DNA from: Amphiscolops sp. MND2022
Lineage: Eukaryota
Assembly (NCBI GenBank): GCA_964187785.1
Contig: OZ076409.1
Coordinates: forward strand, 52,330,001 to 52,394,000
Direction of reading: 5' to 3'
DNA: 64,000 nucleotides
Made by a program: the position numbers and the translations under genes. The notes beneath the pieces were generated by a model, which was not told the DNA's origin, did not search any database, and worked only from the letters and a program-made list of their open reading frames with translations. Below are positions 1 through 64,000 of the stretch, in pieces. Positions within the stretch are counted from its first letter, which is position 1. The number at the start of each line of letters is the position of its first letter.

Positions 1-3000
1 ATGGAATGGAACATTCGAGAACGAACACCACGTGAACAAACCAAACAAAGCAAAATAAAAACACCCGGGCAATCCGAAATTAACACTTTGAAAAGCAGTC
101 AATCGTTTAAAGATAAAGAATGAAAGAAAATGGAAAGAGAAAAATTTTACCACTGGGGAGCCACTCGAGAAATATTGGACATCATTAAAAGGAGAAATAA
201 CAGCCTCCAGACAAAAAGACTGGTGGAGCAACGGAACGCATTATCCCGGCTAGGAACACTGAGACGCTGGTACACGAAGTAAAGTTCAGAGGATAGATTT
301 TGGTAGATATGGAATTCGAGAAAAGAAACAAAAAGTGGAAATCCTGATAATCGAAGGAACAGATATAACACCACTACTCGTGATGGACTGAATGAAGAAA
401 TTCAATTTACTAATTGGCAGAATACAATTTAATCGCGAACAGCCAGTCGGAACGCGAGAAAGTATTCAACAGATATCCAGACTTGTTTGAATGTGATGAA
501 ACGATAAAAGACACCGAAATACACATCCAGTTAAAACTGGGACAACACCCTGTCAAACAAAAGACCAGACTGGTACCACTACACCTACAAGAGTATGTCG
601 GGCGAGAACTATAAAAAGTGATATAAATTTGGAAAAAAAGCGATGTGGACGAAGGTCGTTTTGTGTCACTGACGGTAATATTCGTAAAATGCGACAAATC
701 AGTAAAGATAGCATTCGACTCACGAAAATTAAATGACAGTTTCATCACAATGAGACCGCACATGCCGCACATGGAGGAACTATTAGTAAATTTCGGTAGA
801 AATTACTTGCGACCAAACAGTACAATTGTTTTTATCAAAAAAACATGAACTAGGCATACAGACAGATGCAATTATCCGAGGACACAAGGCGACAATGTGT
901 TTTTGCAAAAACCGGGGGAAAGCTAGCGGGAATTAGCGATATATTCCATGACAAAATCAATCAAACACTCGGATACAGTACACCGGCTTGGTTAGATGAT
1001 TTAATTGTAGTAACCCGAGGAAGTAATCAAGATCACGAGAAGGAACGATTCGATTTACTTAATAAACTGGAGAAAGCCGGATACCGAGCAAGCAAAAAAC
1101 TTTTCATGTGCCAAACAAAGGGGTTGGGCCACGAGATCGACAAAAATGAATTGAAACCGAAGGAAGAAAAAGTAGAAGCTATTTTAAAATTGGACCCACC
1201 AAAAAATCCAAAAGAAATTTAATCTTTTCTCGGGGCAATCAAATAATGGCAATTTTTCTACAGACACATTTGGAATGAACGGATCCACTCCAAAAAGTAT
1301 TTTAAAAAATGGAATGTGGACTTGGGGAACCGAACAGAACAAGAAGACTTCGGAAAGATAAAACAGATGTTAACCGAAGGCCCGTGTCTACCACATTATG
1401 CAAAAGACAGGTTACATAGTAACAACCGACGCTAGTACGACCGGACTGGGCATTACACTAAGGCAAAGGCAAGATGACGGAAATACGAAACCGGTAGCAT
1501 ACGGAAGCCGGTATCTAAACGAAACTGAAAAAATATTCAATCGGCGAACTAATATTACTGGCGGTGACAAGGGGGTTAGAAAAACTCGATTTTATCTCTA
1601 CGGAAAGAAAGTACACCTTTAAACAAACCACCAAGCAAAAGAACCACTGATAAAAAGAAACCGAAGCAACAAACAGTTTAGCGCGAGATTAACAAAATAG
1701 TTGGACCGCCAAACTCACTACAATATAGCAAAACAGCATATTGCAGGCAGCAACTCGGAATTCACTGAATATTTCACCAGAAATCCGGTAGGGGGAGCCA
1801 TGCCTAAAGAAAATTACTATGAAGAATTCGTGATTAACATACTTGCCGAACAAGCAGACTTGAACTAGGCATACAGACAGATGCAATTATCCGAGGACAC
1901 AAGGCGACAATGTGTTTTTGCAAAAACCGGGGGAAAGCTAGCGGGAATTAGCGATATATTCCATGACAAAATCAATCAAACACTCGGATACAGTACACCG
2001 GCTTGGTTAGATGATTTAATTGTAGTAAACCGAAGAAGTAATCAAGATCACGAGAAAGAACAATTCGATATACTTAATAAACTGGAGAAAGCCGGAAACC
2101 GAGCAAGCAAAAAACTTTTCATGTGCCAAACAAAGTGGTTGGGCCTTGAGATCGACAAAAATGAAATAAAACCGAAGGAAGAAAAAGTAGAAGCTTTTCT
2201 AAAAATGGACCCACCAAAAAATCCAAAAGAAATTTAATCTTTTCTCGGGGCAATCAAATAATGGTAAACTTTCTACAGACACATTTGGAATGAACGGATC
2301 CACTCCAAAGAGTATTTTAAAAAATGGAATGTGGACTTGGGGAACCGAACAGAACAAGAAGACTTCGGAAAGATAAAACAGATGTTAACCGAAGGCCCGT
2401 GTCTACCACATTATGCAAAAGACAGTTTACATAGTAACAACCGACGCTAGGACGACCGGACTGGGGATTACACTAAGGCAAAGGCAAGATGACGGAAATA
2501 CGAAACCGGTAGCATACGGAAGCCGCTATTTGAACGAAATATTCGAAAAAATATTCAATCGGCGAATTAGTATTACTGGCGGTGATATGGGGGTTAGAAA
2601 GATTCGTTTTTATCTCTACGGAAAGAAAGTACACCTTTAAACACACCACTAAGCAATAGAACCACTGATAAAGAGAAACCGAAGCAAAAAACAGTTTAGC
2701 GCGAGATTAACAAAATAGTTGGACCGCCAAACTCACTACAATATAGCAAAACAGCATATTGCAGGCAGCAACTCGGAATTCACTGAATATTTCACCAGAA
2801 ATCCGGTAGGGGGAGCCATGCCTAAAGAAAATTACTATGAAGAACTCGTGATTAACATACTTGCCGAACAAGCAGACTTAAATTGTTCGCGGACCAATCA
2901 AAACTCAGCCAAACTATAACAAACTATAAACGAAAGAAAAAAGAATGATTCCAGGAACAAAATTGAGCGGACCAATCACAATGGAATGGAACATTCGAGA

Positions 3001-6000
3001 ACGAACACCACGTGAACAAACCAAACAAAGCAAAATAACAACACCCGGGCAATCCGAAATTAACACATTGAAAAGCAGTCAATCGTTTAAAGATAAAGAA
3101 TGTAAGAAAATGGAAAGAGAAAAATTTTACCACTGGGGAGCCACTCGAGAAATATTGGACATCATTAAAAGGAGAAATAACAGCCTCCAGACAAAAAGAC
3201 TGGTGGAGCAACGGAACGCATTATCCCGGCTAGGAACACTGAGACGCTGGTACACGAAGTAAAGTTCAGAGGATAGATTTTGGTAGATATGGAATTCGAG
3301 AAAAGAAACAAAAAGTGGAAATCCTGATAATCGAAGGAACAGATATAACACCACTACTCGTGATGGACTGAATGAAGAAATTCAATTTACTAATACAGAA
3401 TACAATTTAATCGCGAACAGCCAGTCGAAACGCGAGAAAGTATTCAACAGATATCCAGACTTGTTTGAATGTGATGAAACGATAAAAGACACCGAAATAC
3501 ACATCCAGTTAAAACTGGGACAACACCCTGTCAAACAAAAGACCAGACTGGTACCACTGCACCTACAAGAGTATGTCGGGCGAGAACTATAAAAAGTGAT
3601 ATAAATTTGGAAAAAATAAACGATGTGGACGAAGGTCATTTTGTATCACTGACGGTAATATTCGGAAATTGCGACAAATCAGTAAAGATAGCATTCGACT
3701 CACGGAAATTAAATGAAATTTTCATCACAATGAGACCGCACATGCCGCACATGGAGGAACTATTATTTAAATTTCGGTAGAAATTATTTGCGACCAAACA
3801 GTACAATTGTTTTTATCAAAAATAGACCTGAACTACGCTTACAGACAGATGCAATTATCCAAGGACACAAGTCGACAATGTGTGTTTGCAATAACCGGGG
3901 GAAACTTAGCGGGAATTAGCAATATATTTCATGACAACATCAACCAAACACTCGGATACAGTACACCGGCTTGGTTAGATGATTTAATTGTAGTAAACCG
4001 AAGAAGTAATCAAGATCACGAGAAAGAACGATTCGATATACTTAATAAACTGGAGAAAGCCGGAAACCGAGCAAGCAAAAAACTTTTCATGTGCCAAACA
4101 AAGGGGTTGGGCCACGAGATCGACAAAAATGAAATGAAACCGAAGGAAGAAAAAGTAGAAGCTATTTTAAAATTGGACCCACCAAAAAATCCAAAAGAAA
4201 TTTAATCTTTTCTCGGTGCAATCAAATAATGGCAATTTTTCTACAGACACATTTGGAATGAACGGATCCACTCCAAAAAGTATTTTAAAAAATGGAATGT
4301 GGACTTGGGGAACCGAACAGAACAAGAAGACTTCGGAAAGATAAAACAGATGTTAACCGAAGGCCCGTGTCTACCACATTATGCAAAAGACAGGTTACAT
4401 AGTAACAACCGACGCTAGTACGACCGGACTGGGCATTACACTAAGGCAAAGGCAAGATGACGGAAATACGAAACCGGTAGCATACGGAAGCCGGTATCTA
4501 AACGAAACTGAAAAAATATTCAATCGGCGAACTAATATTACTGGCGGTGACAAGGGGGTTAGAAAAACTCGATTTTATCTCTACGGAAAGAAAGTACACC
4601 TTTAAACAAACCACCAAGCAAAAGAACCACTGATAAAAAGAAACCGAAGCAACAAACAGTTTAGCGCGAGATTAACATAATAGTTGGACCGCCCAAGTCA
4701 TTTCAATATAGCAATACAGCAAATTGCCAGGAGAAACTTCGAATTCACCGAATATTTCACCAGAAATCCGGTAGGGGGAACCATGCCTGAAGAAAATTAC
4801 GATGAAGAATACGTGGTTAACATACTTGCCGAACAAGCAGACTTAAATTTTTTGCCGACCAATCAAAACTCAACCAAACTATAACAAACTTTAAACGAAA
4901 GAAAAAAGAATGATTCCAAGAACAAAATTAAGCGGACCAATCACAATCGAATGGAACATTCGAGAACGAACACCACGTGAACAAACCAAACAAAGCAAAA
5001 TAACAACACGCGGGCAACCCGAAATAAACGCTTTGAAAAGCAGTCAATAGTTTAAAGATAAAGAATGTAAGAAAATGGAAAGAGAAAAATTTTACAACTG
5101 GGGAGCCACTCGAGAAATATTGGACATCATCAAAAGGAGGAATAACAGCCTCCAGACAAAAAGACTGGTGGAGCAACGGAACGCATTACCCCAGTTGGGA
5201 ACACTGAGACGCTGGTACATCCACCAAACACAAAGAACGGTGTTTGCACCATACTGACAGAACAAACGCAGTAGAGAAGAAATTGCTGAAATTGATGCGG
5301 AACTGATCCAGACGGCAAAGAGAACCGGAGGCGGCTACCAATCGACAGTAGTCGAAGAAGAAGAAGTACCGGAAGATATATGGGAAAAAGAAGAGATAAA
5401 ACAAGAAACGGCCAAAACCGAAGAAGTTAGCGTGATCATGCGGGGCGATAATTTATCAATCGTGGACCTGGCAAAGTACAACACCGATGACAAAGAAGTA
5501 AAATACTTACAAAGAAATCACATCAAGAGACAACTCACCACAAACAAGAAAGCAACCCAGGACCACAACAAGAAAGCCGAATTCGGGTTCATGGTCGACT
5601 TGAAAACACTGATACTCAAAACAGTACTCAATCCGGAACTGACCCGAGTCAGAAACAGCATGCGCCGGGAGGATAGAGAATCAATCCCGGAAGGCTACAG
5701 AGCAGGTTTTGACAAACTCTCAATCAAATGGGGCCTCTTTTTCGTCGACAGTCACATCGGTGTCCCGATAGACCTCAGACAGCGATTATTGGATATTCTG
5801 CATTTCGGTCACTCCAACAGATAACGACGTCCGAAGCGTCCGAAGCAACCGAAGCGAAGATATTCTGGTGGTGGGACATTAAGCAGGATATCGAAAACAA
5901 TGTCAAGGACTCTACAGCATGCCAAGCGTCATGTAAAAGTCCTAAATACCAATTACCGAGAAAACACTAAGGAAAGTTAAAAATTTATCCGAGCCCGGTC

Positions 6001-7196
6001 AAGACATTCAAAGTGATTTTACCAGAAAATTACATTACAAAAAGTTACACGTGAAGTACAATTACTTATTGCGGTAGATAGATTTAGCAAATGACCTACC
6101 ATAAAAGTTTGTCAATTTCGGAAACAGAAGAGGTAAAAACTTTCCCAACGAGTAATTTCAACTCGTACTGAATACCTGAAAAAAGAATATCCGACATAGG
6201 GGAGCATTCATTTCGAAGGAATATAAACATTTTTGCTAGAACTGGAATTTTAAAATGAATACTGCACACCCCGAATGCAAACGGAGTAGTAGAAAGACCG
6301 ATACAAACACTGAAAAAATTATAATAGCGAATCTAGAAGACGGAACAAATTTAACTGAAAGAGTGTACCAAGCGCTATGAGTAATGCGTTTTACAATACA
6401 TACGGGATTAAATATAACACCGTTCGAATTACACCACGGAAGAAATCCGAGAACCGAATTAACGAATATCGTTGATGACGGAAAGAAATATTTGTCTAAA
6501 TTGTCGGAGATGACTATTTCAGCACCGAACAGATTGAAAATTCCATATTATGTCGGCCCTGATGCGGAAGGAGGGATTACCAGCCACAGGTTAATGGCAA
6601 GGACCACGACAGAGGAGAAACCCCTCAATGAAGGTTCAAAGTCACCGAAGAAGAAAAATTTGGTTAGAAATCCCTTCCATTTTGTTGGAAAAAATGACAA
6701 CAAAAAGTCATAAACAGGATAATTCCAAAATAATACAAAATAATTCAGTAAGCGGGACCGAGAGTACCGTGAAAACGAATATCAGGAAAATATAAACCGA
6801 AATTTTGTATCGGGTCCATTATTTCAGGCCGAACGAAAAACAAGAAAGGAACCAGCCATCAATGAAAGCGGTGGGGTCAACCCGAAAAACAGGCACTGCT
6901 TGCGGTGTCTTGATGGCAAATGCGGCTCTGTGACGAGATACTTCGTGATGTACTAAATGGAAAATTGAAGATCGTCCAAAACCGAAAAGCCACGGATCGC
7001 GACACAGAAGAAGATGACGATGATGATGATGATGATGATGACGACGAGGAAATGCCGGAGGAGACCGGGACACCAAAGGTCTATGATACTTCCGAACGCG
7101 ACGGAAGATTTGCTCCCATCCGGACAAATCCGGTAGAGGATGTACTGGAAATCCACACCGACGGTGAGATATCTGGTGAGAATTTAAAAACAAACA
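1..7196 (+). mobile_element. Decayed Ty3/Gypsy (Mag-like) LTR retrotransposon pol region; the protease-RT-RNase H segment is tandemly amplified, followed by integrase and a C-terminal tail, cut by the gap
   Basis: Fragmented ORFs show RT (LSKIDLNYAYRQM, PAWLDDLIVV), RNase H (VTTDASTTGLG, AYGSRYLN) and integrase (LHFGHS, FWWWDIKQDI, ITPFELHHGR) motifs with many stops and frameshifts. It is collinear with the element at 55149-60786. Sequence at position 1 recurs at 2981, and 846 recurs at 1861. Confidence 0.93.
7013..7045 (+). repeat. (GAT)n/(GAC) microsatellite encoding poly-Asp in the retrotransposon tail
   Basis: gatgacgatgatgatgatgatgatgatgacgac; the homologous site near 60142-60157 has a shorter run. 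Confidence 0.85.
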
Positions 7197-7396
7197 NNNN
7201 NNNNNNNNNNNNNNNNNNNNNNNNNNNNNNNNNNNNNNNNNNNNNNNNNNNNNNNNNNNNNNNNNNNNNNNNNNNNNNNNNNNNNNNNNNNNNNNNNNNN
7301 NNNNNNNNNNNNNNNNNNNNNNNNNNNNNNNNNNNNNNNNNNNNNNNNNNNNNNNNNNNNNNNNNNNNNNNNNNNNNNNNNNNNNNNNNNNNNNNN
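7197..7396. other. Assembly gap (200 N)
   Basis: Run of exactly 200 N. Confidence 1.
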
Positions 7397-7822
7397 AGCG
7401 CAAAACATTTGTTGGGAAAAATTGAAATTTCGATTTTTTTTTCGGAAAAATTTGCATAGTGCCAAAAAATGCAAAAGGGGACCCTTTGGGATTTATTAAC
7501 ATACATTCTGTTGCAGAATATCAAAAAACTTGAAGGGGGCCCTTTGGGGACATTAAAAAGTTTTTGAAAAAAAGTCGCATAGTGCTGAAAAATTGAAAGG
7601 GGGGACCCTTTAGTCTCGTCCGGTTTTGAAGATTACGTTAAAGAAGTAAAAAATGAAAGTGGGGACCCTTTGCACTAAGTTTGCTCTGGCCGGACTTGGC
7701 CTTAGGTGGTTTCGGGGTTGTTTCTAAAAGTGGACCGATCAGTGTGAGGTGTGTGGTCTGAAAAAAAGGTAACTGCTATAGTCGGAATTTTTCTTTAAAA
7801 GGAAAACGCGCCGACTAAAAAA
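7397..7822 (-). mobile_element. Helentron-type non-autonomous element (HINE/DINE-1-like), family A, partial copy abutting the gap
   Basis: Family core repeats (ggggaccctttggga, gtcgcatagtgc) and the terminal hairpin ctatagtcgg...gcgccgactaaaa, which is the reverse complement of the family 5' end. Confidence 0.75.
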
Positions 7823-8235
7823 AGGGTCACTCTAGGTGTCGGGCAAAACCATCAGAAATAAGAACTATACCAACTACTACCGCGATCATTATACTGTTTT
7901 TAGCAAATTCTCAAGAGAACTCAAGCTAAGATAATCATTTTCAACCATTCTGAAGAAAATGAGAAATTTGAAACGTCACAGATCTACGATTTTTCTCCCA
8001 TGGATCAAAAACTACGTGTATACAGCAGTTATCATCAATTACGTCTGTCAGCAAGCTTGTCGAAGCAATTAGCAACATTACAGTGCCTTGTGTTGCCAAA
8101 TTTGAATAAGGAAGAAACATGACATCTAATATGAATGCAAATCAATAGATAGAAACCAAAATCAGAAATGCTGCGAGTAAGCGTAGTAATATATTCCTAA
8201 ATTTGGATGAGAAATCCAACATTTTTGAATCCGAA

Positions 8236-8614
8236 TGTTACGACTATTCACTGGTGATCTTTTAGAGTTAGTCGCAGTGTGGATTTTAATTGGAGTAGAC
8301 GTCCTTGCTACGGAAACATTCTCTGGTTCGGAGTCTGAGTCTTGAGTATTCATGTGAATAGTTTGCTTCTTGTTTGACGGTGCTATCAGCTTAAGCATTT
8401 CTTTTTGATTTTCAGCGAGTATTTTCGTTAAATCAGAGATGATCTCTTTCCTTAGAGTGGTTTTCATCTCCTCCAGGTTTTCAAGCTCAAGTCTAGGGTT
8501 TTTACTGGAACTAGCTGTTAGATTTTCAGTAGGATTGTTCTCAGCTAAAGAAGCTTCAAAGTCTCCTGACACTAGCTCGGCTACGGCTTTCCTTTTCTGA
8601 CTTCTAGTAGTCAT
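8236..8614 (-). CDS. LTR-encoded putative Gag N-terminus (MTTRSQKRKAVAELV...SPVNSRN, about 126 aa), truncated at the LTR end
   Basis: Open frame from AAAATG to the terminal CA. Homologous to 51887-52283 (TTRSQKR, LENL/LESL..LRKEI/LKEEI, E(N/S)QKEMLKL, TP.K, RN end). Gag identity is inferred from position. Confidence 0.6.
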
Positions 8615-8758
8615 TTTAGAGAGAGAGAGGATTTGTTCTTTGGAATATTTAAATTCTTCAAAGATTTGGGTTTTTCTAACGCGTTTTGGAAACGGAACAG
8701 AACAAGTTGTTACTAAGCAGATTAAAGGACTAACTCCCTCACATGTATGTTCTACATC

Positions 8759-8782
8759 TTTATACCTTCCCAGCATCATTTG
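8759..8782 (-). promoter_or_regulatory. Putative LTR promoter / TATA motif
   Basis: The minus strand reads CAAATGATGCTGGGAAGGTATAAA, nearly identical to 51717-51740 in the other solo LTR; both lie about 150 bp upstream of the ATG. Confidence 0.55.
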
Positions 8783-11235
8783 TTCCTCACCTAAAAATTC
8801 CTAGGTATCGTAAAAATCAAGTTTGTTCAACAAAAAGCGCTAATGATTCATTTTATTTCAGTCCCGCGTCATAAAATCAGGTATCAAAATTCCTAGTTGC
8901 GTCAGTGTTCCGTAAAACTTTGTTGAAATCATTTTTGTTCAGGCAATCCATTTCCTGTTTGATCTTCAAAATTGCGGCAAAATAGAAGTCTAGCTGACAT
9001 TTCCATCAGCGTGGGCACGCCGACGTGATCAATTAGTCAGCTTCCAAGTTAGGAAATTGAGATTCGATGCAAAAGAATGACACTCAAAAATGACGACGGA
9101 AATGAAACGGAATTATGAATTTTAGTGAATGAAAATGTCTAGTTATTAGGGAGGATAAATGATGCTGAAAGGATTTCGCTAGAACACTTTAGAACCATTA
9201 TTATACATGACAAAAATACTTATTTAATACAAAACTGCACAAAATGCAAACACAATGATAATTGTAACGAAAATCATGAGGTATAAACTTCTGATGTTGT
9301 TATTTCAACATTAGTACAAAAACATCGAAATGAGAGTTGTTCACAGTACAAAGGGAGCTTCATGGCATTTCCAACTCTACCTGCATTAATTGGAAGGATT
9401 ATTTAGCACAACTAGCACCAAACGTTATCCCCACGTTGTCCTTTTAACTACGTCGACACAACGTAATGATATAATATTCGGTGTTAATCTTTTAAAAGGG
9501 AGTCTCGTGCAACGTGGCGCTAACGTATCACCTTTACGATGCAGGATTAAAATACACTGTGAACTTTCAATTCTTTCTTACAGTACAGCTTTTTTTGGGT
9601 AAAGTTATTTCTGAAAATGTTAGAATGCGTCGGTTCGAAAAACCCTTATTTGGTTTCCGTTTTAGCTACTGTTTCATTACTACCACTTCATGAATTGTTT
9701 CGTAGATGCTCCGTATGTATAAAGATTACTTATAGCCAAGCGGCGGAATACAATTTTACAATCTGCTCCGTAAGTGCTCCGTATGTATTAAGATTGCTTA
9801 TAGCTGAGCAGCGGTAGCAAGCGGAGTGAAAACGGAGAGCGTAGGCGATTTTATTCTCTTTTCTTAGCTAGTAAGCGTTGCTAGGGGCAACCAAGCGTAA
9901 TTCTACTGGTGCGAGTTTAGATAATTCCGCCGGCAAGTGACGCTATTGGTCCGTAAAAATAGAAACACCCGTTGCTAGCCTAGTTGAGTGACGCTGTCAT
10001 AGCGTTGTGAATATTTACTTAAAATCACTAATTTTAAGTGGATATTTAACAACTATTCTAGTATTCGAATACATTTCCACTCTGTTTTTGTATGTCCTTT
10101 CATTTTAGATCTTATGGACTCCGTTGGGATCTCGGAGTTAAATGTCGTTTCTGCGTTTTCATTTTAGTGTGGAGCGCCAAAATGATCCCGTTTGTAAAAT
10201 TATTTAGTATTTAGATTGGAATGGAAAACTCTGAAGATAAAACCGGAAATAAAGCGGTGTTGCGTGTGAAAACATTAGACCGGAAGTTTTAGCTAGTTTA
10301 AAGTCATTTCTGAAAATCTTCCGTAATGTTTACGTTGAATTCCGTATTTGGGAAATTATTCGCGCTTATTTAGCTGTACTGTAAGTAGAATTTTGATTAG
10401 TTTAATAAGGTTCAAAAGTATTTACTTTGCCCTTGTCCGCGACCTCTGCCGAATCCTGGTATCCCTGAGCAGCAAGTAAAATTACGACCGGGAGCGGGTC
10501 GTGACACCGAATTGGTACAAAACTTTTAGATACAAAGAAAGGTTTGTTCAATTATACGTAAAGCCAAGAAAAAATAAAAGTTTCAAAAAGTTTTGTCAAA
10601 GCAAAAGCGATATTAAGAGCAATTAAAACCCGTTAGTCTCAACAGCGAGAAGCAAACCAGCTTCCTAAACTAGGTGTGTTGAGAAAATCTTTCGCTACTG
10701 TGGAATTTTTTTCAACCAACCTTCAATCGAATCGTACTCAATAAGAAAATGGCTATCTTCTGAAAATTTAGGCGCCTAAAAGTTTGTTTACCCCGAATCG
10801 GGTCTCTTGAGCGGGGACTCAACGAGTCCGTTGACTTTTCCTCCTGATTGGGCTGTTGGTTTTATCTGTTCATTATATTGAAGTCATGTTGTTTTTCTTT
10901 CCAGTCGAGTTAACTTCCATTTTCTGAGCTAACAAATTTTAAAAAAGGCGTGAAAACTCGGATCTTTTCTGTTAATCCCCCACACAGGAAATTTTAATTC
11001 CCCAACTGTGTCAGCGATGAGTTTCAGTTTCAGTTAGAGTTATGAAAAACTGCAACTTGATTTGTTGTTACTATTACTGCAATGATAATTTCACTTAACC
11101 ACTTAACTGGGGGGGTGGAGAGGTAATTACCAGAAAAGGTCCGAAAAATTTTCAGAAAAAGTTTAACTGAGAGCATACTACACCCGTAAAAGTGAAATCA
11201 TTTCTTCGCCATCCGCTTTGCTCGCGTAAAAAGAA

Positions 11236-13327
11236 GCGAGTATTTTCGTTAAATCAGACATGATCTCTTTCCTTAGAGTGGTTTTCATCTCCTCCAGGTT
11301 TTCAAGCTCAAGTCTAGGGTTTTTACTGGAACTAGCTGTTAGATTTTCAGTAGGATTGTTCTCAGCTAAAGAAGCTTCAAAGTCTCCTGACACTAGCTCG
11401 GCTACGGCTTTCCTTTTCTGACTTCTAGTAGTCATTTTAGAGAGAGAGAGGATTTGTTCTTTGGAATATTTAAATTCTTCAAAGATTTGGGTTTTTCTAA
11501 CGCGTTTTGGAAACGGAACAGAACAAGTTGTTACTAAGCAGATTAAAGGACTAACTCCCTCACATGTATGTTCTACATCTTTATACCTTCCCAGCATCAT
11601 TTGTTCCTCACCTAAAAATTCCTAGGTATCGTAAAAATCAAGTTTGTTCAACAAAAAGCGCTAATGATTCATTTTATTTCAGTCCCGCGTCATAAAATCA
11701 GGTATCAAAATTCCTAGTTGCGTCAGTGTTCCGTAAAACTTTGTTGAAATCATTTTTGTTCAGGCAATCCATTTCCTGTTTGATCTTCAAAATTGCGGCA
11801 AAATAGAAGTCTAGCTGACATTTCCATCAGCGTGGGCACGCCGACGTGATCAATTAGTCAGCTTCCAAGTTAGGAAATTGAGATTCGATGCAAAAGAATG
11901 ACACTCAAAAATGACGACGGAAATGAAACGGAATTATGAATTTTAGTGAATGAAAATGTCTAGTTATTAGGGAGGATAAATGATGCTGAAAGGATTTCGC
12001 TAGAACACTTTAGAACCATTATTATACATGACAAAAATACTTATTTAATACAAAACTGCACAAAATGCAAACACAATGATAATTGTAACGAAAATCATGA
12101 GGTATAAACTTCTGATGTTGTTATTTCAACATTAGTACAAAAACATCGAAATGAGAGTTGTTCACAGTACAAAGGGAGCTTCATGGCATTTCCAACTCTA
12201 CCTGCATTAATTGGAAGGATTATTTAGCACAACTAGCACCAAACGTTATCCCCACGTTGTCCTTTTAACTACGTCGACACAACGTAATGATATAATATTC
12301 GGTGTTAATCTTTTAAAAGGGAGTCTCGTGCAACGTGGCGCTAACGTATCACCTTTACGATGCAGGATTAAAATACACTGTGAACTTTCAATTCTTTCTT
12401 ACAGTACAGCTTTTTTTGGGTAAAGTTATTTCTGAAAATGTTAGAATGCGTCGGTTCGAAAAACCCTTATTTGGTTTCCGTTTTAGCTACTGTTTCATTA
12501 CTACCACTTCATGAATTGTTTCGTAGATGCTCCGTATGTATAAAGATTACTTATAGCCAAGCGGCGGAATACAATTTTACAATCTGCTCCGTAAGTGCTC
12601 CGTATGTATTAAGATTGCTTATAGCTGAGCAGCGGTAGCAAGCGGAGTGAAAACGGAGAGCGTAGGCGATTTTATTCTCTTTTCTTAGCTAGTAAGCGTT
12701 GCTAGGGGCAACCAAGCGTAATTCTACTGGTGCGAGTTTAGATAATTCCGCCGGCAAGTGACGCTATTGGTCCGTAAAAATAGAAACACCCGTTGCTAGC
12801 CTAGTTGAGTGACGCTGTCATAGCGTTGTGAATATTTACTTAAAATCACTAATTTTAAGTGGATATTTAACAACTATTCTAGTATTCGAATACATTTCCA
12901 CTCTGTTTTTGTATGTCCTTTCATTTTAGATCTTATGGACTCCGTTGGGATCTCGGAGTTAAATGTCGTTTCTGCGTTTTCATTTTAGTGTGGAGCGCCA
13001 AAATGATCCCGTTTGTAAAATTATTTAGTATTTAGATTGGAATGGAAAACTCTGAAGATAAAACCGGAAATAAAGCGGTGTTGCGTGTGAAAACATTAGA
13101 CCGGAAGTTTTAGCTAGTTTAAAGTCATTTCTGAAAATCTTCCGTAATGTTTACGTTGAATTCCGTATTTGGGAAATTATTCGCGCTTATTTAGCTGTAC
13201 TGTAAGTAGAATTTTGATTAGTTTAATAAGGTTCAAAAGTATTTACTTTGCCCTTGTCCGCGACCTCTGCCGAATCCTGGTATCCCTGAGCAGCAAGTAA
13301 AATTACGACCGGGAGCGGGTCGTGACA
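11236..13327 (-). mobile_element. Truncated duplicate of the solo LTR at 8236-10506
   Basis: Ends in GTCGTGACA followed by CCGAA; lacks the last ~180 bp of the LTR because the duplication breakpoint lies inside it. Confidence 0.88.
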
Positions 13328-15295
13328 CCGAATTGGTACAAAACTTTTAGATACAAAGAAAGGTTTGTTCAATTATACGTAAAGCCAAGAAAAAATAAAA
13401 GTTTCAAAAAGTTTTGTCAAAGCAAAAGCGATATTAAGAGCAATTAAAACCCGTTAGTCTCAACAGCGAGAAGCAAACCAGCTTCCTAAACTAGGTGTGT
13501 TGAGAAAATCTTTCGCTACTGTGGAATTTTTTTCAACCAACCTTCAATCGAATCGTACTCAATAAGAAAATGGCTATCTTCTGAAATTTTAGGCGCCTAA
13601 AAGTTTGTTTACCCCGAATCGGGTCTCTTGAGCGGGGACTCAACGAGTCCGTTGACTTTTCCCCCTGATTGGGCTGTTGGTTTTATCTGTTCATTATATT
13701 GAAGTCATGTTGTTTTTCTTTCCAGTCGAGTTAACTTCCATTTTCTGAGCTAACAAATTTTAAAAAAGGCGTGAAAAATTGGATCTTTTCTGTTAATCCC
13801 CCACACAGGAAATTTTAATTCCCCAACTGTGTCAGCGATGAGTTTCAGTTTCAGTTAGAGTTATGAAAAACTGCAATTTGATTTGTTGTTACTATTACTG
13901 CAATGATAATTTCACTTAACCACTTAACTGGGGGGGTGGAGAGGTAATTACCAGAAAAGGTCCGAAAAATTTTCAGAAAAAGTTTAACTGAGAGCATACT
14001 ACACCCGTAAAAGTGAAATCATTTCTTCGCCATCCGCTTTGCTCGCGTAAAAAGAAACGCAGCTGAGAATCAATGGTTTCCTCCATAAGTATTATGGGCG
14101 GATAATAATTTTGATTTTCAATTTTTGTTGGCTTAAGCCTTACAATTCAAAAGTTTTGCTGCTGAAATTTGATTGAGCTGAAGGACATTCAGAACGCTGT
14201 CTTTTTTCATTTTATAGAGACTGCGTAGAGTGCTACTTCATATATAATCGAGTGTCTACTGAAGGCAGAAGTGTCCACTGATGCCTTGATTTCGGTCAGA
14301 AATGTATGCAAATATTCGCATCTAACAAGTTCCGTGAATTAGACTGAGCGGGATTACATTGCAAATGCCGGTATCCTGGAGTCGTCAATTTCCCTATACT
14401 CTGTATTTCTAATTTCTTTTATTAATTACTTGAGCTGTTTTGCCAAATCTGCTTTGTAATCCCCGTAATTCTTCTATTCAACGTGTGAAAACCCCCAGAC
14501 CCTTAAGGATAATTTCACATCTTTTTCATTCTTGTAGGTTCTATTCTCGTGCTGCATAAATCCACAAATAGCCGCAATTTTTCTCGCTTTTACCTTTTAT
14601 TTTTCCTCGTTTTCTTCTCAGTCTTTCTCAATTAGATTTTCCCAGGGCTGCTGTTTTCGCGGGATGAATTGTCAAGTTCAGGCCAGGTAGTGTATTTAGT
14701 GTATTTCCTATTGTCGCGCATAATACGCATTACGCGTGTAGCAGACATAAATCTAAAAATCAATTTTCCTGATATTTATTGTCTTTAACAGGATTAGCGT
14801 AGAACGTGTAGTCATAGCTCGTAGAAATAGACCTTGTTTCGCTTTGTGGTCAAAGCTAAAAATGCAAATAGAAGGATTCTCTTGAGAAAAAGGAAAAAGG
14901 AACAAAATGATGCAATCGCTATTGGGCAGATAGATCGCTAGATTATTTTGTAAACTATTAATCGCCATAAAAACGCTGCAAACTTTTCTTGAATCATTCT
15001 TCCGCCAGTGAAATATTTTTGTTTTCACAATTTTAGACTTTGGAAAAACAAACAGTTGTTTGTGAAAAGATCCAATCAACGAATGCTTCTTTTGACAACA
15101 AATACACCTCGGAATTTTTTTTCCAAAAGGTTAAATTGTAGCATTTATTTCTTGTTTTCCGCTGACTAACAGTTCCTTGTTGAAGGAGTTTAAGAAAATT
15201 GATCAGTTGGAGCTTTGAGTCATTTTGACTTGTTATGATAAACTTAACAGCTTTAAAGTGCCTTGAAATTACTTGTTCTGGGAATTAAAGGACCC

Positions 15296-15385
15296 TTACA
15301 CCAATTTACCTTAAATAGAAACCACTTAACGTTACCTTTTAAAAGGTAACGTTAAGTGGTTTCTATTTAAGGTAAATTGGTGTAA
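15296..15385. repeat. Perfect 90-bp palindrome with no spacer
   Basis: ttacaccaatttacc...acctttt|aaaaggt...ggtaaattggtgtaa, centre 15340/15341. Confidence 0.97.
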
Positions 15386-15519
15386 ATGATAAGCCAATTC
15401 TCAGAAGATTTGTATTATAATGAAAGAACTCTTTCATTGATTCGCTCCACAATTGTGGAGCGAATCAATGAAAGAGTTCTTTCATTATAATACAAATCTT
15501 CTGAGAATTGGCTTATCAT
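15386..15519. repeat. Perfect 134-bp palindrome directly abutting the previous one, with an internal mini-hairpin in each arm
   Basis: atgataagcc...ctccacaa|ttgtggag...ggcttatcat, centre 15452/15453. The arms contain aatgaaaga-ac-tctttcatt and its reverse complement. Confidence 0.97.
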
Positions 15520-16113
15520 CTGGGAACACTTATCGCATATGCCCGGCCGAACAAATTTCCCAATGGGTCGGGAAAATGGAAAAACTGATAGGCAATAGAC
15601 CTGATTTGAGCTCGCAACAATCCCCGAGGCATTGGGTCAGATAATGAGGTCTATTGTTTATGTGGGAAGAAACGGCCCCTGTAACAGCCCCGGTAGATGC
15701 CTATGTAGCTACCTGAGTGGAAAGCAACAATGTGACAATCTAAACAAAGGACCCATTGATTAAATCTCCCTCTAGATACCTGCCACGCAATACGGGTCTA
15801 ATCACACCGGGCAGCAACTCGCAAGGGCATTCTCTGATTCATATTTGCCCAACACTGTTACTAACTACAATTAAAGCACCCAACAAAATTTGGCCGCCAT
15901 ACTTGATTGAAGACTTCATAAAACACAGCAAACCATACTTACTTTTATTCTTCAAGTTCGAAAGATTGAACCGGTACTATATGAAACCCTGAAATGATTC
16001 AAACCTGTTATCTTCAGTTGCTTAGTTCCCAAAACCCAATACATTAGTTCACTAAGCCTTCAGTCATCATGATCGCTTTCAGTTCAGTGAACAGATATCC
16101 GAAGTTCAACAAA

Positions 16114-17010
16114 ATGATTTATATTTTCTTTCTTACCGTTTCACTTCTATACAGATCTACTATTGGGTTACGTTTAAACGAGTTCTCAGAAAACTTTGTA
16201 GAAGTAGTTTGGTCGCCACATCATACACATCTTAGCTTTTTACATTGTTACTTCGACCCCATTGATCACACGTACGAGCACAGCTACACTAAAGATTTGC
16301 CAGAAAACTGTTCTGGGAACAACAGTAAATTTTGTTTTTCAGTTTATTACGAGCTTGACTGGTGTTTTGGAATCACCAAATGTTCTTTTTTTGTTGTCTG
16401 GCAAACGGCCCGGGATCTTTACAGTCAGAAACAGTTATGTGAAATTTTGACTGAAGATTCTTCCAGTATTCCTAATTCTTATGAGATCACTTTACCTCGT
16501 TCTGTCGATTCGTTGGGTGAAAGAAACATAGGTTTCTCATTTTGCGGAACTGAATGGATTAAAACTACGTTAACTCCGGGAAAACCCAATAACTGTTCTG
16601 ACTTAGGTTGGGCTCATATCATTTCAATGAACTTCACTCCTCTAAACCTCAAAGAAACTTTTGTCGAATTTACTGTTCTACTTTGCTCCAATTTTTCCAC
16701 AGAGCTCCAACCTAGTATTAAACAAAATGAGCAACAATTACTTCTTAGAATGGATAATGTTGATTTTTTCAACAAAAATGGATCCAAGTTTGCCAATGTT
16801 AGTGCCATTTTTGACTCCTTTCTTCTCAACGAAGGAGTGAGACGAGCCGTTTACAACACTTTTCTCCTTGACTCGGACTCGAATCCAATTCAATTTTCGG
16901 TTCTGGTGCAGATGGCGAACATTGAAATTGTGGTCGACAGTGTTGAAATTCTAGCTTCCGCCTTCAACGGAACTGCTTACGAGTCTAGCAAAACGAACTG
17001 TGGAAGAAAA
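16114..17010 (+). CDS. Exon 1 of a host gene: signal-peptide protein with tandem LTD-like repeats
   Basis: AAAATG start and hydrophobic leader MIYIFFLTVSLLYRSTIG. Motifs LRLNEFSENFVEV and C..W..TLTPGKPNNC, with many N-x-S/T sites. Donor AAA|GTATGT in phase 0. An upstream in-frame ATG at 16069 is an alternative start. Confidence 0.8.
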
Positions 17011-17487
17011 GTATGTAGTATTGATGTTTTTGCATTGCAGAGGTACCATTATTTGAAAAGTCAGTTTGTTTCGAACAAGTTGTTGTGCATCACAATCAAG
17101 TCGTTAATAATGTTTCAAACAACTCAAATAACACTCAGAGGACAAAATTTTTGGAAGATAGTCCCCCGCGAGCAGTAAATTGATTGTATACACTATAGGC
17201 TTCTCATATATAAATCTAGAGTTCCTTTCAACTTAAAGTTTTTAGAAAGATCTGTGGAATCTAGAAGAAATATGGTAGAAAATAACAGAAACAGTATTTA
17301 TGGAGAATAGCTAAACAAACTACAACTAAAACTCCGGAATTGATTGACCTATTTAGACTAAAAGTCTCCAGGAAGGACCTCGATACATTCTTTGAGCACA
17401 AAAAGCGTTTAAAATGACTGAAAATTCAGTTGAAAAGAAGTAGTTGCTGACGAAATTAGAGATTTCGAACACCTTTTAATCAACATG

Positions 17488-17770
17488 TAGAAACTAAACT
17501 TATTATCTTCCAATGCCATTTTGATTTGCTTTCCACATGGGAAAGGAAATCAATTTTTCACCCCTGTTTTAAGATGACGAAGAAGCGAGGATCGTAGCAT
17601 ATGTATTTGTAGAAAAAAAAATTATTTACTAAATGAATTTTTTTTCTACAAATACATATGCTACGATCCTCGCTTCTTCGTCATCTTAAAACAGGGGTGA
17701 AAAATTGATTTCCTTTCCCATGTGGAAAGCAAATCAAAATGGCATTGGAAGATAATAAGTTTAGTTTCTA
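17488..17770. repeat. ~283-bp near-perfect hairpin (arms ~135 bp, ~12-nt loop) in intron 1
   Basis: tagaaactaaac...tgtagaaaaaaaaatt / aattttttttctaca...gtttagtttcta; the only difference seen is one homopolymer length. Confidence 0.95.
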
Positions 17771-17777
17771 GTATCAT

Positions 17778-18324
17778 AACAAGCCTATATCTAAGGCTCA
17801 AAAAGCGCAAGGTTTTCAAAATTGTAAAAGGGGGACCCTTGGGCTTTCTGAAACGCCAGTTTGTTGCAAATTATGAAAAAAATTGAAGGGGGGACCCTTT
17901 GGAGACTTTGAAAAAAAATTTGAGAAAAATGAAAAAAAATGAGATTTTTGAACAGTGTCACAGTGCCGAAAAATGTGAAAGGGGAGACCCTTTGGGATTT
18001 TTTTACATCTATTCTGTCGTAAATTATCGAAACAAATGAAGGGGGACCCTTTGGTGCAATCCAAAAGTTTTCAAAAAAAAGTCTCATAGTGCCAAAAAAA
18101 TCTAAGTGAAAAACACCAATATAGCCAAAGGAGGGATCCTTAGTATGTTTTCGAGGCTCTGGACGTCGATTTTGTTTCTTTTTATTTTGGCGAGGTTCTG
18201 AGATTTCTTGTGTTTTGAACCTCCGTAGTTCAAGTTGTTGAACACATGAACAAAAAAGTGGGCCTTACGCGTCTCTACACACTGTAAGAGTCGGGCACTT
18301 TTCTTCAAAAGCGCCGACTAAAAA
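17778..18324 (-). mobile_element. HINE/DINE-1-like element, family A
   Basis: Starts AACAAGCC (reverse of the 3' CTTGTT end; the subTIR and hairpin are deleted) and ends agtcgggc...gcgccgactaaaa. It is an inverted homolog of 21135-21712. Confidence 0.8.
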
Positions 18325-19086
18325 GATATATAGTTTCGAAGAAACTGTCTAAAATGAAAATGTCAAAAATGAATTCGAAAAGAGCAAAAAACTAAAAGGG
18401 CGTAAAATTAGAAAATCATCAATTAGCGTAGAAGGGGGACGCTAATTAAGAAGCGTCTTTAAGAACATAAGCCGAGGTTTAGAACAACAAGATACGTTTT
18501 GGCCAAGTTTCATATTTTATACACGAAATACTTGTTGACTTGACAAACGGATTATATCACTATATGAGAACGTTGTTCCTACAGTTCGATTTGGAATCAA
18601 AACTATAGACCTGTGCAGAATTCGTTCCCACGGTTTTTTGCTTCCTAAAAGCCATGGAGTTTTACATCAGAGGCAATTCAGTACAACTTATAAACGTGCT
18701 AAAGGAAAGTGGCCTTCACTAGAGGGACAGCTGGAGAAAAACGTCTTAAAATGCCTACTGGAAAGACATACTGGAAAAATATCTGTACAAATAACAGATT
18801 GAACCTATATCTAAAACAACTCATTGAGTCCAAAAAAATGATTTGACTCTTCGAGCAGTATATGTTCTGTCATCTTTGTTCTTGACTAGAATATTCCCTC
18901 ACATTTTCTCCGTGTTTTCATGTTAGATATATTGAAGTCCGATGAATGAGCTGATACTTGTATGAAGCGCTGTTGCTTATTTGGCAAAATTTGTATTTAC
19001 TAAGTCGACGATAATTTTGAACACCTAGATAATGAGTAAACGAGTTACGTCAGAAATATAATTGTACGAATCGGCTAAGTCACAAT

Positions 19087-20086
19087 TGATGTCTTAGAGC
19101 AAATTTTACTTATGAGCAAGTCCCACTTATGAGCTAAGATATTCTAAGACTCGTTGCCGAAAAAAAAACAAAAATGGTCACTCTTCAAACCCCCCCTCCA
19201 ACGGTCTTTCTCAAAAACTATTAATCGTAGAGACCTGAAATCTGGCACACGTATACCTGAGCTGCTATGCTACCTAAAAAACAGAACAGTGTCGAGACCC
19301 CCCAGTTCCGGGCTATTAGCACCGGAAGGTGCGTAGGTCGACCCCCCTATGAACTCGTCGGCGAAGCACGGACTGAGTCATTTTACATATGGAATTGATA
19401 GTCCATAGGATATTGAGCCGTTTGCGCATATTTTCGGAGCCCTATTGCACGCGTAGGGGTAACACGGACCCTACGTAAATAAGCCACGATGGCTATGTAA
19501 ATAGCCAACGGAAGACCTGATGATCATGAAACTTTCTTAAGATGTTCACCTAGCCACCCTAAGTGATATACATGGAAGATACATTAATCGGACCACCACG
19601 CGCGGAGTAATGCTTGCTTAAGACACGCGGGACTGGACGCTCGGGCCCGACTGATAGATGACCTTGGCTTGTAATATCTCAAACGAACCGGAATGACGAA
19701 TATAGTCGATTGCTATTGTAAATGGAACTGTATTTGTAACCCATGCGGGGGTAACCTCCTTAAGTAAACAAAAGATACGCATATCATGTAACTCAGGAAC
19801 CGTTGACCTTAGGACAATATAACTTCGCTTGTGGCGACCTTAGATGAGAACGAATAACTTCAAGGTCACAGAAGGACCTCAAGGTCATTCTAGATACAAC
19901 CCCTGAATACAAAGAACAACTTACGATAAAACATGTAAATCAGCGACGTTTGCGTGATAATTTATTCATTTCAGTCAGGCGTGACGATTCGCGCTGCATC
20001 GCACCTAGGACGATAGAGAAGTACCCTTTACGTGTAATGATCATATAAGCCCTATAATTGAAGGTCACTGAATTTTTGTCTCGACA
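19087..20086. mobile_element. Probable additional non-autonomous DNA/rolling-circle element; boundaries uncertain
   Basis: GC-richer island with an initial hairpin (gtcttaga...tctaagac), a cgtagagacctgaaatctggcacac motif, gacctt/aaggtca motifs and an inverted pair tgtcgagac (19290) / gtctcgaca (20078). No TSD found. Confidence 0.35.
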
Positions 20087-21134
20087 TTAAAATTATCTTG
20101 GGTGTCTTGAAATATTTTTGAAAGGTGAACTTTGTACAACTGTTGTTGAATTATTTATCATTGGCGGCAAAGAATGTTTGGTCGAAGTATAATTAGAAGC
20201 GATCGCTATACCATGAAAAGAATAGACAACCAAGAAGGTAAAAGCATGCAAACTTAAGGCGCCGACGCCCAATAAAGTAAACGACCCAAAGCACCTGCGA
20301 TGAATAAACACAATTGAGGCGGATACTTGATTATACACAACCGAGTTAAGAGAGCTAGAATTCAGTTGAGCCTCGGGACGGGACGGGGCCAACAGGTTCG
20401 AACTAGCTGGAGCAACTGGTCGTCGTTAACTCCGGGAGTCAGTGACAGAAGTTGTACAAGTACGCGACTTGACGATTGCTTGATTAAGTTGGCTGGATCG
20501 TAAAATATTTTCGCTGAATAATTGATTGGAAGATTGTTATGCTTCATTGTGTTCTGTGATTTTATATTAACTCAATTATCCAAACGCACCGTCTTATTGC
20601 GAATATAGAGCCGATAGAACAATTTGGAAAGAAACTAGTGTCAAGTGAGCAAAAACTCACCATTTTAAAAAACTTCTTCTGATAGAGTTGGATCCTTGGG
20701 AAATCTCTGCAGATTTCGCTGTCTAAAATGTCTACAGATAGATGAGTTGAAACAAATGCGCAAACGAAAAGCGACTCAAAAAGCACCGATAAGACGAAAT
20801 GCCAATTGTTCTAGACTTCGACATTCGCATTTCAGTACAGTTTTTGGAAGTTTCCTTGGGCATGAATATTCACAGAAATGAAGAACTTGCAGATATTTAC
20901 CGATTTGAGTAATCTTGAGAAAAGTTTTGTCACGAAGCATACTTTTTGAGCATACCTAACTTTTCAATTAAAGGAATTGGACGATTTCTGTGAAGACCCG
21001 ACAAAACTCAGAATTGAGATTTTTCCAAATTCGACTTTTTCAAGCCCTTTTGGTATGTGTTAGTTGACATGAAAATATGAAAATTAAAATGGATCAATGA
21101 GGAGTGTCTTGGCAGCTGTTTTCAGTCAGTTGTA

Positions 21135-21712
21135 TTTTAGTAGAACATGAGCCCGAATCTTACAGTGGGTAGTTTTTTTAGACTCGTAAGGTCCATTTTT
21201 TGTTAATTTGTTCAACTTGAACTATATGACCAAAACTTGATACTTGAAATCCAAAACATACTGGAAATGTCAGAACCTCGTCTGAAACAAAAAAACAAAA
21301 CCGACTTCCACAACTTCGAGACCATACTAAGGGTCCACCATATCATCTTGGTGTTTTTAAAGTGGATTTTTTTCGGAACTATGAGACGTTTTTCCGAAAA
21401 GTTTGTTATTTCACCAAAGAGTCGTCCCCCCTTCAATTTTTTTGATAATCTGCCACAGAATGGATGTTCAAAAATTAAAAGATCCCAAAGAGTCACCCCT
21501 TTGCTTTTTTCGACACTGTGACGTTGTTCAAAAATCTCACTTCCTAAAACTTTTTCATTGCCCCTTCAATTTTTTTCATATTTGAAGCATATTTTTTCAT
21601 GCAACAAACAGGAGTTTCAACGAGCTCAAAGGGTCCCCCTTTTACAATTTTGAAAATTTTGCGCTATTTGAGCCTTAGATATAGCGCCGACTTTGGCCGT
21701 TCCCGGCTTGTT
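21135..21712 (+). mobile_element. HINE/DINE-1-like element, family A
   Basis: 3' end gcgccgact-ttg-GCCGttccCGGC-ttgtt (subTIR, stem-loop, TTGTT); the 5' end is degenerate. Confidence 0.8.
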
Positions 21713-21756
21713 AGTTGGTGCTTTTAGAATAAAAGCCCAACTATTACAATCACTCG

Positions 21757-22791
21757 TTTTTTAATCGGCGCTTTTCGTAGAAAAACGCAGACTATAGTAG
21801 TGACTTTTCTTTTTTAGTCGGCGCTTTTCGAAGAAAATTGCAGACTATAGTAGTGACTTCTTTTTTTAAGACCAACGAACTGACAGATTTTATAAATTTT
21901 ATAAGTTGGCACTAACACTAAACCGGCACTAACACTAAACCGTGTCACACTACTTCACTGCCACTTGGCCACTACGGCTTTTTCGAGGTCTGACAAGCAG
22001 GACATGGGTTCGAGCCCCGCCATGACCAAAAATTTTTTGTGCAATTTTTTTTCGGCTTTGTGAGACTTTCGCAAATATCTCCAAAGGGTCCACCCTTCAT
22101 TTTTTTGTCTATTTTGCAAAAAAAATGGATGTTAAAAAACTCCCAAAGGGCCCCATTTGACATGTTTCGGCACTATGCGACTTACGGGTGACCAAAAAAA
22201 TTGTTGAAAAATTTCAAAAAAAATCGGAATTTTTTTTCAATTTTTCCTCAAACGGGTACTGTAGAAGAGAAAACTTGACACTTTGAAGTCCTTTTGTTAT
22301 TTTTGAGCCTTAGATATGGCGCCGACTTGGGCCGTTCCCGGCTTGTTTTCTTTTTTTTCAGACAAAAGAAGTGACATATTTTATAAGCTTTATAAGCTGG
22401 CTTCCACTAACTGCCACTCTAATGAATCTTCTTCTGCTTCTGACTTTTTGAGGTTTGCTAAGCAGAAGGACGTGGGTTCGAGTCCCGCCCTTGACCCAAA
22501 TATTTTTTGTGCAGGTTATTTTGGCTTTGGGAGACTTTTTTCTCGCAAATTTTTTAAATGTCTTCAAAGGATCCCTTCATTTTTTTCTATTTTGCAGAAA
22601 AATAGATGTTCAAAAACTCTCATTGGGCCCCCTTTTACATTTTTGGGCACTATGCGACTTAACAGCGACAAAAAAATTCGAAATTTTCTCCTCATGCGGG
22701 TACTCTAGAAAAGAATACTTGAAACTTTGAGGTCCTTTAGCTATTTTTGAGCCTCAGATATGGCGCCGACTTGGGCTGTTCCCGGCTTGTT
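21757..22791 (+). mobile_element. HINE family A head-to-tail dimer with a duplicated 5' terminus; each monomer holds a tRNA-like 3' half
   Basis: The 5' subTIR+IR ttttagtcggcgcttttcgaagaaaattgcagactatag occurs twice. 3' ends ggcgccgacttgggc(c/t)gttcccggcttgtt at 22347 and 22791. GGTTCGAGnCCC motifs at ~22007 and ~22475. Confidence 0.85.
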
Positions 22792-22829
22792 TTTTAAAGA
22801 AAGTTGTTAGAAAGTTGTTTCAGTAAGAC

Positions 22830-23382
22830 AGGTGCGAATGCGACGAAATTCTATTTTTTTGTTCAGTTTGTTCAGCTAAACGAATACCTCGGAAACGCAT
22901 TTAAGTTAGTGCAAAGGGTCCCCTTTCGTTTTTGTTTCTTTTTTAAACTTAACATACAAACCGGACGAGACTAATGGGTCCTCTTTTTGATTTGTTTTCG
23001 GCACTAATAGGCTTTTTCGAAAATTTTCAAACATCTCCAAATGGTCCCCTTCAATTTTTTTTTTGGAAATTTTGCAACAAAATGTGACATCAAAAATCGC
23101 AAATGGGGCTCACGTTTACAGTTTTCCGCACTATCCCAATTTTTGAGGTTATATCACAAGTAAATAACGTTTTCCTGAGAAAGAGGCTGAGGTTCGGAAA
23201 AAGCGCTCCAATGTGGCACAGCACGCTATATGCGAACTTTCGAAACACGAAAGGCACCCACTCTTTGGGCGTTTCGACACTTTCATGTGAGTTTTTCATA
23301 GAAAAAGTCCTTAGCATAGTTTTAAAACCTTGTGCTTTCTGAGGCTTAAGTGGGGCGCCAACCTGAGGCGTTCCCGTATGTT
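22830..23382 (+). mobile_element. Diverged HINE family A-related copy
   Basis: Shares core motifs with 7397-7822 (tagtgcaaagggtcccc, accggacgagactaa); degenerate 3' end gggcgccaacctgaggcgttcccgtatgtt. Confidence 0.65.
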
Positions 23383-24960
23383 TCATGACTTATTCTGAGG
23401 TTTTGACTTGGATAATCACTAAAATGCTCTAATATTCCAATGAATGATGGGTATGATTAGCTACGGGGTTTAACAACAAAACAAATAGCTCCTTAGCATA
23501 CTTTTGTATACAGAACGATGAAGAGTTGGTTCAAAAAAAGTGAATTGTATCAAAACAGTTTTGGGCTTTCAATCTTCTGCAAGTTCCGTGGTTTATTGGC
23601 TACGCTCGAGCCTGCAAAATATACTCACCGAGAAAAGTTCTATCCCGAATAAATTTTAGTTGAAAAAGACAGCTGTGTGAAAAACCATTGAGAAAGGAAA
23701 ATTTAGTTAAGAAACAATTGAGCGTCAGAAATGAAAACTGTATGTGAAGTTTTCAGCTGTAGAAAGAATTGATTACCACTTTCAGACTGCAATACTACTG
23801 TAATGCAAATAAAAACGTTTCACAGCAATTGAAATTCATGCTTTTTGCAGTTCTTTTAGAAAATCATAGCATTGGTGGCATTTTTCGAAATGTTTTTAAG
23901 ATCCCTCGTCAGTTTTAGCGTTTTCAAAAACCTTTAGGTAACAAAGTTCTCAACACAGTAATGTTTCGCAGCTCTCTCGACAAACAAGTAAAATTACCAA
24001 CATGACCTATCTTTAAACACGGGACCAAGGAAAAAATTCAGTTTTTCCTATTTTTTTTTCGAAATGATTTTGCGAGAAATTCGCTGAAATAAAACTTGTA
24101 GATTAGATTCACAGCTACCGGAATAGCATTGCAAAACTGACAATCGCCTTCTTTGTCCATCACCTTCATCAAATAATCGAAATTTTGTCGAAAATGGTCA
24201 AATACGAAATTTCCATAACTTCACGAATTCCAAAGAGAAAAAAATTTCGAAACATTTTTGAGAGCGTATATGATATGTAGGCACTGTATGTATAAGCAAC
24301 ATTTCCAATTTTTTTGTGAAACTTTTGGAATAGATTGAATTTATTCAGTCAGGGACAGAACTTTTGTCGGAAAGTGTATGTTGAAGGTAAAATAGTTCAG
24401 AACGGAGATGATCCCTGTGCTCAGCGGGCGTCTTGTTAATTATCGATTTGTTTTTAACAATTTTTCTTTGGTCCCTGTTGATTTGAAATTCTATTTTTGT
24501 GTCCAATTTTTGTTGAAGACAAAACACGTATTGACCACATAGCTAGTTGATTAGTTTGTGGTATTCAAGATCAGCAGGAGCCAGATTTGATGAGCATTGA
24601 CACTCAACAGGAAGCACAAAAGTGGACAAATGCTTTATGAATACACAATGAAATTTGATTCCATTTTGATACTTAGCATGGAATTTGATGGCAGTTGTTT
24701 GCGAGAAAACTATACAAAACTGAGTAATTTTTGTTTTGTGCGACTGGCAAAGAACGTAGGTTTCACATTGAGTCATCAAATTCTTCTTTTGTCAATAAAT
24801 AAGTTCTAACACAAAGTTTCACGCGATGCTAGACGATTTGGACTTTTAATTTCGACATCCGGAAAGGACTATCTTTTGGGCAATCAACTAAAGTAGATGC
24901 GTTCAGCGTTGTTTCATTTTCTTCGGTCGTGCATAATAGGTTTGAGACTGGTTGTTTTGA

Positions 24961-25530
24961 TATTTTCCGCCTTCACAAGTTCATTTGTGTAGAGAGAGGA
25001 AAATCACCATCTGTGTTGCGTTTGTTCCCAAATTCTGCAAAAAATCCACATAGTGATATAATCCATTCAATCTAGTCTCGGTAGCCCAGTTGATAGGAAC
25101 CTGAATTTTTTCTGCTTTCCCAGGCAGTACATCGTCTTGGCCATACTTTGTTTGCAATACGGTTGTGGCGAAAGATATCGAGGAGCTTAGCGGGCGTCTT
25201 GTTATTTTCCGACCCCACAATTTAAAATTGGGGAGGAAAATTATGATCTGTGACGCGTTTTTTTTCCAAATTTTGCCAAATCTCCACAATCTCCACCTTT
25301 TGATTACTTGACTATTTTATAAAGCTATTAGTAACTAAAATAGTCAAGTAACTAAAATAGCATACAGCGGGAATAATATCTACAGTCGAAAAAGGGAAAA
25401 AGATCTAAAGGGAATAAGATCTAAAATCACGAATTCTTTAGATCCTATTCCCCCTCCCAAAATAGCTATTGCTCAGTTGGTGAAGGCGAACAGGTCGGAA
25501 AATATCCCGGTGCTTAGCGGGCGTCTTGTT
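24961..25530 (+). mobile_element. HINE-like family B, two tandem copies (24961-25203 and 25203-25530); further fragments end at 24437 and start near 25828
   Basis: 5' hairpin tattttccg(c/a)c...gaggaaaat. The 3' end is gtcggaaaatat-CCCGgtgcttagCGGG-cgtcttgtt (subTIR, stem-loop, CTTGTT). Confidence 0.72.
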
Positions 25531-26725
25531 CAATATTCAATGTTTTGTTTTTCTTCAATGTTTTGTTGGCTATAATTGAAGACGTGTCGGATGCCTTGTT
25601 AACATCGGTGTTAACATCATCGATGAATTATAAGAATTTCAGAACTCCGTGTTAAAAAACTACAAAAAATTGGTTTCGTCTTGGTAAGCCTCGATTTGAT
25701 TTCTAATGTTTCATTATTTTTGTTACAGGGACCGTTTGTATAGATTTCCTGAATTATCAAGACAGGATACAGTGTCTAAAATCTACATGCGCGAGTCTTT
25801 TGTTTCTTGTAGGGTAGAATACTTTTTATTTTCCGCCTCCACAATTTATTGTGTAGAGGGAGGACAAATTCTGCCATATCGCCACTTTATTACTCCATTT
25901 AGTATGTGCATATTTTATATCACCGTGGCCCTGTTGGTAGCGCGTTCGCTTGCCACATCAGGGTCGCCAACCTGCCAAAAGCAAAAACATTTGGGCGAAG
26001 ACAGGATCGAACTCCCCGAGTTTTTGTCTTGCAACTGAGATTAGATTGAGTGAGCGAGAAACTGGCAGTACCACACTGAACAAAAAACCATGTGGAGAAA
26101 AACTTGAGAAAGTGTCTGATTCGCTATTAATAAAAACTTGATACGCTGCTCTTAATTAGGGGGGCAAAACAAGAAAAGTCGGTTCCTTGATGACGACTAG
26201 CAGTTTAAACTCATAGTTTTGGAAAATTCCCCAGAGAATGATTCCCAAAATTTGAAATGTTTCCGGAAATCTGCCTGAAAAATATTTAAAAATAGTTTCC
26301 GAAACTGGCTACTCTTGAAAATGGCTGCTTCTCAACGGTAAAAAACAATTTTAAAAAATATTGTTAGTCATTGTATTGTTACATCATTTTTATCAATCTC
26401 AGGCGAAAAATTCAAATTAAAAAATTTTAAAAAGATTCAATTAGCTTTTGTTAACTTCTTTTATAGCTTTCTTTTTTCATCCATATCAATCAACTTAGGT
26501 AGCAAAAGGAGACAGTTTTCCTGGAAGTTTACAGTTGAGCAGAAATTTGAACCCCTTTACCTATTATCTTTGATCGTGGGCGGTTGAGAAAATTTCAATT
26601 TTCCACTATGTCAAAAACTTGATACAGCTTGCTAATTCGTAAATCTAATAAAAATATCAAAAAATGAAAAACTTGTGCACAAAACTGTAAAAGTTAATTT
26701 GAAAATGAAATGCTAACTGTTTCAG

Positions 26726-26883
26726 GGACCTGAAGGTGATTATGAGGTACTGATAAACGAGATTATGATCACTTCAGCTCAGAAGTTTGTGGAAGTTCAA
26801 ATAAATCCGACATTACCTTTCAACACCCCCTTGTTGCAATCGGCAGAGTTCTGTTTCTTGGTTATCAATTCCAACAATACAAG
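26726..26883 (+). CDS. Exon 2 of the LTD-like repeat gene
   Basis: Acceptor tgctaactgtttcag with a branch-like ctaac, phase 0. Encodes GPEGDYEVLINEIMITSAQKFVEVQIN...FLVINSNNT. Donor AG|GTTAGA, phase 2. Confidence 0.8.
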
Positions 26884-27429
26884 GTTAGATTGCTCTAAAA
26901 AGTTAGCCTCTGTTTTTTGCAAATTTTTCTCAGACTCTGGCAAATTGAAAAGTTTCTGGACCAACTTATCGGTTACTTGGTTCAGCTATTTTGCACATTA
27001 ATCACACCATTAATCGACAGAAAGGGGTGACTTCGGCTTCGAATGATTATTTTTTGAACCAAAAGAGCAAAACTGGAGTCGATCTAAAGATTTTGTAGAA
27101 ACTTGGGTCTCTGAATGAACATTTCTTCGATAAAGAACCGGAACTTCGTGAAAGTATAGGAACCGATATTAGTTAAAAATTGCTTGACTTGGGCCCATGC
27201 TCTCCAAAAAACAGTCAATGTGTGGTCGAACGCTGTTTGCAAACTAGATTTAAGACAGTGTGAGAAAATAATTAATTTCACTATCGGTAACAACCTGCCA
27301 AAATATGCGAAATTGGCAACAACAAACATCCCGCCATAACATCGATAATCATCTGAATTTACAGTCTTCACGCATTCATTGCTTTTCACTTCTCAGTTCT
27401 GAGTGTCATTGTACTTCCTCTCTATAATA

Positions 27430-30400
27430 TGGCGCTGCGAACAGAAGAAAAAATCCAAATTCGCTCCTGCCAGGCCTTAGTTATTTTGGCAAGCAGCTAA
27501 AAAGCCTCCTAGCTACGATTGGGAGAAGTGCGATCAACTCTTGGAAGTTGCGGCATTACCCCGCGAATCAGTTTCGATGTCGGAAACATTAGCGAAGTTG
27601 ATCAGCAAAACCCGAGAGCGGCAGCCCTGATGGGGAACTTGGCGGAAATCCGAGCAACAAGAAAGATGATAAGTCTACTGTTTATATCAATAAGAAGCAC
27701 TGACCGAAAAACGTTATTGGACAAATTTTCAAAAATTAACATCCTACTGATTGATCTGAAAACATTTGTACAAAACTGTGCTGAATGCTTCCAAACCCGA
27801 AGAAACCGAACGTTGGATCAGCACATACTCCTTTCACGAAAGCAAAAACCTAACGAAACATTGCACCAGTTCCGGAATATCCTTAATGGATTAGCTGCGA
27901 GATGCGAATTTCGAAATCAAACGGATGGATTAGTACACGACATTGTTTGTATTGGATATGATAAACAAGCAGGTGTGAGGAAAACTCCGTACCGAATCAA
28001 AAGAAACGCCCACCCAAGCATTTCAATTTGCCATTGCATTTGAAGACGGCCTGAACAGACAAAAACCTTACTGCTACATTAATCAAGAGACTGAGGTAAA
28101 AGACTAACCGGTCTGTTCATTGAGTAGTACAAGTTCAAACACGAGAAATTGCTGCACGCGTGGGCAAGGAATGTTTACGCTTGAGCAATTGAAAAGAAGT
28201 AAAGCACCGGATGTCTCGTGCAATTACAGTGGAGCAAAAACCAGCTGAAGAAAGTCTGTAATCAAAGGAATAAAGACACTAACCAGAAAAGTGGCAAATC
28301 CAGAGGATTTGACAACAGAATACAACTCATGGATTCGGACGAATATGGCGAAGAAGATGATGAAGACTACATGGTACTGAACGTCGATGGAAGCAGAGAT
28401 GACACAAAGCCATATTACATGGAAGGCTTCAAAAACGGCAACTGCTTCAAAATAATGATAGATACAGGATCCCCTGTTACTATCTTGGCATAGGATGAGG
28501 CGAAAAGAATAATGAAAAGAGGCAAGCTGCACGTGCGAGAAATGATTGAAGGAGAATTATATGTAAAACTTCAACGGCAAACCACTACAATTGCTGGAAT
28601 ATGTGTTCTGTGAACTGCAGATGAACGACAGCTACGTCAAGGAGGCCAAGAGATTAACTGCGAAAATCGATTGCACAAAGTCAATAATTAGCAGGAGTGG
28701 TTATCGAAATCACGATACAAATTGGTCCGAGAAAGAGGGGAGTGGATTGTAACTTCAGTTCGAAAATAACAGGCCTAGAGACTATGCAAAAGGGTAAACG
28801 AATTTCCAAAATTGTTCAAAAGACAAGGGAAGGTAAAAAACCATCATGTGAGGTAAAATCTGAGACCAGATGCGAGAATAAAGCAACAGAAAGAATGAAT
28901 TCCCATCCATCTGCAAAAAGCTGTAGCTGGAGAGATAAACAGGTTGCTAAAGATGGGACATATAAAAAAAATCAGTGAAATAAAGGATAACGGTTTTATT
29001 CAGCCTACCGTAACAACAGTAAAGAAAAACCGCTTCGGGATAATAGCTCTAAAGGGAAGTGCGCTGAATCAAGCTTTAGACGAGGACAAGTACCGAATGC
29101 TAGATTTAGAAAACTTGTTAGATATGATGGCAGAAAAGTTAGAAACTGAAAAATGTGAAGCGTGGTTTTCATTAGTAGATATGACCTACGCATACGGCCA
29201 AGTCCCACGACATCAATTAACAGCCAAACAGTGTAATTCTCAAGTTTTCGGAAGCAAATTCACTGGAACGTACCGACTTTTAACGGGTTAATACAGTCTG
29301 TCAGTTAGGCCGACAGAATTTCAAAAAGTAAAGGACACTTTATTAGTAAGATTTAGAGAAGTTTCAGTGTTTGTAGATGAGATTTTAATAGTAACAAAGG
29401 GAACCAAGAAAGATCATTTAGACAAAGTGCGGGAAAATCTAAAAAAAAAACAGAAGACGCCAGATTACTATGCAGGGCGGGAAGGTGCAACTCTTGCATA
29501 CGAAAAAATCGAGTGACTAGGCTTCAAAATGACTAGCTAAGAAATTTCACTAGTAAATACAAAAGGGCAGAGCATAACAGAAAAACCGAGGCTAACAAGT
29601 TTGAAGGAATTAGGATCATTCTTAGGGTGGAAAATCATTTCAACAGGTTTATTCCCGACCTCGCTTTAGTTTGCTTTCCATCCAGATCTATTCCAAAGAA
29701 AGATGCAATGTGGAAGTGGACAGATGAACATGAAAAAGCCTTCAAAGAAAAAAATTAAGATGTCAAGAACATAACAGAGTAAGCGCATTTAAACACACTA
29801 AACCTTTGAGAATATTTGTGATGCGAGCAATCAAGGGGGTAGGCGCAGTATAACAACAGTGAGAAGACAACAAAAAGACTTGTGCTTTTCGATGTTACCA
29901 TTGTACAAACTCCTCGAAGAACGGTAGGATTGGCAGATTATCTATCAAGACACGCGTCTGAGTATGAAAGATAAGTAGCAAAAGCCTAAGACTTAATCAA
30001 GGATTGGTTCACAAAAAATGTGGTAGATGACGTTTCGTCGGAACTCAAACGATTGGCGAAAACGAACCAATCAATCAGAACGCACGAAGCTATAAATTGA
30101 AAACAAAAGTAAAATAACAGATTGTTGAGAATTCACGCGCCTATGCAAACAAAAATTACTTTTCATCAACCCGCTAAAACTAGCCAAAAGGCAAATATGG
30201 CAGAGAGCAATTATTTATCCAAATCGCGAATTAGTCCGGTCGATGTCAAGCAATTGCGGAAAATGACTCTGTTATCCAAAAAAGAGCAGTTTAGTTAAAA
30301 ACGAAACTACAGCAAGTATTGTCCGTCTTCCCTTTCCCTGGGAGAAAAGTTTCATTTCATTCCCGGTAGATTCTAATGTGTTATTGTACATGGATCACCG

Positions 30401-31439
30401 TTTGGTTATTTCAAACGACTTGAGAGATAACATGCTAACGGCTATTCATTTAGGAAGAAGAATTTTGTGAAAAAAGTGTATTGAACACAAAATATGCCCC
30501 GTGAGAAATCACAGTGGAAACGGAAACGTGGAAAGAATGATACGAACGATAAATGACAAACAAACATGGAAATTTTGATTTCAAAAGAAAGAATGGCAAT
30601 CCAGGTATACTATTTGCATTAAGAACGGAAAAAAGGCCGGATGGAAAATCGGCATTTGAACCGCAAATAGCTAGGCAACCCAATACGTTAAAGTCAAGAA
30701 TGATTGAAAGGTTTGTTTTAGATAAAGACCCACAAATTGAGATAGGAACTGTAGGTTTCCGCGAGGATGCGGATTCTACAATACTCGTTAGAGTAAAAGT
30801 AAGAGGGACAAAATTAGTGTGGCAACGATTGTAGGTGAGCCCAACCTTACAATTACAGTGCTACCAAAAACAGGGAAAAGTACAGTGCACTATAAGTGTG
30901 ATGTGGCAGCAGATGTAAACATGCAATTTTCTAGCAAATTGGCAAAAAGTAACAAAGTGACAAGTGAAGAAAAAAGATTTATGGCAAAATCAGAAAAGTC
31001 CGAAAATACTAGAACTGCCGCAGATCTAGAGATGGGGTTTTCACAATTCACGGGTCAAACATTGAAAAAAGTAATCTGGACAGCCAAGAGGGAACGAGGT
31101 GCAAAGTAGGAAGGAGCTGAGAAGATGATGATCAAGTCTGTGCCGATATATGGAGAAATTAATTGGGAAAAGAAGCCACTTGCCTCAACACGAACAACGA
31201 AGAAACCAGATAGACGGTGCAACCACGTTATGGTCACCAAAGTGAAACGTAGTCCATTAAAGACGATATGAGCCAGCCAAGTCTAATTGAGATTGCAAAT
31301 CCTATCTCAATTCCAATCTGATGTAAATAGTTTGAGCCAATTGTAACCCGAAGAACTGTAAACGGAGCGTGAAAATTTTACAGTAATCACCTTTGTAAGA
31401 GAGTACACTGTACTCTCGACCAAATTCAGTATTATCTGA
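27430..31439 (+). mobile_element. Highly decayed Ty3/Gypsy (Mag-like) element with most of the integrase deleted; LTRs not resolved
   Basis: PBS-like TGGCGCTGCGAACAG at 27430. Gag (RNRTLDQHILLSRKQKPNETLHQF), protease (MIDTGSPVT), RT (WFSLVDMTYAYGQVP, FVDEILIVTKG) and RNase H (ICDAS) remnants. Confidence 0.88.
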
Positions 31440-32250
31440 AACCAGCCGGGAACGGCCCAAGTCGGCGACATATTTAAGGCTCAAAAATAGCAAAAAGACT
31501 TCAAGGTGTCAAAGTGTTCTCTTCTAAAGCACCCGCGAGATAAAAATTGAAAAATATTCTTTCGAAACTTTTTATGAAGTCTCCGGTAAGTCGCATCGTG
31601 CCGAAAAATGTAAAATGGGGACCTTTTGGGATTTTTTGAACATTCTGTTGCAAAAAAAATTGAAGGGAGGACCCTTTGGAGACATTAAGAAAATTTGCGA
31701 AAAAAAGTCTCACAAAGCTGAAATTACATGCACAAAAAATTTGGTCAAGGGTGAGACTCGAACCCACGTCCTTGTGCTTGGCAGACATCAAAAAGTATCC
31801 TAATTAACCTCTATGGCAGTAGAAGTTACAAGTGTGGCAGTTAGTGGACGCAGCTTATAAAGCTTTTGAAATCTATCACTTCGTTGGTCTTAGTGAAAAA
31901 AACAAGCCCAAGTCAGAGCCATATCTAAGGCTCAAAAATAGCAAAAGGACTTCAAAGTGTCAAGTATTCTCTTCTACAGTACCAGCATGAGGAAAAAATT
32001 GAAAAAAAAAATTCGAATTTTTTTTCATTTTTTTGTCCCCGGGAAGTCGCATAGTGCCGAAAAATGTGAAAGGGGGCCTCAAAAAGCCTAATTAACCTCT
32101 ATCTCAAGTGCCAGTAGAAGTAGTGTTGCATTTAGTGTTAGTTCAAGTCAGCTTATAAAGCTTTAAAAATCTGTCACTCCATTGGTCTTAAAAAAAAGAA
32201 AAGTCACTGCTATAGTCTGCGTTTTTCTAGGAAAGGCGCCGACTAAAAAA
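31440..32250 (-). mobile_element. HINE family A dimer, an inverted counterpart of 21757-22791
   Basis: aaccagccgggaacggcccaagtcggcg at 31440, a second aacaagcccaagtc at 31901, and the terminus ctatagtctgcg...ggcgccgactaaaa at ~32245. A tRNA-like segment lies at 31742-31786. Confidence 0.85.
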
Positions 32251-33623
32251 AAGAATCAGTTTTGATTCGAGTCTTTGATCAGCTTTACTCGCATTTTGAG
32301 GCCTTTGTTGGTGAATCTTCGGAGTGATTGACCATTTGCTTCTCTTGATAGAATTTACCGCACACTGATTTTCATCCCATATTTTCCTATATTTTCCATT
32401 AATTTTTCAACCCAATTTTTCCATCCATGTGACGTAGATAATACATGTCAAATGATGCAAATTAAGCAATTTTTTCTTGTTTTTGTTATGACTGATACGT
32501 CGCTTGACATAACAAGATTGGCAATTAATCACTCAGATGTGTCAACTCAATGATGAACGGCTGTTCAACAGAGCTGCCTGTCAGAGGGCTAACGAAAAAT
32601 AGTTAATTTCTCTTCCTAACATAGTTTTTTTCAAAGAATTCAAAACAGTGGCTCATTATCAGGCTGAGCCAAAAGATTACCATGTACTTCTAAGAGTACC
32701 AAAGTTGGTTATCTGTCCTCATTTTTGGAATTTTTTCCAGTATCGTGGTTTTTCATGACATCACATTCGAATCATGAAAAATCATCCATTATCATGTCTA
32801 TGACGAACACCCAAGATTCATCCATGATGATTCATGACATGAAACTACCTGTTTTGTTTAACAAGTCTGCGATGTTTTATGCATTCGAGCTAAAACCATT
32901 CAGGAGCGTTCGAATGGAACCAATTTTGTTTACCAAAATCTTCACCGTCAATTTCATATAAAAAGTTTAATACTGTTGCAACAAATTGGAAACACAAAAT
33001 AACACTTATTATTGCCGATTATATTTAATTTACCATTTTCCGCTCATATTTCCAAATGGGAAAAAATATACTAAGTAAGCCGCGTTTTTTCCCAAAATTT
33101 GCAATGTTCGAAATTCAGTCCCGAATTACAATAGTTTCGTCCATAGTATGCAACTAGCATAAATTTAGTTTCGTGCGATATGTATTTGTAGAGATTTTTG
33201 AATTTTATATGTAGGACATAAATAGTTTAAAAATTTACCTCTTTTTCAAATTTTGAGGTCTTTGTTCATGCAACTTTAGTTTGCACCAAACTTCGAGAGA
33301 TTTGGTGGGTTAGAAGTTTCAAAACATTCATGACGAAGCAACTAGCAATGAAGTGCGCTTTTTCCATGCAGAACGCGCTTTCTGCTGTTCTTTGTTATAA
33401 AACTACCTTTAAAAGACCCCAAAACAGCAAAAATCCGATCTTTCTCAACTTTTGACAGTTTTATTGCAAGTCTATCAATTTCTTCAGAGATTTCCTTTAA
33501 AATTTGAGGAAAGAAAAACCTAAATTAGCAAGCAATTGTGTTTTTATTATTAAGTTTCAGTAGCAAGTTTTTTGTCGGACAACTCACAGAATGCTCAATA
33601 TTTTGGGCCAAGTTTGTTCACGC

Positions 33624-33696
33624 CGACGCTTGGCCTAGTGGTTAGGATGCGCGCTCGCCAAGTAGGAAACAATGGGTTCAAACCCTGGAAAAGACT
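33624..33696 (+). pseudogene. tRNA-derived (Gly-GCC-like) pseudogene or SINE head
   Basis: A-box TGGCCTAGTGG (33631) and B-box GGTTCAAACCC (33675) with tRNA-like spacing and a tcGCCaa loop; the acceptor stem does not pair. Confidence 0.5.
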
Positions 33697-35059
33697 AATG
33701 TGATAGTTTCTATCTCTCTTCTATTTGCGATCACTATTCTCTCGTATACTCTTCTATCTTCGGATAGGTGAGCGAGTCAACTTCTCATTTTCTGATCTTT
33801 TGCGAAAACCAACTGAGTTTTATGATCTATTCTCATCTCGAATGAATTTATAAAATCGCAATTTGATTATGGTTTTGAAGTGGGTATATACTGAGTCATG
33901 AACAAAGTCCGTGGTATTTCCTTTCATTGGCATTTGATTATGGTGATCTATAAATGTTTATGATTTGGAGTTCATTGCTTTATTTTAGGTATGACTTCTT
34001 GCATGACCCAAAGGAGTCATGACAACTAATGTCTTCCAATGTTTATAAATCTTTCATATTCGAAAGGTTTTTTTGACAATGTGCAACATTCCTCCGTCTC
34101 TTCAAAAGCTCCCCTTTGATTTTCCCATGGTTTGGACTTCGGAAAAGACAGGTTTTTCGAGGCCACATGGTGCTCTTTCGGATTTTTTTGAAATGTCTGA
34201 AATCAATGAAAGTCTTCTAAAAATTTCATTTTATAAACGTTATTTGAGTTTTTTGAGACTTTCTGTTTTTTATTCTTAAGCGGAGCATCTACTTGAGACG
34301 TTCCCGTCTTTTTAATGCAGAGCGTTAATGAGTTTGCCCTAAAGCAGGTTTTTCATGCTCCTTTTCGTTATATTTGAAAGCCGCAATTGTTTTAGCCAGG
34401 TTTTCTTATTACGTGTTTGTGAGTTACCTTTTCCCGGACAGCAGGGGGGGCTCGAACGTTTCCAACAAAATCTATTTTGAACACACCAAAAGTGCACTAT
34501 ATCTTTATTATTGATGTTTTGTCTGAACATTACCACGTTTTGCCATTAAGAAGACGATTTTACGATTTTGACCAGTATTAACTTATGTTTATTTTCAAAT
34601 CGAACTTTACTGGAAGAAATGTTTCATTCAACAATTTTACATCTCGCTTGTCGAAAGATTAAATTTATAAATGAAAGAGTGTGATGTGTTGGATATGGAT
34701 GACAAGGGGAAATGGCTTCGATGGAAAAGTATTAGGTTTCAAAAATGTTAACTAAATGATGAAGATGATAAGATAATTGTTCAGAAAAGGGTGTTTGATA
34801 GTCTTACTCTATTTACGGAACCTTCTAGCTAAATTCTTTTGTGGCTTTTGTTGCCCAAGAAGAAAAACTAGGATCTCATTCTATAAAACTGTTCGAACTC
34901 CTTGTCGATTCCCTGCTAGTTCTTGGAGATAACAAAATAAACTTCAGTTGTAATCATGAAGAATTGAAAATGTCACACAAAGAAATTGAACTTGGCATTT
35001 TTGATATGGCTTTCAATCACTCAAAGTTTTGAGTTAGTTTCATTTAGAGTTCACGACGT

Positions 35060-37640
35060 AGAGTTCACGGGCCGAGACTCTTCTTCGTTGACGTCTTCCT
35101 CATCGTTCAAAGTATCTTTAGGGTATTTTCAAGCATGAGCGAAGTTCTGCGTTCCGTTCTGCAATCACTGCTCTGACTTGGAGTTTTGTTGTCTTCTGAC
35201 AATTCTACTACTAAGGTATCATCGCCTTGAAGGTCTTCTGCAGTTGCGTCAGACTTCGATTCTCCTATTGTTGACAGTTCGAGAGCGTACAATTTATGAA
35301 GTGCCCGGGTATTGTCATGTCCTTGTTTTCTACCTCTAGCCGACTTTTCTCGTCTGACATTTTCCTTGTACAGTTTTTCAATGCTTCTTCTTTTCTATTT
35401 CGATCGAGGTGTGTCATCGTAGATTAGGACCAAAGCTCCTTCTGTTGCAGTTGTTTGTGACGTATATTGGCTGGTTGACGTTCTATTAGAAAACTCAAAT
35501 ACTCTGTTTTCCATATGTTCCAAATACTTCGCTGTAAGTGTGTCAAGTAATTCATTGTTTGATTGGCCTGCTTGTGTTCAAGGTCTTTCTCGATGTAATT
35601 GTCTCAGGTTTCTTCAAGGTGGGATAGGGTTGATAAGATTCGAGAAGTGACGATGTCTATGCTGTTGGTGATCTAGGTGTTGTTCGGTATTCGCATACGT
35701 TATGGGTCTTTTGATGTGTTGATTGTGGCTCCAGTATACTTCAGTATCGTGTTCTGTTCTGTTCTGTTCGTGTCAGTTAAGCCTTTCCGAGATTTTTTTT
35801 CAGTATGTTTTGACAATACCGAAATTTCGTACAATCCTTCCCACGCAGGTGATCTTCCACGAACGTGTATCTATTTGCAATGTAGCTTTGGATTGATCTG
35901 TGGCGGTGGAGTCAACAAAAATGTGTCTTTTATAGTCAATTCCAACAGCACTGAGTGATGGTTCTCAGTTGACGGGATAGCTTGGTTGCGCTGGTTAGTC
36001 TTGGTTTCTGTAACTTTTGCTGTCGATTGTACGGCAGTTGAAACACTTTCTGAAAATCGTTTGGGTGAAACATCTTTTTCCGGGTCTTCTAAACTGTTCT
36101 CAAGTGTATTAAAAATTGCCTAGTGTAAAGTTCTCTTATGGCAGTCTTCCACGATAAGTTTTGCCAAATGGTCCTGATCAAGCAGTATCGGCTATTTTTC
36201 TTCGAGTGATAGATCGTTGCCATTTTCCAAGCATCCTCGGCATCCAAGGATGTCATATTGATCCATGAAAAGTCCACGACTTCGGATGAGTTGGTTTTTT
36301 TCTAAGATGTAGCAGTCTCTTTGTTTCGACGTATAATAATAATTTTGTATCTGACGAATGATGTTGAAGAGTGCCGACCTTTCTTCCGTTCGAGCCAGAG
36401 GGTTAGGATTCATTTTTGACATTGTAGTTCCTATTGCTGCTGTGAGGTGTTTGTTTCAAGTTTATCAGGAAACGATTCATCCAGGCACGAGTATGAATCA
36501 GTTTTCTCAGTTTAGAATGGCGCGTCGTGTCAAATAATGTTTTGAATGTCTCGCGTGACGCTGCGGATTTGGTTGTTTTGAAGTTGCAGAGTGTTCCTGA
36601 GTGCCCAATCATCTCTTCTGCTAATTCACGTTGGTCTAAGTTGTCTTTACACAGGGCGTCGTCGGGTTTACACTGTATCACTGTGATTCTGTTACTGCGT
36701 TCAATGTGGTCTGTGTTGAGGGTTTCTTCTTGGCTATCATGTTTTGCACTATAGTGTCCTATCTTTTGAGTGTTTGTTTGGTCTTCACCATGTAATGCTC
36801 TCCATTGCGGTAGGCATCTGCTGCGTTTGCTAGAGCGAGCTATCCACAAACATGTCCAGGCGAATTTTCTCGGTATGTGTATTGGTATCACGAATGTTGT
36901 TGTAGTGGCTGAATCAGCGGCAACTGAATTCTTTTCTTCCCTACTTTGGTTTTAATAGTTTACTAGAACTTCGCCCCTTGCCCAACTTTCTTACCAAATA
37001 TCTTCGTAAATAGTTTGGCTTTGAGTGTTGCTGTGGCTAACCATCGAAAAGTGTCTGAAAATGTCGCAAACTGGCTGAAAGAGTTCCTTTTGTCCAAACT
37101 AATTGCTAGTGTTGGTTGAAGTGTTCCAGTGAGAACTGGTTTCTTTGTTGGTCGAAAGTAGATGTGGGTATCTCGCCTATGGGCAATTCCTTGCTCTCCC
37201 ATGTTTTTCATTATGTTTGAATGGTTCGAAGGCCATTCGCGAATGTTCATGTCGATTTTGCTTCCTTCGTTGACTGGTTCCACAAAAGGCTTGTCCTTCA
37301 CCTCTTTTTTTCTGAATCGGAAGGGCAGGCGTCCTTTCGGTTTACAAATTTCGGGTACAAAAATTGCTTTCAGGTGAACATTTCCTTCAATTGTTTTTAA
37401 CATGATGGGGCTAAGTTGTAAAATTTGTCTGCAGTGGCTTCCGATCCAAAGTGTATAACGATGATGTCATAATGAGGGTAGCTGAAGTCGCTGTGTTAAG
37501 CTACAGTTCAAGAGGTACCGAATATGAGTGTGATGAGTGAATTAATGTTGGCGTCAAACAATTCCGAGTGAGATTGGAAACTCAAAACAACTCCTTTAAG
37601 CGTTGGCATCTCTAGTTTCGGCAGAATTGCATATGTTTGT
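35060..37640 (-). mobile_element. Decayed, internally deleted BEL/Pao LTR retrotransposon
   Basis: Motifs typical of BEL/Pao pol: KAIFVPEICKP, HSKLRKLIHTRAWMNRF, GCRGCLEN...PILL..DHLAKLIVEDCH, SPAWEGLYE, IWNIWKTEYL and the terminal RALHKLYALEL. The RT core was not seen. Confidence 0.8.
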
Positions 37641-38759
37641 TGGAGGGTACCTTTTTATAAGTTCACTTGTCGAGAAAAGAATTATTGTAAATGAAAAATT
37701 GCGTTGTGTTGGGTATTGATAAAAAACGGGAAATGCGTTCGGTGGGAAAATAGTAGGTTTCAAATAATGTTAATCGAATGATAAAGATGATAAGGCCATC
37801 GTTCAAGAAAAACAATGGGTTTGACACTCTTACTCTTTCTTCGAAACCGTCCATTCAAATCCCTTGATGGCACTTGCTACCTAAGAAGAAATTTATTACT
37901 TACTTGAGAAAACTGTTGCAATTCTGGAGTCGTGAAGTTGTTGGAGATAAGAACGTATACTTCAATTGAAGAATGAATAGTTTAAATCAAAATAAATTAA
38001 ACTTCCCATGTTTGATTTGGCTTTAGAGAAACAGAGTCAGCTTTTGATCACTCACAATTGTGAGTTAATTTCATTTGCAGCTCACGACAGGATATTTATG
38101 TTCAGCATTTTTGCCAGAAACTTATTTGACGTTCTTTTGGCAATAAAATTTTGAATAAAATCCGTCGCGACATTTTTTGCAACTGTTAATGTTTCAGTTT
38201 CTAATTCAATTTTGTGAGTTGTGTTTTTTGGATTCCAAGTTCAACGGGAGCACTTAACTTTGACATGAACCATCAAAACACGATTGCAAGCTCAACGCAT
38301 GTCTTTTCGCATCTTAAACTGATCTATAGTCTTCGTTGAATCTTTTTGTGTTGAAATTTCCTAATCCTGATTTCAAAATGTGAATCTGTAACCGTTTCAT
38401 TAATATGCTACTCTCATTCTTGTACTCATTGCAATGTTTTTACGTCTGCCCAACAGTTTTCTCGAATTTTTTCTTCTTGGTTGTTTCCTGCAGAGACCAT
38501 GGTTTTGCGAAAAACGCATGGGCTTGGAAATTATAACCGACCTCAAAGATAGATTCTAGAAATTTTTGACGTGGAATTTCATGCTTTTTTTGTTTGATGT
38601 CTTAACTAAGCAAAATATTTGTTGGGAGGATATTTGAAAGAGATGAAATCTTTTGGAAATTCTTCTGAAGTTCTTTCGAAAGAATTTCTGTATCATCAAG
38701 AAATGCATTATATGTCAGGACCTCTGAAAGAGACTTTCTTTGTTTTTCGTATTAGTAGC

Positions 38760-38970
38760 TCTGGAATCAAATTTGGCTGTCTGAAAAACAGTTTTTAAAA
38801 ATTAGCGTGTTAGTAGCTCTTGCATGTTTGTATTAGTGTAATTCAGTGACATTTCTATATCTTCAAAGATGAGCTCTTTATTTTTCTAAAGTTTAATTTT
38901 CTAAAATAAAAATAAATAAATACGCTAATTTTTGAAAACTGTTTTTCAGACAGCCAAATTTGATTCCAGA
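38760..38970. repeat. 49-bp inverted repeat with a 113-bp spacer
   Basis: 38760-38808 is the reverse complement of 38922-38970 with one mismatch; the left arm is bracketed by the direct repeat ttagtagctct. Confidence 0.9.
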
Positions 38971-39428
38971 CATCTTGCATTGTAAGATTTTTCCGGTGAA
39001 AGTTGTCCTGATGCTTTTTATGCTAGAAAATGGAGCTTTTATACTTCTGTAGCCCGTACACACATTTGCTGTATCAAAAGGTTTTGACTTAAACCCAGGA
39101 TTTTCGAGGTCACAGTTTACACACTGGTTAAGCAATGAGAGTGATTCTACCACGCTATGTTTCGAAACGAAGTGTAAATTCGATTGAGAGCATTTCCTCA
39201 ACGACAGGATTTTGGCTGTTAAACTCTACAAGCTGTTAACCCCAAGTTCATTTTGTTACACGCTTTTAACATGGAAAATAATAATAATATATTTTTGGAA
39301 CTTTTCCGTTGTTTTCACAAGAAAATGACAATCACTATTTCCTACGCATTTTCTAGTCTGAGAACGACAAGAGAACGGATAGTGCTTCCACGCTAAAGAT
39401 GAGTTTACCGAAAACTTTTCTGTTTCAG

Positions 39429-39525
39429 GCCTTACTTCGCATATCTGGTTGAAGTGCAGTCACTCGAAATTAAAACGTTTCCGGCTTTGATCACTATATC
39501 TGACACAAATATGACGACAATTCAG
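39429..39525 (+). CDS. Exon 3 of the LTD-like repeat gene
   Basis: Acceptor ttttctgtttcag and donor CAG|GTTAGT. The 97-nt length bridges phase 2 to phase 0 exactly, giving the open frame (R)PYFAYLVEVQSLEIKTFPALITISDTNMTTIQ. Confidence 0.72.
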
Positions 39526-39595
39526 GTTAGTGGAAAATTTTTCGATTGTTTTTCTTTTCACCACGTGAACTCTTAAAAATTCCTTCAACTTTTTT

Positions 39596-39826
39596 CCCAG
39601 TGTAAAATATCTTGAATCTCTTGACAAGAATCTTGCAAATTCTTGGAACCCTTGGTAAGAATCTTGGCAAGATTCGTACCAAGAGCGCCAAGAATATGTA
39701 CGATCTTGCATGATCTTGCCAAGAACTTCAAGAAAAATGCCAAATTTTTTCGACTGAAAAAACGCACAAAAAGTTCAACTTTTTATCCAAGATCTTGGCA
39801 AGATTTCCAAGATATTTTACACTGAG
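39596..39826. mobile_element. MITE-like element
   Basis: TIRs cccagtgtaaaatatcttg / caagatattttacactgag; internal caaga(a)tcttg motifs as in 62100-62907. Confidence 0.7.
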
Positions 39827-39938
39827 TTGACTCGCAACACTGTGTGCCACGACTCGAGATACACATGGGTAACAAAAAAGCTGAAGACACAATTTTGCAC
39901 ACAAAAAGATTCGAAACGTAATGAATTTTTACACCTTT

Positions 39939-42900
39939 TGTTGTATCTCTATTATACTTGCAGATGAGAGAATTCAGTTTGTTTAGATTCAACTAGCTTT
40001 TCACACTCTTTTTTGTAGCATTGAGTATTTAGCTTCAACTGCACTTATATGGCATGGCAGGTACTTTAAATTAATAATATAAAGAAGTACAAATAGAAAG
40101 CAGACTAATTAGTTTCTACAGTCTAAGCAAGTTCGGCTGTCCTCTACATTCCCCCTTCAAATATTGGCTGATGATCTGCCAAGGGGGCGTTCTGCTTTCT
40201 GTTGTGGCGGTTGTTCCTCCACTAGACCGATGTTTGGTGTGCGGTTGTTCCTCCACTAGACCGATGTTTGGTGTGCGGTTGACTGCTCTTGGCTGTTGTG
40301 TGTGTTACGGTGGTTAACTGCCCGTAACGTCTGGATTTTGTCTTGTGACTGGTTTAGAGGTTGCTGCCTTCCCCTCCTGTCCATCATCCAGTTGATTCGG
40401 TGTGGCGCCCGAATTCAGCCTTTCTACGGTATGACCTGTAATCATGACAAATTAGGTTATTATATCTAACAATAGGATCTGACATTATGTCAGTCTTTTT
40501 GATCTGCTTATAAGTTCTTTTTCTTCGGTTTCGATTTCAGTGCTTGAACTCAAGTTACTTGCTAAGTCTAGTTCAGAGTTTTCCAGGTTATCTTCTTGTG
40601 TGTTCCGGTTCGGTTTATTATCAGTGAATACCTTACCGTACTCGTCCCGGATAAAAACTTCCTGGTCTGTGCTTTTAGCGTCTTCTATGGCACTGTCTAT
40701 TTTCGTGTCCGTCACATTTGTCGTTGTGATTGTCAGTGGGCCCGTGCTGTTTCCTGGTGTAGGGTTTTTGTTGGGGCTGGTTTGTGGAGATTTTGGGCTG
40801 GCTCGGTCTCTGATGAGTTTGGGTCTGCCTCTGCCGAAGGTGCTTTTCTTTGAAGCCGTATTGTCCGAAATCTCTGGCGTCTTTGGACTCACTATGTTCA
40901 TCAATGGCGCCTCTGAGTCGTCCTCGGATTCGATCACCATTGCCCGTTTTTGTTTGGATGGTGATCTGATAAATTGGCCGTCTGGTCCACGAGGGCCGAT
41001 TCCTCTGTTGTTGAGCTCCTGATTAAAATCAGCAATGGGTTTACTAATCAGTTTTTTATGTATTACTCTCCCATTGGGTGTAGTTACGGTATGGCTTGTG
41101 CCCGATTTTGCTAGTTGTGGTTTATCGGAATATGCACTTCCGAGTTTACTTCGTTGGTGTTTCTTTTCTAGAAATAAGAATGGATAGTTACTTACTCCCT
41201 TTGCGCTTTTCTTTGGCTTCATGGGCAGCTGGTCAGACACACCGCCAGCTCCACTGAAGGATTATACTTGTAAGGTATCTGGTTTGGCTGAAACGGAACG
41301 TTTTGTTAGCTTTTCTATTTCATCAAGGTTTAGTAAGTTACTTATCTCCGTGTTCGGTTGTTTTCTGCCATATTGGAGTTCAAAAGCAGATTGTTTTAAC
41401 CGCATGTGTGGCGTTCTTCTCATTACATATAGGGATATGTCCAGAGCTTTTCCAAATCGTTCTCCTGCCTTGACAATAGTTAGGAGATTTTCTTTCAAGG
41501 TTCTAACCCCCCGTTCTACCAAGCCGGTGGGCGTGTGTATATACGGCTTCCCGTATATTGACTTAATGTAGTGTTTTCTACAGAAATCTCTGAAAAAACG
41601 TCCCGTAAAAGCAGTGGTTTTGTCCGTTCTAATTGTTTTCGGTATCTCGTTTAATCCGATGTATTGTTCAAGAAATTTTACCGCCGCTTCACCGTCCGTA
41701 GATGTGCAGAAGCTCGCGACTGGCCACTTACTATACTTGTCCATGGACAATAAAATGTAAAATCGGCGGTTGCGTTCCGTGATTGGTCCGATAAAATCCA
41801 ATTGGGTTTCTTTGTGCGGATCACTTAATGGTGGGAGATTATTTGCTTCGGTACTTGGAATATTAGGCTTAATATTCTTACCGGACATGTTGCAGTAAAG
41901 TCATGATTCGCACTTCTTTTGTATCGCCTCGGTCATCCGTGGCCACCAGAATTGTCGTGCGGCAAGGGTCATTTTGTTGATGGCAGGATGGCCCTTGTGT
42001 AATTGGCTGATGACCGTTGTTCAGAGATTCTTTGGGACGATAATCTTGTCCTCGATGAAGCCCAAACGGAACCTGCTTGACAGTTTTCTCTTCTGCGTCT
42101 GGTACTCTTCTGGTATTAGCTCGTGTTGTTGGCGTTCCAGGCAGACTAGGGTCTTAAGTAGGGTCGGATCATTTGTGGTTTCCGTCATCAGCAGTTGCAG
42201 GTCTGTTGAAAAATTCTTCTCAGTCTCCCGTACGGTCTGCTCAAGGTCCCAGTTATTTTCGTCTTGTGCTGCTTTTCTTGGGGCATCTCGAATTTTGACT
42301 TAGTGGACGCTTTTTACCCCTACGTAGCCTGTCCAATTCCATGCGGGTACTTCCAGAGTAGACGGATCTTGATCCATCCCTGAATCGATTTCGCCTTCTT
42401 CCATTGGTACGGGAGCGAACTGTTGGCTTGTGCTTGTTGTAGCTGACGATGGTCCGGGTGTGTTCAATTGTTGTTGGGCCGGTGTCGGTCGATCCACTTT
42501 CTTCAAGAAGGGGTCTACGGTCTATTGCTCTGACCGTCTCGTTTGGGGTTGAAAGCCTCCGTTGTGTTTTGGACCGATTCTCTGCCGTAAATCTCCTTGT
42601 TCCAAGCCCCGCATTATTTCTTGTAGTCTTTCCTCAGTTACTTTTTGTTCAATTCGCATGAATTTTGGTTCGTGGTATTTCTTCAACTTTCTCCCGGTTA
42701 GTGTAAAAATTCGGTGTTTATTTGCATTTATTGTAAAAGTAATAATTGTGTTGAAACCGTTGTATTAGTTCAGTGGTTTCGACCGATGAATCGATGGCTG
42801 CAATGTTGTGAATGGTTCTAGCCTCCATGTTAATTTTGGTGCTATTGTTGAGTTTTAAATCGTGAGAGTTGCTGGTACGTGTTAACGCTGTGTTGTTAAG

Positions 42901-45900
42901 GCAATCATTGGCGATTTGTTCACTTGTTCCTTTTGACCTTGACTTTTTGTTTGTTTTGTGCTCGCTTTCGTCCTTTCCGCCTTCTGATTGGTCAATAGGG
43001 TTGCTAGGGTAACCGTGTTTGGAGATGAACTTGTAGTGCGGTAAGATGTTGTTGATGACGTATTCTTCGTCGTATGCGTCGTCCGTTTCTACTCAAGTGA
43101 TCCGTGAGCGCTGAATGTTTGCCTGCGATACGGTTTACGTTAATCGTTAAATGTGCTAATCGGTCGAGCCACTTTGTCCATTGCGCGCTGCACGTTTTAC
43201 TGGATCGATTTCGTTTGACGTTTGATTAGCGGTTCTAATGATTGGTGGTCCGTGAATAACTTGATCGGTTTACCGTATATTTATGTATTCTAGTTCGTTA
43301 GTCGCATATTTTTTTCGGTGTCCGATAGAAATCGGCTTGCCATACCGATTGGCTTTAATTGCCCATCTATCTGTTCTTGCTACAGTGTCGCACCGAAACC
43401 TTTCGTGCTGGCGTTGGTTGTTATAAGATTTGGATAGTTAGAATTATAGTGAGACATATACGGTATTTCCGTGATCTTTTGTTTGAGGTTTTCGAGTGCT
43501 TGTGTGTGTTCTTCCGTCCATATCCATTCAGTATCTTTCTTCAAAAGTTGTCTCAGGCTATCACTTTGTGCTGATAAATTTTCGATGTATTTGGACAGAT
43601 ACTGGTTGGCTCCAGAAAAGATTTTAGTTCTTTCTCGTTGTTGGGTTGTTTCAATTATTTTATTGCCATTAGCTTGTCTTGCAATAGTCTGATTCCACTT
43701 TGGTCAATCTTTTGACCAATCCATTCAATCTGCATTTTTGGATTTATTTTCCGGTCGCTGAGTCTGTATCCGGCGTTTTCTAGTCGGGTTAGAACATCAA
43801 CTAGTTCCTTTTTGTGTTGTTCTTTTGAACCTTTGGTTACGACTAATATGTCATTCAGCCATGCTGGGTGTTTGTTCTCCAATGTCAGGTCAATTTTCTC
43901 CTAAAAGATTGTCGCTATATCCGACAACCCGTAAAATTATTTCAGGAAACGGTAGTAACCGGTAAAGTTTCCACCGGTTACGGCAAATATGCATTAGTTT
44001 CGCGCTTCTGTGGATAATAACAGATGGCCGTACGTATAATCCAGGTCGAACTGTTAAATCCAAATCTCGTCTACCGGTCCGTCCGTCCGGAAATTAGTTC
44101 CTCCATGTTCGGCATTGGTGCCTTTCTCTTTATGGTGATTTCGTTCAGTTTTTGCGAATCCAAGGCAATTTTTACCGATTTGTCCTTTTTTACGGTGATT
44201 ACAGCCGGGCTGACAAAACAGTTTTCAAACCGATTGTTGTAGATTGATTAGTATCGGTCTACCTTTTTGCTGTATCAATCTCGCATTCTCTTTCAGTAGT
44301 ATTTTTACTTCCAATCCGTTCACAGTAAGGTTTTCGTGGAAAAGTTTTTTTCCAATTTTCCTTTTAGAGTTGTTATGTCCGGGTCTTGTGACATGGTTTA
44401 TTTTGGGACCGGTTTTACCGGTGTCCAGCGTTATTCCCAATTTTTCCATCCTTACACATATCCTAGCGAAGGATTGGTTTTCTTTGTGGTTACCAGAAAT
44501 TCTAGGTTGTTTCGTTTTCCGTCTTTTTCCACAGTTGCGGTTCTTTTTCCTTCAAATCTAATCTGGTTATCATTTACATCTCTGTATTCGGTTTCAAGCT
44601 GTTTCAGTGGTGTTATTCTATTGAATTGTGAATGTGAATTTGGTATTAAAGTTACCAGTATTTCCACTGTCTATTATAAACTTGATTGGTCGGATATTAA
44701 CCAATGCGGTAAGAGTGAAGAAATCCGGACCACCTTTCCTCATTTGGCGTGTTGAATGGATCTTCTGATTAACGCAATCGATTTTGTTCGGTGACCAGTC
44801 ATCTTCTTCCGCACTGCTTGTTTCATGTTCTTTTATGCGGTTTCTCTTTTGTTTGTTCTGCAGCATTTCGCGTAGTGGCCAATTTTTTCGCATTTTGCAC
44901 ATTTTTTCCCTCTTGCCGGGCATTCTTGCTGCCTGGACCAGTTCGGTGCTCTGCATCTGTTACAATCCAGCTTTTTGAATTTTGTCGGTTTATCCGTTGG
45001 TTTTTTGGTGCTTTTTGCCTGTCTTTTATTGAGGTGTCGAATTTTCTTCTCGTTTTCGGTTTCTGGTGAGTCGTTCGGATTTTCGTACATGTGTTCATGT
45101 AATGCTTCGGTAATTGCCTCCACCGACAAATTGCTTTTTCTGATTTTGTTCTTGAGGTCCTAGTCGCCTGTAGGTTTACCGATTACGGATAAAAACGTTG
45201 ATGCCAAGAGTTCCGCAGCGGTTATTGTTTCAATTTCGCAATTTCTTTCGATTGCCAATAATTGTGTCCAGACATCTGCCGCAGATTCTCCTTCTTCTCG
45301 TTTCAGTTCGAAAAAATCGGCTCTACTATGGTTGACGTTTCTTTCCGGGGCAAGTGTAACTGGCATAGTGTGTATAGTTTGTGTAACGGTAGTGAGCTTG
45401 GTTCTCTCTCTCTTTAACCGTTTTGGTCATTTACGTGATAGCGTTTTGTCCAATTGCCCACAGAAATATGTCTTTTATCTCTGCTTCTGATTGATCACGG
45501 TTTTGTGGCAGTATCTTTTTGCTGTTTGTCATTGTTGATAAATCTGGGTCTTTTGTCATCTTTATGTACAGTACAAACCTCCGCCACCACCTGTTTTCAT
45601 TGGTGTAGTCTTGCTTTTCCAATGTCGGAATGGTGGGTTTCTGCGTGCAAGTCCGTTCCGTGCTTCTGTTCATCGTCTCGTTTGGTAGCGATTGTTCGTC
45701 TAGATGCGATTCCGTCGACGTCGTGTTGATGCCTTCATTTCTTGCGGTGGCGTTTGTACTGTGGTCCATTGTATTTTGCAGTAATCTTCGGTAACTATTT
45801 TAGGTTACTCTGGCTGCGCCATGTTGTATCTCTATTGTACTTGCAAAAAAGAGATATCAGTTTGTTAAGATTCAACTAGCTTTTCACATTCTTTTTTGTA

Positions 45901-46032
45901 GCATTGAGTATTTAGCTTCATCTGCACTTATATGGCAGGGCAGGTAACTTTAAATTAATATTATAAATAAGTACAAAAAGAAAGCAGTTTAATTAGTTTC
46001 GACAGTCTAAGTAAGTTCGGCTGTCCTCTACA
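39939..46032 (-). mobile_element. Full-length but decayed Ty3/Gypsy (Mag-like) element in intron 3
   Basis: LTRs at 39939-40148 and 45822-46032 (~210 bp, TG..CA). PBS TGGCGCAGCCA (tRNA-Ser-type) and PPT tttgaagggggaa. Gag double knuckle (CNRC...CPARGKKCAKCEKIGHYAKCC), protease IIDSG, RT PAWLNDILVV, integrase LDFIGP/IRTD/GLVERG. The TSD is degenerate (ccttt / cctac). Confidence 0.95.
40207..40281. repeat. 34-bp tandem duplication in the 3' region of the element
   Basis: gcggttgttcctccactagaccgatgtttggtgt x2 plus gcggttg. Confidence 0.9.
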
Positions 46033-46626
46033 CCTACAATTGACAAAAAAGTCCTAGTAGCAAAACTTTCTCAACTTCGCTAAGAATTACTCGGATACTT
46101 TTTGTTTACAAAAATTCTTCTTTTGACCAGTAGTTTTTGAAATATTGCGTAATAAAGTTCGAAAATTGCAAAGTTCCTCGAAATATAATGCGATATAAAT
46201 TATAGTTATATAATTACAAATATAAATCTCGAAACTTTTTTTGTCAAATGCATTTCATAAGAAAAACGTTTTCAAAGATTTTGCCTGTGATATTAGCCGT
46301 TTTTGAATTTTGGATATCATAGTGTATAATTCTTATTACAGCAAATAGAACCCTATGTTTTGCTTTTCAAACAATACACGTTTGATAAAGATTTTTACAA
46401 TTTTTCGTAACTTGGTAAACTTTAATTAGTTTCCATTTTGTTCATTTTTTGACAAATTCAATGAAAGTGAAACATCAATGTCTTGGTTTGACTTTTTAGC
46501 GTTGTTTAATTTATTCAGTTGAGAAGGTAAAAGTTTCTGCATTTCGAAGCTGTGACAAATTCTTTTTTTTTAAAATTAAGGGTTTTATAGGAAGCTTTAT
46601 AATTTCATTTGTTTTAATTGTTACAG

Positions 46627-46843
46627 ATGGCGCATTCTGATTGGATGCCTTCACAAGGACCTCTTCTGATAGCTTTAACCCGAGTTCCGCAGGACCGAAA
46701 TTGTTGGAACCCCCATCCTGAAGTAGATTTGTTCTCTGACAAATTGTTCGATGCATTAGTTGTTGGCCAATTAAAGCGGAGTACTGGACATTTGTTGAAA
46801 AGAGTAGGCCTTCCCTTCTACATAGATACATCACAAATGACAG
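46627..46843 (+). CDS. Exon 4 of the LTD-like repeat gene
   Basis: Acceptor tttaattgttacag, phase 0. Encodes MAHSDWMPSQGPLLIAL...LFDALVVG...QMT. Donor CAG|GTTTGG, phase 1. Confidence 0.78.
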
Positions 46844-47178
46844 GTTTGGGCTTTTTTGAGATAAAATCGGCATTATATAGCTATCATTTTTAATAGTAGT
46901 TGCATGTAAAATGATAGGCTAATTTATTCAAATTAATTGAAAATTATTTATTTCGCAAATTCATTCAAACGAGGAAAACAAATTCGATTAAAATCAGAAA
47001 AATATCAAAATCAAACTTGTTCCTCCTTTTTTGAATTGGTATGATAGTAAAACAAAAACGATCGTAAGAAAACAGTATTAACGTGCCTGAGGCTCGAATA
47101 TTACTCCTTTTTTACAACGACAAGAATGTCTCGACGACAAATCTGACTTTTAAAATGACATTTCGGGAAACTAAAGTC

Positions 47179-47290
47179 AGTCACTAGTAACTATAGTTAC
47201 TAGTGACTTGTATGATGCTATGGGCTCTTTGAAGCCAGCTAGCTCATATATGTAATTGCCAGCTTCAAAGAGCCCATAGCATCCTACAAG
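47179..47290. repeat. Two adjacent hairpins: a perfect 30-bp palindrome and a 29-bp stem with a 26-nt loop
   Basis: agtcactagtaacta|tagttactagtgact (47179-47208); 47207-47235 pairs with 47262-47290 with one mismatch. Confidence 0.9.
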
Positions 47291-50200
47291 CACATTGAAA
47301 GAGCCCACTTGCTCTTACAAGTTCTTAAGAAACCAGGCAGCTCTGTGAGGTTGAAGTTGTAAGACCACGATTGAGCTATAATGCGTTATTTTGAAATTGC
47401 GCTGCACTGACGTTGCCAATGTACAATAGAGTGATTTGTTTTACGCTCACTTGTTATTAAAAACAGTTTCAACCGATGGTTTTTTTGCGAAATGCACGAC
47501 ACCAGCACAGATTTGGAAGGTAAAGTTTCTCACAAATTGTTCCAGAGCACAATGTTTTTCCTTTTCTTGGAGTTTCAGGATCAAATTTACCGTAGATGAT
47601 AATTATGGTATTCAGAACAGAACTTTCAGATGTTTGAATATATCTACAGAATAAACCAAAAAAGTTTCCAAAGGAGCGAAAGGATCTACCATTGATAAAT
47701 TTGAAGCACTTGACACTTGACGCTTATATATATTCGAGATCCAATTCATCTTTTAAAATTTGCATTTGAGGACAACTTCCTGGTTAATACTAAAAAATTT
47801 TGAGCTTCTAATATGAGTAGAAATCAATGTTTCTTGAACTGTTGCTTCAATACTTTATACTCAACGTTATTACATCTGAGGCAAGTGTATTTGATTTGAA
47901 TGTCAATAGAAACAAACTGAACAACCTCCAAGAAGCTCAGAAAGTTTGAGTAGACTAAATAGATTTTTTGTCACTGGAAGAAATGTAAAAATATCAGACT
48001 AGATTTACTTAAAAGCGGTATTATGAACCACAGTCAAGACCTACTCAATTTAGCTTTGCGAGTTGCCAGTGTCTGTATATTTCGCCGAACTGATTTTTGA
48101 TAAACTTAAAAGAAAGGGCTTTGGAGTTCTGGGAAACTCCTAGGAGCGAAACAGCTGTTCCGCTAACTTCTTTACATGTTAAAAAATTCTCACTTCAACA
48201 TACTTTACTCGGAACTTTTTCAAACGACGAGTACAGAGTCTGAGTCTTTATCACTTGCTTGTGCTACATGTTGCATGTTCTTGCATGCTCTAAAGTAGTG
48301 TAAGTTTTATGCGAAACAACTGGAACTTTGTGAAACTTGATTTCCTAGAGACTATGATACAAAAATTGGCTACTTTGGAGCCCAAAAATTTTTCCATTAC
48401 CTTAAAATTTTTTCCGAGTTTAAAACTGTGCCTTGCTGTTCAAACAAGGCCTTTTTTGTTAGGGATCATTTCTGAGGAAATTGAAAAGACATCAGACTCA
48501 GTGGAGTTAATTTTCAAATTACGCGTTTAATGAGAAATTTTTTGGGAGAAGTTTGTCGAGAGACGACATATTTATTTCCCATATCATTTTTGAGACCATA
48601 TGCCAAGATATAAAAAGTATTTAAAGATACCAAAATGATGAGATCTATAAAGTGCCTAAAACGACCTAAGTGTTCCCTTTCGAGTTGTTATTTTCAGTCC
48701 ATATTTCAAATAGAAAGGAAAATATTTAATTCAGCTTGACGGTTTTCACACATATAATTCAACTGACGTAAACGTAGTTTCATGCGATATATATTTGCAG
48801 AGATTTTTGTCCTTTTTTAGAAACGTCCAACAACGAATGAAGTCGTTCTCCCGTTAGCGTTTTTAGGGAGATTAAATTCTGTTTCCTTGAAGAAAACTGC
48901 CACAAAACTTGAACCCAAAAAAGTCGAAAAAGTCCAAAATTTTCTTATTTTTGACTTTTTAAATGCAGTTTTCGTGAAATAATCGAGGAATTTGTAGATT
49001 AGAATTTTGAAACCGTTCAATAACAGTTGAATCCACTGTCCAGTAAGTTTTTTCAAGACATACATGCAGTTTTTTCATTAGTATGCTTAAATTCAGCCCC
49101 AAAAATGACAAAATTCTCAATTCCGGAAAGTTTTCGTAACTCAGAAAATTCAACAGGCTCATCATTGAAACACGTAGCTATCAGTACCCGTTTCAAAAAG
49201 GTATCAGACAAAATTGTTTGCAAAAACACTATAAAGTTTCTTTGAAAAGGTAAAAATATTTTTTCCACCCCTTCCATTCTTTCCTTTTTCAACGTAAAAT
49301 ACAAAACGTAACGAGACTAAAGGGTCCTCCTTTCAATTTTTCGGCACTTTGAGAGTAATTTTTGAAAACATTGTAACGTCCTCAAAGGGTCCCCTTCAAT
49401 GTTTTTGATATTTTGTTTGCAACAAAATGGATGTTAAAAACTCCCGAGGGGTCCCTCTTTTTACAATTTTCGGCACAAGGAGAATTTAAAATCTTATAAA
49501 AAAGAATTAAAAGAGAATTTAAAGAGAATATATTTCCACTGATATATTTTTTTATTTTCCGATACTATCCAATTTTTGACAAAGTAAATTGAGTTTCACT
49601 AAAAGGAGGTACAGTTTCGAATTTATTGCCCTTCATCCGAACTTTTAACGTTATATAGCATGCAATTCACGTTTTACTGAAGAGGAGGTGTAGGTTCTGA
49701 AAAAGCCCTCCCATTTGTTTCATCACGCTGTATCCGAACTTTTAACGTTATATCCTAAGTAAGTTGCGCTTCACTAATGATGTCACAGTCCGCTCCCGGA
49801 CTGGATTGCGGATGCAGGAGAGTTGGCTTTGGGCGTGGACATGGGTGCACCGCAAGACTCACGAAAAGGTATTTTGGCTATTAACTCAAACTCTAACTAA
49901 ATTTAAATAAACTGTGACTTGAAACGCAATAATACTTTTGCCTAGCAAAAATCCCAAATAAAACTAGTGAACGCGTTCTAGATTTTTATGCTCTCGCAAA
50001 ATTGAATAAAATAGTACCGGAAATGTAAAATACACGTTTACCGCGCGCAAATTTGAGCGGAAACGAAATAAGGAAGCAAAATAATCCAAAAATGATTTCA
50101 CGCATGTTTGGCTGGACGAGTCAACCACGACAAATGAAACATTCACAACCTGAAAATTAGAATAAAACTATCCCAGGAGTAAAGAGACCATAAGCTAATC

Positions 50201-50606
50201 TAAATGAAAATACATTTCATTCGAACCTAAAACAGGAAATTACAGTGAGACAACACACCGTGGTAGTTAAGCCTTTTCTTAGAAAGACAGCTTAATTACT
50301 CTTTTGAACAGCAATTAAAGTGATTTAGGACGTCAATACTGCGCTGAGTAAACAAAGCGGCGAAAGAAACAAGAGTACATGTATATTTGTCGTCAGTAAG
50401 ACGCAGACAAGTTTGAAGGCATACCAATTGACGTCACCGCCTCGCATGCGCATACCAGAAAATCATTCCAATTATCCGCCTATACTAATAGCATTGCTAG
50501 AAATCATTCCAATTTACCGCCACTGTGACGTCACTGCTCCGGTAGCTAGCGAGAGACTCATTTCTAAAATACTCGTCAGCATTGCGTCAAACTAGTCAAA
50601 ATCTCT

Positions 50607-50757
50607 ACTCTGCCAAGAAAACTCGTCAACATGACGTTGACAAGTTTATGAAATTCAACTCTGCCAAGAAAACCCGTCAACATGACGTTGACAAGTTTAT
50701 GGAATTCAACTCTGCCAAGAAAACTCGTCAACATGACGTTGACAAGTTTATGAAATT
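50607..50757 (+). repeat. Three tandem 51-bp repeats inside the solo LTR
   Basis: actctgccaagaaaac(t/c)cgtcaacatgacgttgacaagtttatg(a/g)aattca at 50607, 50658 and 50709; each contains the dyad GTCAAC-N5-GTTGAC. Confidence 0.95.
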
Positions 50758-51716
50758 GAATAAAGTGAATGAATTTGCTGAATTTAGTCAAGTTTTCATC
50801 GCGTAAAAGCCGTTATTTCTTTAGGAAGGAAATTTGCAGGCTGTTCCAAATTGTATAACGAATGTGTTGTTGATTTTCTATGGTTTAAGGTCTCAATTTA
50901 GAATGCGTTTTGACACATGTAAGATAATTTCAACCTCACGTTAAGTAACAATCATGTACTCTTAACAAGAAGGGAACTTCCGCGCATAAACCATCTTATT
51001 ACAAAATTCCACAGTAGATTAATTAGGAAGTCACAGTTTATTCTCTCCAACTAGAAGCTTATTATGTACCAGAAATGTATTTTTCATATATTTTGCATTT
51101 TTGTATTCTACAACATTGAGCGCTGTATTTGTGGCTGTGATCATGTTTTCTATATTAATCCATCCGTTGCTGTCCAGTTATTTACATTATGTTGGTGTTG
51201 TCATTTAACAAACGTTGCTGTTAATTTTATAAATCTTGTCGCATTTGACGCGACATGACAAAGTTGCTAACAAAGTATTATTTTCATATCGTGATTTCAT
51301 TCTCATCTCTATCAAAGGATTGAGCCCAAATTCATAAAATATCGTCCTAGCATCGTTTAAATATTCCTATTTTGGAATTAGTCATAGCATTTTTATCAAA
51401 GCGAAATTCAAAATCAGGTATTTTTTGTTCACGTCAGCGTCATCTCAGCGTCAATTTCCCGCGAACCAAAGCAGTAAAACAGGGAAGCATTTCCGGTTTG
51501 ACAGACTGAAGTAATATCTACTTCCTGCTTGGGAGGAAGCAAAAGGACGCCGAGATGAAATGATATGGTCAAATTTGATGACTAATACTAAATGAAGATC
51601 GTCGTGTCTCAAAAATTGACGAAATGTCGACGTAAAATTGGGAACAAAATGATTTTTTCATCGAAAATACAGGAAATGACTAATTGTTCAAGGAAAATTA
51701 GGGCTTTGTTCGTGAT

Positions 51717-51740
51717 CAAATGATGCTGGAAGGGTATAAA
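51717..51740 (+). promoter_or_regulatory. Putative LTR promoter / TATA motif
   Basis: CAAATGATGCTGGAAGGGTATAAA, conserved with 8759-8782 on the minus strand. Confidence 0.55.
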
Positions 51741-51886
51741 TATGATAGGATTTGATGATTAAGGGACTCAGTCTTTTGCAATTGTACAATTCAGTTGAAT
51801 TTGCAATTTCACTCTTGCCTTGTTCTACTTTGTCAGGAAAATCTTTGAAAGAAATTCAATTCTTCAAGATCAAACTTCTCTACAAA

Positions 51887-52283
51887 ATGTCAACAACAAG
51901 AAGCCAAAAAAGAAGGAACGATCAGCAAAGCACTAGTGAGAACGTGAGTGAAGGCTTGATTTCACCTATAGTAGTAGGAAATCCTTGTTCTTTGAATCAG
52001 GACGATGAAGTAGCGGGGCCTTCTAGACCTAAATCCCCCCGGATTGAGAAAAGTCTTCTTGAAAGCTTGAGAACTTCATTGAAGGAAGAAATCACGTCAG
52101 AGATTAAGAATCTTCTTATTGAATCTCAAAAGGAGATGTTGAAACTCCTTAAACCTGAAACAAGAGGGATTATTAGAGAAAATACCGAAGAAGAGGTAGA
52201 GGAGGAAACCAGAAGTTTCTATACTCCTACAAAATCAGTGAGAATAAGTTCTACACAAAACGACCCGATAGTATGTCGTAACA
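51887..52283 (+). CDS. LTR-encoded putative Gag N-terminus (MSTTRSQKRR...IVCRN, about 132 aa)
   Basis: Open frame from AAAATG to the LTR end; homologous to 8236-8614 on the minus strand. Confidence 0.6.
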
Positions 52284-52543
52284 AATGAGCATGCCGAAAT
52301 TCGGAAAAAAACGCTCCAAAGTAGCCCAGCAGGCTATATCCGATTTTTGGAGTGTTTTCCGAGCACGAAAGGCAACCCTTGGGTGTTTTGACACTTTTAT
52401 GAGTTCTGAGCGTTTTTTTTGAAATTTTACGCTTTTTGAGCTTTTGGTGGTGCGCCGACTTGAGACGTTGCCGTCTTGTTAGGATTTTTTTCAGCATTTA
52501 ATAATTTGGGAGTTTTTTCCGAACGTTTCTCCTGAGCACCTAA

Positions 52544-52830
52544 AACAAGACGCCCGCTAAGCACCAAGATGTTTTCCGCGACACTCCTTTTGCAAAAAAA
52601 GTATGGCGAAGGAGAGGATATAACCCACGACCTACTGGCTGGGAAACACGAAAAAATTTCAAGCATCAGCAGCCCGGGTTCGAACCCACGACCTACTGGC
52701 TGAGAAAGCAATAAGTGAAGTGCGCTTCACTCGATGGAGTGGAGATAAAGTGGAGTTTTGGCAGAATTTGTGAAAAAAAAACGCGTCACAGATCATGATT
52801 TTCCTCCCCCATTTACGTGGGTGGAAAATA
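52544..52830 (-). mobile_element. HINE-like family B copy with a tRNA-like segment
   Basis: aacaagacgcccgctaagcacc (reverse 3' end) and tttcctccccc...gtggaaaata (reverse 5' hairpin). The minus strand reads ggtcgtgggttcgaacccgg. Confidence 0.72.
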
Positions 52831-53815
52831 ATAATTTTCGCGTTTCGAACCTTAAGCGGTCCACCGACTTAGGATGTTCTCATCTCATTGCAACCATTTT
52901 CGACCGAAGTCTTCTTCATCTTCGAAACTTAGTGTTAGATGGACGATTCAATTCTCGTTCACGTGAATTATTGGTCAGAGAGCGTAGTTTAGAAAAAGGA
53001 AGGTTAAAACGGAGTTCGAACCCCGGTGAGTAAGGACTTTTTCATTTTTCAAAATGAAACGTCCGAACAGTCTTTTTTACGTGGAAAAATTTAAATGGAA
53101 AGTGTCTATATCAAATCAAGCGCATTTTATGTGACGTTTCTGAAGAAAAAAGAGCACCACTTTTAAACAAAGCAATTTGACTGCTCTCATTGAAGACTTT
53201 TTATAGAGGTTTACTTCATGGATCGAAAAGGTTTCCAAAAGGAGTATCACACTGAGTGTTTTCGATTTGAAGCACATGACACTTTTTAAGCCTTGCTTGG
53301 GCGTCTTTTTGAGACCTTCTAGTCTTTTTTCATAGTTTTTTATTTTTTTTCATAATTTGATTCGACCAACTATGATAGCTCTTTCTGAATCACTATATGT
53401 AACCTATACGTTTCGAATATATAGTATATAATTCGAATACGACAAATTCGTGTTTTAACGCTTTTATGGTTTTCTTTTTTTCTGATTTATCAAATATTGG
53501 TCAGAAACATTAGTGACTCTGGCAAAATCGGTTAAGTCAATAAACAAGTCGTTCCGAAAAAAATGTAAAAACTTGTAGATCTTGTGATACATTTTGAATA
53601 TAAGGTGCTTGGAAAAAATATGCGGGACAATTCATCTGGTTTGTTACCAAAAAAAGTCTAACTTTTATATAGATTTTTGAGAATTTCTAGAAAAACCAGA
53701 TATTTTTGACTAGTTGTCTTCCATATCATGATATAGCTTCGACGTAGAGTCGATTATTCCAGCGCAATTTTCATTCAAACGGTGATAATAATTCTTCGTT
53801 TCTTTTTCGTTTCAG

Positions 53816-54538
53816 ACAACATAAGTTTATCCAGGTGTTTATCAGACTCTCCTCTGGTCCAATCATCTTTCATCTGGGACAAAACTCCCTCTCCTGGCTC
53901 GTCAAATAATTGCGCAACCAAAAAAACACCATTCTACGTGAACGAAATAACCCGAGACGAAAACAAAGTTATCGCTGAAGTTTTCGTTCCATCACACCTT
54001 CAGTATTTGACGAATATTGACTGCGTCATAAACACTTTCAACCAATCAAAAAGTGCAAACAAATGTCACAATGAAACCCAGAACCTGTATTTCTTGTACC
54101 ACAGTTCAACTCAAGAATTCGTTGTATTGGAATGGGATATCGAAAGTGACCAGAGCACAGAAAATCTGCAAATTGCACTTATTTGTGGAGCGAAATCCAG
54201 AAAAACTTCGACATTTTTGATGGAAACAAGACCTGTTTTGATTGGGCTCAATGGTTTTCCTGACGAACGAAGTTTTACCTGTCTCCACCTGATAGATTCC
54301 CATAAAATACTTCTAAAAAGTTCTGTTTTACAGCAAAGAAAGTCATTCAGTTTATGTGAGAACAGATTTCAAGAAACAGACGTTTCGATCGGTCAACAAA
54401 ATCACTGCCAGTTCTCTTTTTCGTCACTAGATGGAGATTTATTTGCTCAATTTGTTATCACTGAAGTCGCCCTTATTGAACATTCGCCTGGATCTTTTGT
54501 TGAAGTTTATGCTTCCACTCGACTGCAACATAAAATAG
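53816..54538 (+). CDS. Exon 5 of the LTD-like repeat gene
   Basis: Acceptor ttctttttcgtttcag, phase 1. Encodes (D)NISLSRC...TPSPGSSNNC...FYVNEI...SFSLC...NHC...FVITEV...FVEVY. Donor AG|GTTATA, phase 1. Confidence 0.85.
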
Positions 54539-55148
54539 GTTATATATATTTCGGAAAATTATAGTTGAAATTCCAGCAAAGACTTTTCTGAAGGCATTGA
54601 TTTTCGAAATGATTGCAACAGAATCATTGAAATGACAGAAAAACCATCAAACGGAGACAGGAACAGGAATTATGAAAATTACCGAAGTTGCAATCAATTC
54701 GATCATAAGTACTTTCGGGGACAACAGTTTTTGGATCACTGTTTGAGAAAAAAATGTTTATCGAATTTTCAGGTTACCCGTGTTGACGTCCCATAAATTC
54801 CCATGTATGATCATGTTAATTCTTGTGGGAAAATATCAAAAAACATCAGAAAAGTTGTCTCTAAAACCAGCTTCTTTATGTTATTAGCACTGCCCGTGTT
54901 GGTTCATGCATGGTCATGTTGCATGCATGCTTGCCATGCACATGATCATGCATGGTCCAAGGCTTGTAAGCACATGGCTTGTCAACACGGATGTGTTGTG
55001 TGCTATTAGTATGAAAAGCTTGATTTAAAGACAACTCATTCAATGTTCATTTCCAATAGGAAAGTTTCAGAGAAAATATTGAATGAGTTGTCTTTAAATC
55101 AAGCGTTTCATACTAATGGCACACATCTGTGTTGACATGTCATGTGCT

Positions 55149-58100
55149 TGTTATACGGTTCATCCAATAAAACATGGCGCAGTCAGTCAATTTTTAAATT
55201 GAACAAAACCTTTTATGGCTGAGAAGAATATAGTACCGAACCTAGAAGCTAAGGCTTCGGACTGAAACGCGGTGTTTACACCGAGACAGTGGTTGGAACG
55301 ATTCCGGCAGTTCACGAAACAGGAACATAAAGAAGACATCACACCACTAACAAAAGGGGAAGATGTGACAGATTCCGGATGGTTCGGAAGAGAAAAACTC
55401 ATCCAAGAAGATTTCATTTGGGGAGAAGGACCGGAAGCCCTATATCAAATAACCTGGGCCGAATACAAAACGGAACCGGACAGTATCAAAATCAAAGAGT
55501 TATTCCGGTTATTCACCGAGTACTACTTACCAAAACTCAACACTTACCACAATGGAGGAGACTTCTTTTGGGCCAAACAAACGGAAGAAGAATCACCCGA
55601 AGAGTTCTGGAGAAGATTAACGGAAATCGAAACGGAATGCAACTTCAACACAATTTCGGCCGAAGTATTACTGATATCCAAATGTATGACGGCAATCACA
55701 GACAAAACGCTGCGAGACAAATTGATGAAGGAAAATATTAGAATTGAAGAAGACGATCGAATTTATCAAACAGAACACCTATGAGAAAAAGAACAAGAAA
55801 AACACTACCCGAAGCACTAATTTCAACAAAAGAAAAACATGCGATTAAAGAAGAATCGATACAAAAAATGGAAAGATTCGGAACACGATCAAAAACTAGA
55901 CCAACGGGAAATAGACCATGCAGCTTTTGCGGAATACCGAATTGGACACCACTACACAATTGCCAAGCAATACAGACAAATTGCAACAAATGAGGGACAA
56001 GAGGACATTACGCGAAAGTCTGCCGACAAAATTACACAAATAACCGAACAGTGAAAAGACTTACCGAAGAAGAACTTGATGAACGGAGTGAAACGTCAAG
56101 TGAATCAAACAAAAGTATTCATCACATAAAAGAAATAAAGAAAATCGGAGAGAAAAATAAACATTACACGGCAACAGTAAAGATAAACGGAAGGAAGAAA
56201 GAATTCATAATGGACACCGGATCACCGATAACAATACTGCTACTGGACGAAGAAATTTTAAAGTCACCCGGAATACAGAAAATCACAAACAGATACCAGG
56301 ATGTGAACAAAATTGAAGTACAATTCCGGTATATCTAGAATACGAAAATAACAAACAGAAAATGGAATTTCTGATAACCAAAAGAACAGACGTAACACCT
56401 CTACTCCGAATGCACTGGATGAAGAAATTCCGACTAACAATCGGTAGAATACAATTGACCGAAAACAACCAATCAGAACGCGAGAAAGTATTCAACAAGT
56501 TTCCGGACTTATTCGAAAATAATGAAACAAGAAAAAATACCGAGATCAAAATCCAAATGAAACCGGGATATTACCCAATAAAACAAAAAGCCAGACCGGT
56601 ACCCCTACACTTACAAGAAAATGTGGAACGCGAGCTGGAGAAACTGATAAAATCCGGATAGTAGAAAAGATAAACGACGTGGATGCAAATTGTTTGTTAT
56701 CACCGGTGGTAATAACTGTAAAGAGTGATAAATCGGTAAAGATAGCACCGGACTCACGAAAATTAAACGATAGCTGTATCCAAATGAGACCACACATGCC
56801 GAATATGGTGGAATTACCGAACCAAATTTCGGTACAAATTACGCGCGACCGAACAGTACAACTATTCATATAAAAAAAAATTGGATTACGCATACGGTCA
56901 GATAAAACTATCCGAAGAAACAAGCCGACAATGCGTGTTCGAAATAACCAGTGGAAAATATAGCGGACACTACCGATTCAAAATGGGATTTTATGATCTT
57001 GCCGACATACCCACAATATTCCAAGATAAAAATGACCGGCCACTTGATTACAGCACACCGGCATAGTTAGATAACATATTCGTCGTAACTCGTGGGAGTA
57101 AACAAGGTTACGAAAAGAAATTATTCGACATTTTGAACAAACTGGAGAAAGCAGGATACCGAGCAAGTAAAAGAAAATCCGAGTTCTTCATGAGCCAAAC
57201 AAAATGAGTGGGACACGAAATTGACGAAAACAGAATCAAACTGAACGAAGAAAAAGTGGAAGCGTTATTAAAATTTAAACCACCAGAAACTACAAAAAAC
57301 TGAAGTCATTACGGTGAAATCATCACGGGCGATACAATACATGGCAAAACTTCTACCGAATTTTTCGGAACGCACGGACCAACTGAGAAAATTGTTGAAG
57401 AAAAACGAACCATAGATATGGGAAGAACAAGAGCAAAAAGATTTCGAAAAAAAGTTAAACAGATGTTAACCGAAGGTCCATGTCTAGCACACAATGCGAA
57501 AGACAAAGAAAACATAGTAACAACCGACGCTAGCAGAACCGGATTCGGAATAACACTATGGCAGGAACAAGATGACGGAATCACAAAACCGATAGCATTC
57601 GAATGCAGATATCTAAACGAAACGGAAAAAAAAACTCGATCGGTGAATTAGAATTACTTGCAGTTGTATGGGGACTGGAAAAAATCCGATTCCATCTATA
57701 CGGAAAGAAAGTACATCTATACGCAGATCACGAATCATTGGAGCCATTAATTAAACAAAGCCAGTGTGATAAACAATACAGTGCGAGATTAACACGGTGG
57801 TTAGACCGATTAACACATTTTGAATTATCATTTAAGCATATCGCCGGCAACAACATGAAATTCACAGATTATCTCAGTAGAAATCCTGTAAGGGGAGCTA
57901 CGCCGGACGAAAATTACGATAAAGAATACGTAATTAATACACCGACCGAACAGGGCGAATTGAATTCGAAATACGGATCACGATTCGCCAATCAATCAAA
58001 AAACACCTAAAACAAAACGAAATTACATCACAACAAGACCGAGATACAAAATGAGCAAAAAAAGAACCAATCACAAAAGAATACAATTCGAGAACGTGCA

Positions 58101-60786
58101 AAACGTGAACAAAACCGAACAGAGTGAAACAAGTACCTTCGCGCAGTCCAATATTAGCACTCCAGATTCTAGTCGCAATTCAACAACTGAGAAAATGGCT
58201 CAAGATAACTTTTATCACTGGGGAGCAACCCGTGAAATCATGGAAATTTTTAGACGCTGAAACAATAGTCCGGAGACTAGAAGGTTGGTGGAGCAACGAA
58301 ATGCAATATCCAGACCGGGAACACTCAGACGCCAATATGACCACTAAAGCCAGAAGACAATCGTCGCGCCATCCCGACCGAACAAAAGAAGCCGGGAAGA
58401 AATAGCCGAAATCTATGCGGAACTTATGAGAAGAGCGAACAGGCTAGAGGCGGATATCAGCCAATTGATGAAGAACTCTGAAAGAATACGGAAGGAGGAG
58501 AAATTGCCCACGGACCGGTAGATACGGAAGAAGACAGCATAATACTGCGTGGAGACAATTGGCCGATAGTTGACTTGAGCAAGTACAACACAGATGGAAA
58601 AGAGGCAAAAAACATCCAAATTAACCATTTTGTGGGAAACCTGACGACAAACAAAGAGACTACCGAAGAAAATGTAAAGAAGGCACAATTCGAATTCATG
58701 CTAAACTTGAAGACGCTAATCTCGAAAACGGCGATAGATCCGGAACTAACACGCGTCAGAATCAGCATGTGGCGAGAAGATTGAGAAACCGCACAAGAAA
58801 GATACAAGCAAGTATTCGAAAAACTATCTATTCGATGGGGCCTTGACAAGTACTAGACATCTTACATTTTGGCCATTCCAGAATAACAAAGATGGGGCCC
58901 TGACAGGTACTAGACCTCCTACATTTTGGCCATTCCGGAATAACAAAGATGGAAACATAAGCCAAGATATTCTGGTGGCCGGAAAAGAAAAATGATATCG
59001 AAACCAAAGTCGAAGACTGCACAGCATGCCTCGCATCAGGTAAAAGTTAAAAATATCATTTACATAAAAAAAACTACGGAGGAAACCTAGAAAAACTAAC
59101 CTAGCCCGGAAAGAAATACAAATCAATTTTACGGGGAAACAACATAATAGAAACATCCGTGGAGAAGTATGAATAGTAAAAGCTGTGGACAGATTCAATA
59201 AATGGCCAACCGTAAGAATTTGTCAAACCTCGGAAACAAAAGAAGTGATACAATTTCTATCAAGTATTTAATCTATACAAAAAACCGGAAAAAATCTGAT
59301 CTGATAAAGGGGGCGCCTTTATCTCAAAAGAATATTGGGCGTTTTGCAAAAAGCGGAATATAAAAATTGAATATAGCACACCCCGAACACATACGGGAAA
59401 TGGAACGGTAAACGGTAAAAAGAGCGATACGAACACTAAAAAACTTGGTAATAGCAAATCTGGAAGACGGGATTATACTCACCGAAAGCTTAATCCGAGC
59501 AATACGAGTAATGCGATTCAACGTACACACGGGACCAAAGAAAACACCATTTGAATTACACCACGGAAGAGGTCAAGAACCGAAATACCAAATATTGTTA
59601 AAGACGGTAAAACGTATTTATCTGAAGTGTCAGAACGTTCTGTATCAGCACCAGTAAGGCCAAAGATACCTATCTATCTTGGCCGGGATGCGGACGGCGA
59701 AATTACGAATCGCATCGTAATGGCACGAAGAAAATCCGAAGACAAAAACACCAATCGGAATGTCCGATATCACCGAAAAAAATTCGGTTAGCTACCCTTT
59801 CAAATTTGTAGAGAAAAACCATAACAAATAATCACTAGAAGGAAATTTTCAGAACGAAATACAAACAGCGATAGGCGGAACCGAATGTACTGTTAAAACC
59901 AATATCGGAAAATAATTAGCCGAAAATTTATTTTTTTCCACTTTTTTCAGACCGAGAAGAAAACAAGGCGGGATTAATTACCGCTAACAAGTAACGAAAT
60001 TCAACCGAAGAACAGACACTGTTTACGGGGTCTAGACGGAAAATCTGGCCGTTGGGATGAGATCCTTCGGGAGATATTAAACGGCAAACTAAAGATAGTA
60101 CAAACCCGAAAAAAGACAAACACGGATACGGGAGAAGAAGGCGATGATGACGACGACGAAGAAATGCCGGAGGAAATCGGAAGACAATCTTATGATACCT
60201 CTGAACGCAACGGCAGATACGCCCCGATCCAAACAATTCCCGAGGATGATGCAATACAATTTCATTCCGACGGAGAAATGTCGGGTGGGAATACTGAATC
60301 TATAATTCGGCGTTCAAACCGAAATGTACATAAATCGAGTAGATACTGTAGCGTACAATACACAATAAACTTCTGGGGCTAAAAGAAATAATAAATAAAT
60401 AAACAAGTATGTTGTTACAGGTACGATGTGGTATAGACATAAAGTAACTCCCCAACGGGAGATCATCCAGAAGCCGGCAAGTTTCATTCCAAGTGGCCCG
60501 GAAACGACACCACAAAAGATACCCTCCACATCAGCAGCGAAAACCCTCTTCGATTAACCCCAAAAAGAGACGGGGGAGGAAATGTTATACGGTTCATCCG
60601 ATAGATTGACTTTTACCGTAATTAGGTTCATGTTCTCAGACTAAAGCTACAAGTTGTTAGTAAACAAACTCTGAATACAATTTATATTACGTAAATTGAT
60701 ATAGTGATTTGATACGATACAGTACAATTGCTAAAATACAAACTTACATTTCATACTCTTTTTTCCCCAAGCCTTAGAATACAACA
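55149..60786 (+). mobile_element. Decayed Ty3/Gypsy (Mag-like) element with the 5' LTR internally deleted
   Basis: 5' LTR remnant 55149-55174, PBS TGGCGCAGTC at 55175, PPT aaaaagagacgggggaggaaa, 3' LTR 60583-60786, TSD GTGCT/GTTCT. Remnants of gag (FFWAKQ, CSFCG...HNC), protease (MDTGSP), RT (LDYAYGQI), RNase H (TTDASR, ELELLAVVWG) and integrase. Confidence 0.95.
58834..58947 (+). repeat. 57-bp tandem duplication in the integrase N-terminal region
   Basis: gatggggcc(t/c)tgaca(a/g)gtactagac...aataacaaa x2. Confidence 0.85.
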
Positions 60787-61141
60787 GTTCTTACATGCCT
60801 GGGACCATGCATGATCATGTGCATGGAAAACATGCACTCAAAATGACCATACATTAACCAACACGGGCAGTGCTAATAACAAAGAAGCTGGTTTTAGAGA
60901 CAAATTGTCTAATATTTTTTCCGAAGTTTTCCCAGAAGGATTAACATGATCTTACATGGGAATTTATGGGACGTCGACACGGGTAACCTGAAAAGTCGCT
61001 AAACATTTTTCTCAAACAGAGAAACAAAAAATGGTTGTCCCCGAAAATACTTATTATCGAATTAACTGCAACTTCGATAAATTTCAAAATTCCAGACTCC
61101 ATCTGATGGTTTTTCTGTCTTTTCAATAATTGATGCTCTAG

Positions 61142-61291
61142 GTGATGATCTTATTATGATTTTTGCACTAGGTATTGAAATCGTGTTCTATTCAAACGAA
61201 ACCCTACCACACAAAGAAACGAGGAAAGAGACAGTTTTCACAGATATTGCTGCAAGTGGATTCTTTGTGATACCTTTCGAATTAAAAAGCG
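61142..61291 (+). CDS. Exon 6 of the LTD-like repeat gene
   Basis: Acceptor ctag and donor G|GTAAGG; 150 nt, phase 1-1, open frame (G)DDLIMIFALGIEIVFY...DIAASGFFVIPFELKS. Confidence 0.72.
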
Positions 61292-62099
61292 GTAAGGAAA
61301 ATTAATCATATTTGACATTGGCTATTTTTCAAAATGCGGAGTTTTGAGATTGTGTTTGTAAAATACTTTCCCCGGTGGATTGTCCTTTTATAATATCTCA
61401 CGAACATTTTTGAAATATCTTTTTGATGAAGTATGACTCAAACATAATACGGGTGAGTGTCACAGGCAATGAACGTTCTAAGCTGCCATATCAAAAATAA
61501 TTCCATGTTAAGCAAAGATACCGAGAAAGTAAAGACAACTTATATTGCAGGCAAAAACTTTCAAAGCACAATAAATTTTCGGATATGAATTTGTGAAAAA
61601 ATCTCAAAAGCAAAATATTTCACATTTAGATCAAAATTGATAGATCAAAATGATCCTTTTCCTTTTTGAAGCCTACTGAAAATTACAAAGGTCTTTCAGT
61701 GTTCCCGGACTTTATTACCAAATAAAGGATATTACCAAATGTAAGAGCAAAACTATCATCACTTAGTTTGGGTCTTGACAAGTTGGTATCGGCATAATTA
61801 TGCCCGTGCCCAGCTTAAGTATCAACTGAATAATGCTCTGGTGTGGTTTTGATGGAAATTCAGAAAGATCTGTGCCAAAAAGAACCCTTTGGACTCTATC
61901 AACTTTTTTCCTAACTGAAAACAACAAATGCCAAAAAGAAACCCTTTGGTGAGACAACCTTCGAGGCAAAAGTCACACAGTGCCAGAATTATCTTAGAGG
62001 GGGGCTTTGGTCACCTTTGGATACAGGTTTATAGATCAAGAAAAGACCTTTCGAAAAGCCACTACATTATTCTGGCTAAGAGCCAAAAAACGCTGTCTA

Positions 62100-62907
62100 C
62101 CCCGGTTGAAAAAAAATGCCTTCCTTGGAAGGATCTTGCAAGATTTTCTTTCAAGGTCTTGCAAGATAATGCATTTTTCTGCAAGACATCTTGCAAGAAT
62201 CTTGCAAGGAAAAAATTTCCTTGCAAGATTCTTCCAAGGAGAAAAATTTCGTGGAATGTTCTCGACAATTTTTTTTATTTTTTATATTCATTGTTTGACT
62301 TCAAGTTGACTACTGCATCGTGACCATTAGATTCTGCCACAGAACGGGGTTTATTTACTAGAGGATTCAACAACCAAAAAGATGCAAACTCTAGAAAATA
62401 TCTCTAAAAGTGTGATCTTAGTGAAGTTATTTAAAAAGTAGTTGTACATTTCAGTGACGCAACATTTAAAATACAGTTTCAGAGTATTCTGAAAATTTTT
62501 TCTATCCAATTGTGTTTTGTACCAGTTAATGATTTGAAATTAGACTGTGCATCATATTTCGATTGAAATTATTTTTCAATTTGTTAAATTACCCTTCTGA
62601 AATAATAGTTATTAACGTTTTTGACTTTATACTCAAATCACGACTACGTTAACATAATTTCTCAGTATGAAGTACATTGAACTCAAGAATCTTGCAAGGA
62701 AAGCATTTCCTTGCAAGATCTTTCAAGGAAAAAAATTTCTTGCAAGATCTTGCAAGGAAAAAATTACCTTGCAAGATCTTGCAAGGAAAAAATTTCCTTG
62801 CAAGATCTTGCAAGGAACAAATTTCCTTGCAAGATCTTACAAGTAATTGCATTTTTACAAGGATCTTGCAAGATCCTTGCAAGGAACGCATTTTTTCTCA
62901 ACCAGGG
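62100..62907. mobile_element. MITE with a TA target-site duplication and palindromic subterminal repeats
   Basis: TA|ccccggttgaaaaaaaatgc ... gcattttttctcaaccaggg|TA, with arrays of ttccttgcaagatcttgcaaggaa near both ends. Confidence 0.85.
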
Positions 62908-63481
62908 TAAAAACCTAACAACAAATCATTACTTTAGGAATCAGTGTACGCATCTTTTCACAGCCTCGACGTGAACTTTAGCGACACGAATGCGTGCAAT
63001 AATGGTTTTTCTTCCAAGAGACGAAGCTTTAAGTCACACAACCGTTTCTTTTTAAAATCCTTTATTTAAATGAAATGAACGATATTACTGTTACATTCGG
63101 GTTCATTCTGGTTCATGATCTTACCGAGATTCGGTTCTAAAACTACAAACTTTCATTTATATGTCTAGAGTACATGTTAGTGTTGACAAATACAGAATAC
63201 AACAATACTAAATTAGATACATCATTTATTATACTTTGGTATTTACAGTACAGACCTAGACAAAAGAGATTCTCTTTTATAAATCTCTCTCTTCTTAACC
63301 CTTGAGTTTGTTAGAATAGAACAATTTCATTGTTGTGAAAAAGATAAACATTACCCTTTACAAAGAAACAGCGGAAGACTATGAGAAACAACATTTCATT
63401 TAAACAATTTTTTTCAAATTATTTAAGCAAGGGTAACAAACCTAATTTTCAATATGGCTTTCCATTTTCCATTCATTTCAG

Positions 63482-63982
63482 AGATCAGAAACTTGCAAAA
63501 ACTCCAACTCCGATTCCTAACATCTGCAGGACTTGTTCTCAGATCACTAAATGTCTGTATTCTCAACACTTTCAACAAACTCATTGCGCAACCCGAATGT
63601 GACGTCATACTGAACACAACACAAACAGACAGTTTCGCAACTTTTGATCACCTGAAAGCTTTCCAGTTGTGCAATGAAAAATGGGAAGTACACCTAGGCT
63701 ATCACACACCTTGGCTACCCAATGATTGTAACCTAGCAACCATCAGTGCGCAGGTGAATGAAATCAACGTGGAGCAAAAGTCGTTCGACAATAACGATTT
63801 TATCGAGATCTTGATACAAAGTTCACGATCTTTAAGAGCACCAGTGGACATTTTGGAATTCATCGATGTCTCCCTGGTTGTGTTTTCGTGGATCACAGAT
63901 GATGTAGTTTCACACAAATTCTTCTTGAAAGGACTTAAGTTGAACGAAAACGGAATGGTGTCAATTCGATCGTTTGATGAAG
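63482..63982 (+). CDS. Exon 7 of the LTD-like repeat gene (the gene continues beyond the window)
   Basis: Acceptor ttccattcatttcag and donor AAG|GTAATT; 501 nt, phase 1-1, no stop. Motifs FQLC...HTPWLPNDC...QVNEINVEQKSFDNNDFIEILI...LVVF...LKG..LNENG. This frame is absent from the ORF track. Confidence 0.85.
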
Positions 63983-64000
63983 GTAATTTTTTCCATCATT

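Follow-up and report, generated by a model that had tools for sequence, protein, structure and literature searches.

A stretch of 64,000 nucleotides from the genome of Amphiscolops sp. MND2022 (contig OZ076409.1, positions 52,330,001 to 52,394,000), referred to here as the window, contains open segments separated by transposon-filled introns of 2.2–12.5 kb, which raises the question whether these segments belong to one gene and what kind of protein such a gene would encode. The original prediction was a seven-exon gene for a secreted or membrane protein made of tandem modules resembling the lamin tail domain (LTD).

Gene structure

The scan for open AG..GT segments yields a predicted seven-exon model of 2,743 nt, which reads through 914 codons without a stop, has GT-AG boundaries throughout and intron phases of 0, 2, 0, 1, 1 and 1, reproducing exactly the numbers originally given. 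The exons as first modelled are those of Table 1, with exon 6 beginning at 61142. None of the seven overlaps a repeat match in the self-comparison of the window. Uninterrupted frames as long as those observed, 299 and 240 codons, would be expected by chance 0.001 and 0.02 times in the window, and the locus very probably represents a real gene.

Table 1. Exons, encoded modules and transposon insertions in the window
Feature	Positions	Strand	Residues	Description
Exon 1	16114..17010	+		Start codon, leader, repeat R1, unproven module R2
Signal-peptide-like leader (exon 1)	16114-16170	+	1-19	
Repeat R1 (exon 1)	16171-16596	+	20-161	
Unproven module R2 (exon 1)	16615-17001	+	168-296	
Exon 2	26726..26883	+		Start of R3; second on the family profile among 792 open segments of phase 0-2
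Exon 3 (less certain)	39429..39525	+		Inner part of R3
LTR retrotransposon (intron 3)	39939..46032	-		211-nt LTR pair, 91% identical; integrase core
Exon 4	46627..46843	+		Second half of R3 including conserved DA strand; rank 1 of 722
Exon 5	53816..54538	+		Last part of R3 including its closing Cys pair; all of R4 (53929-54408); beginning of R5
Insertion (intron 5)	54622..61131			355-nt inverted pair (85%) around both a short palindrome and an LTR retrotransposon with RNase H domain
Exon 6 (less certain)	61172..61291	+		Inner part of R5; acceptor 61172 preferred over 61142
Exon 7	63482..63982	+		Last part of R5 and initial 79 aa of R6; phase-1 donor at end

The product of exon 5 is the best six-frame match of the window to the profile of the animal family described below (17.0 bits among 2,816 frames) and aligns in register with the homologues, and the same frames contain no missed exon or paralogue above noise. 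The one segment that outranks exon 2 uses the same donor, and its acceptor is very poor. The other exons are more secure than exons 3 and 6. By homology alone exon 3 ranks 9 of 1,063 segments; among the 79 with plausible splice sites it ranks first, with a margin of only 1 bit, and it has the best splice score in the scan for open segments. An alternative exon 3 at 28125-28212 was rejected, having a GAG acceptor inside a retroelement.

For exon 6, the acceptors at 61172 and 61142 place it at ranks 3 and 12 of 214 segments, and at ranks 1 and 2 of the 10 with plausible splice sites. The hhalign probability is 58% with acceptor 61172, 36% with 61142 and 9% when the exon is skipped, so that skipping is disfavoured. 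Exon 6 thus probably starts at 61172, as judged from the alignment, which would make the protein 904 aa long; the rest of the predicted exon set is retained. Exon 7 ends at a phase-1 donor and the gene therefore continues beyond the window, and a database frame on a 194-kb contig (P0004) extends past this donor.

Repeats of the encoded protein

The predicted protein begins with a hydrophobic leader, as originally claimed, the best 11-residue mean of which (2.5) lies inside the range of the animal family when hydropathy only is compared. The leader adjoins R1 directly, the repeat motif beginning at residue 21. The joined model reaches 50.6 bits on the animal family profile, compared with -0.6 when it is reversed and with 9.9 for the highest of the 538 shuffled models reported out of 1,000. 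R3 aligns over its full length across three junctions, and is colinear over four exons.

In global hhalign comparisons R3 (54.9), R6 (27.7), R5 (24.5) and R4 (11.7) score above all 30 of their shuffles, which is not the case for R1 or R2. R1 is narrowly above its shuffles in local mode (24.8 against a maximum of 22.9 in 25 shuffles), while R2 is unsupported in both modes. R6 reaches an hhalign probability of 81%. Of the about six repeats predicted, five are therefore retained from sequence comparison, R3, R5 and R6 being well supported and R4 and R1 weakly, and R2 is not. The repeat motifs quoted in the prediction occur each in only some of the repeats. The closing Cys pair, P/G-x-x-N-x-C, is present in four of the five complete modules (R1, R3, R4 and R5) and in 345 of 361 animal repeats. 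The acidic start loop occurs in one of the six window repeats, R6. None of the five complete modules contains the QNGxD motif; R6 is cut before its position, and any later repeats lie beyond the window. Each of these two features is present in at least one repeat of 78 of 80 animal proteins. The model contains 24 Cys residues and 15 N-glycosylation sequons, modestly above the 9.9 expected, and its repeats are acidic, with net charges of -5 to -8 (family medians -8 and -21).

Standard annotation detects little in these products. The Pfam LTD model (PF00932) is above threshold in none of the seven single-exon products, a scan in which R3 and R5, which span exons, were not joined, and it is also below threshold in P0004. 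The other Pfam and NCBIfam matches of the exon products are weak and unrelated, with no exonuclease-endonuclease-phosphatase (EEP) or endonuclease I family among them and no filament family in Pfam. BLASTP self-comparison of the model finds no internal repeat, and when proteins of 525-2,000 aa were searched from word seeds of the exon 1 product, none of 1,055 candidates scored. In the ESM Atlas the exon 7 product has no match; the exon 1 product has one match, to a MAM domain, at 0.75, below the lead threshold. No transmembrane helix is found within the 914 residues (best 19-residue hydropathy 1.62), and the seven exons encode no SEA domain or cytoplasmic tail.

Relationship to an animal LTD-repeat family

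In a phmmer search of 1.84 billion representatives the exon 7 product matches LTD-repeat proteins, from Ptychodera at E 7.6e-6 and from Branchiostoma at E 5.9e-5, as well as bacterial LTD proteins. The Branchiostoma protein as query finds fish proteins named si:ch211-183d21.1, and the resemblance to these proteins, suggested in the original prediction, is verified in two steps. Together with the score of the joined model, this bears out the proposed membership of a metazoan LTD-repeat family, and a relationship to si:ch211-183d21.1-type proteins is very probable from these comparisons. Homologues are found in a sponge, in echinoderms, a hemichordate and amphioxus, and among vertebrates in fish, amphibians, reptiles and birds. 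The family is not new, since it is already widely annotated in databases; no functional study of it was found in the literature search.

Like the other animal LTD-repeat surface proteins (fish si:ch211-183d21.1, Xenopus MGC145260, duck LOC101800187, Ptychodera XP_070578841.1, Branchiostoma CAH1244717.1 and Oscarella EP00118_P002112), the window protein has its leader directly before tandem repeats, of about 180 aa in the family, with a two-Glu start motif and a closing S-x-S-x-C ... P/G-x-x-N-x-C. Its array is uninterrupted, as in the amphioxus, hemichordate, echinoderm and sponge members. Unlike those of the family, its complete modules are short in four cases out of five (129-163 aa), the Cys pair is spaced by 17-19 residues in R1, R4 and R5 as opposed to 22-25, and all five lack the QNGxD motif as well as the acidic loop that R6 retains. 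The best window repeat scores 33 bits against a family median of 163, and only 1 of 437 repeats is at or below this value. The window gene is an unusually diverged member of a widespread animal surface-protein family.

A set of sequences from three contigs (P0005, P0011 and P0012) matches the R5/R6 junction with 53% identity across 55 aa and has both Cys residues and the acidic loop, which suggests selection on the diverged form. Two metagenome scans revealed no relatives among 540 and 225 stretches, a full-length record of the window gene was not found in the sequence searches, and a PDB sequence search with P0008 gave nothing meaningful.

Among 80 animal homologues, 60 have a C-terminal transmembrane helix, and 52 of these 60 tails contain a tyrosine motif (YxxPhi or NPxY) as compared with 17 expected from shuffled tails, the rows being related and not independent. 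In the remaining 20 no helix is detected; some end in Thr-rich stalks, and many are short or truncated-looking. The number of repeats varies from 1 to 12, the repeats carry near-invariant acidic residues, and Thr/Ser-rich stalks are found in amphioxus and unnamed members. The Oscarella member carries an additional Frizzled-type domain (PF01392).

Fold of the family repeat

The predicted model of the duck homologue (pLDDT 75) shows the arrangement LTD-LTD-SEA-LTD-LTD-SEA-TM. Its extended LTD is closest among solved structures to BT_1938 (DUF4876, PDB code 4q1z), with Z 12.6 and an rmsd of 3.4 over 175 aligned residues. The first ~120 residues of the repeat match lamin tails (3gef, 3jt0, 1ifr; Z 8.1-8.5, rmsd 2.6-2.8, ~100 aligned), and the SEA-like domains match the SEA folds of MUC16, Trop2 and Gpr126 (Z 7.1-8.0). 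When Foldseek was run on the duck model as a whole, all matches were poor and multi-domain. On this model, the family repeat is a lamin-tail fold.

The predicted LTD fold thus holds for the family repeat. The window protein's own model is of low confidence and only generically Ig-like: the exon 5 product is modelled as all-beta with pLDDT 53.8 and Z of at most 7.5, and this model is not independent because the alignment used by the predictor came from the family. Foldseek gave no match at E 0.001 for it, and neither lamins nor 4q1z are among the 50 structural matches listed.

The nuclear lamin tail (PF00932) differs from the family repeat, which is extracellular and tandem, has a disulfide-type Cys pair and a ~60-residue extension, and lacks a coiled-coil rod; the window protein is likewise distinguished from nuclear lamins by its leader, its tandem repeats and the lack of a filament family match. 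BT_1938 resembles the repeat of the duck model, not the window's own model, over the full length, but at 10% identity and as a single bacterial lipoprotein. BT_1938 has been proposed to act as a lid on the substrate side of a TonB-dependent transporter (10.1101/2023.03.17.533168).

Bacterial relatives

The extended LTD is also carried by Bacteroidota, Chloroflexota, Pseudomonadota, Acidobacteriota and Planctomycetota, and the best repeats of 80 bacterial genome loci have a median of 160 bits on the animal profile. In 40 frames, from every second of these loci and enriched for related Flavobacteriaceae, an EEP or endonuclease I domain is present in 32. The extended repeat is thus shared with secreted nucleases of the ExeM-like and endonuclease I types; unlike these, neither the window nor the Pfam lists of the animal matches contain a nuclease domain.

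In an unrooted tree the animal repeats fall on one side with an SH-aLRT of 99; this tree holds 86 of 196 rows, namely animal repeats scoring more than 165 bits, at most three per protein, and bacterial repeats scoring more than 140 bits, at most one per protein, contains neither the window repeats nor the fish fragments P0109, P0111 and P0112, and its filter may sharpen the split. The unfiltered FastTree, where these fragments are labelled bacterial, needed 4-5 label changes. R3 has a long branch (1.7) and its placement is uninformative.

Proposed function

The window very probably carries the opening seven exons of an intact gene, whose predicted product is an extracellular glycoprotein related to si:ch211-183d21.1. 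Its leader is followed by tandem modules of 145-185 aa, each with a predicted lamin-tail beta-sandwich and a C-terminal extension closed by the Cys pair. By analogy with its relatives, this non-catalytic rod would be anchored by one or more SEA-like domains and a single transmembrane helix, and would end in a short tail with a YxxPhi or NPxY sorting motif. Membrane anchorage is likely, judging from the homologues. The repeats might bind an extracellular ligand multivalently, with the acidic loop as a possible Ca2+ site, and the tail would route the ligand through endocytosis or polarised sorting. A non-catalytic capture or uptake receptor is our preferred yet tentative reading, at somewhat less than an even chance. 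It draws on the architecture and tail motifs of the relatives, on the Frizzled-type domain of the Oscarella member and on the lid role proposed for BT_1938; the weakness of the window repeats relative to those of the family, the missing Pfam LTD match, the generic Ig-like model and the 20 homologues with no detected helix count against it. Since the acidic loop occurs only in R6 and QNGxD in none of the complete repeats, the outer repeats would be spacers or have a changed ligand. Tyrosine motifs can also serve as phosphorylation or basolateral signals.

A structural or adhesive surface coat, in which the protein is a stiff glycosylated spacer or a rod for matrix or cell adhesion, comparable to a membrane mucin with folded repeats and taking up no cargo, is a possible but unlikely alternative. 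The resemblance of the SEA-like domains to those of MUC16, Trop2 and Gpr126, the stalks, the variable repeat number and the loss of conserved motifs in the window gene would all suit a spacer, while the conserved tyrosine motif of the tail and the near-invariant acidic residues point beyond spacing. It is improbable that the protein is secreted or shed into mucus or extracellular matrix, a reading in line with the missing helix in the 914 residues and in 20 of 80 homologues; many of those 20 are short or appear truncated, and because the window stops inside a repeat, at a donor site, the anchor would lie downstream.

A specific form of the capture reading, in which a DNA-engaging role is kept and extracellular nucleic acid is bound for uptake or clearance, is quite improbable. 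It draws on the nuclease domains of the bacterial frames, on a proposal of DNA binding by LTDs on DNases (PMC4486849) and on the slower action of ExeM in vitro after LTD deletion, but the ExeM work also reports almost normal DNA clearing in plates by ExeM without its LTD (PMC6085458). DNA binding by the repeats is moreover putative, the set of 40 frames is enriched for one bacterial family, and the repeats of both the window and the animal family are acidic. Slighter still is the chance of a decaying or mis-joined gene, whose exons would be relics or derive from more than one gene, with divergence reflecting lost function. The extreme divergence, the large transposon-filled introns and the transposon segment that outscores exon 3 on homology alone are what such a gene might show; against this, all frames are open with consistent phases, the closing Cys is kept, R3 is colinear over its four exons, the competing segment has an unsuitable GAG acceptor within a retroelement, and the three related sequences share the same derived motif.

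Significance

By itself, the window gene is a diverged family member missed by standard annotation, with no Pfam hit. The family, which extends from a sponge to birds and looks receptor-like with a sorting tail, is more interesting than the gene, and its zebrafish and Xenopus members make the family function directly testable. Passages of two papers on flatworm adhesion mention LTD only for intermediate filaments (PMC9229212, PMC6745481), PMC11083954 concerns SMP-LTD, and an LTD protein that was left unidentified is listed from the mucus of octopus (PMC11431876).

A module of 180 residues is common to this animal family and to secreted nucleases of marine bacteria, with scores near those within the family. 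It might be speculated, at a low probability, that animals gained an accessory binding module once from secreted bacterial nucleases, before the sponge split, and then built endocytic receptors capturing extracellular DNA, glycan or metal chelate; the family would have been kept in non-mammalian deuterostomes, and the window gene would be a lineage-specific, fast-diversifying version with outer repeats of swapped specificity. If the ligand equals that of the bacterial module, an ancient bacterial surface domain would have been turned into an animal uptake receptor.

The seven-exon gene

A scan of the window for open AG..GT segments confirmed the seven-exon gene of the original prediction, reproducing its 2,743 nt, 914 codons and intron phases of 0, 2, 0, 1, 1 and 1, with one likely splice correction. 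The introns are 2.2-12.5 kb long, and in a self-comparison of the window the repeat hits overlap none of the seven exons. The chance expectation for the two longest exons as open frames is 0.001 and 0.02. Exon 7 ends at a donor 18 nt short of the window end, in the middle of a repeat, and thus the gene extends past the window.

The joins were ranked with a profile of 263 lamin-tail-type (LTD) repeats from animal homologues, the si:ch211-183d21.1-type family of surface proteins, on which all right-phase open segments of each interval were scored. Exon 4 ranks first of 722 segments, exon 2 second of 792, exon 3 ninth of 1,063 and exon 6 twelfth of 214, or third with its acceptor at 61172. Among segments with plausible splice sites, by a simple in-house scoring, exon 3 leads 79 candidates, with a margin of 1 bit, and 61172-61291 leads 10. 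A rival to exon 3, scoring 9 bits higher on the profile, has a GAG acceptor, lies inside a retroelement and was rejected. The alignment probability of R5, the repeat encoded by exons 5-7, is 58% with acceptor 61172, 36% with 61142 and 9% with exon 6 skipped, and an inverted-repeat arm lies only 10 nt from 61142. Exons 1, 2, 4, 5 and 7 are firm and exons 3 and 6 likely; the preferred product, of 904 aa, likely uses acceptor 61172 rather than 61142.

The window has 38% GC and a CpG o/e of 1.02, i.e. no depletion, and is rich in LTR retroelements and short inverted repeats. Taken with the spliceosomal introns and the animal homologues, this marks the genome as that of a non-vertebrate animal, whose repeat landscape may resemble that of acoels. 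The inverted pair of intron 5 shows no clear target-site duplication. On the + strand its left arm reads ITEVA, a stretch that the family profile does not detect; repeat 5 starts with the same pentapeptide, but none of the five codons is shared. The hairpin upstream of the gene and the palindrome of intron 1 are either MITE-like elements or assembly fold-backs, and a sequence resembling the intron 6 satellite follows exon 3 (about 39600-39780). The tandem duplication and several retroelement segmental copies (93-97%), in 8414-14059 and 1-5219, adjoin a 200-N gap near 7200-7400 and reflect either recent duplication or assembly redundancy. The TTRSQKR frames, one of which was scanned against Pfam with no match, probably represent the 5' portion of a family of repeat elements.

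Features of the window
Feature	Position	Remarks
Exons 1-7 (+)	16114-17010, 26726-26883, 39429-39525, 46627-46843, 53816-54538, 61142-61291 (or from 61172), 63482-63982	
Tandem duplication	within 8414-14059 and 1-5219	2,821 nt, 99.75% identity
Frames of 150-210 codons	8162-8800 (-), 11178-11621 (-), 51749-52288 (+)	shared TTRSQKR start, coiled-coil-like middle
Perfect hairpin	15386-15519	67-nt arms; about 600 nt upstream of start codon
Palindrome	17488-17770	141-nt arms; intron 1
Inverted pair	54622-54973 and 60787-61131	355 nt, 85% identical; just inside both intron 5 ends
Palindrome	54968-55149	inside the inverted pair
LTR element	about 55149-60600	inside the inverted pair
Palindromic 29-nt satellite	62098-62909	intron 6

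Relatives in animals and bacteria

The exon products gave no meaningful match in Pfam (seven scanned) or NCBIfam (five scanned). Unfiltered phmmer with the exon 7 product returned seven hits. One is the exon itself (P0004) and another a frame of 79 aa, P0005, of which other contigs carry two nearly identical variants. Two more are proteins of Ptychodera (2,515 aa) and Branchiostoma (1,872 aa); the last three are two LTD proteins of bacterial type and, at threshold, an unrelated repeat protein. Used as query, the Branchiostoma protein found 65 proteins in one search and 59 in another, from amphioxus, a hemichordate, five echinoderm groups, the sponge Oscarella, coelacanth, ray-finned fish, amphibians, reptiles and birds, and from many bacteria. 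The fish proteins include those named si:ch211-183d21.1, which bears out the resemblance named in the original prediction. No mammal, cnidarian or protostome was among the named matches (about 8,000 candidates scored per search, many matches being unnamed).

In the Oscarella pearsei member (P0026) a Frizzled-type cysteine-rich domain (PF01392) stands ahead of six LTD repeats; the protein also has a TM helix. Some members are listed in databases under misleading names: glycerol-3-phosphate dehydrogenase (P0037), TRPM4-like fusion (P0061), mucin-2-like (P0077) and mucin-5AC-like (P0102).

LTD-like domains exist in non-lamin eukaryote proteins, and the available part of the paper reporting this does not treat the si:ch211-183d21.1-type family (PMC5630835). 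No study of the family was found in the literature searched, which took in freely accessible papers and a minority of supplements; expression data may exist in subscription papers and the other supplements. The one paper found with si:ch211-183d21.1 has, in its accessible part, a table row that shows it depleted in macrophages of the retina when compared with the other cells there (log2 -10.3; PMC6423051), and the Xenopus member MGC145260 occurs once, in the text available of a genetic-map paper. The evidence supports the gene as a strongly diverged variant of an animal family already in databases, without functional study.

The animal-like repeat is found on nucleases in 32 of 40 bacterial frames, taken from every second of 80 loci, and bacterial repeats are on a par with animal ones when scored on the animal profile (median 160 bits). 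Among these loci, many marine Flavobacteriaceae (Aquimarina, Tenacibaculum, Cellulophaga) combine 2-4 extended LTD repeats with DUF5689 and an EEP domain in one protein, some also with endonuclease I. A filtered, unrooted tree of 86 repeats, animal and bacterial in equal number (43 each), has one branch that divides the two groups (SH-aLRT 99); the split is less clean in the unfiltered tree, which includes degenerate repeats. Judged by these sequences, a single, ancient derivation of the animal repeats from a module of bacterial type would fit.

Divergence of the repeats

Against the family profile the joined model reaches 50.6 bits, compared with 9.9 for the best of 1,000 shuffles (538 reported). 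R3 (aa 306-489), spanning exons 2-5, aligns over all 176 profile positions with 32.9 bits (hhalign 95%). About six repeats had been predicted. R3, R6, R5 and R4 stand above all 30 shuffles in global mode, where R1 and R2 do not; in local mode, with 25 shuffles, R1 is narrowly above them and R2 is not, so that R2 alone fails in both modes. R2 (aa 168-296, 16615-17001) may consist of two N-terminal half-repeats instead of one full repeat; its second half aligns to the profile start in the global comparison, at a score not above shuffles.

Family repeats have a median of 163 bits, with one of 437 at or below 33, and by this measure the window copy is strongly eroded, which may be particular to the gene or shared across a fast-evolving lineage. 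The closing Cys pair is retained in four of five complete modules and the acidic start loop in R6 only, while QNGxD, present in at least one repeat of 78 of 80 animal proteins, is in none of the five complete modules. P0005 is 53% identical over 55 aa to the derived R5/R6 junction, and this sharing argues for selection rather than decay of the diverged form.

Structure and proposed function

As modelled by AlphaFold2 (31 rows, pLDDT 75), the duck member has four all-beta repeats and a C-terminal helix, together with two alpha/beta domains whose structural matches are the SEA domains of Trop2, MUC16 and Gpr126 (Z 7.1-8.0). Over 175 aligned residues its repeat matches BT_1938, a DUF4876 protein of solved structure, with Z 12.6 and rmsd 3.4; lamin tails align over about 100 residues at Z 8.1-8.5, and this predicted model shows a lamin-tail fold in the family repeat. 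The model of the window exon 5 product is all-beta at low confidence (pLDDT 53.8) and matched only generic Ig-like folds, so we infer the lamin-tail fold of the window gene by homology. The predicted LTD-repeat nature of the gene is supported by its homology to the family.

YxxPhi and NPxY motifs drive clathrin-adaptor sorting. A C-terminal TM helix is present in 60 of 80 animal homologues and one of these motifs in 52 of the 60 tails (17 expected from shuffles), counts that represent few independent cases, as the homologues are mostly vertebrate orthologues. The repeats could form a non-catalytic binding array at the cell surface, which a tail with a sorting motif would turn into a capture or uptake receptor. 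In the accessible parts of the respective papers, BT_1938 is proposed as the substrate-side lid of a TonB-dependent transporter (10.1101/2023.03.17.533168), DUF4876 genes are induced by iron limitation (PMC10434189), and the LTD of the secreted nuclease ExeM helps DNA degradation, for which it is dispensable, its role being left undecided by the authors (PMC6085458).

Specific DNA capture by the repeats is very unlikely, their acidity counting against direct DNA binding unless cations bridge, and decay of the gene, against which stands the derived R5/R6 junction kept in P0005, is slightly less probable still. A secreted form of the product is improbable, and a purely structural surface coat, though the likeliest of these alternatives, is itself rather unlikely. 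The TM helices and tyrosine tails of the relatives, the lid proposal for BT_1938, the bacterial nuclease context and the ExeM LTD together favour the receptor over all four, and the gene product may tentatively be regarded as a capture or uptake receptor with non-catalytic surface repeats and a sorting tail.
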